Positions 1 to 64,000 of a stretch of 64,000 bases of DNA are shown here, piece after piece. A program made the position numbers and the translations under genes. The number at the start of each line of letters is the position of its first letter. Positions within the stretch are counted from its first letter, which is position 1. The notes under the pieces were generated by a model. That model saw only the letters and a list, made by a program, of their open reading frames with translations. It had not been told where the DNA came from and searched no databases. Origin of the DNA: an uncultured Clostridia bacterium (GTDB lineage: Bacteria; Bacillota; Clostridia; TANB77; CAG-508); contig CAKOVX010000006.1 in the NCBI GenBank assembly GCA_934122155.1, forward strand, positions 23 through 64,022, in the 5' to 3' direction.

Positions 1-363
1 ATAGAAATAAATGAACTTACAGAAGATATTATAATAGATTCATTAAATAACAAAATAGAAAACAAAAATAAAGTTCTATTTTGTCAAGCAAATAAAAAAT
101 TATATGTAGATAATACAATAAATTCGGCATTTAAGCGAATATGTAAAAATGCAGGAATAACAAAACCAGTAAATACCCATATGTTAAGACATACTTTTGC
201 AACTAGATGTATTGAGGCAGGAGTAGACTTGCCAGTGTTGCAACAATTAATGGGACATGCCAATATTGAAACTACAATAAATACTTATGGCGATATTTAC
301 AATTATTATAAACAAAAAGAAACTCAAAAAGTAATAGATTATTTAAAGAGAGAAAGAGCATAA
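1..363 (+). CDS. tyrosine recombinase/phage integrase, C-terminal part (5' end lies outside the window)
   Basis: Open frame from nt 1; C-terminal catalytic region 'VNTHMLRHTFATR...LMGHANIETTINTYGDIY' (R..H..Y integrase motifs). Confidence 0.8.
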   Translation: MEINELTEDIIIDSLNNKIENKNKVLFCQANKKLYVDNTINSAFKRICKNAGITKPVNTHMLRHTFATRCIEAGVDLPVLQQLMGHANIETTINTYGDIYNYYKQKETQKVIDYLKRERA

Positions 364-513
364 AAGAACATTTAAAATTAAATATATGAATTTTAGATTA
401 ATACTAAAATAAGAGTTTTAAAAAAATGTTTTAAAACACCAAAAGTATCATAAAACATTGATAAATAAAGACTTTGGTGTAGTTTGAAAAAGCTACCACC
501 TCGCCCATAAACA

Positions 514-547
514 AAAAACGGTAAGAAGAATTCTTATCGTTTTTTTA
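514..547. terminator. bidirectional rho-independent terminator (ACGGTAAGAA/TTCTTATCGT stem + T-run)
   Basis: Perfect 10-bp hairpin flanked by an A-run and a T-run, between the convergent integrase and GIY-YIG genes. Confidence 0.6.
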
Positions 548-559
548 TTCTAAAATAAA

Positions 560-865
560 TTAAATTACTCTTTTATATTTTCTACAATCAACCTTTCCAC
601 TCAAATAGCTAGACAGCTTTTCTCCCTTTATCAAGTCTTCTTTTTGGTGTTTAGTCAATGTCTTTATTTGATACTCTAATTTACAAGCTAAAGATTTATC
701 TTTGCTTTTCCAAGCAACCTCAAGTTTAACAGCCTCATGTGATTTTGTATATTTTGCACCATTTTTATCCTTGCTTAAATGCTCATTTATTCGTTTATCC
801 AAATCATTTGTCATCCCAGTATAAATTGAATTATCAGCACATCTCAACATATATGTATAATACAT
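560..865 (-). CDS. GIY-YIG nuclease family protein (UPF0213-like)
   Basis: 'YYTYMLRCADNSIYTGMTNDLDKRINEH' GIY-YIG motif; SD AGGTGGA lies before the internal ATG (MYYTYM), not before the first ATG. Confidence 0.75.
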   Translation of the reverse strand: MYYTYMLRCADNSIYTGMTNDLDKRINEHLSKDKNGAKYTKSHEAVKLEVAWKSKDKSLACKLEYQIKTLTKHQKEDLIKGEKLSSYLSGKVDCRKYKRVI

Positions 866-990
866 TTTAGTCCACCTACATTTTTTTCTTAATTTTATCA
901 TTAAATAAAACTATTGTAAATAATAGACAATATGTGATATATTAAAGAAAAATTTTATTCAAAAAATATTTAGTTCTAGAAAGGAAAATT

Positions 991-1557
991 ATGAATTTAG
1001 AAAATTTTAATCTTGGAAAATTTATTTTCAGTAATGAAACAAAAAATTTTATTTCAGAGTTTATCAATGAGTTAGCAAAAACATTAAATAAGGAGAAAAA
1101 CATGAATATAGGAGTGGTGTATGGATTAGAAAATGAAAAAATAACATTACTAAATCCAGAAAACGGCAAAGAAGAAAATATATACATATACACATCTAAT
1201 GAGACATTAGAAAAACTGCATAATCAAGGAATTTATGAAAATATATATAAAATGGACAAATTAGATTTTTATAACCTATACTCAGGCCAAAAAGTACAGT
1301 TAAATGGAGATAAATGTGAGTTATATAATGGAGAAATAGATATAAAAAATGATGATGCTTGGTACAAATTAGATGATTTGTATGGAGTATTAAGAGACAA
1401 CGAAAATACTAATTTTGTAGTGCAAAAAATAACTGAGGACAAAATTTATTTAACACATGAAAATGGAAGTGGTTCAATATATACATATAAAGAATTATAT
1501 CCGGATTTCTGTGTTGGAGATATAGTAAAAAGAGTAAATGGAAAATATATAAAATAG
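991..1557 (+). CDS. hypothetical protein (possible nuclease-associated or immunity protein)
   Basis: 188-aa ORF with RBS, 9 nt upstream of the secreted nuclease gene; no recognisable motif. Confidence 0.6.
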   Translation: MNLENFNLGKFIFSNETKNFISEFINELAKTLNKEKNMNIGVVYGLENEKITLLNPENGKEENIYIYTSNETLEKLHNQGIYENIYKMDKLDFYNLYSGQKVQLNGDKCELYNGEIDIKNDDAWYKLDDLYGVLRDNENTNFVVQKITEDKIYLTHENGSGSIYTYKELYPDFCVGDIVKRVNGKYIK

Positions 1558-1565
1558 GTGAAAAA

Positions 1566-2273
1566 ATGAGCAAAAGAAAAATAAGAAATATAATTACAAG
1601 TATAATATTTTTAATTGTTGCAATTACAGCAATATATTTTGGTGATATAGAAGTTAATGAAAATATATTAGAAAATACAACTGTATCATATAATTTGGGA
1701 GAAATTCCAGAGTATAATGGAGAAATATTTGTAACAATAAATAATAATATTCCAAATTTTGAAGAAAGTGATTTTACAAGTGAGTGTTTTGAAAGATATA
1801 GCAAGTTAGATAAATTAGGCAGATGTGGAGTGGCATTTGCAAACTTAGGAAAAGAAACTATGCCAAAAGAAGGTGAAAAAAGAACATCAATTAGCCACAT
1901 ATACCCATCTGGTTGGCAAAGTGTAGAGTATAATGGAAAAAGCTTATATAATCGTTGTCATTTAATTGCGTATAGTTTATCAGCAGAAAATGCAAATAAA
2001 CAAAACCTTATAACCGGAACCAATTATTTTAACACAAGTGGAATGTTGCCATTTGAAACAAAAGTATTGGAATATTTAAGAAAAAGTGAAAAAAATCATG
2101 TGTTATATAGAGTAACTCCAATATTTGAAGGAAACAATTTAGTTGCAAGTGGAGTACAAATGGAGGCACAGTCTGTGGAAAATAAGGAAATATGCTTTAA
2201 TGTATACATTTATAATGTTCAACCAAATATAGAAATAGATTACAGTAATGGATGTAGTAAATTAAAACAGTAA
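1566..2273 (+). CDS. DNA/RNA non-specific endonuclease (EndA/DNA-entry nuclease-like), membrane-anchored or secreted
   Basis: N-terminal signal anchor; 'NRCHLIAYSLSAENANKQNLITGTNYFN' resembles the RGH/N active-site region of the Endonuclease_NS_2 family. Confidence 0.7.
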   Translation: MSKRKIRNIITSIIFLIVAITAIYFGDIEVNENILENTTVSYNLGEIPEYNGEIFVTINNNIPNFEESDFTSECFERYSKLDKLGRCGVAFANLGKETMPKEGEKRTSISHIYPSGWQSVEYNGKSLYNRCHLIAYSLSAENANKQNLITGTNYFNTSGMLPFETKVLEYLRKSEKNHVLYRVTPIFEGNNLVASGVQMEAQSVENKEICFNVYIYNVQPNIEIDYSNGCSKLKQ

Positions 2274-2320
2274 ATCACATTACCTGCTTAATTTGAATAA
2301 ATTATAGCAGGTGATTTTTT

Positions 2321-3238
2321 ATGAATATTGTACCAACAAATCAAAAATACTATTATTCACTAATGATGCAAAATCTACAAGAATTAAAACAAAAATATCC
2401 ATTTTTAGAAATAGGAAATATTGGCTTTAGTACATTAGGCAAACAGCTTCCATACATAAAAATAGGAAGAGGAATCAGAAAAATTATGTATAATGCAGGT
2501 ATGCATGCAAATGAATACATATGTTGTATTTTACTTATGAAATTTGTGGAGAATTTTTGCCAAAGCTATGTTTTAAATAGTAGAATATTCGGCCAAAATG
2601 CTCGAGTATTATTTGATAATGTTTCTTTATACATTTTGCCAATGATGAATCCAGATGGAATTGATTTAGTTACTGGAAGAGTGGAACCTGATAGCAAGGA
2701 ATACAAAAACTATTTAGAAATTTCAGAAGGTTTTCCAAGCATTCCATTTCCAAGTGGTTGGAAAGCAAATGCCAATGGAGTAGATCTAAATTTACAATTT
2801 CCAGCAGGTTGGCAAGAAGCCAGAAGAATAAAATTTGAGCAAGGTTATACAAAACCTGCTCCTCAAAACTTTGTAGGAGAAGGCTCATTAACTCAAAGTG
2901 AAGCACTAGCAATATACAATTTTACTTTAAAAAATAATTTTGGATTAACAATTTCATATCATACACAAGGAAAAGAAATTTATTGGGATTTTCAAAATAT
3001 AAACCCACCACAAGGATATGAAATAGGTAAAATATTTGAAAAAGTTAGCGGTTATAATTTGACAGATGTGCCATATAATTCGAGTTTTGCAGGATATAAA
3101 GATTGGTTTATTCAAAATTATAAAAGGCCAGGTTATACAATAGAAGCAGGAATAGGTGAAAATCCACTTCCGATATCTCAATTTGAAGAAATATATAATG
3201 ACAATATTGGGATTTTAGTTTTAGGAATGTTAATATAA
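2321..3238 (+). CDS. M14 family zinc carboxypeptidase (gamma-D-glutamyl-diamino acid peptidase-like)
   Basis: 'GMHANEYI' (HxxE zinc ligands) and 'MMNPDG' motifs. Confidence 0.75.
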   Translation: MNIVPTNQKYYYSLMMQNLQELKQKYPFLEIGNIGFSTLGKQLPYIKIGRGIRKIMYNAGMHANEYICCILLMKFVENFCQSYVLNSRIFGQNARVLFDNVSLYILPMMNPDGIDLVTGRVEPDSKEYKNYLEISEGFPSIPFPSGWKANANGVDLNLQFPAGWQEARRIKFEQGYTKPAPQNFVGEGSLTQSEALAIYNFTLKNNFGLTISYHTQGKEIYWDFQNINPPQGYEIGKIFEKVSGYNLTDVPYNSSFAGYKDWFIQNYKRPGYTIEAGIGENPLPISQFEEIYNDNIGILVLGMLI

Positions 3239-3330
3239 AAAGTAAAAAAACTAAATAATTTTTTTGAAATTGTGTATACTAATTGTAAAATGTTGTGATA
3301 CAATAACAAAAAAATGGAAGGAGACAAAAG

Positions 3331-4740
3331 ATGGACAAAAAAGAATCTGAAGAATTAAAAAGTAAATTATTTAATAAAAAGGAAAATGGCTGGAATGCCA
3401 AAACAGAAGAACAAAAACAAAAAATTTTTGAATATGCTAAAGGCTATATAAATTATATGAATAAATCAAAGACAGAAAGAGAGATTATAAATACTTCAAC
3501 AGAGATAGCACATCAAAATGGATTTAAAGATATAAAAGATTGTGAAACTTTAAAACCAGGAGATAAAGTTTACTGGAATAATCGTGGAAAAAGCATGTAC
3601 CTAGCAATTATAGGAGAAAATAGTATTGAAGAAGGAATAAATATAATAGGTGCACATGCAGATTCTCCAAGATTAGATTTAAAACCAAATCCTTTATATG
3701 AAGATTCAGAATTTGCATATTTAAAAACACATTATTATGGTGGAATAAAAAAATATCAATGGACTACAATTCCATTAGCAATACATGGTGTTATAGTTAA
3801 AACAAATGGTGAAAAAATAACTGTAAATATAGGAGAAGATATGAATGACCCAATATTTACAATTACAGACTTATTACCACATTTAGCTCAAGACCAAATG
3901 AAGAAGAAGTTAGCAGATGGAATTGACGGAGAAGACTTAAATCTTTTAATTGGAAGCATGCCAATAGGTAGCGAAATAACTGATTCTGTAAAATTAAATA
4001 TTTTAAATATTTTAAATGAAAAATATGGAATAACAGAAAAAGATTTATTAAGTTCAGAAATTGAATTAGTACCAGCAATGCCTTGCAGAAGCATGGGATT
4101 TGATAACAGTATGGTTGCAGGTTATGGCCAAGATGATAAAATATGTGTTTATGCATCTTTAACAGCCTTAATGAAAATACAAAATCCTGTTAAGACAGCA
4201 GTTTGTATTATATCTGACAAAGAAGAAATTGGAAGTATGGGAAATACAGGCATGGAATCGCATGTATTTGATACATTCATTTCAGAAATTTTAAATAAAT
4301 TAGGAGTAAATAGACCTAATTTATTAGAAAAAGTTTTCTGCAATTCTAAAATGTTATCAGCAGATGTTGATGCAGGTTTAGACCCAATTTATGCAAATGT
4401 TTCAGAAAGAAACAATGCATCATATTTAGGAAGAGGAATTGGGCTTAATAAATATACAGGTGCTAGAGGAAAATCTGGTGCATCTGATGCAAATGCTGAA
4501 TTTGTTGCAGAAGTTAGAAAAATATTTGAAGAAAATGATGTTAGATACCAAATTGCTGAACTTGGAAAAGTTGACATTGGCGGTGGAGGCACAATAGCAT
4601 ATATCCTAGCAAATAAAGGAATAGATGTTATAGATTGTGGTGTACCAGTACTTTCAATGCATTCACCTTATGAAGTTACAAGCAAATTAGACTTATATGA
4701 AGCACACAGAGGATATGAAGCATTTTGGAAAAATGCATAA
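3331..4740 (+). CDS. apeA: M18 family aminopeptidase (aminopeptidase 1-like)
   Basis: 469 aa; 'IIGAHADSPRLDLKPNP' and overall M18 length/layout. Confidence 0.75.
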   Translation: MDKKESEELKSKLFNKKENGWNAKTEEQKQKIFEYAKGYINYMNKSKTEREIINTSTEIAHQNGFKDIKDCETLKPGDKVYWNNRGKSMYLAIIGENSIEEGINIIGAHADSPRLDLKPNPLYEDSEFAYLKTHYYGGIKKYQWTTIPLAIHGVIVKTNGEKITVNIGEDMNDPIFTITDLLPHLAQDQMKKKLADGIDGEDLNLLIGSMPIGSEITDSVKLNILNILNEKYGITEKDLLSSEIELVPAMPCRSMGFDNSMVAGYGQDDKICVYASLTALMKIQNPVKTAVCIISDKEEIGSMGNTGMESHVFDTFISEILNKLGVNRPNLLEKVFCNSKMLSADVDAGLDPIYANVSERNNASYLGRGIGLNKYTGARGKSGASDANAEFVAEVRKIFEENDVRYQIAELGKVDIGGGGTIAYILANKGIDVIDCGVPVLSMHSPYEVTSKLDLYEAHRGYEAFWKNA

Positions 4741-4741
4741 A

Positions 4742-4770
4742 AAAAGAGCTCTATTAAGAGCTCTTTTTTG
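4742..4770. terminator. bidirectional rho-independent terminator (AAAAAGAGCTC...GAGCTCTTTTTT)
   Basis: GC hairpin with A/T runs on both sides. Confidence 0.65.
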
Positions 4771-4774
4771 AGAT

Positions 4775-4933
4775 TTACCTTTCACTGCTTTTCTTATCAG
4801 AGCAAACCCTATTACCAGGGCATTCATTATGCTGATATTGCTCGCAAAACCAGCAATCAGTACTAGAATCCGGGTTGATCTTTACTCTAATGTCAATGTT
4901 TTTTGTCTTTTCTTTCATTTTTTCTTCCTGCAT
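4775..4933 (-). CDS. small Cys-rich protein (52 aa, CxxC-x7-C-x5-C), hypothetical
   Basis: SD GGAGGA 7 nt before ATG; 'MQEEKMKEKTKNIDIRVKINPDSSTDCWFCEQYQHNECPGNRVCSDKKSSER'; sits in a locally GC-richer patch; below the ORF-track length cutoff. Confidence 0.4.
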   Translation of the reverse strand: MQEEKMKEKTKNIDIRVKINPDSSTDCWFCEQYQHNECPGNRVCSDKKSSER

Positions 4934-5082
4934 GTGAATTCCTCCTTAATTGCTCTATAATGATTAGATTTGGACAAATTAAATCTCTACAACTTATGTT
5001 GTATATTATATTATACTATATTTATGCTAAAAATGCAAATATTATGAAAAAAATATCCGTTATTTCTAACGGATATTTTTTA

Positions 5083-5159
<77 letters not shown>

Positions 5160-5268
5160 ATGGACATCATATATGATACCACGATTTGTAAAAAGTGTCA
5201 ACAAAAAGTACAAAAATACTAGAAAAAAATTTAGAATTACTATATAATTTGCTTAAGGTGATTATAAT

Positions 5269-5979
5269 ATGAAAGAAAGCAAAAAACTTAATATACATCA
5301 AATTTTTTGGTATTTTGTATTGTTTAGTATCTTAGGGTTAATTATTGAAACTTTATATTCTTATATAACAACTGGCATTTTAGAAAGTAGAAAAGGTTTT
5401 ATCTGGGGGCCTTTTTGTCCTATATATGGTGTTGGTGGCACATGTCTTATTTTGCTACTAGATAGAATTCATTCTAAAAATTATTTTAAATTGTTTATAT
5501 ATGGATACCTTATTGGCTCTATTGTAGAATATATGCTTAGTTTTATGATGGAAGCTTTTTATGGTGTTAGGTTTTGGGATTACACTTACACTAAAATACA
5601 CATAAACGGAAGGATTTGTTTAATATATTCACTGTTTTGGGGAATTTTAACTATTGGAATTATGAAATTTGTAAAACCGCAAATGGATAAGTTTGTTTAT
5701 AAAATTTCATCATTTAAAATAAGTAAACATGTTGAAGTTTGTTTAGCTATATTTTTAATGATTGATATGTTAGTAACTATATGGGGAATTAGTACTTATG
5801 AAACACGAGTAATTTCAACATACTATGGTGATTCTACTCCTTATAAAAACACTTCTAGCCTATTTTATAAAATTGAAAACAATTATTTTACAAATGAACG
5901 AATGAAAAAAACATTTCCAAATTTAAGAACCAAAGATAGAAATGGTAATCAAGTATTTGTAAGGGATTTAATAAAATAG
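5269..5979 (+). CDS. polytopic membrane protein (DUF1113/CmpB-like 'putative ABC-transporter type IV')
   Basis: Several TM helices; 'ETLYSYITTGILESRKGFIWGPFCPIYGVGG'. Confidence 0.6.
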   Translation: MKESKKLNIHQIFWYFVLFSILGLIIETLYSYITTGILESRKGFIWGPFCPIYGVGGTCLILLLDRIHSKNYFKLFIYGYLIGSIVEYMLSFMMEAFYGVRFWDYTYTKIHINGRICLIYSLFWGILTIGIMKFVKPQMDKFVYKISSFKISKHVEVCLAIFLMIDMLVTIWGISTYETRVISTYYGDSTPYKNTSSLFYKIENNYFTNERMKKTFPNLRTKDRNGNQVFVRDLIK

Positions 5980-6004
5980 CACTTCACTTTGAAGTGCTAT
6001 TTTA

Positions 6005-6292
6005 TTATTCTGGTAATATAATTGGATTTTTCTTTCTTTTTCTGTATAAAGTAATTTTATTTCCAATAGTTTGTACACATGTAGCATTTATTTTGTCTGC
6101 AATAGTATTGCCTAATTCTTTTACATCTTCACCTGAATTTTCTAGTACATTTATTTTTATCAATTCTCTTGCTTCTATTGCATCATCTAATTGCTTTAAC
6201 AAATTTTCTGATAGTCCAGATTTTCCAACTTGAAATATTGGATCAATTGCATTAGCTAAACCTCTTAAATATGCCCTTTGTTTGCTTGTCAT
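6005..6292 (-). CDS. yhbY: ribosome assembly RNA-binding protein YhbY (CRS1/YhbY domain)
   Basis: 95 aa; 'SKQRAYLRGLANAIDPIFQVGKSGLSENLLKQLDDAIEARELIKI'. Confidence 0.85.
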   Translation of the reverse strand: MTSKQRAYLRGLANAIDPIFQVGKSGLSENLLKQLDDAIEARELIKINVLENSGEDVKELGNTIADKINATCVQTIGNKITLYRKRKKNPIILPE

Positions 6293-6382
6293 ATCTTCTC
6301 CCTCTCTTTTATTTGTTTTAGTTTTTTTAATTATACCATATTATCAGCTAAAAAGCAATTTTCATCTTACTATATTATTTCT

Positions 6383-7861
6383 TCATTTTAGATCATTAAT
6401 ACCTGGTGCATATATTGATTTTCCGTCATAAGTAAATCTTGAACCATGGCATGGACAGTCCCAAGTTTTTTCTAAATTATTCCATGATAGTTCACATCCT
6501 AAATGACTGCAAACTGGATTTATTTTAAATATTTTTCCATCTTCAGATTTATATACTCCCACTTTTTTTCCGTCTATTTCAATAATTCCGCCTTCGCCTT
6601 TTCCTATATCATTTAGCTTTTCTTCTGGTATTTCAAGCTTTTCAACAATTAAAGATTTTCCAGTTTGCTTTAGCATATTGCCCATTTCTTGATGATTTTT
6701 TATAGGCTTTAATCTAGTTGAAGCAAATACTTCTTCATATTGATTTTTCCTTCCTAGTATTTTGTCTACAATAATATTAGCTGCCACATTTGAATTGCTT
6801 ATTCCCCATTTATTAAATCCCGTAGCTACATATACATTTGGCATTAATATTGAAAACTCACCTATATATGGTATTTTGTCTAATGTTATGCAGTCTTCTG
6901 TACACCATTTATATATCACTTTACTATCTGAATAAAATTCTTTTGCTATTCTCTCTAATGCTTCATAATTTCCTGCCAAATTCTTGCTTTCACCAGTTTT
7001 ATGGTCTAAGCCCACTATAATTAGCAATCTTTTATCTCCATATTTAGCTGTTCGTAATGCTAAATTAGGTGTGTCACTGCTAATATACATACCATCAAAA
7101 AGCTCTTTCTCTGTTTCTACCCCTATTGCATAAGACATTGACTGATACATTTTTAAAAAGTAATAACCTGGTGCATTTATAATTGGGTAATGTGTTGCTA
7201 TTACTACACTTTTAGCTGTTACTACATTACCATTTTCGGTTGTAATTTCATAACATTCTGCCTTTTCTTTTACATCTATCACTTTTGTATTTTCATATAT
7301 TTCTGCTTCCATATTATTAGCTAGTCCTTGCGCATATTTATATGGATTAAATTGTGCTTGATTTTTAAATTCAATAGCTCCAAAAGTCTCAAATGGTAGC
7401 TCTAAATTATCTACAAATTTAGCTTCTCCACCCAATTCATTTACTGCTTTTATTTCATCTTTTATTTTATTTACTTCTTCTTTTTTTCTTGCAAACACAT
7501 ATGCACTTTGCTTTTCAAAATCACACTCAATATTTTCATCTTTTATAATTTGTTCTATATTTTTTATAGCTTGTTCATTTGCATCAAAATATTGTTTAGC
7601 CTTTTCTTTTCCTTGTGACTGTATTAAATAATTATAAAATAAACCATGTTGACTTGTAATTTTTGCAGTAGATTTTCCAGTAGTTTGCATACAAATTTTA
7701 TCTTTTTCTAATAACACTGTTTTTACATTTGCTTTAGATAAATAATAAGCTGTTGTTAAACCTGTTATTCCTCCCCCAATTATACATACTTCTGCTTTTA
7801 AGTCTTTATCCAATTTATGAAATTCTTTTGTATTTGCACTATCTATCCAATATGATTTCAT
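6383..7861 (-). CDS. FAD-dependent oxidoreductase with C-terminal Rieske [2Fe-2S] domain
   Basis: 'VCIIGGGITGLTTAYYL' dinucleotide-binding motif; 'CSHLGCELSW...CPCHGSRF' Rieske CxH..CxxH; start moved to the ATG (MKSYWID) that follows SD GGAGGT. Confidence 0.85.
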   Translation of the reverse strand: MKSYWIDSANTKEFHKLDKDLKAEVCIIGGGITGLTTAYYLSKANVKTVLLEKDKICMQTTGKSTAKITSQHGLFYNYLIQSQGKEKAKQYFDANEQAIKNIEQIIKDENIECDFEKQSAYVFARKKEEVNKIKDEIKAVNELGGEAKFVDNLELPFETFGAIEFKNQAQFNPYKYAQGLANNMEAEIYENTKVIDVKEKAECYEITTENGNVVTAKSVVIATHYPIINAPGYYFLKMYQSMSYAIGVETEKELFDGMYISSDTPNLALRTAKYGDKRLLIIVGLDHKTGESKNLAGNYEALERIAKEFYSDSKVIYKWCTEDCITLDKIPYIGEFSILMPNVYVATGFNKWGISNSNVAANIIVDKILGRKNQYEEVFASTRLKPIKNHQEMGNMLKQTGKSLIVEKLEIPEEKLNDIGKGEGGIIEIDGKKVGVYKSEDGKIFKINPVCSHLGCELSWNNLEKTWDCPCHGSRFTYDGKSIYAPGINDLK

Positions 7862-7905
7862 ATTACCTCCTTTATGTGCCATTGTAAACGAAGAACTTTG
7901 GCACA

Positions 7906-9060
7906 TTATTTCTTTAATAATTTGACTACAATTTGCATTTCTTTTTTGTTTCGTAAAACCTTAAAAGTAACTTCATCCCCTGGCTTTTTAGTATAAATAT
8001 AGCTTCTTAAATCACACATTTTTTCTAAAGCTATTCCATCAATTTCTAACAATATATCTTTTTCTTGTATTCCATACCTTGCGGCAGCTGAATTGCCATT
8101 AACCTGCACCACATAAATTCCTTTGTCAATCTGTAAATTACTATCTAAATATGGTATTATGTTTTTGTCATATGCAAAAATTCCTAAATACGCTTCTTCA
8201 AATCCTCCTGTTGATATAAAGCTTTTTAATATTGCTTTTACTGAATTTATTGGAACTGCAAATCCAATTCCTTCTGCTGATGTAATCTTTACACTATTTA
8301 CTCCAATAACTTCTCCACTCTCATTTATCAAAGGGCCTCCACTATTTCCTGGATTTATGGTTGCATCTGTTTGTATTAAATCTTCCATATATGAAGATTT
8401 TTCATTTCCAATTTCGTCTTGTGCATTTAATATTATTGTTCTATTGGTTGCACTTACAATACCTGATGTAACAGTTCTTTGAAATTCAAAACCTATTGGG
8501 TTTCCTATTGCATATACTATTTGTCCTAATCTTGCCTTAGATGAATCACCTAAAGTAACATATTTTAAATCTTTTGCACTTATTTTTACAATTGCCAAGT
8601 CTAAATCTGAACTTGACCATACTACATTTCCTTGATAATTCTTACCTGTTGAAAGTGTTACATAGCATTTACTATATCTTTCTCCTGACACATGCTCATT
8701 TGTTAGAATATACCCATTTTCTGCCACTATCATTCCTGTTCCTAAACCTAATTTTGATGTGCTATCTTTTAAAAATATAGAGCCACCCGTTCCCTTTAAT
8801 TTTGAAATTCCTACTATGCTCTCGCTTACACTCTCTAGCATTTGGTTAATTGTTTCATTTTCATTTTTTACTTCATCTATTGTTTGTGATATTTTTGTTG
8901 CATCATATTGTTTATTTATTATTTTAGTTGGAGTTTCAATATCATAATATAGTACATATATTAGCGCTATCAAAATAACTATTAAAATACTAATAAATGT
9001 ACCTAATATGTATTTTTTTATTCTAGATTTATTTTGTTTTTTTCTAATGTACTCTTCCAT
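7906..9060 (-). CDS. htrA: HtrA/DegP-family trypsin-like serine protease with PDZ domain
   Basis: N-terminal TM; 'TNEHV', 'GNSGGPL' catalytic motifs; C-terminal PDZ. Confidence 0.85.
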   Translation of the reverse strand: MEEYIRKKQNKSRIKKYILGTFISILIVILIALIYVLYYDIETPTKIINKQYDATKISQTIDEVKNENETINQMLESVSESIVGISKLKGTGGSIFLKDSTSKLGLGTGMIVAENGYILTNEHVSGERYSKCYVTLSTGKNYQGNVVWSSSDLDLAIVKISAKDLKYVTLGDSSKARLGQIVYAIGNPIGFEFQRTVTSGIVSATNRTIILNAQDEIGNEKSSYMEDLIQTDATINPGNSGGPLINESGEVIGVNSVKITSAEGIGFAVPINSVKAILKSFISTGGFEEAYLGIFAYDKNIIPYLDSNLQIDKGIYVVQVNGNSAAARYGIQEKDILLEIDGIALEKMCDLRSYIYTKKPGDEVTFKVLRNKKEMQIVVKLLKK

Positions 9061-9152
9061 TTTTATTCATCTCCATATTCTTTTAATTTAATTATGAACA
9101 TTTTAAAAGTTTTTAAACATATATTCCCGAAATTCCCATTTTTCTCCATTTC

Positions 9153-9184
9153 TTGTTGATTTTTTGTCGAATTTAATGTATAAT
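9153..9184 (+). promoter_or_regulatory. putative extended -10 promoter (TGTATAAT) upstream of the NRPS gene
   Basis: TGnTATAAT-like element about 50 nt before the ATG; no well-spaced -35. Confidence 0.3.
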
Positions 9185-9231
9185 TTAAAATATATTTCTT
9201 AAAAATAATAAATAGAAGGGATTTTTTCATT

Positions 9232-12200
9232 ATGAAAAAAGTTTTATTTGATTTAACTAACCCACAAAAGTCAATATGGTATACAGAACAGTACTTTAAA
9301 AACACTTCTGTAAATAATATTGGTGGAACTATAATTATTAAAGATAACCTAAATTTTGAATTATTAAAAAAATCTATCTATGAGTATGTAAAAACCAATG
9401 ATAGTTTTCTTATTAGGCTTTGTTTTGATGAAAAAGGAGATATAAAGCAATACATAGGGGAATTTTCGCCCTTTGTTATTGATTATGTCTCTTTTTCTTC
9501 TTTAGAAGATTTAGCTAAATTTGAAAAGCAAGATTGTGAAAAAAGCTTTACTATGCTAGATTCTAATCTATTTCGTTTTACTATGTTTTCTTTGCCTGAT
9601 AGCACTGGCGGTGTGGTATTAACAGTGCATCATATAATTTCTGATGCCCAAACAGTTAACCAGGTTGCCCCTAAGCTTATGGACTTTTACTCTCACTTTT
9701 TAAATAATACTTACCCAGATGTTTTGCAAACTTCATATGTTGATTATATAAATTCAGAAAACAAATATTTATCAAGTAAAAAGTATATTGATGATAAGTC
9801 TTTTTGGGAAAATCTTTTTGAAAAGCCTTTTTCTTCATCCAGCTTATCAACAAATTCAATAGATTCTGCTTCTTTGTGTAGCTCAAGTAGAGAATGCTTC
9901 TCAATTTCTAAGGAAGAAATGGAACAAATAAATCAATATTGTAAATCCATAAATATTTCTTGTTATCATTTCTTCATGTCCGTTTTTTCTTTATATATTG
10001 GAAAGGTAACTAATGAAAAAAACTTTGTTATTGGAACTCCTATTTTAAATAGAACAAATTTTAAGGAAAAAAATACCGCTGGTATGTTTATTAGTACTGT
10101 ACCTTTTTTAATTAATTTAGAAGAAAATCTTTTATTTACTGATTTTGCATCTAAAATCAGTGTAGAAACTTTGTCCATTTTTAGACATCAAAAATATCCT
10201 TATCAATCAATTTTAGAGTACGTTAGAAAGCAAGACCCTTCTTTGCCTAACTTGTACAATATCATGATTTCTTATCAAATCAATAAATCTAATGGTAGTA
10301 TTAATGATATTCCTTATACTACAAGATGGACTCATAGTAATACAAATATGGACGAATTAGACATTCATTTATTTGACATAAATGATACTGGAGAATTAAG
10401 TATTGCTTATGATTATCAACTCTCTAAGTATAAGCAAAAAGATATAATTAATCTACACAAAAGAATTTTATTGATTATATCTCAAATTATTAACAACCCC
10501 GATATATTAACAAATCAAATTGAACTAGTTTTACCAGAAGAAAAAGCTTTTATGCTTAATATATATAACAAACCAATTGATGTTTCTATAACTGAAACAG
10601 TAATTGACTTGTTTGAAAAACAAGTGTCAGAAAACCCTGATAAATTAGCTTTATGTTTTAAAGACATCAATTTTACATATGCTCAATTAAATAATTGCGT
10701 AAATTATTTAGCAGATTATTTACACACCAAAAACATAACTGAAGGAGACAAAATTTGTTTGTTCTTCTCTAATTCTATTGAACTAATTGTGTCAATTTTG
10801 GCTGTACTAAAATTGGGAGCTTGTTACATACCAATTGATGTTTCATACCCTATTGAACGTATAAAATATATTGTTAATAATAGTAATTGTAAAAATATAT
10901 TAACAACAAATTCACAAATTAGCAAATTAGATGATCTATCATCAATATCTTTAGAAATAAATTTATTTGACATAGAAAATAATTGTAATACTAATTTTGA
11001 AAACAAATATAGGCCTAATTTAAACAACTTGGCTTACATTATTTACACATCTGGTTCTACTGGAAACCCAAAAGGTGTTAAAATTGCTCATGAAAGTTTA
11101 GCTAACTACATTTGTTGGTCTAATAAAGAGTATGTACATGGCGAAACTACTAATTTTCCGTTATACTCTTCTATTTCCTTTGATTTAACAGTAACATCTG
11201 TATTTACTCCTTTAGTATCAGGAAATGCAATTTACATTTATGAGAACTCAAATCCACAGTTACTATTAAAGGAAATTATTGAAGATAAAAAAGTTCAAAT
11301 TATCAAGTTAACACCTGCACATTTAACATTGTTACAAGACTTTAATTTAAAAGATTCTATTGTTAGCAAATTAATAGTAGGTGGAGACATCTTAACAAAT
11401 GAAATATGTCAAAAAATCACTATGTCCTTTTCTCATTGTATTCATATTTTTAACGAATATGGACCTACTGAAGCAACTGTTGGTTGTATGATTTATGAAT
11501 ATTCACCTTCTCAGTATTCAACTGTTCCAATAGGTGTTCCTGCTGATAATACTAACTTATTTGTTTTAAATGATGATTTTAACTTAATTCCTTTTGGTTA
11601 TAATGGACAATTATATATTGCTGGGAAATGCCTTGCTAAAGGCTATGTTGAACTTCCTGTAATGACTGCTAGTAGATTTATTGCTTGCCCTTTTATTACA
11701 AATGGTTTAATGTATAAAACTGGTGATATTGTTAAATTATATGATACTGGAATTATGGAATGTATTGGTCGTAGCGATTTTCAAGTAAAAATAAATGGGT
11801 TTAGAATAGAAATTGGAGAAATTCAGTCTAGAATTTTGAACTACTCTAATATAAAAGATTGTTTTGTAACTGTACTAAATATAAAAAACACTAAAGTATT
11901 ATGTGCTTATTATGTTTGTGAAAAAACTATTGATGTTAAGAATTTAAGACATTACTTACAAAAGGTACTTCCAATGTATATGGTTCCAAAATATTATGTT
12001 AATTTAAAAGAAATTCCTCTTACAGTCAATGGTAAAGTAAATAAAAATCTATTGCCAAGCCCTTCTTTGTCAAAGCACAAAGCAATAGTTAAACCAAAAA
12101 ATGATATGGAAAATATTTTGCATGATATTTTTTGTGATTTACTACAAGTAAATGAGTTAAGTGTTACATCTAACTTTTTTGAGCACTATGTTGATTCACT

Positions 12201-13530
12201 TACCATTATAAAAGCTCAAACAAAATTATATAGCATGGGTTATAATATAAACACTCAAGATTTTTATGAATACCCAACTATTAGAAAATTATCATTACAT
12301 ATATTAAGAAAATCAAATAATAAAACCCACTTATGCAGTGAAAATATTCCTGTTATTTCTGAGATAGCAAAGCCTATTGAAAGGAAATATACATTTAATA
12401 ATATTTTATTATTTGGTGTTACAGGTTTTTTAGGAGCACATATTTTTCATGAATTACTTTTAAAAACAAACTCACAAATTTATTGCATTATACGTGAAAA
12501 AAATAATCTTAATGCAATACAAAGGTTTTATGAAAAATTCAGTTTTTATTTTCCATCTGAAAATATTGAAGATTATAAAAACAGAATACATTTAATAACT
12601 GGTAATATTTTAAAAGAAAACTTTAATCTGTCTAGTAAACAATATGATTTTCTTGGAAAGAGTATTGATTGTGTTATAAATTCTGCTGCTTTAGTAAAAC
12701 ATTATGGAAAATATGAAGAGTTTTACAACACTAATGTTGATGGTACAAAAAAAATAACAGATTTTTGCATTAAATATAATATTCCTTTACATTATGTATC
12801 TACCCTTTCTGTTTCTGGATATGGTTTAACTAAAAGCCCTGATGCAGTTTTTACAGAAAAAGATTTTTATGTTGGGCAAAATTATGAAGACAATGTTTAT
12901 GTAAAAAGTAAATTTGAAGGTGAAAAATTAATATTAAATGCTTGTAAAAATAGTAACTTATGTGCTACTATTTATAGAGTAGGAAATATTACAAATCGTT
13001 TTTCTGATGGAGCATTTCAACAAAATGCTGGTGAAAATGCATTTTTAAACAGAATATCAGCTGTAATTAATTTGCATTGTATGCCTAAAGAACTATTAAA
13101 TTTCCCTATTGAATTTACTCCAGTAGATTATTGTGCAAATTTTATAGTTGAATTGCTTACAAAAGATTTTAGACAAAATAATTTAACAGTTTATCATTTA
13201 TTTAATCAAAATTATCTTGATTTTAATTATTTGTTTAACTTCTTAAAAGATCTTAATATTAATATAGATTTATGTAATATTACAGACTTTGAAAAACGCA
13301 TACTTGACAGTAAGGATAATTATTTTGGAATTATTAATTATCTTGCAAATATAAAAAATATATCAGCAGATTCTCCTCATAATGATTTTAATGGAATATC
13401 TATTGATAATAGTTACACTAATTCTATTTTAAATAACTTAAATTTAAAATGGCCTACTCTTAATAAACATTATTTGCAAGCTGTTGTAGACTACTTAATA
13501 AAAAATAATTTTATAGGTGATAAAAAATGA
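9232..13530 (+). CDS. non-ribosomal peptide synthetase, single module C-A-T-R (terminal thioester reductase)
   Basis: C-domain 'HHIISDAQT'; A-domain cores 'YTSGSTGNPKG', 'NEYGPTEATV', 'KINGFRIEIGEI', 'LPLTVNGKVNK'; carrier domain 'FFEHYVDSL'; R-domain 'GVTGFLGAHIF' NAD(P)-binding site and YxxxK. Confidence 0.9.
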   Translation: MKKVLFDLTNPQKSIWYTEQYFKNTSVNNIGGTIIIKDNLNFELLKKSIYEYVKTNDSFLIRLCFDEKGDIKQYIGEFSPFVIDYVSFSSLEDLAKFEKQDCEKSFTMLDSNLFRFTMFSLPDSTGGVVLTVHHIISDAQTVNQVAPKLMDFYSHFLNNTYPDVLQTSYVDYINSENKYLSSKKYIDDKSFWENLFEKPFSSSSLSTNSIDSASLCSSSRECFSISKEEMEQINQYCKSINISCYHFFMSVFSLYIGKVTNEKNFVIGTPILNRTNFKEKNTAGMFISTVPFLINLEENLLFTDFASKISVETLSIFRHQKYPYQSILEYVRKQDPSLPNLYNIMISYQINKSNGSINDIPYTTRWTHSNTNMDELDIHLFDINDTGELSIAYDYQLSKYKQKDIINLHKRILLIISQIINNPDILTNQIELVLPEEKAFMLNIYNKPIDVSITETVIDLFEKQVSENPDKLALCFKDINFTYAQLNNCVNYLADYLHTKNITEGDKICLFFSNSIELIVSILAVLKLGACYIPIDVSYPIERIKYIVNNSNCKNILTTNSQISKLDDLSSISLEINLFDIENNCNTNFENKYRPNLNNLAYIIYTSGSTGNPKGVKIAHESLANYICWSNKEYVHGETTNFPLYSSISFDLTVTSVFTPLVSGNAIYIYENSNPQLLLKEIIEDKKVQIIKLTPAHLTLLQDFNLKDSIVSKLIVGGDILTNEICQKITMSFSHCIHIFNEYGPTEATVGCMIYEYSPSQYSTVPIGVPADNTNLFVLNDDFNLIPFGYNGQLYIAGKCLAKGYVELPVMTASRFIACPFITNGLMYKTGDIVKLYDTGIMECIGRSDFQVKINGFRIEIGEIQSRILNYSNIKDCFVTVLNIKNTKVLCAYYVCEKTIDVKNLRHYLQKVLPMYMVPKYYVNLKEIPLTVNGKVNKNLLPSPSLSKHKAIVKPKNDMENILHDIFCDLLQVNELSVTSNFFEHYVDSLTIIKAQTKLYSMGYNINTQDFYEYPTIRKLSLHILRKSNNKTHLCSENIPVISEIAKPIERKYTFNNILLFGVTGFLGAHIFHELLLKTNSQIYCIIREKNNLNAIQRFYEKFSFYFPSENIEDYKNRIHLITGNILKENFNLSSKQYDFLGKSIDCVINSAALVKHYGKYEEFYNTNVDGTKKITDFCIKYNIPLHYVSTLSVSGYGLTKSPDAVFTEKDFYVGQNYEDNVYVKSKFEGEKLILNACKNSNLCATIYRVGNITNRFSDGAFQQNAGENAFLNRISAVINLHCMPKELLNFPIEFTPVDYCANFIVELLTKDFRQNNLTVYHLFNQNYLDFNYLFNFLKDLNINIDLCNITDFEKRILDSKDNYFGIINYLANIKNISADSPHNDFNGISIDNSYTNSILNNLNLKWPTLNKHYLQAVVDYLIKNNFIGDKK

Positions 13531-15509
13531 AACAAAAAACACTTTCAAAGATAAAATCGTGTAAAACACTAGCATTATTAAATGCTTTTATAGCCATGTT
13601 GGTTATGATTATATTATACTTTACACTACCAACTATATTAAATTACCCTCAAAATTCTATTGATAATGATTTTCAGGTTGAAATAGTTGGAATTAAATAT
13701 ACTCACCAATTTATTATACTTTCAACAATTATAGTTGCCTTAGTATATATTGGTTTTAGGTTTGTATATAGCAGAATTAATTTTAATAAAAATATTAGTA
13801 AAGATTCACTATTAAAAATAAGAACAAAATGCTTTAATTATCCATATTTAATGATTGTTCTATTATCCTTTATTCCGACCATTATTTGTGGAATTTTATT
13901 AGTAGTTTTCAAAACAGATTTTGAACTTTTATTAAAATTATGTATTGTTATACTATCTTTTGGTACAGTATATTCAATAGTTTCTTATATGGTAGGTAAA
14001 AACTTTTTTGAACAAAAACTTATTGAGTCATCTGAGATTGTAGGAAATAAAAAAGGTGGAATCAGATTAAATATTTATAAAAAATTATTAATTGAAATTA
14101 TTCCATTATTTTTATATTCATTTATATTATTACTATTAATTAGTACAACTATAATGACAACTGAAAAAGGAGATTTATTATACAATATTTATAGAAATGA
14201 GCTAATAAAAGAGTTTGACACATCTACTGTTTATACTTTAGATGAAGTTCAAAATAAGCTAAACACTCTATCTTTAAACTCTCAAAAAGATCATTCAGTA
14301 ATTTTATCTGCTAAAGATGGAACAGTTTATTACTCTCCAAAACCATTAAATGACTTTTTTATAAAATATGCTCTTACATATTATGATGAAATGAATGGAC
14401 ATATTTTTGAATATTATGGTCAAAACTCACAAGCAGCTGTTATAAAAGTTCATACTGTTGAAGGCGATTGCTTTGTTGGTATTAGATTTTTCGTATTTGC
14501 AAATGAAGTTATAACACCATTTATAATTGTAACTATTATTTTAATTATATTTAATTTAATATTTGTTATTTATATTGGAAAAGGGTTGTCAAACGACATA
14601 AACAACGTAAGTGATGGTATGAATCATATATCAAATTCTGAAAATGTAGTTTTTGAAAAAAATCTTCCAATTACTTCAAATGATGAGATGGCAGACTTAA
14701 TTTTAGCATTTAATAAAATTCAAGATCTGACTAGAAACTATGTAACCCAAATTCATGACAATCAAAATATGTTAATGGAAAGAGAAAGATTAGCCTCTTT
14801 AGGTCAGTTAATTGGAGGCATTGCTCACAATTTAAAAACTCCTATAATGTCTATATCTGGTGCAGCAGAAGGTTTAACAGATTTAATTAAAGAATATGAA
14901 GCTTCTGTTGGTGACCCTGATGTTACAATACAAGATCACCATGATATTGCAAAAGATATGAAAGATTGGATAGAAAAGATCCGCTCTTATACTGAATATA
15001 TGTCAGATATTATTACTGCTGTTAAAGGCCAAGCAGTCACAATGTCTGAAGAACAAGAAACTTCGTTTACTTTAGATGAACTTGTAAAACGTGTAGATAT
15101 TTTAATGAAACATGAGTTAAAAAATGCATTGGTTAGTTTAAATATATGTATGCAAACAGATGAGCAGACCATATTGAAAGGAAATATCAACAGTTTAGTA
15201 CAAGTTATAAACAATATGGTTTCAAATGCAATACAAGCCTATGATGGTAAACCAGATCAGCAAATTGACTTAGTATTAAAAAGAGAAAACAATAACATAA
15301 TCATTTCTGTAAAAGACTATGGCTCTGGGCTTCCAGATGAAGTACAAAATAAATTATTTAAAGAAATGATAACAACAAAAGGTAAAAATGGTACTGGTCT
15401 TGGATTATTTATGTCATATTCTACTATCCGTGCTCACTTTAATGGAAATATTACTTTTGAAACTGCAAAAGGCCAAGGAACTACATTTAATATCATATTG
15501 CCAATTTAA
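13527..15509 (+). CDS. sensor histidine kinase, multi-TM sensor with extracytoplasmic loop; start overlaps the NRPS stop (ATGA)
   Basis: 5-6 TM helices; H-box 'IAHNLKTPI'; HATPase_c 'DYGSGLPDE', 'GTGLGL'. Confidence 0.9.
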   Translation: MKQKTLSKIKSCKTLALLNAFIAMLVMIILYFTLPTILNYPQNSIDNDFQVEIVGIKYTHQFIILSTIIVALVYIGFRFVYSRINFNKNISKDSLLKIRTKCFNYPYLMIVLLSFIPTIICGILLVVFKTDFELLLKLCIVILSFGTVYSIVSYMVGKNFFEQKLIESSEIVGNKKGGIRLNIYKKLLIEIIPLFLYSFILLLLISTTIMTTEKGDLLYNIYRNELIKEFDTSTVYTLDEVQNKLNTLSLNSQKDHSVILSAKDGTVYYSPKPLNDFFIKYALTYYDEMNGHIFEYYGQNSQAAVIKVHTVEGDCFVGIRFFVFANEVITPFIIVTIILIIFNLIFVIYIGKGLSNDINNVSDGMNHISNSENVVFEKNLPITSNDEMADLILAFNKIQDLTRNYVTQIHDNQNMLMERERLASLGQLIGGIAHNLKTPIMSISGAAEGLTDLIKEYEASVGDPDVTIQDHHDIAKDMKDWIEKIRSYTEYMSDIITAVKGQAVTMSEEQETSFTLDELVKRVDILMKHELKNALVSLNICMQTDEQTILKGNINSLVQVINNMVSNAIQAYDGKPDQQIDLVLKRENNNIIISVKDYGSGLPDEVQNKLFKEMITTKGKNGTGLGLFMSYSTIRAHFNGNITFETAKGQGTTFNIILPI

Positions 15510-15527
15510 ACATTAACTACTAAGTTT

Positions 15528-15568
15528 AAATCTAGTCATTTCAACAAATGACTAGATTTTTTTTATTT
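15528..15568 (+). terminator. rho-independent terminator (ATCTAGTCAT/ATGACTAGAT + T8)
   Basis: Perfect 10-bp stem followed by a T-run after the kinase gene. Confidence 0.7.
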
Positions 15569-15662
15569 TATTTTTTTAATAAATACTGTACAATTCGACA
15601 AACTATGATATAATGTTGTTGTCATCTTGAGTATACTTACTATAAATATTGAGGTGAAAAGT

Positions 15663-16715
15663 ATGAGAAAAAATATGCAAAGTGCAAACGATAAAGGCTA
15701 TAAAATTATAGCGGTTGATGATGAAGAAGGAATTGTTGACTCTTTATCAATCTTTCTTAAAAGATCTGGCTATAATTTTACAGGAGTTACCGACCCTATT
15801 GAAGCAATTGAAAAGGTAAAAAATGAGCATTTTGATTTAATGATTTTGGACTTTATTATGACACCAATTCATGGTGATCAAGTAGTTGAAGAAATACGCA
15901 AATTCAATAAAGAATTATATATTTTGTTACTAACTGGTCATAAAGATTTGGCTCCACCTCTAGAAACAATCAGAAAATTAGATATTCAAGGTTATTGTGA
16001 GAAAAGTGATAAGTTTGACCAATTACTTCTTTTAATTGAGTCTGGAATAAAATCAATTGAACAAATGAATGAAATTAAAAGAATAAATGAAGAACTTTCT
16101 TCTACTTATGAAAAATTGGAAAGAGCTTATTTAGATAGTATTCAAACTTTACGTTATACAGTTGAAGCAAAAGATCCATACACTAGAGGTCACTCAGATA
16201 GAGTTTCTAAATATTCTGTTTTACTTGGAAAATATTTAGGTTTATCTGACACTGATTTAAAAACTTTAGAGGTTGGTGGATTATTCCATGATATTGGAAA
16301 AATTGGTATTCCTGATAGCATTTTATTAAAAGAATCTAAGCTAACAGATGATGAATATTCACAAATAAAAAATCACCCTGCAATTGGCGCACATATCTTA
16401 TGCAATGCTGAGGTATTTCAAGATATTATACCAATTGTAAAACATCATCATGAAAGATTTGATGGAAACGGTTACCCAGGAAAGTTAAAAGGAACTGATA
16501 TCCCTTATTTAGCTCGTGTAGCAGCTGTTGCTGATACTTTTGATGCGATGACATCAAGAAGAACTTATCGTGATCCTTTAAGTTTAGATGTCGTAAAAGC
16601 TGAAATTGAAAGATGCTCTGGAACACAATTTGACCCAGAAATTGCAAAAGTATTTTTAGATATTTTAAATAATCATTATGATGAAATAAATGAAATCCAG
16701 GAACAATTCAGATAA
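15663..16715 (+). CDS. response regulator with REC + HD-GYP (c-di-GMP phosphodiesterase) domains
   Basis: REC 'KIIAVDDEEG...LMILDFIM'; 'HHERFDGNGYPGKLKG' HD-GYP; start taken at the ATG after SD GAGGTG. Confidence 0.85.
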   Translation: MRKNMQSANDKGYKIIAVDDEEGIVDSLSIFLKRSGYNFTGVTDPIEAIEKVKNEHFDLMILDFIMTPIHGDQVVEEIRKFNKELYILLLTGHKDLAPPLETIRKLDIQGYCEKSDKFDQLLLLIESGIKSIEQMNEIKRINEELSSTYEKLERAYLDSIQTLRYTVEAKDPYTRGHSDRVSKYSVLLGKYLGLSDTDLKTLEVGGLFHDIGKIGIPDSILLKESKLTDDEYSQIKNHPAIGAHILCNAEVFQDIIPIVKHHHERFDGNGYPGKLKGTDIPYLARVAAVADTFDAMTSRRTYRDPLSLDVVKAEIERCSGTQFDPEIAKVFLDILNNHYDEINEIQEQFR

Positions 16716-16725
16716 GGGGTATTTT

Positions 16726-17838
16726 ATGTTTAAGGTTTTAGTTCTATCATGTAGTACAGGCGGTGGTCATAATTCTGCTGCAAGTGCTATAACAGAGGAA
16801 TTAAGAAATAAAGGAGTTCAAGTTGATTTTAAAGAATATTTGGACTTAATAAATTATAAAATAGCTAATGTAGTAAATAAATTATATATTAGTTCAACAA
16901 AAGGAAATGGTGCTGTTTTTAAAAGAGTTTATAAACTAGGCGAATTATATGAGAAAACTAAAATTACATCTCCAGTTTATGGCGTAAATAGACTACACAG
17001 AAAAAAATTATATAATTATATTGTTGAAAATAAATATGATTATGTTGTAGTTACTCACCTATTCCCTGCTGAAGTTTTAACTGCTATAAAAAAACAACAT
17101 GGCATACATTTTATTGCAGTTGCAACAGATTATAAATCAATTCCATTTTGGTCAGAAACTAATCCAGACTATTTTATAATTCCACATAAAGATTTAATTG
17201 AAGATTTTACTAAAAAAGGTATCAGCCACGAAAAGCTAATACCTTTTGGTATTCCTGTGTCAACTAATTTTAGTAAAGATTTAGATAAATCTAAAATATT
17301 TGCTGAATTAAATTTAGATGAAAATAAAAAATATATATTAGTTATGACAGGAAGTATGGGATTTGGAAATGTTACAGGTATAATAGATGTTTTGCAAGAT
17401 GAAATTTCTGAAACAATTTTAGTCGCCTGTGGAAATAACAAAAAAATTTATGAAAATATTTCAAATAATTATGACTCAAATAAAGTAATTCCTTTTGGTT
17501 TTACTCCACAAATTTATAAATATATGGCTATAAGTGAACTTTTATTAACTAAGCCTGGAGGACTTACAACAACAGAGGCTGCCACAATAAATATTCCTAT
17601 TATTCATACTATGCCAATACCTGGTTGTGAAACATATAACGCAGAATTTTTTGAGAGCCGTGGAATGTCTATTAGCTGTAAAAATACTACTGATATAAAA
17701 AATGCAGTAATATCTCTTTTAAATGATAAAAATAAAATGGAAAATATAATAAAAGCACAAAAACAAAATATAGATAAAAATGCTTGTAGCAAAATTTGTG
17801 AATTTATAATAGATGAAATAAGGAAATATAGTAAATGA
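16726..17838 (+). CDS. MGDG-synthase family glycosyltransferase (UgtP-like diacylglycerol glycosyltransferase)
   Basis: 'KVLVLSCSTGGGHNSAASAI' MGDG_synth N-terminal signature; start placed at 'MFKVL' after SD AGGGG. Confidence 0.8.
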   Translation: MFKVLVLSCSTGGGHNSAASAITEELRNKGVQVDFKEYLDLINYKIANVVNKLYISSTKGNGAVFKRVYKLGELYEKTKITSPVYGVNRLHRKKLYNYIVENKYDYVVVTHLFPAEVLTAIKKQHGIHFIAVATDYKSIPFWSETNPDYFIIPHKDLIEDFTKKGISHEKLIPFGIPVSTNFSKDLDKSKIFAELNLDENKKYILVMTGSMGFGNVTGIIDVLQDEISETILVACGNNKKIYENISNNYDSNKVIPFGFTPQIYKYMAISELLLTKPGGLTTTEAATINIPIIHTMPIPGCETYNAEFFESRGMSISCKNTTDIKNAVISLLNDKNKMENIIKAQKQNIDKNACSKICEFIIDEIRKYSK

Positions 17839-18575
17839 AAGAGAATTTACAATCAAATGTAAATAATGAAAATGAAGATATAATAAAAATGTGGGAACCA
17901 CTTAAATTTGATATTGGCTTAAATTATAAATATGTAAAAAATAATATATTTTTTAAGTTAATATCAAATTTATTTTACTACATCATAGTTGCACCAATTA
18001 TTTTTTTAATTTCTAAGATTATTTTTGGACTAAAAATTGAAGGAAAAGAAAATTTAAAAAATATTAAAACTGGCGCTATTTCAGTATCAAACCATGTGCA
18101 ATATTTAGATTGTACAATGCTTGGTCTTGCATGGTTTCCTAGAAGAATATATTACACTGCTAAAACTGATGGCTTTAAAATGCCTGTTGTTAGGCATTTA
18201 GTGCGTTTGCTATATGCTATTCCTATACCTGAAAAAATTTCTTGTAAAGAAAATTTTTATAAAGCAATTGATGATTTATTAGCTAAAAATAAAATAGTAC
18301 ATTTTTACCCTGAAGCTTCTTTATGGCCATATTATAATAAATTACGTAATTTTAAAAATGGAGCATTTAAAATTGCTTCAAAAAATAATGTACCAATTAT
18401 TCCATTTGTATTTAGTTTTAGAGAGCCAACTGGTATTTTAAAGCTTTTTAAGTCTAAGCCTTGCTTAACTTTAAAAGTTCTACCACCTGTTTATTCAGAC
18501 CAAAATTTAGCATTTAATGAAAGATATTTAGATTTAAAAGAAAATGTATATAAAAAAATGAGTGAAAAAATATAA
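17835..18575 (+). CDS. plsC: 1-acyl-sn-glycerol-3-phosphate acyltransferase (PlsC family)
   Basis: 'SNHVQYLD' HX4D acyltransferase motif; overlaps the glycosyltransferase stop (ATGA). Confidence 0.8.
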   Translation: MKENLQSNVNNENEDIIKMWEPLKFDIGLNYKYVKNNIFFKLISNLFYYIIVAPIIFLISKIIFGLKIEGKENLKNIKTGAISVSNHVQYLDCTMLGLAWFPRRIYYTAKTDGFKMPVVRHLVRLLYAIPIPEKISCKENFYKAIDDLLAKNKIVHFYPEASLWPYYNKLRNFKNGAFKIASKNNVPIIPFVFSFREPTGILKLFKSKPCLTLKVLPPVYSDQNLAFNERYLDLKENVYKKMSEKI

Positions 18576-18599
18576 AATATATTCTTTCACTCTTTTTCT

Positions 18600-20795
18600 T
18601 TAAGCATCTTTTATTGAAAGTTGAACTTTTTGTCTTTCTAAGTCAATTCCAATAACTTTTACTTTTACAATATCACCAACTGAAACTACATCAGATGGAT
18701 TTTTTACAAAGCTATTACTCAATTGTGAAATATGTACTAAACCATCATGTTTTACACCTATATCAACAAAAGCACCAAAGTCTGTAACATTTCTAACAGT
18801 TCCTGTTAAAACCATTCCATCTCTCAAATCTTCAAATTTAAGTACATCAGCTCTTAATATTTGCTTAGGCATTTCATCTCTTGGGTCTCTACCTGGTTTT
18901 GACATTTCTTCAATAATATCTGCTAAAGTCATTTCACCAACATCAAGTTCTTTAGCTGTTTCTTTTACATTTACTTCTAATAATTTAGCTTTTATTTCTG
19001 ATTGTTTTTCTTTATTTAATAAATCCTCTTTTTTGTATCCTAATTTATTAAGTAAATTTTCTGCAACAGAATAACTTTCTGGGTGAACTCCTGTAATTTC
19101 TAAAGCATTTTTTCCACCAGGAATTCTAATAAATCCTGCACATTGCTCAAATGCTGCTTTTCCTAATTTAGGAACTTTTAATAATTCTTTTCTTTCAGCT
19201 AATTTACCATTTTCATCACGGTATTTTACTATGTTATTTGCAATAGTTTTATTTATTCCTGCTACATAAGAAAGTAATGATGGTGTAGCTGTATTAACAT
19301 CAACTCCAACTTCATTTACTGCATCTTCAACAACACCAGTTAAGCTTTCTGTTAATTTCTTTTGGTCAACATCATGTTGATATTGCCCTACTCCTATTGC
19401 CTTTGGGTCTATTTTTACAAGCTCTGCAAGTGGGTCTTGCAATCTTCTTGCAATTGATATTGCACCTCTTAAAGATACGTTTATATCTGGATATTCTTCT
19501 GTTGCAAGTTTTGATGCAGAGTATACAGATGCTCCAGCTTCACTTACAATTGCATAATGAAGTGGTCTTTCAATTTCTTTAATCATATCTGCAACAAAGC
19601 TTTCAGATTCTCTTGAAGCTGTTCCATTTCCTATTGCAATAATATCAACTTTATATTTTTCTATTAAAGCTTTTAGCTCTTTTTTTGCACCTTCTACATC
19701 ATTTTGCGGTTCTGTTGGGTATACAGTAGTAGTTGCAAGTAATTTTCCTGTTTCATCAATTACTGCAATTTTACAACCTGTACGATATGCTGGGTCAAAC
19801 CCCATTACTGTTAAACCTTTTAAAGGTGCTGCTAAAAGTAAAGGTTTTGCATTTTTTCCAAATACTTTAATGGCTTGAGTTTCTGCCTTTTCTGTTAAGT
19901 CAGAACGAATTTCTCTTTCAATAGATGGTTCAATTAATCTGCTCCAACTATCTGCAATTGTTTCTTCTAATATTGTAGTAAATTGAGTTTTTTGTTTAAT
20001 AATATCTCTATTTATTAAATCTAAAATTTTATCTTCTGGTTTTTCAATTTTTACTTTTAAAAATTCTTCAGCTTCTCCGCGATTGATAGCTAAAATTCTA
20101 TGGCTAGGTAAGTGATTTACCTTTTCGCTAAATTCATAATACATATTATATGCTGTTTTTTCTTCTGGCTTTGTAGCTTTAGTTATTATAACGCCTTCTC
20201 TATAACAAATACGTTTAATTTGTTTACGATATTCAGGGTTGTCTGATATAATTTCTGCAATAATATCTTTTGCACCTTGAATAGCATCTTCTACACTTGC
20301 TACAACTTTTTCTCTGTTATTTTTATCTTCTTCTGATAATTTATCAATATTTACATATTGTTTTGCAATTTCTTCAATTGGTGTTTTTTCTGTTTGAGCT
20401 AATATAATTTCAGCTAATGGCTCTAAGCCTTTTGCTTTAGCTACTGTTGCTCTTGTCTTTTTCTTTTGTTTATATGGCCTGTATATATCTTCAACTTCTG
20501 CTAGTGTTTTAGCATTTTCTAAGTTTGTAAGTATTTCTTCTGTAAGTTTTCCTTGATTTTCAATTGATGTTTTTACTTCTGCTTTTCTTGCTTCTAAGTT
20601 ACGAAGATATGTAAGTCTTTCTCCTAAATCTCTTAAAGTTTCATCTGAAAGACCACCTGTTACTTCTTTTCTATAACGTGCAATAAAAGGTATTGTATTT
20701 CCTTCATTTATTAATTCTATTGTTCTTATAACTTGCACTAATTTTATATTTAATTCTTCTGCAATTATATTTGCTATTCTTTCTTGTGTATCCAT
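18600..20795 (-). CDS. tex: Tex transcription accessory protein (S1/YqgF/HhH domains)
   Basis: 731 aa; C-terminal S1 domain 'GMVLTGTVRNVTDFGAFVDIG'; Tex-typical length. Confidence 0.9.
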   Translation of the reverse strand: MDTQERIANIIAEELNIKLVQVIRTIELINEGNTIPFIARYRKEVTGGLSDETLRDLGERLTYLRNLEARKAEVKTSIENQGKLTEEILTNLENAKTLAEVEDIYRPYKQKKKTRATVAKAKGLEPLAEIILAQTEKTPIEEIAKQYVNIDKLSEEDKNNREKVVASVEDAIQGAKDIIAEIISDNPEYRKQIKRICYREGVIITKATKPEEKTAYNMYYEFSEKVNHLPSHRILAINRGEAEEFLKVKIEKPEDKILDLINRDIIKQKTQFTTILEETIADSWSRLIEPSIEREIRSDLTEKAETQAIKVFGKNAKPLLLAAPLKGLTVMGFDPAYRTGCKIAVIDETGKLLATTTVYPTEPQNDVEGAKKELKALIEKYKVDIIAIGNGTASRESESFVADMIKEIERPLHYAIVSEAGASVYSASKLATEEYPDINVSLRGAISIARRLQDPLAELVKIDPKAIGVGQYQHDVDQKKLTESLTGVVEDAVNEVGVDVNTATPSLLSYVAGINKTIANNIVKYRDENGKLAERKELLKVPKLGKAAFEQCAGFIRIPGGKNALEITGVHPESYSVAENLLNKLGYKKEDLLNKEKQSEIKAKLLEVNVKETAKELDVGEMTLADIIEEMSKPGRDPRDEMPKQILRADVLKFEDLRDGMVLTGTVRNVTDFGAFVDIGVKHDGLVHISQLSNSFVKNPSDVVSVGDIVKVKVIGIDLERQKVQLSIKDA

Positions 20796-20997
20796 GCCTC
20801 TATCCTTTCGTTTTTTATGTATTATATCAAACTTTATTAAAATTGATAAGTTTTTTGTGCAAAATACTAATTTTTTTATTATTATGAATAAACTTTATAT
20901 ATACTATCTTTTGTCTTTTCAAAATTCGACATTATTAGATTGACTTTTTAAATCTATTAATGTATATTTATAATATATTAAGAAAGGGGGGGTTTTT

Positions 20998-21741
20998 GTG
21001 AAAAAATCAGCTGATTATAGAGCTAGTGCAAGAGAAAAATTGTCTGGAAAGTGGGGTAAAGCTGCTCTTATTTCATTAGGTTACTTTGTAGTATTCTTTG
21101 TTTTAGGTTTTATTGAAGGATTACTTCCTGAAAACATAAAATCTATTTTCTCAATTGCTACAACTATTATTGAAATACCTTTAAGCTTTGGATTACTTAT
21201 ATCTTTCTATAAATTATTTAATGGTGAAGATGCTAAAGCTTTTGACTTTTTAAAATCTGGTTTTTCAAACTTTAAAAGAGCATGGTTAGTTGGATTAAAT
21301 GTTGCGTTAAAAATGATAATTCCAATTATTATTTTAATTGCTGGTATGTCAATCTCAATGGTTACCGGAATAATAACTTTTGCACGAGGAACAGCATCTG
21401 GAAGTTCTTATGCATTTGCAGCAATTGGTGTACTTATGTATATAATAGGTATAATTTGGACTATACTTCAATCATATTATTATCAATTAGCTTACGTTGT
21501 TGCAGTTGACAATGAAGAACTTTCAAATAAAGAAGTGGTAGAAAAATGTAAAGAAATTATGCAAGGTAAACGTTGGAAGCTATTTTGTTTACAATTTTCA
21601 TTTATTGGTTGGGCTATATTAGCAGGTCTAACTTTTGGAATTGGAATGTTATGGTTGGTTCCATATATTCAACTTGCTACAATTTCTTTCTATGAAGATG
21701 CAATTGGTAAAAATGAAGAAGTCAATAATATTGCTGAATAA
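20998..21741 (+). CDS. DUF975 family integral membrane protein
   Basis: GTG start after SD AAAGGGGGG; 'DYRASAREKLSGKWGKAALI' then multiple TM helices. Confidence 0.7.
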   Translation: MKKSADYRASAREKLSGKWGKAALISLGYFVVFFVLGFIEGLLPENIKSIFSIATTIIEIPLSFGLLISFYKLFNGEDAKAFDFLKSGFSNFKRAWLVGLNVALKMIIPIIILIAGMSISMVTGIITFARGTASGSSYAFAAIGVLMYIIGIIWTILQSYYYQLAYVVAVDNEELSNKEVVEKCKEIMQGKRWKLFCLQFSFIGWAILAGLTFGIGMLWLVPYIQLATISFYEDAIGKNEEVNNIAE

Positions 21742-21776
21742 AAAAAATCGCATTTTAAATGCGATTTTTTTTATTC
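21741..21776. terminator. bidirectional rho-independent terminator (AAATCGCATTT/AAATGCGATTT)
   Basis: Hairpin between convergent genes with an A8 run and a T9 run. Confidence 0.7.
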
Positions 21777-23351
21777 TACTCCTAAATATTCATTATATGT
21801 AACTTCTCTGTCTATTACTGTATCTGCCTTTATATCAATAATTCTGTTTGCAACTGTTTGCATTAATTGATGGTCATGTGAAGTAAATAACATATTTCCT
21901 TTAAATTTCATCATACCCTCATTTAATGCTGTAATAGATTCCATATCTAAGTGGTTTGTTGGTTCATCCAAAATTAAAAAGTTTGCTCCTGATAACATCA
22001 TTTTTGAAAGAACACATCTTACTTTTTCTCCACCTGAAAGTACATTTACTTTTTTAAGTGCTTCTTCACCCGAAAATAGCATTCTTCCTAAAAAGCTTCT
22101 TACATATGTTTCATCAGGATCTTTTGAATATTGTCTTAACCAGTCTGTAATTGATAAATCTGATTCAAATAAATAGTTATTATCTTTTGGGAAATAGCTT
22201 GATGTAATTGTTGTCCCCCATACTATTTCTCCTTCATCTGGTTCAAGCTCTCCTGCAATAATTTGAAATAATACAGTTTTTGCATTCTCATTATCTGCTA
22301 AAAATGCAATCTTATCATTTTGTTTTACTGTAAATGAAATATTGTTTAATATTTTTTCTCCATTTATTGTTTTAGATATGTTTTTAACATGTAAAATTTC
22401 TTTTCCTGGTTCTCTATCTGGTTTAAAATCAACATATGGATATCTTCTATTAGATGGTTTAATCTCATCTAATTCAATTTTTTCTAATGATTTTTTACGA
22501 GATGTTGCTTGTTTTGATTTTGAAGCATTTGCACTAAACCTTGCAATAAAGTCTTGTAATTCTTTAATTTTTTCTTCTTTCTTTTTGTTAGCTTCTTTCA
22601 TTTGCTTTAATGCAAGTTGACTAGACTCATACCAGAAATCATAATTTCCTGGGTATACTTTGATTTTTCCAAAATCTACGTCTGCAATATGTGTACAAAC
22701 CTTATTTAAAAAGTATCTATCATGTGATACAACAATAACTGTATTTTCGAAGTTTATTAAAAATTCTTCAAGCCAACTAATACTTTTTAAGTCTAAGTCG
22801 TTTGTAGGCTCATCAAGTAATAATATATCTGGGTTTCCAAATAGTGCTTGTGCTAACAACACTTTTACTTTATCTTTTGCCTCTAAGTTGCTCATAAGTT
22901 CATAATGTTTTTCTGATATTATTCCTAAATCATTTAACAACACTGCTGCATCTGATTCAGCATTCCAGCCATCTAGTTCAGCAAAACGTTCTTCTAATTT
23001 TGCTGCTTTCATGCCATCTTCTTCAGAAAAATCTGGTTTTGCATATATTTCATCTTTTTCTTTCATTATTTTATATAGTTCACTGTTTCCCATAATAACA
23101 GTATCCATAACAGTATATTCTTCAAAAGCAAAGTGATCTTGTTTTAAAACAGATAATCTTTCTGTTTTTTCTTTTGTTACTTCTCCTTTACTTGGCTCAA
23201 TTTCTCCTGATAATACTTTCAAAAAAGTAGATTTTCCTGCGCCATTTGCACCAATAATTCCATAGCAACAACCTTTATTAAATTTTATATTTACGTCTTC
23301 AAATAAAGTTCTTTTTCCAAACCTAATTGTTACTCCAGTAGCTGTAAGCAT
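21771..23351 (-). CDS. ABC-F family ATPase (two tandem ABC domains, no TMD; EttA/Uup/YheS-like)
   Basis: Two Walker A sites 'GANGAGKST' and 'ENAKT'; two ABC signatures 'LSGGEKVR'; 526 aa. Confidence 0.85.
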   Translation of the reverse strand: MLTATGVTIRFGKRTLFEDVNIKFNKGCCYGIIGANGAGKSTFLKVLSGEIEPSKGEVTKEKTERLSVLKQDHFAFEEYTVMDTVIMGNSELYKIMKEKDEIYAKPDFSEEDGMKAAKLEERFAELDGWNAESDAAVLLNDLGIISEKHYELMSNLEAKDKVKVLLAQALFGNPDILLLDEPTNDLDLKSISWLEEFLINFENTVIVVSHDRYFLNKVCTHIADVDFGKIKVYPGNYDFWYESSQLALKQMKEANKKKEEKIKELQDFIARFSANASKSKQATSRKKSLEKIELDEIKPSNRRYPYVDFKPDREPGKEILHVKNISKTINGEKILNNISFTVKQNDKIAFLADNENAKTVLFQIIAGELEPDEGEIVWGTTITSSYFPKDNNYLFESDLSITDWLRQYSKDPDETYVRSFLGRMLFSGEEALKKVNVLSGGEKVRCVLSKMMLSGANFLILDEPTNHLDMESITALNEGMMKFKGNMLFTSHDHQLMQTVANRIIDIKADTVIDREVTYNEYLGVE

Positions 23352-23458
23352 TGCTTTTCCTCCTTATATAATATACTTTGTATATTATACCATATTTTTC
23401 AAGTTTGTAAAGGAAAAGAGCTGAATTGCAATAGCAATTCAGCTCCATAATTTTTCTT

Positions 23459-23647
23459 TTATCTATCAAATAATAATTTTATTGCCCATAATCCAGAAAT
23501 TCCTACTAGAATATAAATGATTCTACTTATAACTGACATAACACCAAAGATAGCATCTACTAAATTAAAATTAAATATTCCTACTAGTCCCCAATTAATA
23601 GCACCAATAATAATTAATATAAGCGCTATTGTATCTATTGTTTTCAT
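23459..23647 (-). CDS. DUF378 family small membrane protein
   Basis: 62 aa; 'IALILIIIGAINWGLVGIFNFNLVDAIFG'. Confidence 0.7.
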   Translation of the reverse strand: MKTIDTIALILIIIGAINWGLVGIFNFNLVDAIFGVMSVISRIIYILVGISGLWAIKLLFDR

Positions 23648-23758
23648 CTATCTCTCCTCCTTAAAAAATAATTTTAAAAGTTTTCACTATTAATTATACT
23701 CATTTTTGCTTTTTTTATACTTTTAATAAATTATTTTATATATAGGTTTTTAGTAGAT

Positions 23759-24709
23759 CTATTTTAACATATCTCTTTTGTTAAGCCATAATGTAGCAAC
23801 CACTGAAGTTATAATTGAAATAAATATTAAAATTATAAAGCCATATTGATTATTTTGCATTGGAACTGGTACATTCATGCCCCAAAAACTAGCTATCATT
23901 GTTGGTATTGACAAAATAATTGTTATTGATGTTAAAAATTTCATAACCCTATTTAAGTTATTTGAAATTATTGAAGCATAAGCATCCATAGTTCCATTTA
24001 AGATATCACTATATATTTTTGCCATTTCTATTGCTTGCTTATTTTCTATAATTGAATCTTCTAATATATCTTCATCTTCTTCATATAGCTTAATAATTTT
24101 TCCACGCATAGTTTTTTCCATAACAGCTTCATTTGATTTTAATGATGTAGTAAAATACACTAAACTCTTTTCTAAGTTTAATAATTTTAATAATGCTCTA
24201 TTTTTCATTGAATTTTTCAAAATTGATTCTGCTATTTCTGTTTCTTTATTTATTTTCTTTAATAAGTGTAAATACATTGAAGCATTACTATATAGTATTT
24301 GTAATAAAAATCTGCTTTTTTTATATGTCACAATATTTTTCATATTGTTTTTCATTAAGTCTTGAATAATGCTATTTTCTTTTAATGATACAGTAATTAA
24401 ATAGTCATCTCTTACAAATATAACACCAATTGGCATTGTTGTGTAAATTAAAGAATCCCCTTCTTTTTCTCTAATTGGTACATCTATTATAAATAATATT
24501 GTGTTATCATCTTCTTCTATATCAATTCTTGCCTTTTCCTCATAATCTAATGCATACCTAATAAAATCTTCTTTAATTTTTAACTTTTCACATACATCCT
24601 TTATTTCTTCTTCGCTCGGGGCTATCATGTTAATCCAATTCCCTTTTTCATAGCTTGTTATTTTTTCTGTTTTATTAGTTTGTAATTCTGTTTTATACAT
24701 TTCTAACAT
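23759..24709 (-). CDS. corA: CorA family magnesium/cobalt transporter
   Basis: C-terminal two TM helices with 'FWGMNVP' GMN motif. Confidence 0.85.
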   Translation of the reverse strand: MLEMYKTELQTNKTEKITSYEKGNWINMIAPSEEEIKDVCEKLKIKEDFIRYALDYEEKARIDIEEDDNTILFIIDVPIREKEGDSLIYTTMPIGVIFVRDDYLITVSLKENSIIQDLMKNNMKNIVTYKKSRFLLQILYSNASMYLHLLKKINKETEIAESILKNSMKNRALLKLLNLEKSLVYFTTSLKSNEAVMEKTMRGKIIKLYEEDEDILEDSIIENKQAIEMAKIYSDILNGTMDAYASIISNNLNRVMKFLTSITIILSIPTMIASFWGMNVPVPMQNNQYGFIILIFISIITSVVATLWLNKRDMLK

Positions 24710-24873
24710 AATATATCCCCCTCTCTTTTTTATTATATCATATTATTTTTTTCTATTTAAAAATAATAAAAAATAGAACGTAAGATTCAGCCTTTTTCTG
24801 CTTTAAAATCTCTCGTTCTTAAAATCATTAATTATAAATTTAAAGCATTGAATATACAATGTTTTAAGCAATT

Positions 24874-24949
24874 TGGTGCGTCATAGAGGAGTCGAACCTC
24901 CGACCATCAGATTAAGAGTCTGCTGCTCTACCAACTGAGCTAATGACGC
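24874..24949 (-). tRNA. tRNA-Lys (anticodon CTT)
   Basis: Acceptor GCGTCAT/ATGACGC, D-arm GCTCAGTTGGTAGAGC, anticodon loop CTCTTAA, T-loop TTCGACT, encoded CCA; TTGACA-18-TATAAT promoter just upstream. Confidence 0.85.
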
Positions 24950-25014
24950 ATATAACTAACTCTTATTATTATACGGCGGATTAGTCTACTTTGTCAATAG
25001 TTAGTTAATTTATT

Positions 25015-25860
25015 TTAACATAATTTATTTGCAATTTCCGCAAATTGTTGTATTGTTAAATTTTCTCCTCTTATATTTTCTGGTAAATTTAATTCTTGTA
25101 ATATATTTTTTAATTTTTCTTTTGACGATATTCCAGCATTAGAAAGCCCATTTAATAATGTTTTTCTTCTTTGCATAAAACTTGCTTTTATTACTTTAAA
25201 GAATATTTTTTCATCCTTTAATTCAACTGGTGGTTTTTTTCTAATGTTTAACTTTATTACTTCTGAATTTACTTTAGGTTCTGGAATGAATGAGGTATTT
25301 GGTACTGTTAATACTTCCTGTGCTTGTGCATAATAATATACACAATATGTAATAGCTCCTGTATTTTTTCCTCCTGGTATCTCTGTTAACCTATCTGCTA
25401 CTTCTTTTTGTACCATTACTGTTATACTATTTATGTTTAATTTTTCCTCTAGCAATTTCATTATTATTGGAGTTGTAATATAGTATGGCAAATTTGCTAC
25501 AATTTTAACCATATAATTTTCAGTATTCTCTTTTTTTATTAAATCATTTAATTCTACTTTTAATATATCTTCATTTATAACTGAAAAATTATCATATAAT
25601 TTAAACCTGTCTTCTAATATTTGCAACATTTTCTTATCTAGCTCTATTGCAATTACCTTTCCCGCTTTTTCTACTAGTCTACTTGTTAATGTTCCAAGTC
25701 CAGGTCCTATTTCTATAACAAAGTCATTTTTACTTATTTGTGCTGCTTCTACTATATTATTAATTGCACTATCATCAATCAAGAAATTTTGTCCTAATTC
25801 TTTGTTAGCACTAATATTATATTTTTTCATTAAAAATTTGGTTTCTTCATAAACATTCAT
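25015..25860 (-). CDS. rsmA: 16S rRNA (adenine1518/1519-N6)-dimethyltransferase RsmA/KsgA
   Basis: 'LGQNFLIDDSAINNIVEAAQI...VIEIGPGLGTLT'; start at the ATG after SD GGGAGA. Confidence 0.9.
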   Translation of the reverse strand: MNVYEETKFLMKKYNISANKELGQNFLIDDSAINNIVEAAQISKNDFVIEIGPGLGTLTSRLVEKAGKVIAIELDKKMLQILEDRFKLYDNFSVINEDILKVELNDLIKKENTENYMVKIVANLPYYITTPIIMKLLEEKLNINSITVMVQKEVADRLTEIPGGKNTGAITYCVYYYAQAQEVLTVPNTSFIPEPKVNSEVIKLNIRKKPPVELKDEKIFFKVIKASFMQRRKTLLNGLSNAGISSKEKLKNILQELNLPENIRGENLTIQQFAEIANKLC

Positions 25861-25951
25861 TTTTTTCTCCCATTTTTTATTATATTCTAAGTATATAAGC
25901 ATAACCTCCAAAAGTCAAGAAAAGCACTAGAAAAACTAGTGCTTTTAAGTA

Positions 25952-27808
25952 TTATTCAGTTGTATTGTTTTGTGTTGTTTCTGGAGTTGTTGTCTCATTA
26001 GTTGTTGTATTTGAAGTCTCCGTATTTGTAGTAGTATTCTCATTAGCTGGTTTAGTTGGTGTTGTAGTCGCTTTTTTTGTTCCTCTTCTTACTATTTTAT
26101 TTCTAGAATTATATGTATCCTTAGATAGTAATGTTTTTGATACAACTTTGCCATTTAATTTTAAAATTTTGTATCCCTCACTTCTACATCCTACAATCGC
26201 AGTTTGTTCTACAACTTCTTTTCCTTCTTGTAATGTTGCATCTTCTTTATATATTGTAGTAGGATTTATATATGATGTTACCTTTGATTGAATAACTACT
26301 TCATATTCTTTCTCTTCTTTTATTCCATATATTGAAACCTTACATACACCTCCACTTGCAGATGCCACTATTTTTATTGGATATTTTCTGGTGTTTTTAA
26401 ATATAAAATCTAGACTTCCATAATAAACTGTTGCATCTCTACTTGCAGCTACATATCCAGTTGTAAACATATGATTACTTCTTTCAACTATTTCTAGATT
26501 TGCAAGTAGTGCAGTATTGTATATTGTTGATGATACTTGGCAAACTCCTCCTCCAACACTTGGTACTACTTTACCACCAACATATGCTGTTCCCTCTTTA
26601 AACCCTGCTTCAATAGTCCTTGAACCAACTATTGTATTAAATGAAAATTTTTCACCTGGCAATAAAACTGTTCCATTTGTTTTTTGTGCGGCAAGTTTAA
26701 TATTTACATTTCTATTATAATTGCTTGCATCAAATCTTGTTGAAAATGTTGATATTAAATCTGGGAAAGCCTCTTCTCCTAAATTATTAATTGTTTTTTT
26801 AGGTTTTGTTATTTTTAGAGGTATTGTATATTCTTTTTTATCTTCTTCTAATAATTTTTTTGCTTCCTCCATTGATATAGCAAAATCTACTCCATTTACT
26901 TCTGTATGTACTACTGTTGGATTTTTTTCTACATAAGCATCTTTGGGTTCTTTATATATTTCATCATGAATTTTTTGCAAATCGATTGGATCTGGTTCTT
27001 TATATTCTGTTGGAATCTCTATTACTTGATAATTTGTATGAATATTGCTTAGCTGTGCCTTTATTAACTCTTTTAGTTCTTCACTTTTTATTTTATAACC
27101 TGCTTTGCCTTTTACTACAATTAAATCATTGTCTTCTATATAATAACTGCTTTCTACAACCGCATCTTTCATTTTAGAGTTAACATCTTTTATTGTAGAT
27201 TCTAATAAGTCTTCATCTAGGTAAAGAGTTGGTTTTATATCTTTTTTAAATAAACTAGTAAATAATATGCTATAATTATTAGTTAAGATATTACCGCTTT
27301 TTCCAATGTTATAGGCTTCTATTACTGCACTATCTACATCAAATTTTGCATTAAAGCTGTTTGCTGTAACACTGGTTTCGTTTTCACCCATTTTTAATAT
27401 TAAATTATTATTTTCATCTTTAAATCTTTCTTCAATGGCAGTATTTATTTTACTTGTTGCCTCACTTACAGTTAATTTTGATACATCTATTCCTAAAATT
27501 GATATTCCTTTAAATATTTTATCATTATTCATATTAATTAAAGCAAATATAATTGAAAATATCATAGTAGCTAAAATAACAAATAAAGCTATAATTATAG
27601 GCACTACCTTTTTGTTTTTTTCTTTTTTAGCATGTTTTTCTTCTGGTTTATTAATTTCTTTTCTATCTTCTGGTTCTTCTTTTGCTTCTTCGCTAATATC
27701 CTTATTTTCTGTTTGTCCTGCTATATTTTCTTCATTTTTAGTTTCTTCTATATCATTCTCTACATTGTTTTCTTGTTCTTGATTATTTAGGTTTTCTTGT
27801 TCTTCCAT
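25952..27808 (-). CDS. VanW family protein with N-terminal TM and C-terminal G5 domain and Thr-rich tail
   Basis: 'GGVCQVSSTIYNTALLANLEIVERSNH' VanW signature; G5-like 'EGKEVVEQTAIVGCRSEGY'. Confidence 0.8.
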   Translation of the reverse strand: MEEQENLNNQEQENNVENDIEETKNEENIAGQTENKDISEEAKEEPEDRKEINKPEEKHAKKEKNKKVVPIIIALFVILATMIFSIIFALINMNNDKIFKGISILGIDVSKLTVSEATSKINTAIEERFKDENNNLILKMGENETSVTANSFNAKFDVDSAVIEAYNIGKSGNILTNNYSILFTSLFKKDIKPTLYLDEDLLESTIKDVNSKMKDAVVESSYYIEDNDLIVVKGKAGYKIKSEELKELIKAQLSNIHTNYQVIEIPTEYKEPDPIDLQKIHDEIYKEPKDAYVEKNPTVVHTEVNGVDFAISMEEAKKLLEEDKKEYTIPLKITKPKKTINNLGEEAFPDLISTFSTRFDASNYNRNVNIKLAAQKTNGTVLLPGEKFSFNTIVGSRTIEAGFKEGTAYVGGKVVPSVGGGVCQVSSTIYNTALLANLEIVERSNHMFTTGYVAASRDATVYYGSLDFIFKNTRKYPIKIVASASGGVCKVSIYGIKEEKEYEVVIQSKVTSYINPTTIYKEDATLQEGKEVVEQTAIVGCRSEGYKILKLNGKVVSKTLLSKDTYNSRNKIVRRGTKKATTTPTKPANENTTTNTETSNTTTNETTTPETTQNNTTE

Positions 27809-27997
27809 CTTCGTTCCCCTTTATATAATAAATATATACTTTTGCTTAAAACAATATTACCATAACTATTTTTATTTTACAATAAATTTATACATATATT
27901 TTGTCAAAATTTATATTTTTTTGTTATTTTATACTAGACAATTTTTTATTTTTTTAATATAATGTTTATAGAAAATTTTGGAAGAAGAGGTATTGTT

Positions 27998-28570
27998 ATG
28001 TTAGGTCATATGATTGCATATATTCGCAAAGAAAAAAAACTTACAAAAGCAAGTGTTGCAAAAAATACAAATATCAATACTGGTCATTTGACACACATTG
28101 AAAAAGGTGAAAGAAATCCCAGTCATAAAGTTTTAAAAAGCATGTGTAAAGCTATGGATATTCCTTATCGTCCATTAATGTACACTTATGATAAAGAACT
28201 TACAGAAGAACAATTAGCATATAAGGCTGTTGCACATATTCCTTATGACAAAATACCTACTTTTGACTTACTTGGTGGATTAATTGACTGTCCTACTAGT
28301 GTTGCTGGAGCTTCTATTGCAGTTAAAATAAATGATACTTCTATGGAGCCAAAGTTAAAAAAAGATTCTTATGCATATATAGAATTTAACACACCTCTTG
28401 ATAATAGAGATATTGGGTTATTCAGTTATGAAAATAAACTTTTAATTCGTAAATTTATTATTCGTAAAGATGGTTTGGTTTTAAGAGCCGAAGATAAAGA
28501 TATTCCTGATATTTGCTTAGATCCAAAAGATGAGTTTTATATTGTCGGAAAAGTAATAGGCTCAAATTAA
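27998..28570 (+). CDS. XRE-family HTH + S24 (LexA-like) peptidase-domain transcriptional repressor
   Basis: HTH 'LTKASVAKNTNINTGHLTHIEKGERNPS'; S24 'DTSMEP' Ser region and 'LLIRKF' Lys region. Confidence 0.7.
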   Translation: MLGHMIAYIRKEKKLTKASVAKNTNINTGHLTHIEKGERNPSHKVLKSMCKAMDIPYRPLMYTYDKELTEEQLAYKAVAHIPYDKIPTFDLLGGLIDCPTSVAGASIAVKINDTSMEPKLKKDSYAYIEFNTPLDNRDIGLFSYENKLLIRKFIIRKDGLVLRAEDKDIPDICLDPKDEFYIVGKVIGSN

Positions 28571-28661
28571 TTAAATTTTTTGTCAAAAATACTTGAATTA
28601 TATATTTTTTAATATTATAATACGAAATTAGTTAACAAGAGATAAATGAGGAGAACTTTAA

Positions 28662-29120
28662 ATGGAATTAATTAAAAATATTTTCTTTAATACAGATAAA
28701 TTAGTAGAAAATTCAAAGGTTAAAATTTCATATGCTGGTAGGCTTTTTCAAGATGGCTGTGAAGAAGTATATATTCACTATGGGTTTGGACTTAACTGGG
28801 ATAATATAAATGAAATTAAAATGGAAAAAACTGAACTTGGCTTCCAAGCAGAAATTGAGCTTATTTCTAGTGATACATTTAATTTCTGTTTTAGAAATTC
28901 TAAAAATGAGTGGGATAATAATAATGGACAAAATTATATTTTTCCTATTGAAAAAGTAGAGCTTGCCTTAGTCGTTAAAGAAAAATCTTTCTTAGATAAT
29001 TCTAGAAAGTTAAGAAAAACATATATATGGAGCAAAAAAATACGTTTAGCAGTTTATAAGGTAATTACATATTTACCAAAATTAATTTCAGGCAATTATA
29101 AAAGAAAAATCATAGAATAA
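28662..29120 (+). CDS. hypothetical protein, possibly with a CBM25/26-like starch-binding fold
   Basis: 'YIHYGFG.NWDN...FNFCFRNSKNEWDNNNGQNYIF' resembles the W...WDNNGG.NY pattern of CBM25/26; weak. Confidence 0.5.
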   Translation: MELIKNIFFNTDKLVENSKVKISYAGRLFQDGCEEVYIHYGFGLNWDNINEIKMEKTELGFQAEIELISSDTFNFCFRNSKNEWDNNNGQNYIFPIEKVELALVVKEKSFLDNSRKLRKTYIWSKKIRLAVYKVITYLPKLISGNYKRKIIE

Positions 29121-29153
29121 TAAAAAATAGCAAGTAATTAACTTGCTATTTTT

Positions 29154-29909
29154 TCATATATACCATCCTCCATTTATTGAAATAATTTGTCCAGTTGTGT
29201 ATTCATCTTTAATAAGCCATTTCACACATTTTGCAATGTCTATTGTCTTCCCTATTTTATTTAATGGTATTTGTTCTTTTATCTGTTCCAATTCTTCAAA
29301 ATTTAGATTTTTATTCATATCTGTATCTATTATTCCTGGAGCAATTGCATTTACTCTTATATTTGATAACCCTACTTCTTTTGCTAATGCTTTTGTCAGT
29401 CCATTTATTGCCGCCTTTGTAGTTGAATATGCAACCTCACATGATGCACCTGTTTCTCCCCAAATAGATGAAATATTTATAATACACCCTTGTTGTTCTG
29501 GTATCATATATTTAAGTGCTTGTTGCGTACAATAAAATACTGAATTTAAATTTGTATTTATTATTTTTTGCCATTCATCTTCTGTCACATCAGTAAATAA
29601 TCCTTCTTGAGATATTCCTGCATTATTAATTAAAACATCAATTTTATTAAATTTATTTAATGCAAATTGTATTAGACTTTCTGCTTCTTCTTTTTTAGAA
29701 ACATCAGCTTTTATTATTTCAATTTCTTTTCCTTGTTCCAATAATTCTTGTTGTATTTTTTCTGCTTGCTCTTTTGAATTATTATAATTTAATATTACTT
29801 TATAATTTTCATTTGCTAATGTTTTTACTATTTGGGCTCCTATTCCTCTAGAGCCCCCTGTTACAACAACAACTTTATTAGCTATACTTTTTTCTCTGTT
29901 TTCTTCCAT
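29154..29909 (-). CDS. fabG: SDR family oxidoreductase, 3-oxoacyl-ACP reductase (FabG)-like
   Basis: 'VVVVTGGSRGIGAQI' and 'YSTTKAAINGLTK' (YxxxK). Confidence 0.8.
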   Translation of the reverse strand: MEENREKSIANKVVVVTGGSRGIGAQIVKTLANENYKVILNYNNSKEQAEKIQQELLEQGKEIEIIKADVSKKEEAESLIQFALNKFNKIDVLINNAGISQEGLFTDVTEDEWQKIINTNLNSVFYCTQQALKYMIPEQQGCIINISSIWGETGASCEVAYSTTKAAINGLTKALAKEVGLSNIRVNAIAPGIIDTDMNKNLNFEELEQIKEQIPLNKIGKTIDIAKCVKWLIKDEYTTGQIISINGGWYI

Positions 29910-30016
29910 GATTTAAGTTCGCTCCTTTATACGTTTCAGTCAACGAATGACAATTAGGACATAATAATATGACAAAGAACTAGGCAAGTTGTACAACAAA
30001 CCTAGTTCTAAGTAAT

Positions 30017-30092
<76 letters not shown>

Positions 30093-30097
30093 ATATC

Positions 30098-30172
30098 TGG
30101 TGACCCCGACGGGAATCGAACCCATGTCTCCGCCGTGAAAGGGCGATGTCTTAACCGCTTGACCACGGGGCC
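30098..30172 (-). tRNA. tRNA-Glu (anticodon TTC)
   Basis: GGCCCCGTGGTCAAGCGGTTAAGAC...CTTTCAC anticodon loop...GGTTCGATTCC, CCA encoded. Confidence 0.85.
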
Positions 30173-30216
30173 AATAAAGAAACTTGCTAGGATTTAATCA
30201 AATTAAATCCTAGTTA

Positions 30217-30292
30217 TGGTGAGCCATCGCGGACTCGAACCGCGGACAACTTGATTAAAAGTCAAGTGCTCTACCACCTGAGCTAATGACCC
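30217..30292 (-). tRNA. tRNA-Lys (anticodon TTT)
   Basis: D-arm GCTCAGGTGGTAGAGC; anticodon stem CTTGA/TCAAG with loop CTTTTAA; CCA encoded. Confidence 0.85.
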
Positions 30293-30414
30293 AAGTTTCA
30301 AGCTCGTTACTAACTTTTTTTACGTTAGCACAAGCCTAATTTTAAACTATTTTTTATCATTTGTCAATAGATTTTTCATTTTTTGTGAAAAAAATGTAAT
30401 TTTTTTTTGAATTT

Positions 30415-30600
30415 TTATGAATTTAGCTTCTTAATTAACTCTTCAACATCTATTCCATGTACTTCACAAGCCTCTTCTATTGTTTCTGCTTGTGATGCTG
30501 GACAACCTAAACAATGCATTCCTGCTTCTAATAAAATCTCTGCCTTTTCTGGAGCTTTTTCTAATAATTCTCCTATTGTCATATCTTTATTTATTTCCAT
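30415..30600 (-). CDS. DUF1858 / hybrid-cluster-protein-associated redox disulfide domain protein
   Basis: 61 aa; 'MTIGELLEKAPEKAEILLEAGMHCLGCPASQAETIEEACEVHGID'. Confidence 0.75.
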   Translation of the reverse strand: MEINKDMTIGELLEKAPEKAEILLEAGMHCLGCPASQAETIEEACEVHGIDVEELIKKLNS

Positions 30601-30935
30601 ATTCGATACCTTTCCTTTCTATTGGTACAAATTTTGTTGAAATTATAGTAATTTTTCAACTTTTTACCTTCAGTACAAATTTAATTTTATCATATTTTTA
30701 TTAAAAAGTATAGACAAATTTCAAAATATATTATATGATTGTTAAAAATTGGAAGGTGGTGTTAATATATTAATTTAATTGATTATTTTTTCATTATCCT
30801 TATTATCAATAGTTTTATCTTTTTTTATTCATTATATAATTTTTTTGATATTAAAGTTTTTCATAATCTACAAGGTTCAAAATTAAAATTAAAAAATCCC
30901 ACTAATTTTAAATAATTATTTTTAAGGAGGTGTTT

Positions 30936-32655
30936 ATGAATTAAACGAGTTTTATTCATTTTATTTTTTACGCTTATTTTTTGTTTTATTGGTTATAAAA
31001 TATTTTCTCCTATTTATTTTCAAAGCCACATTATTATTGATTATGGTTTACACCCTTTTGATATTTGTATAGAGCAACCTGTTTTATGGAAATATTTAAA
31101 AATATTATTTTTAATTACTTATATTTATTCTGGAATATTTTTTTCTAATTTATTATCTAATGTATTTCATTTGAAAAATAAATCAAAAATAAATAAAAAA
31201 AACAAATTAAATAAAAATAATTATTCTTTAATAAATTCAAATAAAAAATGTGAATTAAAATTATTAGTTGGAGAAAATGTAAATACCAAAGAAATTATTT
31301 ATTTACCTGAAAAAAGTTTATACCAAAATATTTTAATTACCGGAACTATTGGTACTGGAAAAACCAGCAGTGCTATGTACCCATTTACTAAACAATTAAT
31401 TAAATATGAAAATTATAATAATGATAAAAAATTAGGTATGTTGATTTTAGATGTTAAAGGAAATTATTATCGAAAAGTTATAGAATTTGCAGATGAATTT
31501 AATAGGCATGACGATATTATTGTTGTTGAATTAAATGGCAAATATAAATATAATCCTTTGCACAAGCCAAACTTGAAGCCATCTATTCTTGCTAACAGAT
31601 TAAAAACAATTTTATTACTTTTTTCAAAAAATAATTCTGAGAGTTATTGGTTAGATAAATCAGCTCAAATTTTAGAAGAATGTATTAAACTGTGTAGGCT
31701 CTATAACAATAATTATGTTACATTTGATGAGTTACATAAATTAATTACTAATGATAATTATTATTTAGAAAAATTAAATTATTTGCGTGATAATTTTATT
31801 AAAAACATTTTTTCTGAGAGTCAAATTTATGATTTATATTCTAGTTTAAATTTTTTCGAAAAAGAATATTTGAATTTAGATCAAAGAACTATGTCCATTT
31901 TAAAATCTGAAATTACCAGAATTACTAATTGTTTTATTTCTGATTATGATGTTTTAAATACTTTTAACCCTAAACAAGAAGAACTTAATTTTTTTGGTTT
32001 TGAAGAAGTATTAAAAAAAGGAAAAATTGTAGTATTAAATATGAATATAAATGAATATTCAAATTTATCAAAAATAATTGCAGCATATTTAAAATTAGAT
32101 TTTCAAACAGATGTAATGACTAGGCTTGCCAACAGTAAAGACAATAATTTTAGGAGTGTTTGTTTTATTTCTGATGAATATTCTGAATATTGCACAGAAA
32201 CTGACTGTAATTTTTTTTCGCAAAGTAGAGAAGCAAAATGTATAAATATTGTTGCCACACAAAGTTATACTTCTTTATTAAATACTCTTCATGATCAATC
32301 TGCAGTAAATGTTATTATTCAAAATTTAATAAATAAATTATGGTTTAGAAGTGATGACATTTTTACAATTGAAAATGCACAAAAACAAATTGGAAAAGAA
32401 GACAAAGAAAAAATATCAAGAGGAATCTCAGAAAATGCTAAAGAAACTGTTTATAGTTATTTTACTAATTCTTTAAATTCTAAAAATTCTAATATTTCGG
32501 AAACCATTACCACAACTCTTCAAAATGATTTTGTTTATGATACCAATTTTTTTACCAGACATTTGACTAATTTTCACTGTTTAGGTTTTTTATCAACTGG
32601 TACTGAAATTATTCCACCATCTGAATTAAAATTATTTCCATATTTTAATAATTAA
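30936..32655 (+). CDS. type IV secretion coupling protein (VirD4/TraG/TrwB-like ATPase); its 5' end has a 1-nt frameshift or an ATT start
   Basis: SD AAGGAGG followed by ATG-AAT-TAA; from ATT at 30940 an unbroken frame encodes two N-terminal TM helices (VLFILFFTLIFCFIGY; YLKILFLITYIYSGIFF), then Walker A 'GTIGTGKTSS', 'ILDVKGNYY' and 'FISDEYSEY'. Confidence 0.7.
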
Positions 32656-32677
32656 TATTTTTTAGGAGGTTTTATTT

Positions 32678-33022
32678 ATGTTTAAATTTATTTATAAAAA
32701 AAGATTTTTATTTATCTTATTATTTATTTTATTTTTATTTATTCTTTCTTCAGACACATATGCTAATTTTTTTAATGGCAACCCAGAAATTGTAGATAAA
32801 TTAAATTCTGCTTTTGAAAAAATTGAAAGTTGGATGTTAAAATTAGCAACTCCCGCGGCTGCTGTGGCTGTTGCCGTTGGATTATTTATGAAAAAATTTA
32901 GCTTTGGTGATGAAGAAAGACTAAGAGTTGCAAAAAAATTAATTAGAGGCAGTTTATTTTCTTATGCTTTTATTTTAGTTTTAGACCTAATTTTATCTGC
33001 AATTAGTTCTTTATTAACTTAA
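32678..33022 (+). CDS. VirB2/TrbC-like T4SS pilin candidate
   Basis: Signal peptide (...SSDTYA) then two hydrophobic helices separated by a short charged loop (LATPAAAVAVAVGLFM ... LFSYAFILVLDLILSAI). Confidence 0.55.
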   Translation: MFKFIYKKRFLFILLFILFLFILSSDTYANFFNGNPEIVDKLNSAFEKIESWMLKLATPAAAVAVAVGLFMKKFSFGDEERLRVAKKLIRGSLFSYAFILVLDLILSAISSLLT

Positions 33023-33037
33023 TTTGGTGGTGATGTT

Positions 33038-33916
33038 TTGGAAACTTCTAATTTAACAACTTCAATTATTGAAACAATTAATTCTATTTTTGAAACTTTA
33101 TTTTCTTCTATTGATACTACAATTTATTCTGTTTTGGATGAACTAACTTTTATTAATAAAGATATTTTAAATAATTCTATATTTCAAAAAATATTTGATT
33201 CTAATAGTTATAATGGTTTATTAGTAATTGCAAATTCTTTATTAGTTGGATTTTCTCTTTATTATGCCATCCGTTTAATTTATTCTTATTATATGAATTT
33301 ACAAATTGAAAGACCTTATCAATTTATTCTTAAATTATTAATTTTTGGAATTGTAATGAATTGTTCTTATTTTATTTGTAATCAATTTATTCAAATAAAT
33401 AGTTTTATTTCTGATGCAATTCGTACAGTTGGTTTAAATATTTTTGGACATGATATATCTTTTTCTGAATTAATAAATAAATTAAATTATATTTCAATTA
33501 AAGAAAATGAATTTAATATTTTTTCTTTTGATGGGTTAATAAAAAGTTTTATTTCTATTAGTTTATTTAATTTAATCTTTTCATATTCTTTAAGATATAT
33601 AATGGTAAAAGTATTTATTTTAATTACTCCTTTTGCAATATTAAGCTTGATAAATGAATCTACCTCTTGGTTTTTCAAAACTTGGCTTAGAACAATTTTA
33701 TCTTTATTATTTCAACAATCTTTAGTTGCAATTATATTATTAATTATTTTTTCTTTTAATTTTTCTTCAAATAATATTATTTCTCAATTAATGTGTATTG
33801 GTGGAATATATGCACTGGTGCGTGCTAATTCATATATTAGAAGTTTAATTGGTGGTATTTCAACAGATGTTTCAAATAATTTTAATATTGGCAGCAAATT
33901 TTTAAAAAATATTTAA
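33038..33916 (+). CDS. VirB6/TrbL-like polytopic membrane protein
   Basis: 292 aa with at least 5 TM helices, directly downstream of the pilin-like gene; TTG start. Confidence 0.5.
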   Translation: METSNLTTSIIETINSIFETLFSSIDTTIYSVLDELTFINKDILNNSIFQKIFDSNSYNGLLVIANSLLVGFSLYYAIRLIYSYYMNLQIERPYQFILKLLIFGIVMNCSYFICNQFIQINSFISDAIRTVGLNIFGHDISFSELINKLNYISIKENEFNIFSFDGLIKSFISISLFNLIFSYSLRYIMVKVFILITPFAILSLINESTSWFFKTWLRTILSLLFQQSLVAIILLIIFSFNFSSNNIISQLMCIGGIYALVRANSYIRSLIGGISTDVSNNFNIGSKFLKNI

Positions 33917-33930
33917 AAGGAGTTTTATTT

Positions 33931-34212
33931 ATGAAATTTATTTTTCCACAAAATTATAATTTTAAAAATAAATTATTTGGAATAATTGATTATTCAAGTT
34001 TAATTTTTAATATTCTTTGGAATTTAATTGTCTTTTTATTAGTTAATTTATTATTTAAAAACAATAATATCAAAATATTTATTTTTATTATTTTTTCTTT
34101 GCCTATTTTTTTATTTACTATTTTGGGATTTAATCATGAAAATATTTTAAGTGTTTTCATGTATTTAATTAAATATATAAAAAGACCCAAAATATATTTT
34201 TATTCAAAATAA
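33931..34212 (+). CDS. VirB3/PrgI-like small two-TM protein
   Basis: 93 aa with two hydrophobic helices, in the T4SS gene neighbourhood. Confidence 0.45.
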   Translation: MKFIFPQNYNFKNKLFGIIDYSSLIFNILWNLIVFLLVNLLFKNNNIKIFIFIIFSLPIFLFTILGFNHENILSVFMYLIKYIKRPKIYFYSK

Positions 34213-34291
34213 CTTTTTCCTCATAAGTTTATTGTAAATCAAATAGAAAAATGATATAATTTGACAAAACATAACATTGGGGGAGTTTTTT

Positions 34292-35260
34292 ATGAAGTTA
34301 GAGCAAAATGATTTATTACCTTTGTTTTCAAGTACTAGTCTTCCAGATATATTTTTTACAGAATATTTACCTGAAGCAAATGGTGATTATCTTAAAGTCT
34401 ATTTGTATATTTTATTTTTGTCAAAATATGATAAAGATATTAAATTAAATGATTTAAGTAAAAAATTAAATCTTTCTTTTAAGGTAATTCAAGATGCAAT
34501 GAAATATTGGGAAGACCAAAATGTTATTGTTAAGAAAAATACAGGTTATGCTTTTAATAATTTACAAGAAATAGAATTAAATAACTTATATAAGCCTAGA
34601 GTTGCTTTGTCAGCTGAACAAGTACAAAAATCAGCTGAAAGTCAAAAGCGTGCTAAAACTATGGAATATATAAATAATAGATATTTTTCTGGTTTAATGC
34701 CAACTACTTGGTACCCTGATATAGAATTATGGTTTAAAAAATATGGTTTTGATGATGAAGTTATGATGGCATTATTTAATCATTGCTTTGACAAATCTGC
34801 ATTACACAAAAATTATATTCAAACAGTTGCAGATGCCTGGGCAAAAAATTCAATTAAAACATATAATGATCTAGATTTATATTTTGAAAAGCAAGAAGCT
34901 GTTAATAAAATTGCTAATATGGTTATTAAAAAATTGGGCCTTGGCAGACAACTTTCTCAATATGAATATGCTTATGTTGAAAAATGGATAGTTGATTTTA
35001 AATTTAATTTTGATATTATTGAAATTGCTTTAAAAAGAACTACATCAAAAGTAAATCCAAGTTTTGATTATATAGATAAATTATTAACTGATTGGCATGA
35101 TAGAGGTTTTACTTCTGCTGAACAAGTTCAGAAGTTTTTATTAGATATGAAACAAAAAAATAAGGATATTAAAACTTTAGAAAAATCAACAAAAAATTAT
35201 CAAAATTACAATCAGAGAAATTATGATAACTTAAATAGTCTATATGCTAATAAATTATAG
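34292..35260 (+). CDS. DnaD-domain replication initiation/membrane attachment protein (phage/plasmid type)
   Basis: DnaD/DnaB_2-like C-terminal region 'YVEKWIVDFKFNFDIIEIALKRT'; TTGTAA-16-TATAAT promoter at 34233-34260; ATG follows SD GGGGGAG. Confidence 0.75.
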   Translation: MKLEQNDLLPLFSSTSLPDIFFTEYLPEANGDYLKVYLYILFLSKYDKDIKLNDLSKKLNLSFKVIQDAMKYWEDQNVIVKKNTGYAFNNLQEIELNNLYKPRVALSAEQVQKSAESQKRAKTMEYINNRYFSGLMPTTWYPDIELWFKKYGFDDEVMMALFNHCFDKSALHKNYIQTVADAWAKNSIKTYNDLDLYFEKQEAVNKIANMVIKKLGLGRQLSQYEYAYVEKWIVDFKFNFDIIEIALKRTTSKVNPSFDYIDKLLTDWHDRGFTSAEQVQKFLLDMKQKNKDIKTLEKSTKNYQNYNQRNYDNLNSLYANKL

Positions 35261-35269
35261 GAGGTTGTT

Positions 35270-36262
35270 TTGAATAATTCTACTTTAAAATCTCTTTTAA
35301 TTGAATATGATAAAAAAAGAAGAAATGCTGAAAATATTGCCCAAAAAGAAAAAGAAAATTTATATGCGGAATTTCCAGAACTTGATGAAATAGATAAAAA
35401 GTTAAGTTCTTTGGCATTTTCTTCAATGATAGAATTAACTAAAAATAATGATAAAAAAATAATAGAAAATTTGAATTCTAATATTGAATTATTAAAAAAG
35501 AAAAAAGAAGATATATTAAATTCTATTGGAGAAAAAGCAAAAAAAATAATTCCAAATTATGAATGTAAAAAATGTAATGATACTGGATATATTTTTGATG
35601 GAAATTCCACAGAAATGTGTAGTTGTTTAAAACAAAAAATTTATGATATCGAATATAATAAATCAAATATTTCTAATTTAGAAAAACAAAATTTTAATAG
35701 TTTTAATTTAGCTTTTTATTCTGATGAAGTAAATAAACAAAAATATAATTCAGACATCTCACCTAGAGAAAATATTAAAATAATTAAAAATATTTGTGAT
35801 AATTTTATTAATAATTTTGATAATCCTGAACAACATAATTTATTATTTACAGGCAACACTGGTCTAGGAAAAACATTTTTATCTAGCTGTATCGCAAATG
35901 AATTATTAAAAAAAGGGAAAACTGTATTATACCAAACATCTTCAGTTATGCTTGATACAATTATTAATTATCGTTTTGGTAAATCAAATGTTTCTAAGGA
36001 TATATATGATTATTTATTAAATGTAGATTTACTTATTATTGATGATTTAGGAACTGAAGGAATAAACAACATGAAATTAGTTGAATTATTTAATATTTTA
36101 AATAGTAGACTTTTAACCCCAAATAAAAAAACTATTATTTCTACTAATTTAAGTTTGCAAAATTTATTTAATACTTATGATGAAAGAATTGTTTCAAGAA
36201 TTGTGGGAAATTATGATATATGTTACTTTTTCGGAGATGATATTCGTTTTAAAAATAAATAA
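35270..36262 (+). CDS. DnaC/DnaI-like helicase loader (IstB-like AAA+ ATPase) with N-terminal Cys4 zinc motif
   Basis: 'CKKCNDTGYI...MCSC'; Walker A 'GNTGLGKTFL'; Walker B 'LLIIDDLGTE'; TTG start after SD AGGAGG. Confidence 0.8.
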   Translation: MNNSTLKSLLIEYDKKRRNAENIAQKEKENLYAEFPELDEIDKKLSSLAFSSMIELTKNNDKKIIENLNSNIELLKKKKEDILNSIGEKAKKIIPNYECKKCNDTGYIFDGNSTEMCSCLKQKIYDIEYNKSNISNLEKQNFNSFNLAFYSDEVNKQKYNSDISPRENIKIIKNICDNFINNFDNPEQHNLLFTGNTGLGKTFLSSCIANELLKKGKTVLYQTSSVMLDTIINYRFGKSNVSKDIYDYLLNVDLLIIDDLGTEGINNMKLVELFNILNSRLLTPNKKTIISTNLSLQNLFNTYDERIVSRIVGNYDICYFFGDDIRFKNK

Positions 36263-36294
36263 AAAGATATTTCTTTTCAGAAATATCTTTTTTG
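36261..36294. terminator. bidirectional terminator (AAAGATATTTCT/AGAAATATCTTT)
   Basis: Hairpin with flanking A/T runs between the convergent DnaC-like gene and the 88-aa gene. Confidence 0.6.
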
Positions 36295-36298
36295 TTTT

Positions 36299-36565
36299 TT
36301 ATCTTTCTTCCCCAGCATTTTTTTCTTTTTCTCTCTTACTTTGTTCTTTTCTTGCATCTAATATATTTATTTCGTCCATTATAAGTTGGTGCATATTTTT
36401 TAAACCTTTGAAACGTTCTGGCAATTTGCTTTCAAATTTCCTGATGTCTTCTTCTATAAGCTCTTTTTCTTTTGGAAATTGCCCTTCTCTAGTTGTAGTA
36501 ATCTTATCATATAATTCATATTCAACAATAAGTAATAGCTGGGAAATTATTTTATCTTCATCCAT
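36299..36565 (-). CDS. hypothetical charged coiled-coil protein, probably co-transcribed with gyrA (3-nt gap)
   Basis: 88-aa ORF starting 3 nt after the gyrA stop. Confidence 0.6.
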   Translation of the reverse strand: MDEDKIISQLLLIVEYELYDKITTTREGQFPKEKELIEEDIRKFESKLPERFKGLKNMHQLIMDEINILDARKEQSKREKEKNAGEER

Positions 36566-36568
36566 TTT

Positions 36569-39025
36569 TTATTCTCCTTCATTTTCATCTGGAGCTATCG
36601 TTTCAATGCTAACAACCTTTCCTTCATTTGTTCTCATTAATGTTACACCTTGAGTAGATCTACCTAAGATACTAATATCTTTAACTTTTAATCTAATAAT
36701 AGTACCGTTATCTGTAATTAACATTACATCTTCATCATCTGTTGCAATACGTATACCAACTAAGCTTCCTGTTTTTGGTGTTATCTTATATGTTGTAACA
36801 CCTTTTCCACCTCTAGTTTGTACTCTATATTCATCTAATTCTGTTCTTTTTCCAAATCCATTTTCAGTAATTGCAAGTAATGTTGCATTTTTATTGCCTT
36901 CAATTATAGATTCCATTCCAATAACATAATCTTCACTATCTAGCCTAATACCTATAACACCTTGTGCTGTTCTTCCCATTGGTCTAACATCTTTTTCACT
37001 AAATGTTATACAAGAACCTTGGCTAGTAACTAATACTACATTATCTTGACCATCTGTTAATCTAACATCTATTAACTCATCATCTTCTCTTAATGTAATA
37101 GAAAGAAGTCCTGTTTTTCTAGTTGAATCAAATTCAGTTAGTGGAGTCTTTTTAATAAATCCTTGTTTTGTTCCCATTAACAAATATTTTCCATCTGCAA
37201 AATTACTAATTGGAATAACTGCTGATATTTTTTCTCCTGGGTCTAACCTTAATAAATTAACTATTGCAGTACCTTTTGCAGTTCTTCCTGCTTCTGGTAT
37301 TTCATACCCTCTTAATCTATATAATTTTCCTTTATTACTAAAGAATAATAGGGTATCATGAGTTGAAGCTGTAAATATTTGTTTAACAAAATCTTCTTCT
37401 CTTGTAGCTAATCCTGTAATTCCTTTGCCTCCACGTTTTTGGCTTTTATATGTATCTATTGGCATTCTTTTTACATATCCAAAATGTGTTAAAGTAATTA
37501 CTGTTTGTTCTTCTTTTACTAAATCTTCAATATTAATTTCGCCTTCTGCTGCAACGATTTTAGTTTTTCTTTCATCACCATATTTTTGTTTAATTTCTAA
37601 TAATTCTTCTTTAATAATATCAAATACTAATTTTTCACTTGCTAAAACAGCTCTTAAGTGTTCAATTAATTTCATTAATTCATTATATTCTTCATCTATT
37701 TTTTCTCTTTGCAATCCTGATAAAGTTTTTAATCTCATATCCAAAATAGCTTGTGCTTGAATATCTGATAAATTAAATCTTTCCATTAATCTTTCTTTTG
37801 GGTCATCATATGAACTACGAATAATATTTATTACTTCATCAATATTATCTAATGCAATTCTTAATCCTTCTAATATATGTGCTCTAGCTAATGCCTTATC
37901 TAAGTCAAATTGAGTTCTACGAAGAATAACTACTTTTCTGTGGTCAATATAGTAATCTAAGCATTGTCTTAGTGTTAAAACTTTTGGTTCTCCATTAACT
38001 AATGCAAGCATTATAACACCGAATGTATCTTGTAATTGTGTATGTTTATATAATTGATTTAATATAACTTGTGCATTTACATCTCTTTTTAATTCAATTA
38101 CAATTCTTACTTTTGATTCTCTATCAGATTCATCTCTAATTTCTGATATTCCTTCAATTCTTTTATCTTTTACTAATTCTGCAATGTTTTCAATTAATTT
38201 TGCTTTATTTACCTGATATGGAAGTGAATTTACAATAATTCTTTGCTTATTATTACTCATCTCTTCAATTTCACTTTCACCACGAACAGTAATTTTTCCT
38301 CTACCTGTTGTATATGCTTGTTTTATTCCCTCTATTCCTAAAATAAGTCCTTCTGTTGGAAAATCAGGTCCTTTTATAATCTCCATTAATTGCTCATCAG
38401 TAACATCATCTTCATCAATTATTTTTATAATCCCATCAATTACTTCTGTTAGGTTATGTGGTGGAATATTTGTTGCCATACCTACTGCAATTCCTGAAGA
38501 ACCATTTATTAATAAAGCTGGTATTTTGGCTGGAAGTACGGTTGGTTCTTGTAAACGATCATCATAGTTTGGCATAAAATCAACTGTATTTTTTTCAATA
38601 TCAGTAAGCATTGTTTCTGCTATTTTTGCCATTCTTGCTTCTGTATACCTCATTGCTGCTGCACCATCACCATCAATTGAACCAAAGTTTCCATGTCCAT
38701 CAATTAATGTATATCTTTGTGTAAAATCTTGAGCTAATCTTACCATTGCATCATATACTGAAGCATCTCCATGTGGATGGTATCTACCTAAAACAGAACC
38801 TACTGTATTAGCACATTTTCTGTAAGGCTTGTCTGATGTGATTCCATCCTCATACATAGCGTATAAAATTCTTCTATGTACAGGTTTTAAACCATCTCTT
38901 ACATCTGGAAGAGCTCTCGATACAATAACACTCATAGCATAATCAATATATGCTGTACGCATCTCTTTTTCAATATCGCGTTCTACTATTTTTCCGTCAT
39001 TTCTTTTTTCGTCGTTTGCTTCCAT
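36569..39025 (-). CDS. gyrA: DNA gyrase subunit A
   Basis: 818 aa; 'AMSVIVSRALPDVRDGLKPVHRR' and active-site Tyr region; C-terminal beta-pinwheel repeats. Confidence 0.97.
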   Translation of the reverse strand: MEANDEKRNDGKIVERDIEKEMRTAYIDYAMSVIVSRALPDVRDGLKPVHRRILYAMYEDGITSDKPYRKCANTVGSVLGRYHPHGDASVYDAMVRLAQDFTQRYTLIDGHGNFGSIDGDGAAAMRYTEARMAKIAETMLTDIEKNTVDFMPNYDDRLQEPTVLPAKIPALLINGSSGIAVGMATNIPPHNLTEVIDGIIKIIDEDDVTDEQLMEIIKGPDFPTEGLILGIEGIKQAYTTGRGKITVRGESEIEEMSNNKQRIIVNSLPYQVNKAKLIENIAELVKDKRIEGISEIRDESDRESKVRIVIELKRDVNAQVILNQLYKHTQLQDTFGVIMLALVNGEPKVLTLRQCLDYYIDHRKVVILRRTQFDLDKALARAHILEGLRIALDNIDEVINIIRSSYDDPKERLMERFNLSDIQAQAILDMRLKTLSGLQREKIDEEYNELMKLIEHLRAVLASEKLVFDIIKEELLEIKQKYGDERKTKIVAAEGEINIEDLVKEEQTVITLTHFGYVKRMPIDTYKSQKRGGKGITGLATREEDFVKQIFTASTHDTLLFFSNKGKLYRLRGYEIPEAGRTAKGTAIVNLLRLDPGEKISAVIPISNFADGKYLLMGTKQGFIKKTPLTEFDSTRKTGLLSITLREDDELIDVRLTDGQDNVVLVTSQGSCITFSEKDVRPMGRTAQGVIGIRLDSEDYVIGMESIIEGNKNATLLAITENGFGKRTELDEYRVQTRGGKGVTTYKITPKTGSLVGIRIATDDEDVMLITDNGTIIRLKVKDISILGRSTQGVTLMRTNEGKVVSIETIAPDENEGE

Positions 39026-39060
39026 TATTTTACCTCTTTTCTAGTATTTTTCACTCCTTT

Positions 39061-39089
39061 ATTATACTAAAACACTATAAAATTTGCAA
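39061..39089 (-). promoter_or_regulatory. sigma-A promoter of gyrA (TTGCAA-17 nt-TATAAT)
   Basis: Near-consensus -35/-10 with 17-nt spacer about 35 nt upstream of the gyrA ATG. Confidence 0.6.
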
Positions 39090-39092
39090 GTA

Positions 39093-39128
39093 AAAAATCG
39101 TGATTTTATGGCTTAAATCACGATTTTT
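39093..39128 (-). terminator. rho-independent terminator (AAATCGTGATTT/AAATCACGATTT) closing the island-2 operon
   Basis: Perfect 12-bp stem followed by a T-run. Confidence 0.6.
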
Positions 39129-39301
39129 TTATACTATTTAATTAAAATTTCAGCAAGCTTTTTTTGCTCTTCTGTTAAATTAAAATCATGCCCATTATTT
39201 TTTATAATTAGGTGTAAATTTTCTATTTGTCTTGCTTGTTTCAATGTTTCTTCTAATGGTAAAGTTTGTTTTAATCTATCTCTTATTTTTTCATATTCCC
39301 T

Positions 39302-39859
39302 TTACATTCCATCAAAATCTTGATTCTGATAATAATTTTTCCAATTATTTTCATACTTCCCTAATTTTTCTATATTATCTAACTGATTAGCAAATTCTGT
39401 CTCAATATTACTACTAACATTATCCAAAATAACATTTTTCCCTTGTCTAATTAAACTTCCAATACTTGATGGAATTAAGCCCTTTTTTACTGTATAACTT
39501 AAGGCTTTATCTAAAGTATCAGAAATACCATCAATTATTCCTCCATTTTTTACTGCATTTTGTGCCTGCGAAACACTTTCAAATTTTCCAGTAAATATTC
39601 CAGTTATACTTTTACCTAATTCAATCCCCTTTTCCACAGTTGCACTTATTCCTTCTTTTAGTCCTCCTTTTATTAAACTGTTTTTTATATCTATAACTTG
39701 ATTTTCAACAAAATCTGGTAATACCCACCTTAGTCCTAAATCAATTGCTGTATTTATTACTTTTCCCATTGTTGTATTTAAAAATCCACTTTGCTCTTTT
39801 TCTGTTACTAATTCATTATTATTTAATTGATTATTATTTAATATTAATTCTTTTTCCAT
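39302..39859 (-). CDS. hypothetical protein (185 aa); in-frame ORF continues 55 codons past its TAA stop
   Basis: Canonical SD + ATG; Gly/Ile-rich; frame stays open after the TAA (39134..39301). Confidence 0.6.
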   Translation of the reverse strand: MEKELILNNNQLNNNELVTEKEQSGFLNTTMGKVINTAIDLGLRWVLPDFVENQVIDIKNSLIKGGLKEGISATVEKGIELGKSITGIFTGKFESVSQAQNAVKNGGIIDGISDTLDKALSYTVKKGLIPSSIGSLIRQGKNVILDNVSSNIETEFANQLDNIEKLGKYENNWKNYYQNQDFDGM

Positions 39860-39875
39860 ATTAAATTTCTCCTTT

Positions 39876-41093
39876 TTAGGTTTTTAACAAATTATTATTT
39901 ATTTTTAAATATTCTTTTTTTAAATTTTTATTTAATTTATTTATATTATTTTTATTTATAATTAAATTGTATTTTGGGTTAAAAGATAATTTTCCTAATA
40001 TATTAAATCCAGAAAAAACTTTTTTGAGAATAGAAATATCTATTGAATTTTCATTATATTTATTAAATAAAATATTTATATTTTTTTGAGGTATTTCCCA
40101 ATTATTTATATAAATATCTAATAATTTTTTTGCTTTTTTTATTTCTAATAAATTAGCTTCTAAAATAAAAATATCTAAATTACTATTTTTTATTATTTCT
40201 TTTGTATAATCAAAAAAACATTCTGAAGAAGTGTCTATAATAATTACATCATATTTTTCTTTTAATTTTAATAAAATATTTTTTACTTTTTCACTACTAA
40301 TTTTGTACTTAGAATCAAATAATAAATTTATTCCTGATATTAAATCCATTTTTGAATTTACTTTAATTATCAATTCTTCTATTTTTATTTCCTTTAATAA
40401 ATTATTATTTTTTATTTTATTTTGTATTTTTTGAGAATATTTTTTAATTCCTAATATTGTATGCAAACTATTATTTAAAACATCAAAATCAATAATTAAT
40501 ATTTTATTTTTATTATTTAATAATGAATTTGCTAAATTAATTGTACATATACTTTTTCCTACACCATTTGTTCCTGTAATGCTAATTATTTTATTTTCTT
40601 TTAAATCACTATCTTGTTTTTTATTAAAAATATTTATTAATTTTTTTAAATATACTTTTTTATTATTTATTTTATTATTTTGTTTTTCTAATAACATTTG
40701 TTTTATTTCTTTCAATTCATTATTTATTTCCATATTTTTATTATTATTTATTATTTTAATTATTTCTTCAATTTCAATTTGATTATTATAAAAAATATTA
40801 TAAATTCCTTTGGCATATAAATAATTTTCTAATTCTATATTTTTATTTTCTAAAAATAAAATTATTTCAATACTTGAATTTATATTTTTTATTTTTTCTA
40901 TTAATTTTTTTATTTCAATATTTCCCGGTAATAATTCACTAATAATTAAAAAGTCAATATTATTTTCTTTTTCTAAATATTCTAATATTCCTTCTTTATA
41001 TTGTATATCTTCTATTATTACTTCAAAATTATTTTGCTTTTTTAATTTTTCATTTAATATTTCATTTCCTATTGCAGTAATTATTTTTTTCAT
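39876..41093 (-). CDS. ParA/MinD-superfamily ATPase with N-terminal receiver-like domain (TadZ/CpaE-like)
   Basis: 'ISITGTNGVGKSICTINLANSL' deviant Walker A; N-terminal about 120 aa resembles a REC fold; ATG overlaps the upstream stop (ATGA). Confidence 0.7.
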   Translation of the reverse strand: MKKIITAIGNEILNEKLKKQNNFEVIIEDIQYKEGILEYLEKENNIDFLIISELLPGNIEIKKLIEKIKNINSSIEIILFLENKNIELENYLYAKGIYNIFYNNQIEIEEIIKIINNNKNMEINNELKEIKQMLLEKQNNKINNKKVYLKKLINIFNKKQDSDLKENKIISITGTNGVGKSICTINLANSLLNNKNKILIIDFDVLNNSLHTILGIKKYSQKIQNKIKNNNLLKEIKIEELIIKVNSKMDLISGINLLFDSKYKISSEKVKNILLKLKEKYDVIIIDTSSECFFDYTKEIIKNSNLDIFILEANLLEIKKAKKLLDIYINNWEIPQKNINILFNKYNENSIDISILKKVFSGFNILGKLSFNPKYNLIINKNNINKLNKNLKKEYLKINNNLLKT

Positions 41094-42949
41094 AATAAGT
41101 TCCTTTCTTTATTAGGTTCAATTATCTCTTTTTCAAAATCAGCAGCTTCAATTTTTGTTAAAATATGTTCTGCTCCAATAAACATTAAACATTCTCCTCT
41201 TTTTAATGATTTTATTTCTATTTTTTCTTTTTCTGATAAATTTGTATATTTTTCTAATACTTTTATATTTTCTTCTTCTAAAGCAAAAAATGTTTTTATT
41301 TCTGAATTATTTAAAATACTTTTTCCATATGTACCATCTTCTAAGCTAAATAGGTCTGAAATATCTTGAGTTATTGCAACTGCACTTCCTCCATATTTTC
41401 TAATTGTTTTAAATATTTTATATATAAAGCTTGCTACTTCTTTATTAGAAGTTACTCCAATTAACCTCCATATTTCATCCATATAAATTGCTTTATTTTT
41501 ATTTCGATCTTTTTTTATTTTATTCCAAAATAATTCAATAAAAATAAACATACCATATTTTAAATTGTCTTCTCCTAATTCATAAATATCTGCAACAATT
41601 AAAGGATTATTCAAATTTACATTAGTATAATTATTAAAAAATTTTAGTGAGCCTTTTACAAATGGAATTAATTTTATTTGGAATTTTTTTGTTTTTTCAT
41701 CTTGTCCTAATAAATTATAAAAATCTTCTAAAATTGGCATATCATATGTTGTTTTAAAAATTGGTTTAATTATTATTTTATTTTCTTCTTTTTTATATAA
41801 TGTTTCATCATCAAATGTAATCTGTTTATTTTTATATAATTCAATTATTTTTTCTTCTAATATTGCTTTTTCTTCTTCAGTTAAATTACCAAAAATTAAA
41901 TTAAAAAATCCAATTAATTTACCTAATTTATTTGCTAAATATCCCTGCTCATTATCTTCTAAACTTTCTTCCATAATATCAAATACATTTATATATGAAT
42001 TAGAATTTGGTCCTATTTTTAAAAGTGAACCTTCTAATTTTTCACACATATTTCCATATTCTCTATCTGGATCTATAATATATTGTTCTATTCCTAATAA
42101 TCTATTTCTTAAAACTAATAATTTTGTATAAAATGATTTTCCTGCACCACTGGTTCCAAAAATACATATATTTGAATTTTTATATTTATTTTTATTATAT
42201 CTATCAATAAATACTAAAGAATTATTATAAATATTAGTCCCAATAAAAATACCTTCTTCATCAAATATCGCAGAAGAAATAAATGGATATGTTGCAACTA
42301 AACCACTTGTTAATACATTTCTTTTGGCTGCATTTTTTAAATCTATTGAATTTTCCATAAGAGGTAATGCTGTTAAATAAGCTTGTTCTTGTCTAAAATA
42401 TGCTCTTCTTGTTTGCATTCCTTTACTTTGTATAATACCTTCTAATTTATTTAATAAATATTCTAATTCTTTTATATCATTCGAAAATGTTGTTACATAA
42501 ATATATAAAAAATATAATTCTTCGTTATTTATTTGCATTTCTTTTCTAATATATTTTGCATCATTATATGTAAATGCTGCGATATCTATATCTTGTCTAT
42601 TTTGATTTCCTTCTTTTAAATCAACTCCTACATTTCCAATATGATATGTTAAATCTCTTATTGTTTTATATGTATCCTGTTTTTCATAAAAAATAGAAAT
42701 ATCTAAATTTATATTTGTATCAATAATTGATTTTAATATTAAATCTGTTTGTTCTCTAAAATAATTTGTAATAATTAATGTAGAATAATAAATATTATCG
42801 ATTTCAATAAATTTTGGATTTGAAATATTTATATAAGATGGACTTAAATAATCTTTGTTTGAAAAAGAGCCCTGAAAAAATAATTTATTTTCTTTTTTAT
42901 TTATTTTATTTAAAAAATTATTATTTATTTTATTTAATATTTTTTGAAT
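41090..42949 (-). CDS. VirB4/TraC-family conjugative T4SS ATPase (about 619 aa if initiated at ATT)
   Basis: 'NICIFGTSGAGKSF', 'IIDPDREYG', 'IYMDEIWRL'; the frame stays open 137 codons upstream of the first ATG back to SD AGAGGTG-5 nt-ATT; the N-terminal extension looks like the VirB4 N-domain. Confidence 0.75.
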   Translation of the reverse strand: MQKILNKINNNFLNKINKKENKLFFQGSFSNKDYLSPSYINISNPKFIEIDNIYYSTLIITNYFREQTDLILKSIIDTNINLDISIFYEKQDTYKTIRDLTYHIGNVGVDLKEGNQNRQDIDIAAFTYNDAKYIRKEMQINNEELYFLYIYVTTFSNDIKELEYLLNKLEGIIQSKGMQTRRAYFRQEQAYLTALPLMENSIDLKNAAKRNVLTSGLVATYPFISSAIFDEEGIFIGTNIYNNSLVFIDRYNKNKYKNSNICIFGTSGAGKSFYTKLLVLRNRLLGIEQYIIDPDREYGNMCEKLEGSLLKIGPNSNSYINVFDIMEESLEDNEQGYLANKLGKLIGFFNLIFGNLTEEEKAILEEKIIELYKNKQITFDDETLYKKEENKIIIKPIFKTTYDMPILEDFYNLLGQDEKTKKFQIKLIPFVKGSLKFFNNYTNVNLNNPLIVADIYELGEDNLKYGMFIFIELFWNKIKKDRNKNKAIYMDEIWRLIGVTSNKEVASFIYKIFKTIRKYGGSAVAITQDISDLFSLEDGTYGKSILNNSEIKTFFALEEENIKVLEKYTNLSEKEKIEIKSLKRGECLMFIGAEHILTKIEAADFEKEIIEPNKERNLL

Positions 42950-43468
42950 ATTATCACCTCTTTTTTATTTTTAATTAAAAAATATTATATAATAATTAAT
43001 TTTTTTATATTATTATAAATTATTATATATTGTCTTTTTGTTCAATATATATTAGTTCTATCTTTTTCTGTTAGTTCTATTTTTTGTTTTTTATTCTATC
43101 ATTTTAAAATTTTGATTTTACACTAAAACTTTATAATTTTGTGCATTTTTTATTTTGTCAAATTAGCATTTTTAGAATGTATAATTACATTTTTTTATTT
43201 CACAGCTGTATTAAAATTGTTCATCTATATCTATTATTTGTTTTTATGTATACCATCCGATTTGTTTCTGAATTTTATGTTTTAAAACATTTTTCCTTTA
43301 TTCCCCAGTGTTTTATTGGTTGTTTTTGTGTGGTTTTATATTCATTTTTTATTATTTTTCTAATTTCAATTTGTACTATTTCTTTATTGTTTTCCATACT
43401 TAACTTTTTTATCCAATTTTATAGTTGTCATTTTGTTACTAAATTTGTTCTAAATACATTCTTGTGTC

Positions 43469-44008
43469 TAAAAATGAAAAAAGTACATTAACAATATCTT
43501 TTTGGTTGTGTATTTCTTCAACCATATTTCCACACCTAGATAAACACTCCTTTATTTTAAAATATTCATCTGTTAGCTTTTCTGTCAAATATTCATTATT
43601 GTTTAATATTTCTTTGTTATTATTCTTACATTTTAGTATAATATAAAAGTTTTTGGATGATGATTTTTTTTCTTGATTTATTTTTTTTATATATTGGATA
43701 TATTTTTTAGATATTTGTTGAATAAAAATTTTTTCTTGACTTAAATTTTTTTGTATATTATTAATATGTTTTGATAAATCTTCTTTATTACTTTGAATTA
43801 ATATTTGAAAATTAAAATTACATGTTTTTAAAAAAATTTTATATGAATTTAATATTGCTTCTTTTTCTAGTTCTGATTTTAAATTAAAATTTATTGGATT
43901 TATTTTTATTATTTTTATATAACTGTTATTTTTTAATTTAATAATTCCATTATCTAATATACACTGAATTGGAAGCCATTCTTGAACAGTATTTATTTTT
44001 TTTATTAT
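43469..44008 (-). CDS. hypothetical 179-codon ORF with perfect SD but no ATG/GTG/TTG (putative ATA start)
   Basis: AAGGAGGTG-7 nt-ATA ATA AAA...; open frame to TAG at 43469; absent from the ORF track for lack of a canonical start. Confidence 0.4.
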
Positions 44009-44621
44009 TAAATTACACCTCCTTTTATAAAAATTATTAATAATATTTTGGAATGTTTTAAGAAATAATAAATATTTTGAAAAAATAAAATAATTAAAAA
44101 TTTATATATTTATATTAACTTTTTTTATTATAATTGTCAATAAAAATCATATGCCAAAATTCGACAATATTTTTTTGAATAATAAAATTTTTTTTGGACA
44201 TATTAATAATGTAAGGTTAATATTAGTTGAACTAAGAGTTTTATGAGGTCGATTTTAGGCTTTTTGAAATTCGAGCAAAAATTAATTATTGTTTAATTAT
44301 TTTAGATGATAATTAGTTGGAGATGAGAGTATATTATTTGTATTTAAGCTGTATTAAATTTTATTTTTGTTAATTTAATGAAGGTAGCATTTGTTATATA
44401 TGGTTGAAAATATAGGTAATATATTCGAAGTTAAGATTATTATTGTATATTTTAATGATTATTATTAGTCCTTATAGGATGAATTTAGTTATTATGTGTG
44501 CATTATTAGTCGAGCAACTGATTTATATATTTGGTGCATAGTTTATTTGTATAGTAATATACATTAGATTAAAAATTAGGTATATAGGTTTTAGCTGTAA
44601 ATTAATATTAGCTTTACTGAT

Positions 44622-44657
44622 GAAAAAATAGCGAGGTAACTATCCTCGCTATTTTTC
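44622..44657 (-). terminator. rho-independent terminator after gyrB (AGCGAGG/CCTCGCT)
   Basis: GC hairpin with a T-run immediately 3' of the gyrB stop. Confidence 0.65.
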
Positions 44658-44658
44658 A

Positions 44659-46593
<1,935 letters not shown>

Positions 46594-46636
46594 TTAACCT
46601 CCAAATATTCTTGCTATTTTATATTTTATCACTATA

Positions 46637-47707
46637 TTAAATTATTTTGCAAATAATTTCTCCATTAATTACATTAAATAATTTAATATTATCCAATTCC
46701 ATTTTATCAGTACAAGTTATAATAACTTGTGTATCTTTAATATAACTCAAAAAGCTTCTTCTTCTTTTTTCATCCAACTCAGACATAAAATCATCTAATA
46801 ATAAAATTGGATATTCCCCTATTTCATCATATATAACATATAGTTCTGCTAATTTTAAAGAAAGAATAGCAGTTCTATGTTGGCCTTGTGAACCATATAT
46901 TTCAATTTCTTTATCATTTATAAAACATTTAAAATCATCTCTGTGAATTCCTTTAGTTGTAAAACCTTTTATTATATCTAATTTTCTTCTTTGTTTTAAT
47001 AAAGATAAATAATTTTCTTTATTTTCACATTCTGTTATATAATTAATTTCTAATTTTTCTTTATTTTCTGTAACTTCGGAATGAATTTTTTGTATTTTAT
47101 CATTTAATTTTTTAATAAATTCAATTCTATATTTACAAATTATTTCTGCATATTCAGCTAATTTTTCATCCCATATTTCTAACATATTTTCTGGTTTATT
47201 TAATTCTTTTATTTGTCTTAAATAATTATTTCTTTGTTCTAATGTTTTTAAATATAAATTCAAATTATGCACATAATTTGGCCTTAACTGCCCTATCATC
47301 ATATCTAAAAATCTACGTCTTTCAGCTGGGCCATTTTTTAAAATTTGAATATCATCTGGTGTAAATATAACTAAATTCAAATTACCAATTAATTCACTTA
47401 ATTTTTTTATTTTTACACCATTGACTTCAATTTGTTTTTTATCAGCAATTATTATTTTTATTTTTCCACTTCTATCAGATTTGTCATAAAATATATTCGT
47501 TTCTAAAAAATCTTCGCCTAATTTTATCATTTCTTTTTCTTTAGATGTTCTAAAAGACTTTCCAAAACCACTTATAAAAATTGCCTCCAAAATATTAGTT
47601 TTTCCTTGTGCATTATCTCCATAAAATACATTAATATGTGGATCTAATTCTATTTCTTGTTCTGTATAATTTCTAAAATTTTTCAATTTTATTTTGTTTA
47701 TATTCAT
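46637..47707 (-). CDS. recF: DNA replication and repair protein RecF
   Basis: 'LKNFRNY...FYGDNAQGKTNILEAI' Walker A; C-terminal 'LLLDDFMSELD'. Confidence 0.95.
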   Translation of the reverse strand: MNINKIKLKNFRNYTEQEIELDPHINVFYGDNAQGKTNILEAIFISGFGKSFRTSKEKEMIKLGEDFLETNIFYDKSDRSGKIKIIIADKKQIEVNGVKIKKLSELIGNLNLVIFTPDDIQILKNGPAERRRFLDMMIGQLRPNYVHNLNLYLKTLEQRNNYLRQIKELNKPENMLEIWDEKLAEYAEIICKYRIEFIKKLNDKIQKIHSEVTENKEKLEINYITECENKENYLSLLKQRRKLDIIKGFTTKGIHRDDFKCFINDKEIEIYGSQGQHRTAILSLKLAELYVIYDEIGEYPILLLDDFMSELDEKRRRSFLSYIKDTQVIITCTDKMELDNIKLFNVINGEIICKII

Positions 47708-47711
47708 TTAA

Positions 47712-48830
47712 TTATTCCTTCATTCTAATTGGAAGAACCATGTAAATGTAATCACCATTTTCCTCTGTTGGTCTAATAATACAAGGTGAAATACTTGTAC
47801 CAAAATCAATAAATACCTCTGGATCATCTATTGCACGAAGTGCATCTAAAAAGTATTTTGGGTTAAATCCTGCTTCTAAATTTTTTCCTTCTGTTTCAAC
47901 AAATATTTCTTCTTTTGCGTCTCCAGTTTGATTTGTACAAGAAATTATAACTTTTCCTATTTCAACATTTACTTTAACAGGATATTTTTTTTCTTTTTCT
48001 ATACTAGATGCTGATATTAAGCTAACTCTTTCAAAACAATTTTGAATGCTGCTTTTATCTACTCTAATTCTTGTTTCCCAGCTTTCTGGAATAACACTAG
48101 CATAATTTAAAAATTCTCCATCTAATAAACGAGTAACAATTTTACAGTTTTCCATTTCAAATAATGCTTGATTTTTAGATACTCCTATTTTTATAGTATC
48201 AAAAGAATCATTTAATATTTTATTTATTTCATTTAATGTTCTTCCTGGAATTACAGCTGAAAAATCATTTACAGCTGTTTGTAAAAATTTGCTTTTCCAT
48301 GCTAATCTAAATCCATCAACTGCAACAACATTTAATTTATTGTTTTTTATTTCAAATAAGCAACCTGTAAATATTGGTCTATTTTCTTCTGTACTAACTG
48401 CAAAAATAGTTTTTCTAATCATATCTTTTAAACTATTTTGTTCCATTTCAATAGAATTTTCAATATCTATTTTAGGTAACTCTGGAAATTCATCTGGATT
48501 CATTGTAGCTAATTTATATAAAGATCCTTCACATTCAATTACTAATAAATTATTTTCATTAATTGTAATATGAATTTCTGCATCTGGAAGTTTACGAATA
48601 ATTTCACTAAACATTATTGCATTAACTACTGTTGCTCCTTGTTCTTCTACTGTACAATTCATTATATACTCAATTCCTATTTCTAAATCATAGGTTGTAA
48701 ATTTAACTTCTTTATCATTTGTTTGAATTAAAATTCCTTCTAATATTGGCATTGTTGTTTTACTAGCGACAGCTTTTGTTACGGAATTAATAGCTTTAAG
48801 GATTACATCCTTTTCACAAACAAGTTTCAT
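47712..48830 (-). CDS. dnaN: DNA polymerase III beta sliding clamp
   Basis: 372 aa; three-domain clamp; position between dnaA and recF. Confidence 0.95.
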   Translation of the reverse strand: MKLVCEKDVILKAINSVTKAVASKTTMPILEGILIQTNDKEVKFTTYDLEIGIEYIMNCTVEEQGATVVNAIMFSEIIRKLPDAEIHITINENNLLVIECEGSLYKLATMNPDEFPELPKIDIENSIEMEQNSLKDMIRKTIFAVSTEENRPIFTGCLFEIKNNKLNVVAVDGFRLAWKSKFLQTAVNDFSAVIPGRTLNEINKILNDSFDTIKIGVSKNQALFEMENCKIVTRLLDGEFLNYASVIPESWETRIRVDKSSIQNCFERVSLISASSIEKEKKYPVKVNVEIGKVIISCTNQTGDAKEEIFVETEGKNLEAGFNPKYFLDALRAIDDPEVFIDFGTSISPCIIRPTEENGDYIYMVLPIRMKE

Positions 48831-48894
48831 AATTGTTTTTCGCTCCTTTTTTATATAATATATAAATAATAATAGTAGTAGTATTAGTAGGTGT

Positions 48895-49059
48895 TGTGGA
48901 TTGTGTGGAAAAGTTATCTAAACACAACGTTCCCTAGTAAAAATTTTGTTGATAAATTTGTGGACAACTTGAAAAGTTATTTACAATTTCATTTTTGATT
49001 TGTGGAAAATAAGTTATCAACAAGTTATTAACAAGTAATTCACAATGTATTGTGGATAT
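48895..49059. promoter_or_regulatory. oriC part II: five same-orientation DnaA boxes (TGTGGAnnA, each 1 mismatch) between dnaA and dnaN
   Basis: TGTGGATTG, TGTGGAAAA, TGTGGACAA, TGTGGAAAA, TGTGGATAT. Confidence 0.7.
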
Positions 49060-49163
49060 CTAATGTGTTGATTCCGTAAGAAGAATTCCACATATATTTT
49101 ACAAACGAATATTTTTAAAAACATAAATTCTAAAAAACTTTTCTTTTTATTCATATAAAAGAC

Positions 49164-50489
49164 TTAATTAGAAAATAAAGAGTTTTTCACAGTTTCCACA
49201 ATTAATTTTGTATTAGTATTTTCTTTAAGTTCATTTGCTATTTTATTACATCCATGCATTACTGTTGAATGATCTCTTTTACCAAAAGCTAGTCCTATTT
49301 TAGGAGTAGAAATATTAGCAATATCTCTACAAAAATACATAGCTATTTGCCTTGGATAAGTAATATCAGCAGACCTTCTAGATCCTTTTAAATCATCAAC
49401 TGTAATATTAAAATATTTAGCAACAACTTCTTGAATGTATTCAATTGAAAGTACTTTATTATGATGTGAAACTACATCAGATATAGCTTTATTAGAAAGT
49501 TCTATTGTAATAGGACTATTAGATAATGTTGAATAAGCAATTAATTTATTTAATGCTCCCTCCAACTCCCTAATATTTGTGTTAATATTAGTAGCTATAT
49601 TTACTAAAACATCATCATCAATAATAATATTATCCAATTGAGCTTTCTTTTTTAATATTGCCATACGAGTTTCATAATCAGGGTTAGAGATATCAGCTAT
49701 AAGTCCCCATTCAAAACGAGTTCTCAAACGTTCTTCTAAAGGTTGAATATCTTTTGGAGGCCTATCACTGGAAATAATAATTTGTTTTCCATTATCATGT
49801 AAAGTATTAAATGTATGAAAAAATTCTTCTTGAATTCTTTCTTTTCCAGCAATAAACTGAATGTCATCTATTAATAAAACATCAATATTACGATATTTGT
49901 TACGAAACATTTCGTTTTTATTGTCTTTTATTGCATTTATAAATTGGTTTGTGAACTTTTCAGAACTAACATATAAAATATTTGCGGTTTTATTGTTTTT
50001 TAATATTTCATTTCCAATGGCATGCATTAAATGGGTTTTTCCAAGTCCAACACCACCATATAAAAATAAAGGGTTATATGCAGTAGCAGGAGCCTCAGCA
50101 ACAGCCAATGCTGCAGCATGCGCAAAAGAGTTATTACTACCAACAACAAAACTATTAAAAGTATATTTTGGATTTAAGTTAGATGTACTAACATAGTTTT
50201 CTGATGACATTGCTACTTCATTTTTCCTATCAATATCTTCTTCTGAAACTACTTTTACGTCATAGTTTTTATGAGTTATAAAACTAAAAGTATTTTTTAA
50301 TAAAGATAAATACCTAGACTCTAACATATCTTTATGTACAATGTTTTGTGCAATTAGAGTAATAGTACTATCATCAACTGACAAAATTTCAATGTTGTTA
50401 ATCCATGTACTATATGAAATATCAGTTACTTCAGTTTTTAGTAGTTCTTTTGCTTTTGTGTTTAGTTCATTTATTTCGGCCTTTTGCAT
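49164..50489 (-). CDS. dnaA: chromosomal replication initiator protein DnaA
   Basis: 441 aa; AAA+ 'LFLYGGVGLGKTHL'; C-terminal HTH 'DHSTVMHG'. Confidence 0.97.
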   Translation of the reverse strand: MQKAEINELNTKAKELLKTEVTDISYSTWINNIEILSVDDSTITLIAQNIVHKDMLESRYLSLLKNTFSFITHKNYDVKVVSEEDIDRKNEVAMSSENYVSTSNLNPKYTFNSFVVGSNNSFAHAAALAVAEAPATAYNPLFLYGGVGLGKTHLMHAIGNEILKNNKTANILYVSSEKFTNQFINAIKDNKNEMFRNKYRNIDVLLIDDIQFIAGKERIQEEFFHTFNTLHDNGKQIIISSDRPPKDIQPLEERLRTRFEWGLIADISNPDYETRMAILKKKAQLDNIIIDDDVLVNIATNINTNIRELEGALNKLIAYSTLSNSPITIELSNKAISDVVSHHNKVLSIEYIQEVVAKYFNITVDDLKGSRRSADITYPRQIAMYFCRDIANISTPKIGLAFGKRDHSTVMHGCNKIANELKENTNTKLIVETVKNSLFSN

Positions 50490-50548
50490 TACTCCTTCAA
50501 TCCCTTCAGTATATGTAAAATATAAAAGATATAGGTTATTTCCCTAAG

Positions 50549-50580
50549 TTTTCCACAAAGTTTTCCACAACTGTGGAAAA
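50549..50580. promoter_or_regulatory. oriC part I: three TTTTCCACA DnaA boxes (two direct, one inverted) upstream of dnaA, followed by an AT-rich unwinding region
   Basis: 'ttttccacaaagttttccacaactgtggaaaa'. Confidence 0.7.
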
Positions 50581-50753
50581 GTAAACTTCATAAAGTATGA
50601 ATAAATGAGTGAAAAATTGAATTGATTAACATAATAAATATGCCTTTATAAAATTCGCAAAAACCTTATAACCCTATGTTAATATATCATATCAAAAATA
50701 CAATTAAATAGTCAATAGAATAAAAAATAAAATGCAAAAATTGTTCATGTGTA

Positions 50754-50783
50754 TTGACATAACTAAAGAATAAGGTGTATAAT
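50754..50783 (+). promoter_or_regulatory. rpmH promoter (TTGACA-18-TATAAT)
   Basis: Consensus hexamers about 70 nt upstream of the rpmH ATG. Confidence 0.55.
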
Positions 50784-50851
50784 AAAAAAGCTTATATTTA
50801 ATAAATAATCCATTCGTGGTTTAAATAAGAAAAAACATAGGAGGTGCTAAA

Positions 50852-50986
50852 ATGAAAAGAACATATCAACCTAAAAAAAGACAAGAACAAAAAGAACATG
50901 GTTTTATGAAAAGAATGAAAACAAAATCTGGAAGAAATGTATTAAAAGCTAGACGTGCAAAAGGAAGAAAAAAATTAAGTGCGTAA
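50852..50986 (+). CDS. rpmH: 50S ribosomal protein L34
   Basis: 44 aa '[44 protein letters not shown]' after SD AGGAGGTG; below the ORF-track cutoff. Confidence 0.95.
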
Positions 50987-51047
50987 TAAAAATGGTCACG
51001 TAATAAGCGGTGACCTTTTTTAGATTCTATGAATTTGAGTGATTTTG

Positions 51048-51386
51048 ATGAAAAAAATGAAGACGTTAAAAAAGAATTATGAATTTCAAAATGTTCTAAA
51101 TAATGGCAAATTTTATATTGGAAAACAAATAACAATATATATAGCAGAAAATAAACAATTAACTAATAAATTTGGAATAGCAATCTCTAAAAAAGCATGT
51201 AATGCAGTAAAGAGAAATCACATTAAAAGAAAAATTAGGGAAAATTATAGGCTAATTCAAAACCAATTAAAACAAGGTTATAATATTGTTTTTTTGTGGA
51301 ATAAAAAAGTACCGGTGGAACAAGTAAATTTTCATATTATAAAAAGTGATATGGAAAAATTATTTACAAAGGCAGGGCTTTTATAA
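51048..51386 (+). CDS. rnpA: ribonuclease P protein component
   Basis: 'KKNYEFQNVLNNGKF...GIAISKKACNAVKRNHIKRKIRE'; located after rpmH. Confidence 0.9.
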   Translation: MKKMKTLKKNYEFQNVLNNGKFYIGKQITIYIAENKQLTNKFGIAISKKACNAVKRNHIKRKIRENYRLIQNQLKQGYNIVFLWNKKVPVEQVNFHIIKSDMEKLFTKAGLL

Positions 51387-51605
51387 GTGAAAAATGTTTT
51401 TATTTTTCTATTAAAAGGATATAAAAAAATAATTTCACCAATTATTGGAGCTTTAGGAATACATTGCAAATTTTATCCGAGTTGCTCAGAATATATGATG
51501 CAGGCAATTGAAAAATATGGCTGTATTAAAGGTGTATATTTGGGAATAAAAAGATTATTAAAGTGTCATCCTTTTGCGAAAGGGGGATATGACCCTTTAA
51601 ATTAG
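51387..51605 (+). CDS. yidD: membrane protein insertion efficiency factor YidD
   Basis: '[30 protein letters not shown]'; GTG start directly after the rnpA stop. Confidence 0.85.
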
Positions 51606-51615
51606 GAGGAATTTC

Positions 51616-52557
51616 ATGGATTTTATATCAGGAATATTTGGCTATTTACTTAATTGGCTGTATGAGGTTTTTAATAACTATGGAGTAGCAATTTTAATAT
51701 TTTCAGTAATTTTGAGAGTTATTTTAATACCAATTACAATTAAGCAACAAAAGTCAATGAAAAAATCAGCTGCACTTCAAGCTGAAATGTCAGAAATTCA
51801 GAAAAAATATAAAAATAATCCAGAAAAATTAAATCAAGAAACAATTGAATTATATAAAAGAGAAAAAATGAGTCCTTTTAGTGGCTGCTTGACATCTATT
51901 TTACAATTGGTAATCATTTTATCAGTATTTTGGCTAGTTAGCCAACCACTTAAATATATGAAAAAAATAGATAATAATCTAATTGATGCATATACAACTG
52001 AAATGAAAGAAAGTGGATATAATTCAAATAATAGTTATGTACAAATAGCTACAATTGACTATGCAGAAACAAAATATCAAGAAATATCTAAACAATTAGA
52101 GCAAGAAGATGTAGAAAATAGGGAAGAGTTAGTAAAAAAACAACAAGAATACAATCAATTAAGATTAAATATGGAATTTTTAGGAATTGATTTAAGTAAA
52201 GTTCCAACACAAAACTTAAATGATTGGAGGGTTTATGTTATCCCAGTTCTTTATGTTATAACTTCAATTATATCAACAAAACTAACAACAGCAACTCAAA
52301 AAAAGAAACAAAAACAAGATGCAATTGTTTCTAAAGATGAAGGAAGCAAAGAGATTGATCCAACAGAACAAATGCAACAAATGAGCAATAGCATGATGTA
52401 TATGATACCAGTAATGTCTGTTATGATTGCAATTATTGCTCCATTAGGATTAGCTTTATATTGGCTAGCAAGCAATGTTTTAATGATTGTTGAAAGACTT
52501 ATTATAAATAAAATTATGGAAAAAGATGACAATAAGGAGGAGTCTTCTAATGGCTAA
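51616..52557 (+). CDS. yidC: membrane protein insertase YidC/OxaA
   Basis: 313 aa; multiple TM helices; conserved rpmH-rnpA-yidC-jag order. Confidence 0.9.
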   Translation: MDFISGIFGYLLNWLYEVFNNYGVAILIFSVILRVILIPITIKQQKSMKKSAALQAEMSEIQKKYKNNPEKLNQETIELYKREKMSPFSGCLTSILQLVIILSVFWLVSQPLKYMKKIDNNLIDAYTTEMKESGYNSNNSYVQIATIDYAETKYQEISKQLEQEDVENREELVKKQQEYNQLRLNMEFLGIDLSKVPTQNLNDWRVYVIPVLYVITSIISTKLTTATQKKKQKQDAIVSKDEGSKEIDPTEQMQQMSNSMMYMIPVMSVMIAIIAPLGLALYWLASNVLMIVERLIINKIMEKDDNKEESSNG

Positions 52558-53266
52558 AAGTATTATCGTGGAAGGAAAAACTTCAACAGAAGCTATTGAA
52601 AAAGGTTTAAAAGAATTAAAAGTATCTAAAGATAAAGTTGATATAAAAATATTAGAAAATGAAGAAAAAAGAAGCTTTTTTAATATATTAGCTCCTAGAG
52701 TAGTAAAAGTTGAAATGATCTTAAAAGAGGGAGTAACAGAAAAGAAAGCTGAATATAAACAAAAAGAAGAAGTAAAACATGTTGAAAAAGAAAAAAGAGT
52801 ACCTTTAAAACCAGAAGAAGTAGAAAAGGTAAAAGCAAATTTAGAAGCATTTTTAAAAGATTTTGTTTCTAAGGTAAACAATATGGAATATAAAATTTCT
52901 TCAGATGATGAATATGTATATGTTACATTAAATGGAGAAGATGCAGGAAAATTAATTGGATATAGAGGCGAAACATTAAACTCTATGCAAGCAATTTTAA
53001 CTGCAATTGCTAACAAACAAGTAGAAAGCAGAGTTCATCTTATATTAGATATTGAAGGATACAGAGCTAAAAGACAAAAAGCACTAGAAGAACTTGCTGA
53101 TAAATTAACAAGAACAGTTATAAATACAGGTAAACAAGTTACTTTAGAGCCAATGTCTGCCTATGAAAGAAAGATTATTCATAATAGATTACAAGATAGC
53201 AAAAGAGTAAGAACTTATAGTGTTGGTGAGGAGCCATACAGAAAAGTTGTTATAGCAAAAAAATAG
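52550..53266 (+). CDS. jag: RNA-binding protein Jag/KhpB (Jag_N, KH, R3H)
   Basis: C-terminal R3H 'ERKIIHNRLQD...VRTYSVGEEPYRKVVI'; ATG after SD AAGGAGG, overlapping the yidC 3' end. Confidence 0.85.
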   Translation: MAKSIIVEGKTSTEAIEKGLKELKVSKDKVDIKILENEEKRSFFNILAPRVVKVEMILKEGVTEKKAEYKQKEEVKHVEKEKRVPLKPEEVEKVKANLEAFLKDFVSKVNNMEYKISSDDEYVYVTLNGEDAGKLIGYRGETLNSMQAILTAIANKQVESRVHLILDIEGYRAKRQKALEELADKLTRTVINTGKQVTLEPMSAYERKIIHNRLQDSKRVRTYSVGEEPYRKVVIAKK

Positions 53267-53440
53267 AGTAAAAAATCGGAAGTCAAAGTTCGGATTTTAG
53301 TTGATTTAACTAAGGGTTTAGTTAAGTATCTAATTCTAACTTTGACTTCTTAATTTTTAATATAATAAGCATCTTGCGTCGTTAAAAGTAATTAAAAATT
53401 ATAATAGAAATAACCTTATTTAATAACAGGGAGGTAAGAG

Positions 53441-54821
53441 ATGAGTACAATTGCTGCAATTTCAACAGCTCCAGCTAATGGAGGAATTGGAATTATTAGA
53501 ATGAGTGGAAAGAATTGCTTTGAAATACTAGATAAAATTTTTGTACCAAAACAAAAGCAAAATATAGAAGAAATATCTGGATACACCATAAAATATGGGT
53601 ATATTATAGATTTTAAAACAAAACAAAAAATAGATGAGGTTTTAGTATCATTTTTTAAAGCACCTAAAAGCTATACTACTGAGAATATGTGTGAAATAAA
53701 TTCACATGGGGGAGTGGTAATTGAACAAAAAATATTAGAACAATGTTTATTAGCAGGAGCTGAAATGGCTGAGCCTGGAGAGCTTACTAAAAGAGCATTT
53801 TTAAATGGCAGGATAGATTTATCACAAGCTGAAGGAATTATTGACTTAATAAATGCTAAAACTTCTCAAGAAGCAAAAGCATCATTTAAACAATTAGAAG
53901 GAAGCCTGTCTAAAAAGATTCAAGATATACGTCAGAATTTATTAAGCATAATGTCTGACATTGAGGCGTCTATTGATTATCCTGAATATGATGAAGTGCC
54001 TGAAATAGTAAATAAAAGGCTGATTGAACAAATAGATGCAATTGAAGATAAATTACTTAAATTAGAAAAAAGTTTTGACAGTGGAAGGGTACTAAAAGAA
54101 GGAATAAAAACAGTTATATTAGGAAAACCAAATGCAGGAAAGTCATCTTTATTAAATGCTATTTTAAACGAGGAAAGAGCAATAGTAAGTCAAATAGAGG
54201 GGACAACTAGAGATACTATTGAAGAAATGGTGCAGATTCAGGGAATACCTTTAAAATTAATAGATACAGCAGGCATAAGAAACACTCAAGATGAGATTGA
54301 AAAAATTGGCGTTAAAAAGGCTCTAGAGCTGTCAAACGAAGCTGACCTAATAATAGGTATATTTGACAACACAAAACGGCTTAGAAGCCGAAGATTTGCG
54401 AATACTGGATATTCTCAAAAATAAGAACTCAATTGTATTATTAAATAAGATTGATGAAAATGCAAATGGATTAGAAAATGATATTAACATTAAAAATGTT
54501 AATAAACCGGTTATAAAAATATCTGCTAAAACAAAAGAAGGATTAGAAGAATTATATGAACAAATTCTGAAGATGTTTAAATTAAATGAAATTGAAATAA
54601 ATGATGGGGAAGTAATAACAAATATAAGACATAAAAACCAAATTAGAAAGACTATTGAAGCCTTAGAACAAGCTAAAGATGGACTAAAAATAGAAATGCC
54701 AATTGATGTAGTGGCTGTTTCTTTAAAAGAAGCATTAGAAGATTTGAGTGAGATAACAGGAGAAAACGTATCAGAAGATATAATAAATAATATATTCTCT
54801 AAGTTTTGCTTAGGAAAATGA
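53441..54821 (+). pseudogene. mnmE: tRNA modification GTPase MnmE with an apparent +1 frameshift near 54375 (two overlapping ORFs, 327 + 152 aa)
   Basis: N-terminal domain and G1 '[10 protein letters not shown]' sit in frame 2; '[26 protein letters not shown]...' to the C-terminal 'CLGK' sit in frame 0; the frame changes at 'acaaaaCggctta'. Confidence 0.8.
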
Positions 54822-55085
54822 AAGAAAAATTAACTTATATGTTTCACAAGCAAAGCATTATAAAATATATAGTTTCCAAAGAAAAAATTGTGTGAAACAC
54901 GAATACTAAACTATAACAAAAAGACAATATCATTTAAAGACTTTCGACAAAGTGTTGAAAAATCAAAATAAAATAGTTTCGACAAAAAACGACAAGCCAA
55001 AAAGTTATATGAAACAGTGTTTTCGGTTTCATAGAAAACGAGATAAAAATAAAAAAAATAAATTTAACAAGGAAGGTAATAAAAA

Positions 55086-56969
55086 ATGAAATATAATGCT
55101 GGAAAATATGATGTAGCAGTAATAGGAGCTGGTCATGCTGGATGTGAGGCAGCTCTAGCAACAGCAAGATTAGGACTAAAAACTTTATTATTTAGTATAA
55201 GTTTAGAAGCAGTGGCAAACATGCCATGCAATCCACATATTGGTGGAAGTTCTAAAGGCCACTTAGTAATGGAAATAGATTGCTTAGGCGGAGAAATGGG
55301 AAAAAATATAGATAAAACATATACGCAGCTTAGAATGTTAAATACTTCGAAGGGACCTGCTGTATACTCTTTAAGAGCACAAGCTGATAGAAAAAAATAT
55401 CAAATGGAGATGAAACACACTTTAGAAAAACAACCAAACTTATACTTAAAACAAGCAGAAATAATTGATATAGGAGTTGAAAATAACAAGGTAAAATCAG
55501 TAGAAACTAATATTGGTGCAATATATGAGGTAGATAATGTTATATTAGCAACAGGTACATACTTAAAAGGAAAAATATATATAGGAGAAGTATCTTACGA
55601 AAGTGGCCCAGATGGTGTATTCCCAGCAAATAGATTGTCTGATATGTTGAAAAAAATTGGTATAAATTTAGTAAGATTTAAGACAGGAACACCAGCAAGA
55701 ATAAATAAAAATTCTATTGATTTTTCTAAAATGGAAAGACAAGATGGAGATAAAAATCCTACCGCATTTTCATTTGAAGATAAAATAGTAGAAAAAGAAG
55801 AACAACTACCATGCTATTTAACATATACAACACCTGAAACACATGAGATTATAAGGAAGAACTTACATCGCTCACCTTTATATGGTGGAGAGATAAAAGG
55901 TACAGGGCCAAGATATTGTCCGTCAATAGAAGATAAAGTGGTTAGATTTGCAGATAAAGAAAGACATCAAATATTTGTAGAACCAATAGGAAGAGATACA
56001 GACGAAATGTATATACAAGGGATGAGCTCATCACTTCCTGAAGATGTGCAAATAGCCATGTACCGCACTATACCTGGATTAGAACATGCAGAGTTTACAA
56101 GACCAGCATATGCAATTGAATATGATTGTATAGATCCATCTGAATTAAAATTATCATTAGAACATAAAAAAATAGATGGAATGTTTTTTGCAGGTCAAAT
56201 AAATGGAACTTCTGGATATGAAGAAGCTGCATCACAAGGAATTATAGCAGGAATAAATGTAGCACAAAAAGTAAGAGGAAGAAAACCAGTAATATTAGAC
56301 CGTTCACAAGCATATATAGGAGTTTTAATTGATGACATTGTAACAAAAGGAACTAATGAACCATACAGAATGATGACTTCTAGGGCAGAATATAGGCTTT
56401 TACTAAGACAAGACAATACTGATTTAAGATTAACAGAAATAGGACATGATGTAGGACTAATATCAGAAGAAAGATATCAAGCATTTTTAATTAAGAAAAA
56501 GCAAATTGAAGAAGAAATTGAAAGACTTGAAAATACTGTGGTTAGGCCGACAGATAAGGTAAATGAATTATTAAAAAATAATAATTCTTCACCACTTACA
56601 ACAGGCGTAAAAATGGCAGAATTATTAAGAAGAACAGAAATGAATTACGAACTTTTAAGCGAAATTGATGAAAATAGAAAAGAATTGCCTAAAGAAGTAA
56701 CACAAGAAGTAGAAATAGAAGTAAAATATAAAGGATATATAAAATTACAACAAGCACAAGTTGAAAAATTTAAAAAATTAGAAGCAAAATTATTGCCACA
56801 AGATATAGATTATAGTACAATTAAAGGACTAAGATTAGAAGCAAGACAAAAATTAAACAAAATAAAACCAAATTCAGTAGGACAAGCCTCTAGAATATCA
56901 GGCGTTTCACCAGCTGATATATCTGTTTTACTTATTTATTTAGAACAAACAAGAAAAAATGAGAAATAA
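55086..56969 (+). CDS. mnmG: tRNA uridine-5-carboxymethylaminomethyl modification enzyme MnmG (GidA)
   Basis: 627 aa; '[16 protein letters not shown]' FAD-binding site. Confidence 0.95.
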
Positions 56970-56991
56970 TCAAATAAAAAAGAGAGGAACA

Positions 56992-57718
56992 ATGTTGATT
57001 ATGAATAAATTAGAATTTAATAATAGTCTAATTGAAAAAGCAAAATCCTTTGGAATAAAAATATCTGAAAAACAGGCAGAACAGTTTTATAAATATATGG
57101 AATTATTATTAGAATGGAATGAAAAAATGAATTTGACAGCTATTACAGAGCCAGAAGACATTATTTTAAAGCATTTTATAGATAGTTTAACAATTATTTC
57201 GTATTTAAAAGAGGCAAATACAGTGCTTGATATTGGTACAGGAGCAGGCTTTCCACGGAATACCATTAAAGATATTAGAGGAAGACAAAAGATTTACTTT
57301 GCTAGATTCTTTAAATAAAAGGATAATATTTTTACAAACAATAATAAATGAATTAGAATTAAAAAATGTACAAGCAATTCATGGTAGAGCAGAAGAATTT
57401 GTGAGCAAAGGACGAGAAGCTTATGATATAGTAACATCAAGAGCAGTAGCAAGGCTAAATGTACTTTTAGAATATATGTTACCATTTGTAAGAGTTGGTG
57501 GAAAATGCATCTGCATGAAATCTTTTGAAATTGACGAAGAATTAAAAGAAGCAAAAAAGGCTATTGAAATTCTTGGAGGAGAGATTGAAAAAATAGATGA
57601 GATTATATTACCAGATACTGATATCCAAAGAAAAATAGTAGTAATAAAAAAAGTAAAAAATACACCAAATAAATATCCTAGAAAGGCTGGAACACCAGCA
57701 AAAGAGCCAATAATATAA
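56992..57718 (+). pseudogene. rsmG: 16S rRNA m7G527 methyltransferase RsmG (GidB) with an apparent +1 frameshift near 57256 (ORFs of 119 + 163 aa)
   Basis: 'VLDIGTGAGFP' ends frame 1; 'GIPLKILEEDKRFTLLDSLNKR' continues in frame 2; an extra C in 'ttccaCggaata'. Confidence 0.8.
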
Positions 57719-57917
57719 CTTTAGAGTGACTTTTGAAATTGAAGCAAAAGTCACTTTTTTTAACAATTTATAACCTGAAATTTCTTATAAAAATTATTAT
57801 ATTTTTTTCAAAAATTCATTGACATATTGAAGATATTTTTATATCATTAGTATGTCCCTTTTAATATAATTAGATATTAAAATAGTTTACATAAAAACAA
57901 CAAAGGAGGCAATAAAA

Positions 57918-58706
57918 TTGGGAAAAATTATATCAGTTGCAAATCAAAAAGGTGGAGTAGGAAAGACTACAACTTCAGTGAATTTAAGCACTTTACTTGC
58001 CAAAAGAGGAAAGAAAGTTTTGCTAATAGATGCAGACCCACAAGGAAATGCTACAAGTGGTGTTGGAATGGATAAAAATACAGAATTATCTGTTTATGAT
58101 TTAATAATTAGTGATGAAGTAGAAAGTAAAGATACTATTCAAAAAACAGAAATTAAAAATTTATATATTTGTCCATCTAATATAAACCTTGCAGGAGCAG
58201 AAGTTGAGCTAGTTTCAATGATGTCGAGAGAATATAGAATGAAAGAAAAGTTAGAATCAATAAAAGATAAGTTTGACTATATTATTATTGACTGTCCACC
58301 ATCATTAGGATTAATTACATTAAATTCATTTACAGCATCAGATAGTGTATTGATACCAGTACAATGTGAATATTACGCTCTAGAGGGATTAGGACAACTT
58401 ATAAACACTATTAATTTAGTAAAAAAACACTTAAATAAGGACTTGGAAGTAGAGGGAGCATTACTTACTATGTATGATATTAGAACAAACTTATCTAACC
58501 AAGTAGTAAAAGAAGTTAATAAATATTTTGAAAACAAAGTATATAAAACAGTAATTCCTAGAAACGTAAAACTAAGTGAGGCGCCAAGTTATGGAATGCC
58601 AATATCTATATATGATCCAAGATCAAAAGGTGCTAAAAGTTATGATAAATTTGTAAAAGAATTTTTGAAAAATAATGATAATACAAAAGGAAAACATGCA
58701 GTATAA
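57918..58706 (+). CDS. parA: chromosome partitioning ATPase ParA/Soj
   Basis: '[15 protein letters not shown]' deviant Walker A; TTG start after SD AAGGAGG. Confidence 0.92.
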
Positions 58707-58725
58707 AAGAAAAGGAGATGTTATA

Positions 58726-59589
58726 ATGGCTGTTAAGAAAACAGGTTTAGGAAAAGGATTAGAAGCTTTATTTAGTGAAAATCAACTAACTAAAGAAGAA
58801 GAAAGAAAATTAAAAGATGGAGAAGAAATTGTTCAAAGCATAAAAGTTATTGAAATAGAACCAAATAGAAATCAACCAAGAAGAAATTTTCCAAGTGAAT
58901 CAATAGAAGAACTTGCAAAATCAATAGAAAAATATGGTGTAATTCAACCAATTATAGTATCTAAAAGAGATGGATATTATGAAATTGTTGCAGGTGAAAG
59001 AAGATGGAGAGCAGCTAAAAAAGCAGGATTAAGCGTAATGCCATGTATTGTTAGAGACAATGACGAAAGAAAAAATAAGGAAATTGCTCTAATTGAGAAT
59101 ATACAAAGAGAGGACTTAAACCCAATAGACAAGGCAAGAGGATTTAGACAACTACTAGATGATTATGGTATGACACAACAACAATTAGCAGATACAATAG
59201 GATTAAACAGAAGTACAGTTACAAACACATTAAGATTATTAAACTTAGATGAAAGAGTAATGCAATTAGCTATTGATGGAAAACTAAACGAAGGACATTG
59301 TAGATCATTATTATGCATTGCAGACCCAGATAAACAATATGCCGCAGCAATTAGAATTATAGAAAAAGGTGAAACGGTTAGAGACATTGAAAAGAAAGTA
59401 CAAGACCAAAAGAAAACATCACCTAAATATGAAGAGAGAAGACAAGCTATTTGTAGGGATATAGAAGATAGTTTCCAAAGTTTTTTTGGAACCAAAGTTA
59501 AGTTAAATGCAGGAAAAAGAAGTGGTAAAATCATTATTCAATACTCTACAAATGATGAATTAGAGAGAATTTTAAACTTGATAAAATAG
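58726..59589 (+). CDS. parB: chromosome partitioning protein ParB/Spo0J
   Basis: 'GLGKGLEALF' N-terminus; ParB box 'QPIIVSKRDGYYEIVAGERRWRAA'; HTH. Confidence 0.92.
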   Translation: MAVKKTGLGKGLEALFSENQLTKEEERKLKDGEEIVQSIKVIEIEPNRNQPRRNFPSESIEELAKSIEKYGVIQPIIVSKRDGYYEIVAGERRWRAAKKAGLSVMPCIVRDNDERKNKEIALIENIQREDLNPIDKARGFRQLLDDYGMTQQQLADTIGLNRSTVTNTLRLLNLDERVMQLAIDGKLNEGHCRSLLCIADPDKQYAAAIRIIEKGETVRDIEKKVQDQKKTSPKYEERRQAICRDIEDSFQSFFGTKVKLNAGKRSGKIIIQYSTNDELERILNLIK

Positions 59590-59593
59590 ATAA

Positions 59594-59638
59594 AAAATTG
59601 CTAAAATTTTAATAAATAAATTTTAGCAATTTTTTGAT
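59594..59638 (+). terminator. rho-independent terminator after parB
   Basis: TTGCTAAAATTT...AAATTTTAGCAA hairpin followed by a T-run. Confidence 0.6.
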
Positions 59639-59725
59639 TTTCTAAGGATAATTCTATTGACAACACAGTGAAAAATGTGCTATTATATATAAGGTTATCG
59701 GTACATTAGTATTGATAACTTAAGT

Positions 59726-59817
<92 letters not shown>

Positions 59818-59838
59818 TTTTTTTTTACTTAACAATTT

Positions 59839-59929
59839 GGAGGCTTACCCAAGTGGTTGAAGGGGACAGTTTGCTAAACTGTTAGGGTTCGCAAGGGCCG
59901 CGAGGGTTCAAATCCCTCAGCTTCCGCCA
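59839..59929 (+). tRNA. tRNA-Ser (anticodon GCT)
   Basis: Acceptor GGAGGCT/AGCTTCC, long variable arm, anticodon loop TTGCTAA, CCA encoded. Confidence 0.85.
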
Positions 59930-60014
59930 TTATAGCTTAGAGTAGTAATACTCTAGGTTATTTTTTTGCTCGAGATATAAAAAAATATATTTTAAATATT
60001 AATTGGTATAAAAT

Positions 60015-60045
60015 AAACTCTCTCTAAAATCTAGAGAGAGTTTTT
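60015..60045. terminator. rho-independent terminator (AAACTCTCTCTA/TAGAGAGAGTTT)
   Basis: 12-bp palindromic stem followed by a T-run, 3' of the large minus-strand gene. Confidence 0.65.
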
Positions 60046-60046
60046 A

Positions 60047-63000
60047 CTATATACTACTAACATTTGCAGTTTCTTTCTTCTCATTTTCTTTTTCAATAGC
60101 CAATTTTTCTTTTTGCTGTCTTTTTAAATTATCTTTTGCAACTGTCATTAATAATTTAATTCTATTTGTTTGGTTTGCTTCACTAGCACCAGGATCATAA
60201 TCAACTGGAGCGATATTTGCATCAGGATATTTATCTCTAATAGTTTTTATAACACCTTTTCCAACCACGTGATTTGGTAAACATGCAAATGGTTGTACAC
60301 AAACTATATTTGGAATACCATGTTCAATATATTCTACCATTTCAGCTGTTAAAAACCAACCTTCACCTGTTTGATTTCCAATTGATAAAATGTCCTTAAC
60401 TTTAGTTTCTAGCTCAAATATATCGCAAGGTAATAAATAACCTTTTTTAGAATTTTTAAGAGCTATAACTGAATCTTTTTCCAAAATATCAATTAATTTA
60501 ATTGCTGCCCTAAATAATTTAGCTTTCATTTTATCAGTTTTTATTAATTGATTAAATGTAATTTTATGTGTTGCTATAAATTTAACAAATCCCATAAAAT
60601 CAGGAAGAATTACTTCAGCACCTTCTTCTTCTAATTTATCTGCTACAAAGTTGTTGCCAAAAGGATGATATTTAATAAGTACTTCACCAACAATACCTAC
60701 TTTTGGTTTTTCAATTGAAGTATCTAGCTCAATTTTTTCAAAATCATTTACTATATCATAAATACTTTGTTTAAACTCTTTCATAGTTGATTTTACAACT
60801 AATGTTTTACATTTTTCCATCCACTCATCAAATAGTTTTTGAGTTTCACCTTTATGTATTTCATAAGCTCTATTTTTTGTAAGCATTTTTTGTAATAAAT
60901 CTGCATATACAACACATTTAATCATTCTTTCAATCATTGGTATTGTAATTTTAAATCCAGGCATTTTTTCCATACCAACAACATTAAATGATATAACTGG
61001 AACATTTGCAAATCCAGCATCTTTTAATGCTTTACGAATAAATCCAATGTAGTTTGTTGCTCTACAACCACCACCAGTTTGAGACATTATTAAAGCTGTT
61101 TTATTTAAATCATATTTGCCAGATTCCAAAGCTTCTATCATTTGACCAGTAGTTAAAATAGATGGATAACAAGCATCATTATTTACATATTTTAATCCAG
61201 TTTCAACAGTATGTTGAGTACAATTCCTTAATAATTCTACCTTGTAACCGCATGAAGCAACTGCAGCTTCTAATAGTTCAAAGTGTATTGGAGCCATTTG
61301 AGGAATTAAAATAGTATAATCTTTTTTCATATCTTTATCAAAGATTTTTTTAACTTGCTCATAATTTCCAGAGCCTTTTTCTAATTCTTTATTTTGTTCT
61401 CTTTTCTTCATACTAGCTAAAAGTGAACGAATACGAATACGAACAGCACCTAAATTATTTATTTCATCTATTTTTATTAAAGTATACATTTTACCAAAGC
61501 TGTTTAATATTTCCTCAACTTGATCAGTAGTAACAGCATCAACACCACAACCAAATGAATTTAATTGAACTAATTCAAGGTTGTCATGTTTACCAACAAA
61601 ATCTGCTGCTGCATATAATCTAGCATGAAATACCCATTGATCAACTACACGAATAGGCCTTTTAACTTCAGTTTGATTACAAATTGAGTCTTCTGTTAAA
61701 ACACATAAACCTAAGCTTGTAATTAAAGTATCAATACCATGATTTACTTCAGGATCCACGTGATAAGGTCTTCCAGCTAAAACAATTCCTTTTAAATTAT
61801 TTTTATTCATGTATTCTAAAGTTTCTTCACCTTTATCACGAATATCTTGTTTAAATTTTTGATACTCTTCTTCAGCTTTTTTTGCAGCTGCTAATAATTC
61901 TTTTTTAGTAAAGTTGTATTCAGCAAATTCTGGTAATTCCATAATTGTTTCAGCAAGTTTTTTGCAATCAAAAGGTAAAAATGGATTTAAAAATTTTATA
62001 TTATTTTCTTTTAATTCTTCAACATTATTTTTTAAAACTTCTGAATATGAAATTACAATAGGGCAATTATAATGATTATCAGCTTTTTCATATTCTTTTC
62101 TTGAATATGGCATACATGGATAAAAAATAGTTTTTATACCTTGTTTTATAAGCCCTATAATATGACCATGAGAAAGTTTTGCAGGGAAGCAAACTGACTC
62201 TGATGGCATACTTTCCATTCCTTTTTCATAAGTTTTACGATTACTTTTTTCTGATAAAACAACACGAAATCCTAAATTTGTTAAAAATGTAAACCAGAAA
62301 GGATAATCCTCATACATATTCAAAACCCTAGGGATACCAATAGTTCCACGAGGAGCATCTTTTTCATCTAAAGGTGTATAACCAAAGATTCTTTCATATT
62401 TATATTTCATAACATTTGGCAAATCTTTATGCTCTCCAACATTTCCAGCTCCTTTTTCACAACGGTTACCAGAAATATATCTTGAGCCATTACTAAATTT
62501 ATTTATTGTAAGTAAACAATGATTTTCACAACCATTACAACGAACATGTGAAATATCAATTTTTAATTTATCTAAATCTTCGGGTTTGCTTAAAGTAGAT
62601 ACATATTCCATATCTAAATTTGCTTCATATTGCTCTTTTGCAAGTAATGCTACACCATAAGCACCCATTAAACCAGCAATATCAGGTCTTACAACATTTC
62701 TACCAACAAGCAACTCAAATGCACGTAATACTGCATCATTGTAGAAGGTGCCTCCTTGTACAACAATGTGTGCACCTAAAGTTTTTACATCTCTAACTTT
62801 CATTACTTTTTGAATAGCATTTTTTATAACAGAATATGAAAGTCCAGCAGAAATATCTCCTACACTATAGCCTTCTTTTTGAGCTTGTTTGATTTTTGAA
62901 TTCATAAATACTGTACAACGAGAACCTAAATCAACAGGTCTTCTTGCTTCTAAAGCAGAGTTTACAAATTCTTCAATAGATAAATTTAAACTTTTAGCAA

Positions 63001-64000
63001 ATGTTTCAATAAATGAACCACAACCAGAAGAACAAGCTTCATTTAGCATAATATTATCAATTGCGCCATTTTTCATACGAATATATTTCATATCTTGACC
63101 ACCAATATCTACTATGCTAGTAACATTAGGCATAAATTGTTTTGCTGCTGTATAATGTGCTATTGTTTCAATTTCATTTAGATCAACATTTAATGCAGTT
63201 TGTATAAGTTTTTCGCCATAACCTGTAACACCACTATAACGAATTATAGCTTTTTCAGGCTTTTCTGCATATAATTTTTTAAGCATTTGAATAACACTTT
63301 GTAAAGGATTTCCTTCATTGCTTCCATATAATGAATAAAGAAGGGTTCCTTCACTGTCAATTACAGTTAATTTTGTTGTTGTAGAACCTGCATCTATACC
63401 TACGAAACAGTCACCTTCATAAGTTTCTAGATCACCTTTTTTTACAGTTTCTTTATCGTGTCTTTCTTTAAATTCTTTGTATTCTTCATCAATAGAAAAC
63501 AAAGGTGAAAGTGGGTGAGAGGTGTCATCATGTGAATTTTTTAACATCTCTATTTTGCTCTTTAATTTTTGTGACGTAATTACATGAGAGGAATTAGCAG
63601 AATCTAATGCAGCACCTTTTGCAACTAAAAGATGAGCTTCTTCAGGAATAATAATTGCATCACCTTCTAGTTTTAATGTTTCAATAAAACGATTGCGAAG
63701 TTCTGATAGGTAATTTAATGGGCCACCTAAGAATGCAACATTTCCACGAATTGGTCTTCCACAAGCTAAACCACTAATTGTTTGATTAACAACAGCTTGA
63801 AAAATTGATGCGGCAATATCTTCTTTTGCAGCTCCTTCATTTAATAAAGGTTGAACATCAGTCTTTGCAAAAACACCACAACGTGAAGCTATTGGATATA
63901 TCATTTTATGATTTTTTGCTAATTCATTTAAACCAGTTGGATCTGTATGTAAAAGAGATGCCATCTGGTCTATAAATGCACCTGTACCACCAGCGCAAGT
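60047..64000 (-). CDS. large CoA-substrate-specific enzyme activase (BadF/BadG/BcrA/BcrD ATPase) fused to 2-hydroxyacyl-CoA dehydratase-like domains; N-terminus lies beyond the window end
   Basis: Over 1300 aa open frame running to the window edge; sugar-kinase/activase ATPase motifs 'VGIDAGSTTTK'; Cys-rich 'CNGCENHC'; HgdB-like C-terminal region. Confidence 0.75.
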   Translation of the reverse strand, partial: TCAGGTGAFIDQMASLLHTDPTGLNELAKNHKMIYPIASRCGVFAKTDVQPLLNEGAAKEDIAASIFQAVVNQTISGLACGRPIRGNVAFLGGPLNYLSELRNRFIETLKLEGDAIIIPEEAHLLVAKGAALDSANSSHVITSQKLKSKIEMLKNSHDDTSHPLSPLFSIDEEYKEFKERHDKETVKKGDLETYEGDCFVGIDAGSTTTKLTVIDSEGTLLYSLYGSNEGNPLQSVIQMLKKLYAEKPEKAIIRYSGVTGYGEKLIQTALNVDLNEIETIAHYTAAKQFMPNVTSIVDIGGQDMKYIRMKNGAIDNIMLNEACSSGCGSFIETFAKSLNLSIEEFVNSALEARRPVDLGSRCTVFMNSKIKQAQKEGYSVGDISAGLSYSVIKNAIQKVMKVRDVKTLGAHIVVQGGTFYNDAVLRAFELLVGRNVVRPDIAGLMGAYGVALLAKEQYEANLDMEYVSTLSKPEDLDKLKIDISHVRCNGCENHCLLTINKFSNGSRYISGNRCEKGAGNVGEHKDLPNVMKYKYERIFGYTPLDEKDAPRGTIGIPRVLNMYEDYPFWFTFLTNLGFRVVLSEKSNRKTYEKGMESMPSESVCFPAKLSHGHIIGLIKQGIKTIFYPCMPYSRKEYEKADNHYNCPIVISYSEVLKNNVEELKENNIKFLNPFLPFDCKKLAETIMELPEFAEYNFTKKELLAAAKKAEEEYQKFKQDIRDKGEETLEYMNKNNLKGIVLAGRPYHVDPEVNHGIDTLITSLGLCVLTEDSICNQTEVKRPIRVVDQWVFHARLYAAADFVGKHDNLELVQLNSFGCGVDAVTTDQVEEILNSFGKMYTLIKIDEINNLGAVRIRIRSLLASMKKREQNKELEKGSGNYEQVKKIFDKDMKKDYTILIPQMAPIHFELLEAAVASCGYKVELLRNCTQHTVETGLKYVNNDACYPSILTTGQMIEALESGKYDLNKTALIMSQTGGGCRATNYIGFIRKALKDAGFANVPVISFNVVGMEKMPGFKITIPMIERMIKCVVYADLLQKMLTKNRAYEIHKGETQKLFDEWMEKCKTLVVKSTMKEFKQSIYDIVNDFEKIELDTSIEKPKVGIVGEVLIKYHPFGNNFVADKLEEEGAEVILPDFMGFVKFIATHKITFNQLIKTDKMKAKLFRAAIKLIDILEKDSVIALKNSKKGYLLPCDIFELETKVKDILSIGNQTGEGWFLTAEMVEYIEHGIPNIVCVQPFACLPNHVVGKGVIKTIRDKYPDANIAPVDYDPGASEANQTNRIKLLMTVAKDNLKRQQKEKLAIEKENEKKETANVSSI

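Follow-up and report, generated by a model that had tools for sequence, protein, structure and literature searches.

A candidate signal-synthase and receptor cassette built on a non-ribosomal peptide synthetase in uncultured gut Clostridia

The window, the whole stretch of clostridial DNA analysed here (64,000 nucleotides), carries a single-module non-ribosomal peptide synthetase (NRPS) whose gene overlaps that of a multi-helix sensor kinase. It appears from the comparison of related loci that the NRPS and the sensor half of the kinase are exchanged together between strains, with the kinase catalytic half and a downstream response regulator remaining fixed. On balance, the unit probably represents a signal-synthase/receptor cassette set on a fixed signalling output, in which the NRPS product would most likely be the ligand of the kinase. 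All features described below lie on the forward strand, with the exception of the HtrA gene.

The synthetase and its coupled sensor kinase

The NRPS (9232..13530, 1432 aa) is the proposed signal synthase. The original prediction of a C-A-T-R order was confirmed by Pfam, NCBIfam and the catalytic motifs, and the domain search that it called for found a reductase after the carrier domain. The domains span nucleotides 9253-10554 (C), 10612-12036 (A), 12118-12303 (T) and 12400-13515 (R, thioester reductase). The Pfam matches are Condensation (aa 8-441), AMP-binding (461-805), AMP-binding_C (863-935), PP-binding (963-1024) and NAD_binding_4 (1062-1305), and the NCBIfam thioester-reductase model TIGR01746 spans aa 1057-1428. 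Reading of the motifs showed HHIISDA in the C domain, the DSL serine in the T domain, and GVTGFLGAH and YVKSK in the R domain to be intact. The Stachelhaus code of the A domain is DLTKIGEVGK, which is listed among Asp/Asn-type codes (PMC12283262). The predicted product is an N-acyl-Asn aldehyde or alcohol. A promoter-like site (TTGATT-17-TATAAT, 9156..9184, 10/12 consensus matches) is located 5′ of the NRPS, within a 171-bp divergent intergenic region common to the NRPS and htrA; it is a consensus match only.

The stop codon of the NRPS and the ATG of the kinase overlap as ATGA at 13527-13530, in agreement with the tight coupling proposed for the pair. The kinase (13527-15509) has six transmembrane (TM) helices by hydropathy, and HisKA and HATPase_c domains by Pfam. 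It had been described as a multi-TM kinase with an extracytoplasmic loop; this holds, and the loop from TM5 to TM6 forms an outside domain of ~105 aa. The sensor half (aa 1-408, 13527..14750) comprises the six TM helices, the PAS/Cache-like outside domain (aa 211-318, nt 14157-14480) and a linker, and has no match to a Pfam family. An AlphaFold2 model of the outside domain has a pLDDT of 85-92 for aa 213-322, and Foldseek returned no significant structural match to it (best E-value 0.56). The sensor family is small, with 228 clusters at 50% identity among 1.84 billion representatives. The kinase core (aa 409-660, 14751..15509) consists of the DHp helix with H434 (GGIAHNLKTP) and the HATPase_c domain, and marks the right-hand edge of the variable cassette. 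The dN/dS of the NRPS against its orthologues is 0.14-0.16, and values of 0.05-0.19 were obtained in every domain. Both genes are under purifying selection and their function is maintained.

The regulator and the flanking genes

The response regulator (15663..16715, 350 aa) combines a REC domain (nt 15705-16034) with an HD-GYP phosphodiesterase domain (nt 16155-16643). This composition had been read from the sequence beforehand and is supported by Pfam matches to REC, HD_5 and HD and by intact HD and HHERFDGNGYPG motifs. Among NCBIfam models, the top hit was "response regulator c-di-GMP phosphodiesterase, NosR family", whose 207 bits fall short of the 400-bit cut-off. The regulator is 71-98% identical across the clade. 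Its start is the ATG at 15663, preceded by the ribosome-binding site GAGGTG; the TTG at 15627 was rejected as a start, since both the gene calls on identical contigs and the tblastn alignment starts support the ATG. Pfam identified only REC and HD-GYP in this protein, without a DNA-binding domain, and thus a classical autoinduction loop is missing.

A terminator hairpin had been proposed between the kinase and the regulator, and a terminator-like hairpin is indeed located at 15528..15559, with a 14-bp stem, a 4-nt loop and the T-run TTTTTATTTT. This terminator-like element would end the NRPS–kinase transcription unit. It is followed, 5′ of the regulator, by a promoter-like extended -10 site (TG-n-TATAAT, 15587..15614), which is a consensus match only. 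Both assignments rest on position and not on statistics, as the promoter and terminator scans overall showed no enrichment over shuffled sequence. The proposal that the regulator belongs to one operon with the NRPS found no support: the terminator intervenes, and relatives have 0.8-3.5 kb of unrelated genes inserted at this point.

The divergent left neighbour of the cassette, in the window and in nearly all loci, is an HtrA-type serine protease with a PDZ domain by Pfam (7906..9060, reverse strand). Many of the cassette-retaining loci have this gene broken into two ORFs. The flanking htrA, tex, ABC-F ATPase gene and corA are ordinary housekeeping genes.

Downstream of the regulator are a UgtP-like glycolipid glycosyltransferase of the MGDG_synth type (16726-17838, 370 aa) and a PlsC acyltransferase (17835-18575), both assigned by Pfam and NCBIfam. 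The expected overlap of the two was found and amounts to 4 nt (17835-17838). The glycosyltransferase starts at the ATG at 16726, in agreement with gene calls on identical contigs and tblastn alignment starts, and so does not overlap the regulator. The suggestion that these two genes take part in the system found no support. They are confined to the window-type backbone, whichever NRPS–kinase cassette it carries: both occur in L032 despite its two-module NRPS and different sensor, and they are absent from the locus in L002, L008, L030 and more distant clades. The gene distribution thus indicates backbone genes that lie outside the system.

The 64-kb window contains no transporter, no phosphopantetheinyl transferase, which would activate the carrier domain, and no c-di-GMP riboswitch. 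A diguanylate cyclase was found neither in the window nor in the fetched loci.

Adjacency and joint variation among relatives

The comparison set comprised about 100 related gut-metagenome loci from uncultured gut Clostridia. Informative loci (n=67) were those in which a kinase sensor is preceded by 1.5 kb or more of sequence. An NRPS ORF with an R domain lies directly 5′ of the kinase, in the slot between htrA and the regulator, in 65 of these 67, with a spacing of -11 to +57 nt between the called genes. The linkage of an NRPS to two-component signalling had been singled out as unusual; this is upheld, and the link is conserved clade-wide. An exception is L026, in which a mobile element abuts the kinase. 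Besides this locus, neither a kinase without an NRPS nor an NRPS without a kinase was found wherever sequence was available. The regulator is kept without an adjacent cassette in a few relatives (L053, L072, L085, L091 and L092).

The coupling holds for both sensor architectures and where NRPS identity falls to ~30%. There is also a deep, independent case: a kinase with a sensor 24% identical to that of the window follows a C-A-T-R NRPS with a 17-nt overlap, and a REC gene in turn overlaps the kinase. In line with the proposed acylation, all NRPSs of the family begin with a C domain, and an acyl-CoA-ligase-like gene adjoins the NRPS in L019, L021, L022, L065, L066, L069 and L081; L015 and L071 retain a frameshifted remnant of it. 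In L108, the NRPS contains a nonsense codon, which may be a sequencing error, and the kinase is identical.

NRPSs of the relatives differ in how many modules they have and in the specificity code of their adenylation domains. The sensor halves fall into two unrelated architectures with ~39 clusters at 70% identity (15 of type 1 and 24 of type 2), and group by the code of the last module. Pairwise identities among 56 loci (1540 pairs) are strongly correlated between sensor and NRPS (rho 0.88) and between kinase core and regulator (rho 0.74). In contrast, rho is 0.10 between sensor and regulator, and the two halves of the kinase, core and sensor, show no correlation (rho 0.04). The neighbourhood comparison therefore gave a divided answer to the concern that the cassette had simply been inserted beside conserved genes. 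The kinase catalytic half and the regulator are conserved independently of the NRPS, whereas the sensor half travels with it, which had not been foreseen.

The backbones of L030 and L032 illustrate this split. Their regulator is 97%, their Tex 98% and their kinase core 88-89% identical to those of the window, as close as in relatives of the window's own type (Tex 98%), yet these backbones carry, in place of the window's cassette, two-module NRPSs whose A-domain codes differ and a HisKA_7TM-PAS sensor that cannot be aligned with that of the window. The blastp alignment of the window kinase with that of L032 begins at aa 409, the start of the DHp helix, with 88% identity over 252 aa, and by blastn the DNA homology restarts at window nt 14699. 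These alignments show a kinase gene of mosaic ancestry, with its breakpoint at the start of the DHp helix. Between L063 and L044, the NRPSs are ~95% identical overall, while the regulators are 75% and the cores 64% identical, which suggests transfer of the whole cassette between distant backbones. The fine-scale coupling of NRPS and sensor is not one-to-one: L063 combines the L044 module-1 A domain with an L041-type sensor. Some mosaics could be assembly chimeras, since all relatives are metagenome assemblies; countering this, independent samples repeat the key configurations, and a 1.84-Mb polished contig also shows them.

Comparison with known systems and interpretation

In the pherotype quorum-sensing loci of Firmicutes (comQXPA of Bacillus subtilis, agrBDCA of Staphylococcus aureus and comCDE of Streptococcus pneumoniae), a polymorphic block joins the gene or genes for making the signal to the membrane-sensor half of the kinase. 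The rest of the kinase, with its catalytic domains, is conserved along with the response regulator; a single species can carry different types on its backbone, and like types turn up in more than one species. The window cassette shares this division between a variable putative signal maker with its sensor half and a conserved core with its regulator. It differs in that the putative signal maker is an NRPS with reductive release instead of a ribosomal peptide with its processing enzyme, and in that the regulator is an HD-GYP enzyme instead of a DNA-binding activator, with no direct autoinduction loop apparent. The Rpf/DSF system of Xanthomonas comprises the synthase RpfF, the multi-TM sensor kinase RpfC and the REC–HD-GYP regulator RpfG, which lowers c-di-GMP. 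The likeness lies in a synthase of a lipid-like small-molecule signal encoded beside a multi-TM kinase that is partnered with such a regulator. However, RpfF is of the crotonase family and RpfC is a hybrid with REC and HPt, as opposed to the NRPS and the plain HisKA-HATPase kinase of the window. To our knowledge, no pherotype-like cassette variation occurs in Rpf.

Among related synthetases, MxcG of myxochelin is a C-A-T-R NRPS. R-terminated NRPSs of gut Clostridia reportedly yield (acyl-)dipeptide aldehydes or pyrazinones (Guo et al. 2017; for ruminopeptin, Schneider et al. 2018), and both studies reportedly treat the products as protease inhibitors. We know of no coupled sensor kinase described in either study. 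Work from both on gut peptide aldehydes is summarised in PMC12327764. The window enzyme resembles these NRPSs and MxcG in having an N-terminal C domain, one or two A-T modules in the group and a terminal thioester reductase, and differs in being single-module with an Asn-type code; two-module relatives at its locus are C-A-T-C-A-T-R. Its alignment with the MxcG model runs from end to end (aa 6-1362), and it also aligns with AusA module 2, but the score of 475 bits is far under the MxcG cut-off of 2300 bits, and no aryl carrier protein was found near it. A precedent for diffusible signals from NRPS-type synthases with a terminal reductase is provided by HamD/PvfC of the Ham/Pvf/Mgo systems, in which HamD, an A-T-R NRPS-like enzyme, makes a valdiazen-type diffusible autoregulatory signal from one amino acid (PMC5878181). 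Unlike the window, these systems are proteobacterial, require N-oxygenase tailoring genes, and have neither an adjacent sensor kinase nor cassette polymorphism; the ham starter C domain (HamF) serves the antifungal fragin and not the signal.

In the proposed scheme, the C-A-T-R NRPS would N-acylate one amino acid, Asn-type by its A-domain code, with an acyl donor supplied in trans. The reductase domain would release an N-acyl-amino aldehyde, or the alcohol, which may exit the cell or partition into the membrane. The variable sensor half, with its six TM helices and PAS/Cache-like outside domain, would recognise this product in a kinase made from the same mRNA. The conserved core would then hand phosphate to the conserved REC–HD-GYP regulator, which may alter cyclic-dinucleotide levels, most likely by c-di-GMP hydrolysis. 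We infer the acyl donor, product structure, export, ligand recognition, kinase-to-regulator phosphotransfer and nucleotide substrate. The sensor diversity is typical of receptors for variable ligands. Weighing against the scheme are the regulator's lack of a DNA-binding domain, the transporter, phosphopantetheinyl transferase, diguanylate cyclase and riboswitch that were looked for and not found, the regulators without an adjacent cassette, the L063 sensor and the outside domain's lack of a significant structural match. Co-inheritance could also come from linkage alone, as the sensor lies directly 3′ of the NRPS and the conserved kinase core would anchor homologous recombination.

This linkage is central to a rather unlikely alternative, in which the NRPS product would be a secreted (acyl-)amino or peptide aldehyde acting as an inhibitor of proteases of the host or of competitors. 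The kinase would sense something unconnected with it, for instance the state of the envelope or a factor from host or diet, and the co-variation would stem from neighbourhood and from the core as the nearest recombination anchor. The protease-inhibiting aldehydes of gut R-terminated NRPSs, the contiguity of the sensor with the NRPS 3′ end and the uncoupling of A-domain and sensor types in L063, L041 and L044 are all compatible with it, as is a regulator that, with REC and HD-GYP only, exerts no direct control of transcription. This possible reading does not account for the cassette pattern: it leaves unexplained why a kinase follows an R-terminated NRPS in nearly every informative locus and in a very distant lineage, why a sensor reading a common environmental cue would be as hypervariable as the synthetase, and why breakpoints repeatedly fall at the sensor/DHp junction and not between the two genes.

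An improbable variant has the kinase sensing the NRPS product as a private, cell-autonomous check, for production feedback or to shield the cell's own envelope proteases, e.g., HtrA, from a reactive aldehyde, with the diversity arising from an arms race over an external target. In its favour, translational coupling would give a producing cell a fixed ratio of synthase to sensor, the conserved gene divergent from the cassette encodes a serine protease, and the window's unit has no exporter. However, nothing points to HtrA as a target, HtrA is split in many cassette-bearing loci, and the polymorphism matches that of known intercellular pherotype loci. The L108 configuration, unless a sequencing error, would also be easier to understand if neighbours supplied the signal. 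Fortuitous adjacency of a secondary-metabolite gene and a functionally unconnected housekeeping two-component system is already disfavoured and very improbable. The relatives that retain the regulator without the cassette and the housekeeping flanks would fit it, but wherever sequence was available kinase and NRPS are never apart outside L026, over a range of NRPS identities, both sensor architectures and one distant lineage.

If the signal-synthase/receptor reading is true, joint replacement of synthetase and sensor would give rise to many signal/receptor types ("pherotypes"), each distinct from the others and all leading to a single shared output. This would be the self-signal/receptor pattern of pherotypes, here built on a non-ribosomal peptide synthetase.

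The synthetase and its predicted product

The NRPS at 9232-13530 is a protein of 1432 amino acids with the Pfam domain order Condensation, AMP-binding (plus its C-terminal subdomain), PP-binding and NAD_binding_4. The condensation (C) domain covers residues 8-441 (Pfam Condensation, E 1.3e-70). Its active-site motif, at residues 133-139, reads HHIISDA, with alanine replacing the last glycine of HHxxxDG. The adenylation (A) domain matches both AMP-binding and AMP-binding_C in Pfam, retains the core motifs and Lys517, and scores 371 bits against TIGR01733 (cut-off 317 bits). The carrier (T) domain (PP-binding, residues 963-1024) holds its attachment serine within YVDSL. The terminal reductase (R) domain expected after the carrier in the original prediction is present as NAD_binding_4 (E 2e-46) with the motifs GVTGFLGAH and YVKSK, and its score against TIGR01746 is 201 bits, slightly below the 213-bit cut-off. 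The catalytic motifs of the enzyme, from HHIISDA and the DSL serine to those of the reductase, are all intact. Equivalog-level similarity to MxcG, the myxochelin synthetase, is lacking, with a score of 475 bits against a cut-off of 2300 bits. The 64-kb window contains no phosphopantetheinyl transferase gene and no stand-alone A or T gene (aryl carrier partner), and no exporter gene is seen in the available sequence.

The specificity code of the window A domain is DLTKIGEVGK, which falls in the Asp/Asn code group of PMC12283262 and is called here as Asn-type. Every NRPS of the family starts with a C domain, and the first-module C domain lies at the N-terminus, the position expected for lipoinitiation. 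The best PDB matches of the window C domain are mixed, comprising the elongation-type TycC, VibH and the RzmA starter C domain. In some sister cassettes, a gene for a 575-amino acid protein resembling long-chain acyl-CoA ligases adjoins the NRPS; it is absent from the window. This gene lies on the reverse strand at 3768-5618 in one set of related loci (L019/L021/L022) and directly upstream of the NRPS on the forward strand in another (L065, L066, L069, L081). It persists as a frameshifted remnant in L015 (8083-9799) and L071 (1813-3311). The N-terminal C domains and the ligase-like genes together support N-acylation of the amino acid by a presumed acyl donor. The predicted product of the window enzyme is an N-acyl-asparagine-derived aldehyde or alcohol, and cyclisation of the aldehyde onto its own side-chain amide is a matter of speculation.

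Kinase, regulator and conserved gene order

The NRPS stop codon overlaps the start of the kinase in an ATGA at 13527-13530. The kinase is a protein of 660 amino acids with six hydrophobic helices, an outside segment of about 105 residues between TM5 and TM6, an H-box (GGIAHNLKTP, with H434), and HisKA and HATPase_c domains in Pfam. The outside domain is confidently modelled as an alpha/beta, PAS/Cache-like fold; Foldseek returns no significant structural match to it, and no Pfam family matches the window-type sensor. Among 1.84 billion representatives, this small sensor family numbers only 228 relatives, each counted as a cluster at 50% identity.

Kinase and regulator are separated by a hairpin with a 14-bp stem and a T-run (15528-15559), and by a promoter-like site of the extended -10 type (15587-15614). 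The true start of the regulator is the ATG at 15663, and its REC and HD-GYP domains possess all their motifs. In REC these are the DD pair, the acceptor Asp within LMILDF, and a Thr and a Lys; in the HD-GYP domain, the type found in RpfG-like c-di-GMP phosphodiesterases (HD_5, E 1.8e-36), they are HSDR, HDIGK and HHERFDGNGYPG. Pfam detects no DNA-binding domain in the regulator. Not being a transcription factor, it closes no obvious loop of autoinduction. An ORF with a GGDEF motif is found neither in the window nor in the fetched loci, which make up a small part of any genome, and the window holds no c-di-GMP riboswitch.

Downstream, the glycosyltransferase gene starts at 16726 and so does not overlap the regulator. 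It encodes a protein similar to diglucosyl-diacylglycerol synthase; a PlsC-type acyltransferase gene comes last. Both occur only in the nearest backbone group of the window and are absent at this position from L002, L008 and all distant groups. A role for these glycolipid genes in the system, which had been put forward as one of two possibilities on the basis of the single locus, is not borne out; their presence tracks the backbone and not the cassette, which rules them out as tailoring genes.

The window has a G+C content of approximately 27% and includes the replication-origin region, with dnaA (49164-50489), gyrB and gyrA. A genome scan places the relatives of the NRPS only in Clostridium sp. 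CAG:508 and uncultured human and mouse gut Clostridia, the matches in Bacillus and Paenibacillus being only to terminal modules of larger NRPSs. Eight metagenome contigs carry proteins identical to those of the window. The gene order common to these relatives is htrA (reverse), NRPS, kinase, regulator, tex, an ABC-F ATPase gene and corA, the last three in reverse. Related loci were sampled via regulator orthologues, through three context look-ups and a metagenome scan (80 loci, 71-98% identity), all in metagenome assemblies, and their domains were mapped with a reference set of our own making. An R-terminated NRPS followed immediately by a membrane kinase occupies the slot between htrA and the regulator in 65 of the 67 loci with enough upstream sequence. 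The coupling of the two genes that the original prediction had singled out is real and unusual, and its genes are likewise real, with the domains, motifs and ATGA overlap all found. The genes that stand between kinase and regulator in relatives (rubrerythrin, TelA and unknowns) are all unrelated.

A few relatives keep the regulator without the cassette. No clean case of a relative with the kinase but without the NRPS was found among the sampled loci, the candidates being L026, which carries a mobile element, and L071, which is frameshifted throughout. In L026 (1-7860), an element of 40% G+C with a relaxase and two serine recombinases abuts a window-type kinase, with the junction 34 nt before the position of the NRPS stop; either the element has inserted into the NRPS or the assembly is chimeric. 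In L108 (4751-9049), the kinase is 100% identical to that of the window and the NRPS differs by four SNPs. One of these, a C-to-T change equivalent to window position 10189, converts Q320 in the C domain to a stop. Either this locus is a natural variant that lacks the synthase and keeps the receptor, or the change is an error in sequence of about 8x coverage.

Several other features of the backbone vary. The gene for a DUF975 membrane protein between tex and the ABC-F gene (20998-21741) is an insertion/deletion polymorphism, absent in L001-L003 and L008 but found next to tex or the regulator in many others. The htrA gene, intact in the window, is split into protease and PDZ ORFs in L004, L006, L015, L019, L038, L049, L050, L054, L057, L073, L075 and L076. 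Elsewhere in the window, mnmE (trmE, 53441-54821) is apparently split into a 327-amino acid ORF and an overlapping ORF of 152 amino acids, which could reflect a frameshift or a sequencing error. The stretch at 30020-36262, with 21-25% G+C, opens with a tRNA cluster (30020-30292), goes on to encode a TrwB-like coupling protein, a DnaB_2/DnaD-like protein and an IstB/DnaA-like ATPase, and looks like an integrated element. Between gyrA and gyrB lies an island of very low G+C (39302-43491, 17-19%) encoding a ParA/AAA_31 ATPase (39876-41093) and a TraG-type P-loop ATPase (41090-42538); it may be a mobile element inserted in the origin region.

Cassette diversity and exchange

Two classes of cassette occupy the slot. 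Class 1 combines a C-A-T-R NRPS with a window-like sensor, which has six TM helices and an outside domain. Class 2 combines a C-A-T-C-A-T-R NRPS with a HisKA_7TM-PAS sensor, and a still larger NRPS, with at least three modules, is present in L023. Besides the window code, the single-module A domains have the codes DFWNIGMVHK, DSELTAEVCK, DAIFGGLMFK and DIFQMAGIFK, the first being the classical Thr code. The two-module enzymes display many different code pairs. At 70% identity the sensors form 15 clusters in class 1 and 24 in class 2 (about 39 in total), and they group according to the code of the last module.

The kinase itself is a mosaic. Its last 252 residues track the regulator and Tex regardless of the sensor. 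In two loci with two-module NRPSs, L030 and L032, the regulator is 97%, Tex 98% and the kinase core 88-89% identical to those of the window, while the sensors are unalignable with its own. At the DNA level, the window and L032 match at 93% over window positions 14699-20795, with only patches of 65-71% upstream; at the protein level, the kinase homology begins at residue 409, where the DHp helix makes its first turn. Across 56 loci (1540 pairs), the Spearman correlation of pairwise identities is 0.88 for sensor versus NRPS and 0.74 for kinase core versus regulator, but 0.10 for sensor versus regulator and 0.04 for kinase core versus sensor. The co-divergence of core and regulator, together with their conserved proximity (no more than 400 nt between kinase and regulator in 58 of 73 loci), suggests that the two proteins are partners. 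Whole cassettes move between distant backbones: the NRPSs of L063 and L044 are approximately 95% identical overall, yet their regulators are 75% and their kinase cores 64% identical.

Exchange also occurs within the cassette. Loci L041, L044 and L063 have near-identical NRPSs that differ only in a swapped module-1 A domain (residues ~500-1100), and near-identical kinases that differ only in a sensor/PAS patch (residues ~100-350). In one comparison of these loci the A-domain and sensor swaps go together, and in another they do not. A strict one-to-one correspondence between module-1 A type and sensor patch, suggested by L041 versus L044, is contradicted by L063, where the two types are uncoupled.

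A possible signal and receptor pair

The clade-wide, recombining cassette of NRPS and sensor, set on a fixed kinase-core/HD-GYP output, is a larger finding than the single locus originally described. A non-ribosomal signal/receptor system accounts for it best, a reading to which we give somewhat better than even chances. In its simplest form, the NRPS product would be the ligand of the kinase, and the conserved kinase core would relay to the REC–HD-GYP regulator. The contiguity of sensor and NRPS, combined with a conserved recombination anchor, could nevertheless mimic co-selection of the two. L063 gives a hint, from its sequence, against strict one-to-one coupling of signal and receptor. Positive selection was considered as the cause of the divergence and was not found: dN/dS is 0.05-0.19 in every NRPS and kinase domain, denoting purifying selection, and dS is also high, at about 0.9 in the NRPS–kinase unit against 0.05-0.2 in the block from regulator to tex. 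High dS with low dN/dS points to old alleles or to recombination, with the flanks recombining, and not to fast protein evolution.

In the comQXPA and agr systems, polymorphism affects the signal genes jointly with the kinase's sensor half, whereas the kinase core and regulator are conserved. The present locus resembles these pherotype cassettes in its co-polymorphic synthase and sensor half, its conserved core and regulator, and the occurrence of several types on one backbone. It differs in that the signal would be made by an NRPS and is not a ribosomal peptide, and in that the regulator has no DNA-binding domain. At most, it works like such a system without being a member of it. The closest analogue for the output side is Rpf/DSF, and that for an R-domain enzyme making a signal is Ham/Pvf (PMC5878181). 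No earlier description of NRPS–kinase coupling was found in the literature searched, a body of work that stops short of Guo et al. 2017 and Schneider et al. 2018.

A profile search for distant relatives of the sensor yielded only two proteins, one of them informative. This sensor is 24% identical to that of the window, and its kinase gene shares an overlap with the end of a C-A-T-R NRPS gene on one side and with a REC gene on the other. In this distant lineage (L109, 5524-18209, and L110), NRPS, kinase and REC protein are encoded by three overlapping genes. The REC protein, whose output domain of about 200 amino acids is not HD-GYP, precedes an FtsX/ABC transporter pair and another REC protein similar to it. 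As the distant REC protein bears another output domain, the NRPS–kinase link is older than the HD-GYP output.

A more specific proposal, which we hold at a little under an even chance, concerns the CAG:508-related, uncultured, small-genome gut Clostridia as a whole. Here, NRPS-made N-acyl amino or peptide aldehydes would serve as strain-specific autoinducers, with dozens of interchangeable cassettes of NRPS and sensor half defining pherotypes that feed one kinase core and one REC–HD-GYP regulator. If the proposal holds, it would be the first case of pherotype-type signalling with an NRPS-made signal. Recombination at the conserved kinase core would swap signal and receptor while leaving the output wiring unchanged, a property that would be useful for design and for strain-level ecology. 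The approximately 39 sensor clusters, each tied to NRPSs whose specificity codes are readable, would offer natural pairs of predicted molecule and dedicated receptor from abundant uncultured gut bacteria, open to synthesis and assay. Gut NRPS genes otherwise read as encoding host-directed protease inhibitors would gain a testable function, and the peptide-aldehyde NRPSs of the gut would, in this clade at least, be devices of communication or kin recognition, instead of or besides inhibitors of host proteases.

What the first reader, a model, noticed from the sequence alone, without database searches (positions are those of the whole stretch)
30640..44650. Conjugative T4SS-like gene set split into two extremely AT-rich islands that bracket gyrA next to the replication origin
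Island 1 (about 30640-36290, plus strand) encodes a VirD4-like coupling ATPase, a VirB2-like pilin, VirB6-like and VirB3-like membrane proteins and a DnaD/DnaC-like replication pair. Island 2 (about 39090-44650, minus strand) encodes a VirB4-like ATPase, a TadZ/ParA-like ATPase with a pseudo-receiver domain and two unknown proteins. Both islands are far more AT-rich than the flanking genes. Island 1 begins about 350 bp from a tRNA Thr-Glu-Lys cluster. Island 2 separates gyrB from gyrA, which are normally adjacent, and gyrA has acquired its own consensus promoter at 39061-39089. No relaxase, lytic transglycosylase or VirB8-like gene is visible. This therefore looks like a decaying or rearranged integrative conjugative element, or a chromosomal inversion that split one element around gyrA.
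Basis: partly seen in the sequence, partly recalled or inferred. Interest (0 to 1): 0.7.

Follow-up and report, generated by a model that had tools for sequence, protein, structure and literature searches.

The report
Domesticated conjugation machinery flanking gyrA
What looked like a broken mobile element is a conjugation-type secretion machine that many species of uncultured, small-genome gut Clostridia have inherited in the same place beside the replication origin, under purifying selection and with no self-transfer genes nearby, much like the secretion system that candidate-phyla-radiation bacteria need to grow on their hosts.

Summary
The gene set is real. A coupling ATPase (VirD4-like), a VirB2-like pilin, VirB6-like and VirB3-like proteins lie on one side of gyrA. 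A split VirB4 (TrsD-like N-domain gene plus ATPase gene), a TadZ/ParA-like ATPase and a 241-aa orphan lie between gyrB and gyrA, 6-20 kb from oriC.

It is not an ICE. 462 species-representative genomes encode a relative of the VirB4 ATPase, and in the 80 loci fetched the order is conserved wherever the contig reaches (48/48 gyrB-to-gyrA). T4SS proteins co-diverge with gyrase (Mantel r 0.75-0.88), and dN/dS is mostly 0.03-0.45. No relaxase, integrase or att repeat is nearby. The low GC lies in codon positions 1 and 2, so it reflects amino-acid composition, not foreign origin.

A relaxase-bearing element (45% VirB4 identity) has homologues of every T4SS part, which points to ancient domestication of a conjugative element. 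The closest analogue is the relaxase-less, origin-proximal, pilin-bearing T4SS of Patescibacteria. I found no description of this in Clostridia.

The function is inferred: a pilus-bearing export channel for cell-cell interaction. This strain carries a nonsense mutation in the orphan gene, and three genes have ATT/ATA starts. DnaD and DnaI are most likely host replication genes.

The parts
30940..32655 (+). Type IV coupling protein (VirD4/TraG-like), 571 aa. It has two N-terminal hydrophobic segments and Walker A GTIGTGKT. It starts at ATT, 9 nt after GGAGG; ATG/TTG-based callers give only 494 aa.
   Evidence: Pfam TrwB_AAD_bind 44.8 bits (cut-off 20.5) and TraG-D_C 20 bits. Stop-to-stop ORF and sequence. 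ATT start conserved in 6 of 6 related loci that include the 5' end. TM segments and Walker A. dN/dS 0.05-0.14.
32678..33022 (+). VirB2/TrbC-like T4SS pilin, 114 aa. It has a signal peptide followed by a hydrophobic helix, a charged loop and a second hydrophobic helix. It is a single copy.
   Evidence: Window protein: TrbC E=1.2e-4, T4SS_pilin E=0.01. 25 of 25 family members match PF18895 and 11 of 25 match PF04956. Mature part nearly invariant across species. Helix-loop-helix AF2 model, pLDDT 69. Homologue in the relaxase-bearing element L096, E=2e-9.
33038..33916 (+). VirB6/TrbL-like polytopic membrane protein, 292 aa.
   Evidence: TrbL E=0.003 on the window protein and 7 of 27 members, best 1.8e-4. 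The family profile's only PDB hit is TrwI (VirB6 of R388), E=0.44. At least 4 hydrophobic segments. Homologues in L096 and L097. The assignment is sub-threshold.
33931..34212 (+). VirB3/PrgI-like small membrane protein, 93 aa, two TM segments.
   Evidence: PrgI E=0.047 on the window protein and 5 of 31 members, best 0.0066. Homologue directly upstream of VirB4 in L096 (E=2e-9) and L097 (E=4e-12). TM segments. The assignment is sub-threshold.
34277..35260 (+). DnaD/DnaB-like replication initiation protein (two DnaB_2 domains). Most likely a host gene, not T4SS cargo.
   Evidence: Pfam DnaB_2 98.8 bits, TIGR01446. dN/dS 0.03-0.08. Adjacent to B3 in the window lineage; in L092 a DnaB_2 gene also follows B3.
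35270..36262 (+). DnaC/DnaI-like helicase loader. Most likely a host gene.
   Evidence: NCBIfam PRK06835 337.7 bits (cut-off 215), IstB_IS21 and Bac_DnaA. In L039 the DnaD-DnaI pair is inverted on its own.
36569..39025 (-). gyrA, the housekeeping gene bracketed by the two T4SS modules.
   Evidence: ORF and Pfam DNA_topoisoIV plus DNA_gyraseA_C.
39061..39129 (-). Hairpin with a T-run after the orphan gene, followed by a promoter-like TTGCAA-17-TATAAT in front of gyrA.
   Evidence: Consensus match only; such matches are not enriched over shuffles.
39134..39859 (-). Lineage-specific all-helical orphan, 241 aa in relatives. In this strain it is truncated to 185 aa by a TAA at 39302-39304 (single G-to-T change at 39304).
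   Evidence: The 120 best homologues (of 1,784) are 237-263 aa with no Pfam domain. The missing C-terminal 55 aa are well conserved. AF2 pLDDT 46.
39876..41093 (-). TadZ/CpaE-like ATPase: an N-terminal receiver-like region plus a MinD/ParA-type P-loop (GTNGVGKS). GC is 13%.
   Evidence: AAA_31 46 bits, CbiA, ParA. PDB hits to MinD, Soj and BceF. Homologues downstream of VirB4 in L094, L096 and L097 carry Response_reg (31.3 bits in L096) plus CbiA/AAA_31, and sit next to T2SSE or RcpC genes.
41090..42949 (-). VirB4 ATPase (middle and C-terminal domains), 619 aa, Walker A GTSGAGKS. It starts at ATT; ATG-based callers give 482 aa.
   Evidence: P-loop_TraG 77 bits, AAA_10 53 bits, NCBIfam CD1110-type VirB4 E=5e-89 over positions 183-730 of 752 (299.5 bits, just under the 325-bit cut-off). 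PDB 4AG5 E=1e-48. Relatives are 580-640 aa with an ATG at the equivalent position.
42950..43438 (.). Non-conserved AT-rich spacer of about 490 nt between the two VirB4 genes. The median in relatives is 49 nt. It contains one short shared motif, GGTATACATAAAA, at 43242-43254.
43439..44008 (-). Detached VirB4 N-terminal domain gene (TrsD/TraD/TraC-like), 189 aa. Probable ATA start 9 nt after GGAGG. Not called by the gene finder in the source assembly.
   Evidence: NCBIfam matches to the N-terminal parts of VirB4 models (E=5e-10 to 7e-8) and to TrsD (E=2.4e-5, full length). Pfam TraC-like on homologues. A separate gene in all 71 loci where a near-full-length copy was found.
44009..44658 (-). gyrB-to-T4SS intergenic region. 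It holds a gyrB terminator-like hairpin and a promoter-like TTGACA-17-TAATAT (44140-44112). Its length varies from 189 to 6,817 nt between species, and it holds unrelated cargo genes in some.
44659..46590 (-). gyrB, preceded by recF, dnaN and dnaA. oriC lies at about 50.5-50.9 kb.
   Evidence: Cumulative GC-skew minimum at 50-51 kb.

Best explanation
This is a chromosomally fixed, vertically inherited ('domesticated') monoderm type IV secretion system. It descends from an ancient conjugative element and is no longer mobile.

**Shown**
- Two modules flank gyrA next to oriC. One is D4 - VirB2-like pilin - VirB6-like - VirB3-like. The other is the VirB4 N-domain gene - VirB4 ATPase - TadZ-like ATPase - 241-aa orphan.
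- The arrangement is conserved across many species of an uncultured, low-GC, roughly 1.5-Mb-genome gut Clostridia lineage.
- The genes co-diverge with gyrase and are under purifying selection.
- No relaxase, integrase or att sites lie nearby.

**Inferred mechanism**
- VirB3, VirB6 and the split VirB4 form the membrane translocon.
- VirB4 extracts the VirB2-like pilin from the membrane to build a short pilus or conduit.
- The coupling ATPase recruits a cytoplasmic substrate (protein or nucleoprotein) for export.
- The TadZ-like ATPase positions or scaffolds the machine.
- The likely role is contact-dependent interaction with other cells rather than self-transfer, as proposed for the Patescibacteria T4SS.
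- Origin proximity gives a gene-dosage benefit. ATT/ATA starts would keep translation of some components low.
- DnaD and DnaI are host replication genes that merely share the neighbourhood.
For: **Distribution and synteny**
- 5,674 homologues of the VirB4 ATPase. The best 120 are at least 77% identical and full length.
- 462 GTDB species genomes encode a relative.
- In the 80 loci kept, dnaA-dnaN-recF-gyrB-B4N-B4C-TadZ-p241-gyrA is colinear in 48 of 48, and gyrA-DnaI-...-B6 in 33 of 34.
- The gyrA association persists at 47-51% VirB4 identity (L092 and L094).

**Vertical inheritance**
- Mantel r 0.75-0.88 (p=0.001) against gyrB or gyrA, the same as recF and dnaA at 0.85-0.86. VirB4 diverges less than recF or dnaA.

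**Selection**
- dN/dS 0.03-0.45 for all T4SS genes in nearly every comparison (one outlier: the 93-codon B3 gene, 0.84 against L031). dS is similar to that of neighbouring genes. Walker A motifs are intact.

**No mobility genes**
- Pfam tables around the locus in the window and in L003, L005 and L092 show none.
- Only low-complexity repeats were found.

**Composition**
- The GC deficit is in codon positions 1 and 2. GC3 is 5-17% in nearly all genes.

**Ancestry**
- L096 holds relaxase + MobC + B3 + fused VirB4 + T4SS_pilin + T4CP + M23 peptidase + B6 + TadZ-like.

**Precedents**
- Patescibacteria carry TrsD + VirB4 + VirB3 + VirB6 + VirB2-like pilins, without a relaxase and near dnaA. The genes are essential for epibiotic growth (PMC12102498 and PMC10633639).
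- The archaeal Ced/Ted systems are also domesticated T4SS (PMC9905601).
Against: - No VirB1-like hydrolase or VirB8-like protein was found, so the channel may be incomplete or may use unrecognised parts.
- The VirB6 and VirB3 assignments are below curated thresholds.
- In this strain the 241-aa orphan carries a nonsense mutation, and three genes lack ATG/GTG/TTG starts. This could mean local decay.
- A relaxase elsewhere in the genome could not be excluded, because only 64 kb plus 10-kb flanks were visible.
- There are no expression or localisation data.
- Export rather than import, and the nature of the substrate, are inference only.
- The name of the lineage (GTDB order TANB77) rests on my memory and on genome traits. 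It was not verified.
Confidence: 0.72

Rival explanations
1. A decaying or rearranged integrative conjugative element, split by an inversion around gyrA.
For: - T4SS genes of conjugative ancestry.
- No relaxase, VirB1 or VirB8 found.
- Nonsense mutation in the orphan gene, and three genes without canonical starts in this strain.
- Module 1 has the opposite orientation in L092.
- Very low GC.
Against: - Same position and order across the 80 species genomes examined and in lineages at 47-51% VirB4 identity.
- Co-divergence with gyrase.
- dN/dS well below 1.
- No integrase or att repeats.
- The GC deficit is explained by amino-acid composition.
Confidence: 0.04
2. Repeated independent, site-specific insertion of a related ICE between gyrB and gyrA in many species.
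For: The gyrB-to-T4SS and post-gyrA intergenic regions are insertion hotspots. AbiEii, M78 and NUDIX cargo sit there in L044, and an integrase-bearing insert sits in L093.
Against: - T4SS distances track gyrase distances as tightly as recF and dnaA do.
- dS of the T4SS genes is similar to that of their neighbours.
- No recombinase or repeats flank the T4SS modules.
Confidence: 0.02
3. The same domesticated machine works as a DNA importer (a competence-like system), as in archaeal Ced/Ted or Helicobacter ComB.
For: - Ced/Ted are domesticated VirB2 + VirB6 + VirB4 sets, with a ParA/VirC1-like gene in Ted loci (PMC9905601).
- No relaxase is nearby.
- A small genome suggests dependence on external nucleotides or DNA.
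Against: - A conserved, adjacent coupling ATPase under strong constraint (dN/dS 0.05-0.14) is typical of export of cytoplasmic substrates. From my knowledge, ComB has none, and none is listed among the Ced/Ted core components in the passages read.
- In Saccharibacteria, transformation depends on ComEC, and the T4SS's essentiality cannot be due to ComEC (PMC10633639, PMC12857230).
Confidence: 0.12
4. A chromosome-encoded conjugation system that transfers chromosomal DNA (Hfr-like or Neisseria GGI-like DNA release), using a relaxase encoded elsewhere.
For: - A T4CP plus a ParA-like ATPase, as in DNA-secreting systems (from knowledge of the Neisseria GGI and of VirC1).
- Location beside oriC and replication genes.
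Against: - No relaxase or MobC within the window, or within 10 kb of the locus in the annotated loci.
- No candidate oriT was identified.
- The whole genome was not searched.
Confidence: 0.08
5. A functionless relic that hitchhikes next to essential origin-proximal genes.
For: - Missing VirB1, VirB8 and relaxase.
- Extreme AT drift (13% GC in the TadZ-like gene).
- Strain-level nonsense mutation.
Against: - Intact ORFs across 80 species.
- VirB4 is more conserved than dnaA or recF.
- dN/dS 0.03-0.45.
- The mature pilin is nearly invariant.
Confidence: 0.02

Closest known systems
Patescibacteria (CPR) chromosomal T4SS (Quinonero-Coronel 2025, PMC12102498; Wang 2023, PMC10633639)
   Same: - Chromosomal, vertically inherited and without a nearby relaxase.
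- Monoderm (MPF_FATA-like) parts: TrsD-like protein + VirB4 + VirB3/PrgI + VirB6, plus VirB2-like pilins (PF04956/PF18895).
- Often next to dnaA/dnaN.
- Found in small-genome, hard-to-culture organisms.
   Different: - Here the host is a Clostridia lineage.
- The coupling protein is adjacent and strongly conserved. In CPR it is usually distant, and non-essential in strain ML1.
- There is a single pilin gene rather than an array.
- A TadZ-like ATPase and a lineage-specific orphan belong to the set.
- The genes are split into two modules around gyrA.
- Whether the VirB4 falls inside the patescibacterial clade was not tested.
Archaeal Ced/Ted DNA-import systems (Beltran 2023, PMC9905601)
   Same: - Domesticated conjugation machinery on the chromosome.
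- VirB2-like pilin + VirB6-like + VirB4-like.
- A ParA/VirC1-like gene in Ted loci.
- No relaxase.
   Different: - No recognisable sequence relationship was tested.
- No VirD4-type coupling protein is listed among the Ced/Ted core components in the passages read, and Ced imports DNA. The system here has a coupling protein and a VirB3-like protein.
Gram-positive conjugative T4SS (MPF_FATA: pGO1/pSK41 TrsD-TrsE, CTn2/CD1110-type VirB4; the relaxase-bearing metagenomic element L096)
   Same: - Homologous VirB4 (CD1110 model E=5e-89).
- Detached TrsD-like N-domain, as in the pGO1 subclass.
- T4CP, VirB6-like and VirB3-like proteins.
- L096 shares every T4SS part, including a T4SS_pilin and a TadZ-like gene.
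   Different: - No relaxase, MobC or peptidoglycan hydrolase.
- Fixed chromosomal position and not mobile.
- At most 34% identity to any plasmid VirB4 in PLSDB. The pilin has no plasmid match.
Tad/Flp pilus assembly proteins (TadZ/CpaE), including the TANB77-specific Tad cluster of Kim 2024 (PMC11680825)
   Same: - The 405-aa ATPase has the receiver-like + MinD/ParA architecture of TadZ/CpaE.
- In related loci (L094, L097) its homologue is followed by T2SSE (TadA-like) and T2SSF-like genes.
   Different: - The window locus has no TadA, TadB/C, CpaB or Flp-type pilin.
- The published TANB77 Tad cluster is a separate 12-gene locus, and that paper does not mention a T4SS.
Helicobacter pylori ComB / Neisseria GGI (chromosomal T4SS for DNA uptake or release)
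   Same: Chromosomal T4SS used for DNA traffic rather than self-transfer. The GGI uses ParA/ParB-like proteins. Both points are from my knowledge.
   Different: Those are diderm systems with outer-membrane core parts. The GGI has a relaxase, and ComB lacks a coupling protein. No specific homology was tested.

Membership tests
Integrative conjugative element (ICE) | Relaxase (MOB) and oriT for self-transfer | tested here: not met
   No relaxase or MobC Pfam hit in the window or within 10 kb in the annotated related loci. The rest of the genome was not visible.
Integrative conjugative element (ICE) | Integrase or recombinase, and flanking att direct repeats | tested here: not met
   No integrase domain near either module. 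Only low-complexity, imperfect AT-rich repeats.
Integrative conjugative element (ICE) | Patchy, strain-variable distribution that is incongruent with host genes | tested here: not met
   48 of 48 loci are colinear. Mantel r is 0.75-0.88 against gyrase.
Integrative conjugative element (ICE) | Mating-pore (T4SS) genes | tested here: met
   VirB4, T4CP, VirB6-like, VirB3-like and pilin.
Monoderm type IV secretion system (MPF_FATA-like) | VirB4 ATPase | tested here: met
   P-loop_TraG 77 bits (cut-off 25.8). PDB 4AG5 E=1e-48. CD1110 model 299.5 bits, just under its 325-bit cut-off because the N-domain is a separate gene.
Monoderm type IV secretion system (MPF_FATA-like) | Type IV coupling protein | tested here: met
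   TrwB_AAD_bind 44.8 bits (cut-off 20.5), two N-terminal TM segments, Walker A.
Monoderm type IV secretion system (MPF_FATA-like) | VirB6-like and VirB3/PrgI-like membrane proteins | tested here: inconclusive
   Only sub-threshold hits: TrbL in 7 of 27 members, PrgI in 5 of 31, TrwI at E=0.44. Topology and homologues next to VirB4 in L096 and L097 support the calls.
Monoderm type IV secretion system (MPF_FATA-like) | VirB8-like protein and VirB1-like cell-wall hydrolase | tested here: not met
   None detected by Pfam or NCBIfam in the two modules. The 241-aa orphan is all-helical, with a low-confidence model. Structure-level homology was not testable.
Monoderm type IV secretion system (MPF_FATA-like) | TrsD-like detached VirB4 N-domain (pGO1 subclass) | tested here: met
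   NCBIfam TrsD full-length match at E=2.4e-5 (well below the model cut-off), and matches to VirB4 N-terminal regions. Pfam TraC-like on homologues.
Patescibacteria-type exapted T4SS | Chromosomal, vertically inherited, no associated relaxase, origin-proximal | tested here: met
   The locus lies 6-20 kb from oriC.
Patescibacteria-type exapted T4SS | VirB2-like pilin(s) within a monoderm T4SS | tested here: met
   25 of 25 members match PF18895. There is a single gene, not an array.
Patescibacteria-type exapted T4SS | VirB4 belongs to the monophyletic patescibacterial clade | not tested
The source names gave no taxonomy for distant hits.
Patescibacteria-type exapted T4SS | Required for growth or host interaction | not testable with these tools
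   The organism is uncultured.
Tad (tight adherence) pilus | TadZ/CpaE-type ATPase (receiver-like N-domain plus ParA/MinD P-loop) | tested here: met
   P-loop domains on the window protein. Response_reg plus CbiA/AAA_31 on the homologues in L096 and L097.
Tad (tight adherence) pilus | TadA/CpaF ATPase, TadB/C platform, Flp pilin | tested here: not met
   Absent from the window locus. Present next to the homologous gene in L094 and L097.

The most novel reading that the evidence does not exclude
This Clostridia lineage, probably the uncultured order TANB77 whose abundance predicts immunotherapy response, carries as a core, near-housekeeping organelle a pilus-bearing, relaxase-less T4SS. That would be convergent with, or related to, the one Patescibacteria need for epibiotic growth. 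The lineage would then depend on contact-dependent exchange with partner cells, which could help explain why it resists cultivation. It would also be, as far as I found, the first Gram-positive (Bacillota) lineage outside Patescibacteria with a fixed T4SS that has a VirB2-type pilin.
Probability: 0.25. Interest if true: 0.85.

Novelty: new variant of a known kind. Interest (0 to 1): 0.62.

Why it matters
A December 2025 review states that VirB2 pilins are unknown in Gram-positive T4SSs except in Patescibacteria, and that those systems are unique among monoderms in their potential to make conjugative pili (PMC12857230). This locus would be a second case, and it sits in Bacillota.

- The coupling protein is still attached, and a clear mobile relative exists. 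That makes the path from conjugative element to host organelle traceable.
- The host lineage is abundant in human and animal guts, has a reduced genome and is uncultured. If it is TANB77, it is also clinically interesting (PMC11680825).
- A conserved surface machine is an obvious candidate for its interactions with other cells, and a cultivation clue.
- There is a practical warning. Three genes here have no ATG/GTG/TTG start. In the source assembly the gene finder truncated two of them and missed the third, so automated surveys may under-detect the system. AT-rich 'islands' in genomes this AT-biased are not evidence of horizontal transfer.

Tried and rejected
- **AlphaFold2 of the 241-aa orphan**, with a 26-sequence alignment. 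Mean pLDDT was 46 and the model all-helical, too poor for a fold search.
- **AlphaFold2 of the pilin**, single sequence. pLDDT was 69 with a helix-loop-helix shape, but Foldseek against the PDB returned only meaningless helical matches at E>=2.
- **Search for att-like direct or inverted repeats** over 29.9-44.8 kb. Only low-complexity AT-rich matches at 70-89% identity.
- **Rfam** at a permissive threshold over 29.5-51.5 kb. Only the three tRNAs.
- **Promoter and terminator scan.** Counts equal the shuffled expectation, so it is uninformative in this AT-rich DNA.
- **Alignment of the ~490-nt spacer between the two VirB4 genes** with relatives. About 50-55% identity, so not conserved apart from one 13-nt motif.
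- **The listing of cluster members on 20 distant VirB4 representatives**, to get taxon names. Almost no names came back, so the relation to patescibacterial VirB4 could not be settled.
- **PHROGs.** No phage signal beyond generic ATPase and replication hits.
- **PLSDB.** The best plasmid VirB4 is 34% identical (Vescimonas), from a different sub-family with sortase pili. The pilin has no match.
- **Homologue search with the TadZ-like protein.** The list was saturated by relatives at least 87% identical, so no deep alignment could be built for structure prediction.
- **Literature searches** for TANB77 or CAG-508 together with T4SS or VirB4. No description found. Supplements of the TANB77 paper are not held.
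- **Considered and rejected:** Mollicute code 4 (gyrA and gyrB read through in table 11), and a phage origin.

Full report
**Setting**

The window has about 27% GC and reads in the standard bacterial code. The order dnaA (49164-50489), dnaN, recF, gyrB (44659-46590) runs on the minus strand. The cumulative GC-skew minimum at 50-51 kb places oriC at about 50.5-50.9 kb. Exact-protein look-ups and a scan of species-representative genomes place the window in uncultured gut 'Clostridia bacterium' or 'Clostridium sp. CAG:567'-type MAGs. One closed genome of the group is 1.57 Mb. I believe this is GTDB order TANB77. That rests on memory and on traits (low GC, reduced genome, uncultured; PMC11680825) and was not verified.

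**Checking the observation**

Both AT-rich stretches exist. GC is 0.19-0.24 at 31-36 kb and 0.13-0.24 at 39-45 kb, against 0.25-0.33 elsewhere. The ATPase and replication gene calls hold:
- The coupling protein scores 45 bits on TrwB_AAD_bind.
- The VirB4 ATPase scores 77-79 bits on P-loop_TraG, E=5e-89 on the CD1110-type VirB4 model, and E=1e-48 against PDB 4AG5.
- The DnaD-like protein scores 99 bits on DnaB_2.
- The DnaC/DnaI-like protein scores 338 bits on NCBIfam PRK06835, above its 215-bit cut-off.
- The 114-aa protein is a VirB2-type pilin. All 25 family members tested match Pfam T4SS_pilin and 11 match TrbC. It has a signal peptide and two hydrophobic helices around a charged loop.
- The VirB6-like and VirB3-like calls remain sub-threshold. 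Topology, gene order and homologues flanking VirB4 in other elements support them.

**Corrections to the anatomy**

Stop-to-stop reading shows that three genes begin at ATT or ATA a few bases after GGAGG:
- D4 starts at 30940 (571 aa, which restores its two transmembrane segments).
- The VirB4 ATPase starts at 42949 (619 aa). Relatives have an ATG at the equivalent position.
- A 189-aa gene runs from 44008 to 43439.

The 189-aa gene was not called in the source assembly. It is the detached VirB4 N-terminal domain (TrsD/TraC-like). The split into two genes is present in all 71 related loci where a near-full-length copy of the N-domain gene was found. The median gap is 49 nt, against about 490 nt in the window's immediate clade.

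The 185-aa ORF is a 241-aa lineage-specific protein truncated by one G-to-T change at 39304. A sister sample has the intact allele, and all 120 listed homologues are 237-263 aa.

The ATPase at 39876-41093 has a MinD/ParA P-loop. Its homologues in more distant loci score on Response_reg plus CbiA/AAA_31 and sit beside T2SSE, T2SSF-like or RcpC genes.

**Is it mobile?**

No.
- The VirB4 ATPase has 5,674 database homologues. The best 120 are at least 77% identical.
- A scan of one genome per GTDB species found 462 genomes with a relative.
- In the 80 loci retained, gyrB - N-domain - VirB4 - TadZ-like - orphan - gyrA is colinear in 48 of 48 loci that reach both gyrase genes.
- gyrA followed by the inverted DnaI - DnaD - B3 - B6 - pilin - D4 block holds in 33 of 34. 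The exception, L039, has only the DnaD-DnaI pair flipped.
- Pairwise protein distances of the T4SS genes correlate with those of gyrB or gyrA (Mantel r 0.75-0.88, p=0.001). That is as tight as for recF and dnaA (0.85-0.86). VirB4 is more conserved than either of those.
- dN/dS against close species is 0.03-0.45 for all T4SS genes in nearly every comparison. The one outlier is the 93-codon B3 gene at 0.84 against L031. dS is comparable to that of neighbouring genes.
- No integrase, relaxase or MobC appears in the window or in the annotated flanks of relatives.
- The repeat search found only low-complexity matches.
- The tRNA cluster is separated from module 1 by a DUF1858 gene and shows no att-like duplication.

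**Why the region is so AT-rich**

GC3 is at a floor of 5-17% in nearly every gene of the window. The T4SS genes differ at codon positions 1 and 2, with 43-62% of residues being N, K, I, F or Y in most of them. recF and DnaI are almost as low. The 'islands' reflect amino-acid drift in less constrained or membrane proteins under strong AT pressure. They do not indicate foreign origin.

**Where it came from**

A search of 50%-identity representatives found other split, roughly 600-aa VirB4s at 44-53% identity, then ordinary 800-aa VirB4s at about 30-37%. Their contexts tell the following story:
- **L092/L093 (51% identity).** They keep dnaA-dnaN-recF-gyrB-...-N-domain-VirB4-...-orphan-gyrA. D4-pilin-B6-B3-DnaD lies on the same strand as gyrA, so that module has been inverted in one of the lineages.
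- **L094 (47%).** It has VirB4 - TadZ-like - T2SSE - T2SSF-like immediately upstream of gyrA.
- **L097 (53%).** It has a contiguous B6 - x - B3 - N-domain - VirB4 - TadZ-like - ... - T2SSE cluster.
- **L096 (45%).** This is a bona fide conjugative element. It carries relaxase, MobC, B3, a fused N-domain-VirB4, T4SS_pilin, T4CP, an M23 peptidase, B6, and a TadZ-like gene next to RcpC.

Every T4SS part of the window therefore has a homologue in a relaxase-bearing element. The simplest history is capture of such an element beside gyrA in a deep ancestor, loss of the mobility and hydrolase genes, and later local rearrangement. In PLSDB the best plasmid VirB4 is only 34% identical, and the pilin has no match.

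**DnaD and DnaI**

These are most likely the host's own loader genes. The evidence is the equivalog-level NCBIfam match, low dN/dS, and independent inversion in L039. They are tightly packed with the T4SS genes, with 9-64 nt gaps, so co-transcription is possible. It has not been shown.

**How it probably works (inference)**

- VirB3-like, VirB6-like and the two-part VirB4 would form the membrane translocon.
- VirB4 would dislocate the VirB2-like pilin to build a pilus or conduit.
- The conserved coupling ATPase implies recruitment of a cytoplasmic substrate for export.
- The TadZ-like ATPase may position the machine, as TadZ and VirC1 do in their systems (from knowledge of those families).

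With no relaxase in view, I favour contact-dependent delivery of protein or nucleoprotein to neighbouring cells. DNA import (Ced/ComB-like) and relaxase-in-trans chromosomal transfer are the main rivals. Missing VirB1- and VirB8-like parts, the nonsense allele and the non-canonical starts are the main cautions.

**Comparison with the literature**

- Patescibacteria carry a chromosomal, relaxase-less, MPF_FATA-derived T4SS with TrsD, VirB4, VirB3, VirB6 and VirB2-like pilins. It is often near dnaA, and it is essential for epibiotic growth in Southlakia epibionticum (PMC12102498, PMC10633639).
- A late-2025 review calls those systems unique among monoderms for having VirB2 pilins (PMC12857230).
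- Archaeal Ced/Ted are another domesticated T4SS (PMC9905601).
- The TANB77 paper describes a different conserved locus, a Tad pilus cluster, and never mentions a T4SS (PMC11680825).
- Searches combining TANB77 or CAG-508 with T4SS or VirB4 found nothing.

I therefore rate this a new variant of a known kind. It is a patescibacteria-like exapted T4SS, here in Clostridia, with its coupling protein and a TadZ-like ATPase retained, and split around gyrA.

**Verdict**

Interest is moderate to high because of the parallel with Patescibacteria and the abundance of the host lineage. The functional claims remain untested.

Noticed in passing
window 53441-54821 and 56959-57718: mnmE (trmE) and rsmG (gidB) are each split into two overlapping ORFs by a frameshift. 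In rsmG the break reads ...GGCTTTCCACGGAATACC..., where GFPGIP is expected. The same split gene calls appear in two independent metagenome assemblies (a Hadza sample and ERZ27287203). They are therefore either real pseudogenes or recoding, or a shared systematic assembly error.
   Followed up: partly
window 30940, 42949, 44008; related loci L008, L012, L026, L031, L035, L005, L052, L076, L080: ATT or ATA start codons behind a GGAGG site recur in the coupling-protein and VirB4 N-domain genes of several species. In D4, an out-of-frame ATG-AAT-TAA mini-ORF overlaps the ATT in four species. In the source assembly the gene finder truncated or missed these genes.
   Followed up: partly
window 44009-44658; L044 2154-8989; L050; L011; L093 16500-21800: The intergenic regions between gyrB and the T4SS, and downstream of gyrA, vary from 189 to 6,817 nt between species. 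In some species they hold unrelated cargo: an AbiEii toxin, M78 peptidase, NUDIX and M14 carboxypeptidase. In L093 there is an integrase plus a methyltransferase. These look like insertion hotspots beside the fixed T4SS genes.
   Followed up: partly
L094 10001-16119; L097 262-11974: In more distant relatives the split VirB4 is followed directly by TadZ-like, T2SSE (TadA/VirB11-like) and T2SSF-like genes. This is a T4SS-Tad hybrid gene cluster that I have not seen described.
   Followed up: partly
window 43242-43254; L008 9670-9682; L012 9775-9787: The 13-nt motif GGTATACATAAAA, which contains the palindrome GTATAC, is the only conserved element in the otherwise unconserved ~490-nt spacer between the two VirB4 genes of the window's close clade.
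   Followed up: partly
window 30940-36262 (plus strand) versus oriC at about 50.5 kb: The D4-pilin-B6-B3-DnaD-DnaI block, which includes essential replication genes, is transcribed head-on to the replication fork expected from the skew. Its GC skew is positive while its flanks are negative. In the deeper lineage L092 the block is co-oriented with gyrA.
   Followed up: no
window 9232-16715: A 1,432-aa NRPS-like protein (condensation, AMP-binding, PP-binding and reductase domains) lies next to a histidine kinase and a response regulator with an HD domain. That is unusual cargo for a genome of about 1.5 Mb.
   Followed up: no
window 60047-63964: A 1,305-aa ORF reaches nearly to the window end. 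It is 1,440 aa in another assembly and carries BcrAD_BadFG and DUF2229 domains (a fused activase-like protein).
   Followed up: no
window 57918-59589: A canonical Soj/ParA-Spo0J/ParB pair lies on the other side of oriC. The T4SS-linked ParA/TadZ-like ATPase is therefore an additional paralogue, not the chromosome partitioning ATPase.
   Followed up: no

What the first reader, a model, noticed from the sequence alone, without database searches (positions are those of the whole stretch)
30924..44024. Three island genes have perfect Shine-Dalgarno sequences but no ATG/GTG/TTG start: candidate ATT/ATA initiation
In the coupling-protein gene, AAGGAGG-5 nt-ATG-AAT-TAA is followed, one nucleotide out of frame, by a long ORF beginning ATT (30940) that encodes the expected N-terminal TM helices. 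In the VirB4-like gene, AGAGGTG-5 nt-ATT (42949) opens a frame that runs 137 codons before the first ATG (42538) and resembles the VirB4 N-domain. In the 179-codon ORF, AAGGAGGTG-7 nt-ATA ATA (44008) opens a frame with no canonical start for 140 codons. Neighbouring island genes use normal ATG or TTG starts. The three cases are either genuine rare AUU/AUA initiation sites, possibly regulatory as in infC, or early signs of gene decay.
Basis: seen in the sequence. Interest (0 to 1): 0.65.

Follow-up and report, generated by a model that had tools for sequence, protein, structure and literature searches.

The report
Conserved AUU/AUA starts on secretion-ATPase genes
Three intact, conserved genes for the ATPase motors of a chromosomal type IV secretion-like machine in an uncultured gut Clostridia lineage (TANB77/CAG-508) most likely start translation at AUU or AUA behind unusually long ribosome-binding sites, a rare but known way to keep protein output low, and one that makes gene finders truncate or miss them.

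Summary
All three genes have a strong Shine-Dalgarno (SD) sequence followed by ATT or ATA, and no usable ATG/GTG/TTG. Two corrections: the third ORF is 189 codons, not 179, and the region is not an island. It is the conserved oriC neighbourhood (dnaA-dnaN-recF-gyrB ... gyrA-dnaI-dnaB) of a CAG-508-like genome.

In 10-17 independently assembled relatives:
- ATT sits at the VirD4-like start in 9 of 10 lineages.
- ATT sits at the VirB4-like start in 7 of 10.
- ATA or ATT sits at the orf189 start in 8 of 10.
- The remaining lineages carry ATG or TTG at or next to the same position.

In-frame stop codons often lie directly before the ATT/ATA. The codons upstream of the first canonical start are under purifying selection (dN/dS about 0.1-0.4). 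Seven housekeeping genes in the same loci always use ATG or TTG.

The three sites carry the longest SD matches in the window (10, 9 and 8 nt), the pattern shown experimentally for AUU/AUA starts in Staphylococcus aureus. Decay, assembly error and downstream starts are rejected.

orf189 is the split-off N-domain of VirB4 (TrsD-like). At the VirD4-like site, an out-of-frame ATG-AAT-TAA mini-ORF is a subclade feature.

Verdict: new members of a known kind. Initiation is inferred, not shown.

The parts
30923..32655 (+). VirD4-like coupling-protein gene with its initiation region. Extended SD TAAGGAGGTG at 30923-30932, and the proposed ATT start at 30940 (571 codons, stop at 32653-32655).
   Evidence: Pfam TrwB_AAD_bind scores 44.8 bits against a cut-off of 20.5. 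Hydrophobic segments lie at residues 1-27 and 55-73. ATT with an 8-10 nt SD is found in 9 of 10 lineages. dN/dS over codons 2-77 is 0.10-0.38.
30936..30944 (+). Out-of-frame two-codon mini-ORF ATG-AAT-TAA, overlapping the ATT start by two bases.
   Evidence: The sequence is identical in L004 and L006 and reads ATG-TAT-TAA in L019. It is absent in L014-L018 and L020.
41090..42961 (-). VirB4-like ATPase gene (C-terminal two thirds of a VirB4). SD AGAGGTGAT at 42953-42961, and the proposed ATT start at 42949 (619 codons).
   Evidence: NCBIfam conju_CD1110 model positions 183-730 match residues 27-594. ATT is conserved in window, L001, L004, L005, L006, L007 and L012; window, L004, L006 and L007 have no canonical codon before the conserved domain. 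dN/dS over codons 31-137 is about 0.1.
43439..44024 (-). orf189, a TrsD-like stand-alone VirB4 N-domain. SD AAGGAGGTG at 44016-44024, and the proposed ATA start at 44008 (189 codons).
   Evidence: It matches positions 1-128 of conju_CD1110, 6-140 of VirB4_CagE and 12-200 of TrsD. ATA is found in 5 lineages, ATT in 3 and ATG in 2. The frame opens exactly at ATA after a TAA in L006 and L013, and 2 codons before ATT after a TGA in L001, L004 and L007. dN/dS is 0.16-0.42.
32678..34212 (+). Other genes of the secretion-like module with canonical starts: TrbC/VirB2-like (32678-33022, ATG), VirB6-like (33038-33916, TTG) and a 93-aa protein (33931-34212, ATG).
39137..41093 (-). CpaE/ParA-like ATPase (39876-41093, ATG) and the homologue of a 241-aa protein (39137-39859, ATG) that carries an in-frame TAA at 39302-39304 in this window.

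Best explanation
The three genes are functional and are translated from non-canonical initiation codons: AUU for the VirD4-like and VirB4-like genes, AUA for orf189. In each case the 30S subunit is held in place by an unusually long SD:anti-SD helix of 8-10 bp. That helix puts the weak codon in the P site at an aligned spacing typical of this genome.

AUU and AUA are poorly accepted by fMet-tRNA and are discriminated against by IF3. The expected result is a low, capped output of the motor ATPases of a chromosomally fixed type IV secretion-like machine. The pilin-like, VirB6-like and accessory genes keep ATG or TTG starts.

Shown here:
- Canonical starts are absent.
- The SD, the start codon and the open frame are conserved across lineages.
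- The codons upstream of the first canonical start are under purifying selection.
- The pattern is restricted to the ATPase genes.

Inferred, not shown:
- That initiation actually happens at these codons.
- That the effect is down-tuning rather than tolerated drift under AT mutation pressure.
- That expression is sensitive to IF3.

At the VirD4-like site in the window's subclade, an out-of-frame ATG is also well placed behind the same SD. It probably diverts most ribosomes into a Met-Asn-stop mini-ORF, either as a decoy or as a feeder for re-initiation one base further on. This feature is lineage-restricted, so it is not required for AUU use.
For: 1. Independent assemblies from different samples carry the same codons. 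L004 (Hadza MAG), L006 and L019 have GGAGGTGTTTATG(A/T)ATTAAACG.

2. Start-site tables show VirD4-like ATT in 9 of 10 lineages, VirB4-like ATT in 7 of 10, and orf189 ATA/ATT in 8 of 10. ATG or TTG sits at or next to the homologous position in the rest.

3. ORF boundaries support these starts. An in-frame stop lies directly before the ATT in window, L004 and L006 (VirD4-like) and directly before the ATA in L006 and L013 (orf189). A TGA inside the SD lies 2 codons before the ATT in L001, L004 and L007.

4. dN/dS upstream of the first canonical start is 0.10-0.38 for VirD4-like codons 2-77, about 0.1 for VirB4-like codons 31-137, and 0.16-0.42 for orf189.

5. The K/N-rich VirB4-like codons 2-30 evolve freely but stay open. 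The chance of no stop in 30 codons of this composition is about 0.02, and about 0.0007 for the 56 codons in L004.

6. gyrA, gyrB, dnaN, recF, dnaA, dnaI and dnaB_2 use ATG or TTG in all 64 gene-lineage pairs of the same loci.

7. The three sites have the longest SD matches in the window and no sequestering RNA structure.

8. There is experimental precedent in Firmicutes. S. aureus infC, cvfC1, ccpN and citZ use AUU or AUA, always with extended SDs, and give about 10% of AUG output (PMC13009471). In E. coli, AUU/AUA give 1-2% of AUG, and infC and pcnB are the confirmed cases (bioRxiv 10.1101/063800).
Against: There is no direct evidence of initiation: no ribosome profiling, N-terminal peptide or reporter data, and the organism is uncultured.

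ATT and ATA are very common codons in a 17-27% GC genome, so finding one 5-9 nt after an SD is weak evidence taken alone.

For the VirB4-like gene, codons 2-30 are unconstrained (dN/dS about 1). The exact start inside that stretch therefore rests on SD and ATT conservation only.

L005 and L012 have an ATG 14-17 codons downstream of the ATT, just before the conserved domain, and could use it.

Ile at the VirD4-like start is also conserved as an internal residue in lineages with an upstream ATG (MSLFIKR, MCVIKR). Part of the ATT conservation may therefore reflect the amino acid.

At site 1 the better-placed out-of-frame ATG should outcompete AUU for the shared SD.
Confidence: 0.8

Rival explanations
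1. Gene decay: the canonical start codons were lost by mutation and the three genes are young pseudogenes.
For: Distant lineages have ATG or TTG at the homologous positions (L010, L012, L013, L015). A neighbouring module gene in the window carries a nonsense codon. L001 has a frameshifted VirD4-like gene and L005 a shortened orf189.
Against: All three ORFs are full length in nearly every lineage. dN/dS is 0.04-0.4, including the regions upstream of any canonical start. The ATT/ATA state persists across dS of 0.5-1.3, and the SDs are conserved and extended.
Confidence: 0.03
2. Assembly or sequencing error hides a canonical start, for example a 1-2 nt indel at 30936-30945.
For: ATG-TTA-ATT-AAA-like N-termini (MLIKH, MLKR) exist in relatives. 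The window could therefore be read as a 2-nt deletion relative to them.
Against: Identical sequence occurs in assemblies from unrelated samples (L004, L006; variant L019). L014, the source of the MLIKH protein, actually reads GTG-TTA-ATT with its GTG abutting the SD. Sites 2 and 3 would need base substitutions rather than indels, and they recur in 7-8 lineages.
Confidence: 0.01
3. Translation starts at the first downstream canonical codons (TTG 31171, ATG 42538, TTG 140 codons into orf189), giving N-terminally truncated proteins. The upstream frames are untranslated.
For: This is what gene callers do. The public entries include VirD4-like calls of 488, 520 and 557 aa, and no orf189 gene is called in L001 or L013.
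Against: None of those codons has an SD. The upstream codons are under purifying selection. They also encode the two TM helices of the coupling protein and part of the VirB4 domain that matches models from residue 27. The downstream canonical codons are not conserved in position.
Confidence: 0.05
4. Site 1 only: ribosomes start at the well-placed ATG (30936) and reach the VirD4-like frame by a +1 shift at AAT-TAA, or by termination and re-initiation one base downstream, rather than by direct 30S initiation at AUU.
For: ATG lies 5 nt after GGAGG and is a far stronger start codon. GGAGGTGTTTATG(A/T)ATTAAACG is conserved in four lineages at 78-97% protein identity. The stop overlaps the ATT.
Against: Six other lineages keep the SD plus ATT but have no ATG (L014, L016, L017, L018, L020) or use TTG (L015). 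tRNA-Asn re-pairing from AAU to AUU has a central mismatch. The SD is 8 nt, not about 3 nt, from the shift codon as it is in prfB. These last two points rest on established knowledge, not on a test here.
Confidence: 0.12
5. The AUU/AUA starts are real but not regulatory. They are tolerated products of strong AT mutation pressure on weakly expressed genes, with long SDs as compensation.
For: The module is the most AT-rich part of the window at 17-22% GC. ATA, ATT and ATG interchange at orf189. A fourth module gene (CpaE-like) has lost its ATG in one lineage only.
Against: ATT is kept at the VirD4-like and VirB4-like starts over saturating synonymous divergence although ATG is one mutation away. 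Equally AT-rich neighbours (TrbC-like, 93-aa, VirB6-like) keep ATG or TTG in all lineages.
Confidence: 0.3

Closest known systems
AUU/AUA start codons with extended SD in Firmicutes (S. aureus infC, cvfC1, ccpN, citZ; B. subtilis ccpN), PMC13009471
   Same: AUU or AUA start, a very long SD:anti-SD match at proper spacing, and conservation of both in orthologues. Gene finders miss or truncate the genes. The expected effect is output of about 10% of AUG.
   Different: Those cases were mapped by retapamulin ribosome profiling and by reporters, whereas here the evidence is comparative only. Here three genes, and four in one lineage, belong to one functional module. They encode ATPases of a secretion-like machine rather than regulators or metabolic enzymes.
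E. coli infC and pcnB AUU starts
   Same: A weak AUU start limits translation, and IF3 discriminates against it (established knowledge; cited).
   Different: infC autoregulation works because the product is IF3 itself, and these gene products are not IF3. No feedback loop is evident here.
TrsD/TrsE (TraD/TraE) of Gram-positive conjugative plasmids and CD1110-family VirB4 ATPases
   Same: orf189 matches TrsD and the first ~130-160 model positions of VirB4 families. The 619-aa protein matches the remainder. A VirD4-like coupling protein, a TrbC-like protein and a VirB6-like protein are also present.
   Different: Identity to any plasmid VirB4 is 34% or less. The conju_CD1110 score of 299.5 bits is below its 325-bit cut-off. 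The genes sit at a fixed chromosomal position flanking gyrA/dnaI/dnaB next to oriC in every relative. No relaxase or integrase was seen in the region.
Start-stop or minimal upstream ORFs and the prfB +1 frameshift site
   Same: An SD-served ATG is followed after one sense codon by a stop that overlaps the main start. There is also a stop codon in the A site next to a possible shift.
   Different: The mini-ORF is present in only 4 of 10 lineages. The SD spacing and the slippery codon do not fit the prfB pattern.

Membership tests
Non-canonical (AUU/AUA) bacterial initiation site | No in-frame ATG/GTG/TTG that could yield the conserved N-terminus | tested here: met
   The first canonical codons lie 77, 137 and 140 codons downstream. 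None lies upstream within the open frame.
Non-canonical (AUU/AUA) bacterial initiation site | SD at functional spacing, extended in length | tested here: met
   SD matches of 10, 9 and 8 nt are the longest in the window. The aligned spacing of 6-8 nt falls within the 3-10 nt range of canonical genes here.
Non-canonical (AUU/AUA) bacterial initiation site | Start codon and SD conserved in orthologues; coding constraint begins at that codon | tested here: met
   The exception is VirB4-like codons 2-30, which are unconstrained in sequence but stay open.
Non-canonical (AUU/AUA) bacterial initiation site | Direct demonstration of initiation (TIS profiling, toeprint, N-terminal peptide, reporter) | not testable with these tools
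   The organism is uncultured and no expression data were available.
infC-type autoregulatory AUU | The gene product (IF3) controls use of its own weak start | tested here: not met
   The products are VirD4-like and VirB4-like proteins. Only the general IF3 sensitivity of AUU/AUA could apply.
Pseudogene | Disrupted frame and relaxed selection | tested here: not met
   Full-length ORFs in 7-10 lineages and dN/dS of 0.04-0.4.
Mobile genomic island / ICE | Variable presence, integrase or relaxase, insertion at a tRNA with flanking repeats | tested here: not met
   The same gene order occurs next to dnaA/gyrB/gyrA in all relatives with GyrA 86-98% identical. The nearest plasmid VirB4 is 34% identical. 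No integrase or relaxase domain was found in 28-47 kb. Repeats were not searched.
VirD4-type coupling protein | TrwB/TraG-type NTP-binding domain plus N-terminal TM helices | tested here: met
   Pfam TrwB_AAD_bind scores 44.8 bits against a cut-off of 20.5. Two hydrophobic segments lie at residues 1-27 and 55-73.
VirB4 ATPase, CD1110 family (NCBIfam NF045971) | Score above the curated cut-off over the full-length model | tested here: not met
   The score is 299.5 bits against a cut-off of 325, and only model positions 183-730 are covered. The N-terminal part is on the separate orf189. Pfam P-loop_TraG is met (77.2 bits against 25.8), so this is a VirB4-class ATPase but not an equivalog.
prfB-type programmed +1 frameshift (site 1) | Slippery codon that re-pairs in +1, an in-frame stop, an SD about 3 nt upstream, and conservation in orthologues | tested here: not met
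   The stop is present. However, the SD lies 8 nt from AAT, and the ATG is absent in 6 of 10 lineages.

The most novel reading that the evidence does not exclude
The AUU/AUA codons form a co-ordinated translational throttle on the motor ATPases (VirD4-like, both halves of a split VirB4, and the CpaE-like ATPase in one lineage) of a domesticated, oriC-flanking type IV secretion-like machine that is core to TANB77/CAG-508 gut bacteria. Expression of the machine would then track IF3 activity or growth state. In one subclade a two-codon decoy ORF sharing the SD adds a second layer through termination and re-initiation one base away.
Probability: 0.2. Interest if true: 0.65.

Novelty: new member of a known kind. 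Interest (0 to 1): 0.45.

Why it matters
Confirmed non-AUG/GUG/UUG starts in bacteria are few. Here three cluster in one module and stay conserved across many species, which points to selection on start-codon weakness rather than accident.

There is also a practical cost. Public gene calls for this abundant gut lineage are wrong. VirD4-like entries of 488-557 aa lack their membrane anchor, for example a 488-aa cluster with 252 member sequences. The TrsD-like gene is simply not called in several genomes. As a result, a conserved secretion-like system in TANB77 is easy to overlook, and this clade has been linked to immunotherapy response (PMC11680825).

The sites also give clean test cases for the rule that an extended SD rescues a weak start codon in low-GC Firmicutes.

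Tried and rejected
- Genetic code 4 was considered because TGA precedes the ATT at site 1. It was rejected because long, tightly packed ORFs are obtained with TGA as a stop.
- Rfam found only tRNAs. Folding the three initiation regions gave no structure better than shuffled sequence.
- Scans of genome contigs and metagenome contigs with the CpaE-like protein returned only 2 and 4 loci, because the chosen peptide patterns were low-complexity. Relatives were obtained through exact-protein look-ups instead.
- A fourth ATA candidate at ksgA (25896) was rejected, since an SD plus ATG at 25860 fits the KsgA N-terminus.
- Pfam gave no hit for orf189, but NCBIfam identified it.
- The upstream ATG in L001 VirB4-like (protein P0001, 'MAQGDDNI') was rejected as the true start. 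It has no SD, and the 95%-identical L007 has a TAA there.
- Caller-chosen starts just 5' of the SD in L011 (orf189), L016 and L020 (both VirD4-like) were rejected for the same reason.
- The TANB77 'pilus' cluster from the literature is a different Tad-type locus.
Full report
**What is in the sequence.** The window is 25-30% GC and reads well with TGA as a stop codon. At 30923-30944 the plus strand reads TAAGGAGGTG-TTT-ATG-AAT-TAA. One base out of frame, ATT (30940) opens a 571-codon frame, with an in-frame TGA directly before it. On the minus strand, AGAGGTGAT-AAT-ATT (ATT at 42949) opens a 619-codon frame that begins only 5 codons earlier after a TAA; its first ATG is 137 codons in. Also on the minus strand, AAGGAGGTG-TAATTTA-ATA-ATA (ATA at 44008) opens a 189-codon frame whose first canonical codon is 140 codons in.

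**Context: not an island.** Pfam and NCBIfam identify the genes. On the minus strand the order is dnaA, dnaN, recF, gyrB (44659-46590), orf189, the VirB4-like gene, a CpaE/ParA-like ATPase, a 241-aa-family protein, then gyrA (36569-39025). On the plus strand, in order of decreasing coordinate, lie dnaI and a dnaB_2 gene, a 93-aa protein, a VirB6-like protein, a TrbC/VirB2-like protein and the VirD4-like gene, which abuts a tRNA cluster. The GyrB protein belongs to a 90%-identity cluster that includes Clostridium sp. CAG:508, which places the genome in the uncultured gut order TANB77. The same gene order is found in every relative recovered, with GyrA 86-98% identical. The closest plasmid VirB4 is only 34% identical. 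This is a fixed chromosomal module next to oriC, not a recent insertion.

**What orf189 is.** orf189 matches the first ~130-160 positions of VirB4 family models and nearly the whole TrsD model. The 619-aa protein matches VirB4 models from about position 183 onward. VirB4 is therefore split into two genes, as in trsD/trsE of Gram-positive plasmids. The three unusual starts all belong to motor ATPases: VirD4 and both halves of VirB4.

**Comparative test of the starts.** I recovered DNA for the start regions from 10 lineages per gene.

- VirD4-like gene: GGAGGTG, then 5-8 nt, then ATT-AAA/AAG/ATA-CGN is found in window, L004, L006, L014, L016, L017, L018, L019 and L020. L015 has TTG one codon upstream.
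- VirB4-like gene: ATT follows a conserved SD in window, L001, L004, L005, L006, L007 and L012. Window, L004, L006 and L007 have no canonical codon anywhere before the conserved domain. L010 and L011 use TTG and L013 uses ATG at about the same position.
- orf189: window, L005, L006, L011 and L013 have ATA. L001, L004 and L007 have ATT. L010 and L012 have ATG. In L006 and L013 a TAA stands directly before the ATA, and in L001, L004 and L007 a TGA inside the SD closes the frame two codons before the ATT.

Where gene callers found an upstream ATG or TTG (L001 VirB4-like; L011 orf189; L016 and L020 VirD4-like), that codon lies 5' of the SD, has no SD of its own, and is not conserved in the nearest relative.

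**Selection.** NG86 estimates between the window and each relative are as follows.

| Region | dN/dS |
|---|---|
| VirD4-like, codons 2-77 | 0.10-0.38 |
| VirB4-like, codons 31-137 | about 0.1 |
| orf189, whole gene | 0.16-0.42 |
| VirB4-like, codons 2-30 (K/N-rich) | about 1 |

The K/N-rich stretch evolves freely but stays open, which would happen by chance about 2% of the time for 30 codons of this composition and 0.07% for the 56 codons in L004. VirD4-like residues 1-27 and 55-73 are the two hydrophobic segments expected for a coupling protein. Starting at any downstream canonical codon would remove one or both of them.

**Specificity.** In the window, 3 of about 48 genes lack a canonical start, and all three belong to the module. 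Across loci, seven housekeeping genes use ATG or TTG in all 64 gene-lineage pairs. The TrbC-like, VirB6-like, 93-aa and 241-aa genes are also canonical throughout. In L011, the CpaE-like ATPase additionally has an SD plus ATT-ATA and no canonical codon for 105 codons. The non-canonical sites have SD matches of 8-10 nt, against 4-7 nt for most canonical genes. They are not buried in RNA structure.

**Mechanism.** The pattern matches what was shown experimentally in S. aureus. There, AUU/AUA starts of infC, cvfC1, ccpN and citZ are always paired with extended SDs, are conserved, and give about 10% of AUG output (PMC13009471). In E. coli, AUU/AUA give 1-2% of AUG, and infC and pcnB are the confirmed natural cases. 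I therefore conclude that the three genes are most likely translated from AUU/AUA with the long SD compensating, and that the likely consequence is low output of the motor ATPases. Whether this is selected tuning or tolerated AT-driven drift cannot be settled here. The persistence of ATT at two genes over near-saturated synonymous divergence, next to equally AT-rich genes that keep ATG, favours tuning.

**The mini-ORF at site 1.** ATG-AAT-TAA shares the SD and overlaps the ATT. It is identical in L004 and L006 and reads ATG-TAT-TAA in L019, but it is absent in L014-L018 and L020. It is therefore a subclade feature, probably a decoy or a re-initiation feeder. A prfB-like +1 frameshift fits poorly.

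**Rejected readings.**
- Assembly error is rejected because the same sequence occurs in unrelated assemblies.
- Pseudogenes are rejected because the frames are intact and under purifying selection.
- Downstream starts are rejected because they have no SD, are not conserved in position, and would delete constrained sequence.
- A mobile island is rejected because synteny is conserved.

**Limits.** Everything rests on comparative sequence analysis of metagenome assemblies. No expression or protein evidence exists for this uncultured lineage. Lineages are not independent samples, so the counts are descriptive only.

Noticed in passing
window 30940-34212 and 39137-44024: A type IV secretion-like gene set is split into two blocks flanking gyrA-dnaI-dnaB next to oriC, and it is syntenic in every relative examined. 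It comprises VirD4-like, TrbC/VirB2-like, VirB6-like, 93-aa, CpaE-like and 241-aa-family genes plus a split VirB4. No relaxase or integrase was seen nearby. It looks like a domesticated core machine of TANB77/CAG-508, distinct from the published Tad pilus cluster of that order.
   Followed up: partly
window 39302-39304 (minus strand): The homologue of a conserved 241-aa module protein carries an in-frame TAA where relatives have GAA. The 55 codons after it are still about 90% identical to L001, which suggests a very recent nonsense mutation or a base error.
   Followed up: partly
L011 11846-12160: In this lineage the CpaE-like ATPase gene also lacks any canonical start for 105 codons. It has GAAAGGAGA-AAA-ATT-ATA in front of the conserved KKIITALGNE N-terminus, and the public gene call is truncated to 335 aa.
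   Followed up: partly
window 42950-43438; L010 9961-10001: The spacer between orf189 and the VirB4-like gene is about 490 nt in the window but only 40-80 nt in L010-L012. A TTGACAAAA motif lies 10-35 nt upstream of the VirB4-like SD in L001, L005, L006 and L007, and about 190 nt upstream in the window. This suggests an insertion in the window's spacer and a promoter close to the SD.
   Followed up: no
protein ids P0241, P0244, P0246-P0259; L001 8248-10000; L013 6494-7522: Public gene calls for this lineage are systematically wrong at these genes. VirD4-like entries of 488-557 aa lack TM1 or both TM helices (one cluster has 252 member sequences), and the orf189 homologue is not called at all in several contigs.
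   Followed up: partly
window 33038 and 35270: The VirB6-like gene and dnaI use TTG starts that are conserved as TTG in most lineages: VirB6-like in 11 of 12 (GTG in L018) and dnaI in 6 of 8 (ATG in L011 and L013).
   Followed up: partly
window 40001-44000: GC content falls to 17-19% over the VirB4-like/orf189 block, and to about 21.5% over 32-36 kb, against about 27% in the flanks. The genes are nevertheless core and syntenic.
   Followed up: no
L001 about 21005-21040; L005 7325-7891; L010 5501-6575: Relatives show isolated disruptions: a T-homopolymer frameshift in the L001 VirD4-like gene, a shortened orf189 in L005, and a split recF in L010. These are probably assembly errors in MAGs, but they were not checked.
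   Followed up: no
L010 9350-9392: In L010, orf189 starts with ATG but has no SD next to it. Instead, an AAGGAGG-served ATG 31 nt upstream opens an out-of-frame small ORF that overlaps the start. This may be translational coupling replacing the AUU/AUA solution.
   Followed up: no
window 9232-16712: A single-module NRPS-like reductase-terminated protein (C-A-T-R, 1432 aa) is followed by a histidine kinase and a response-regulator/HD-domain protein. This is unusual cargo for a genome of about 1.3 Mb.
   Followed up: no
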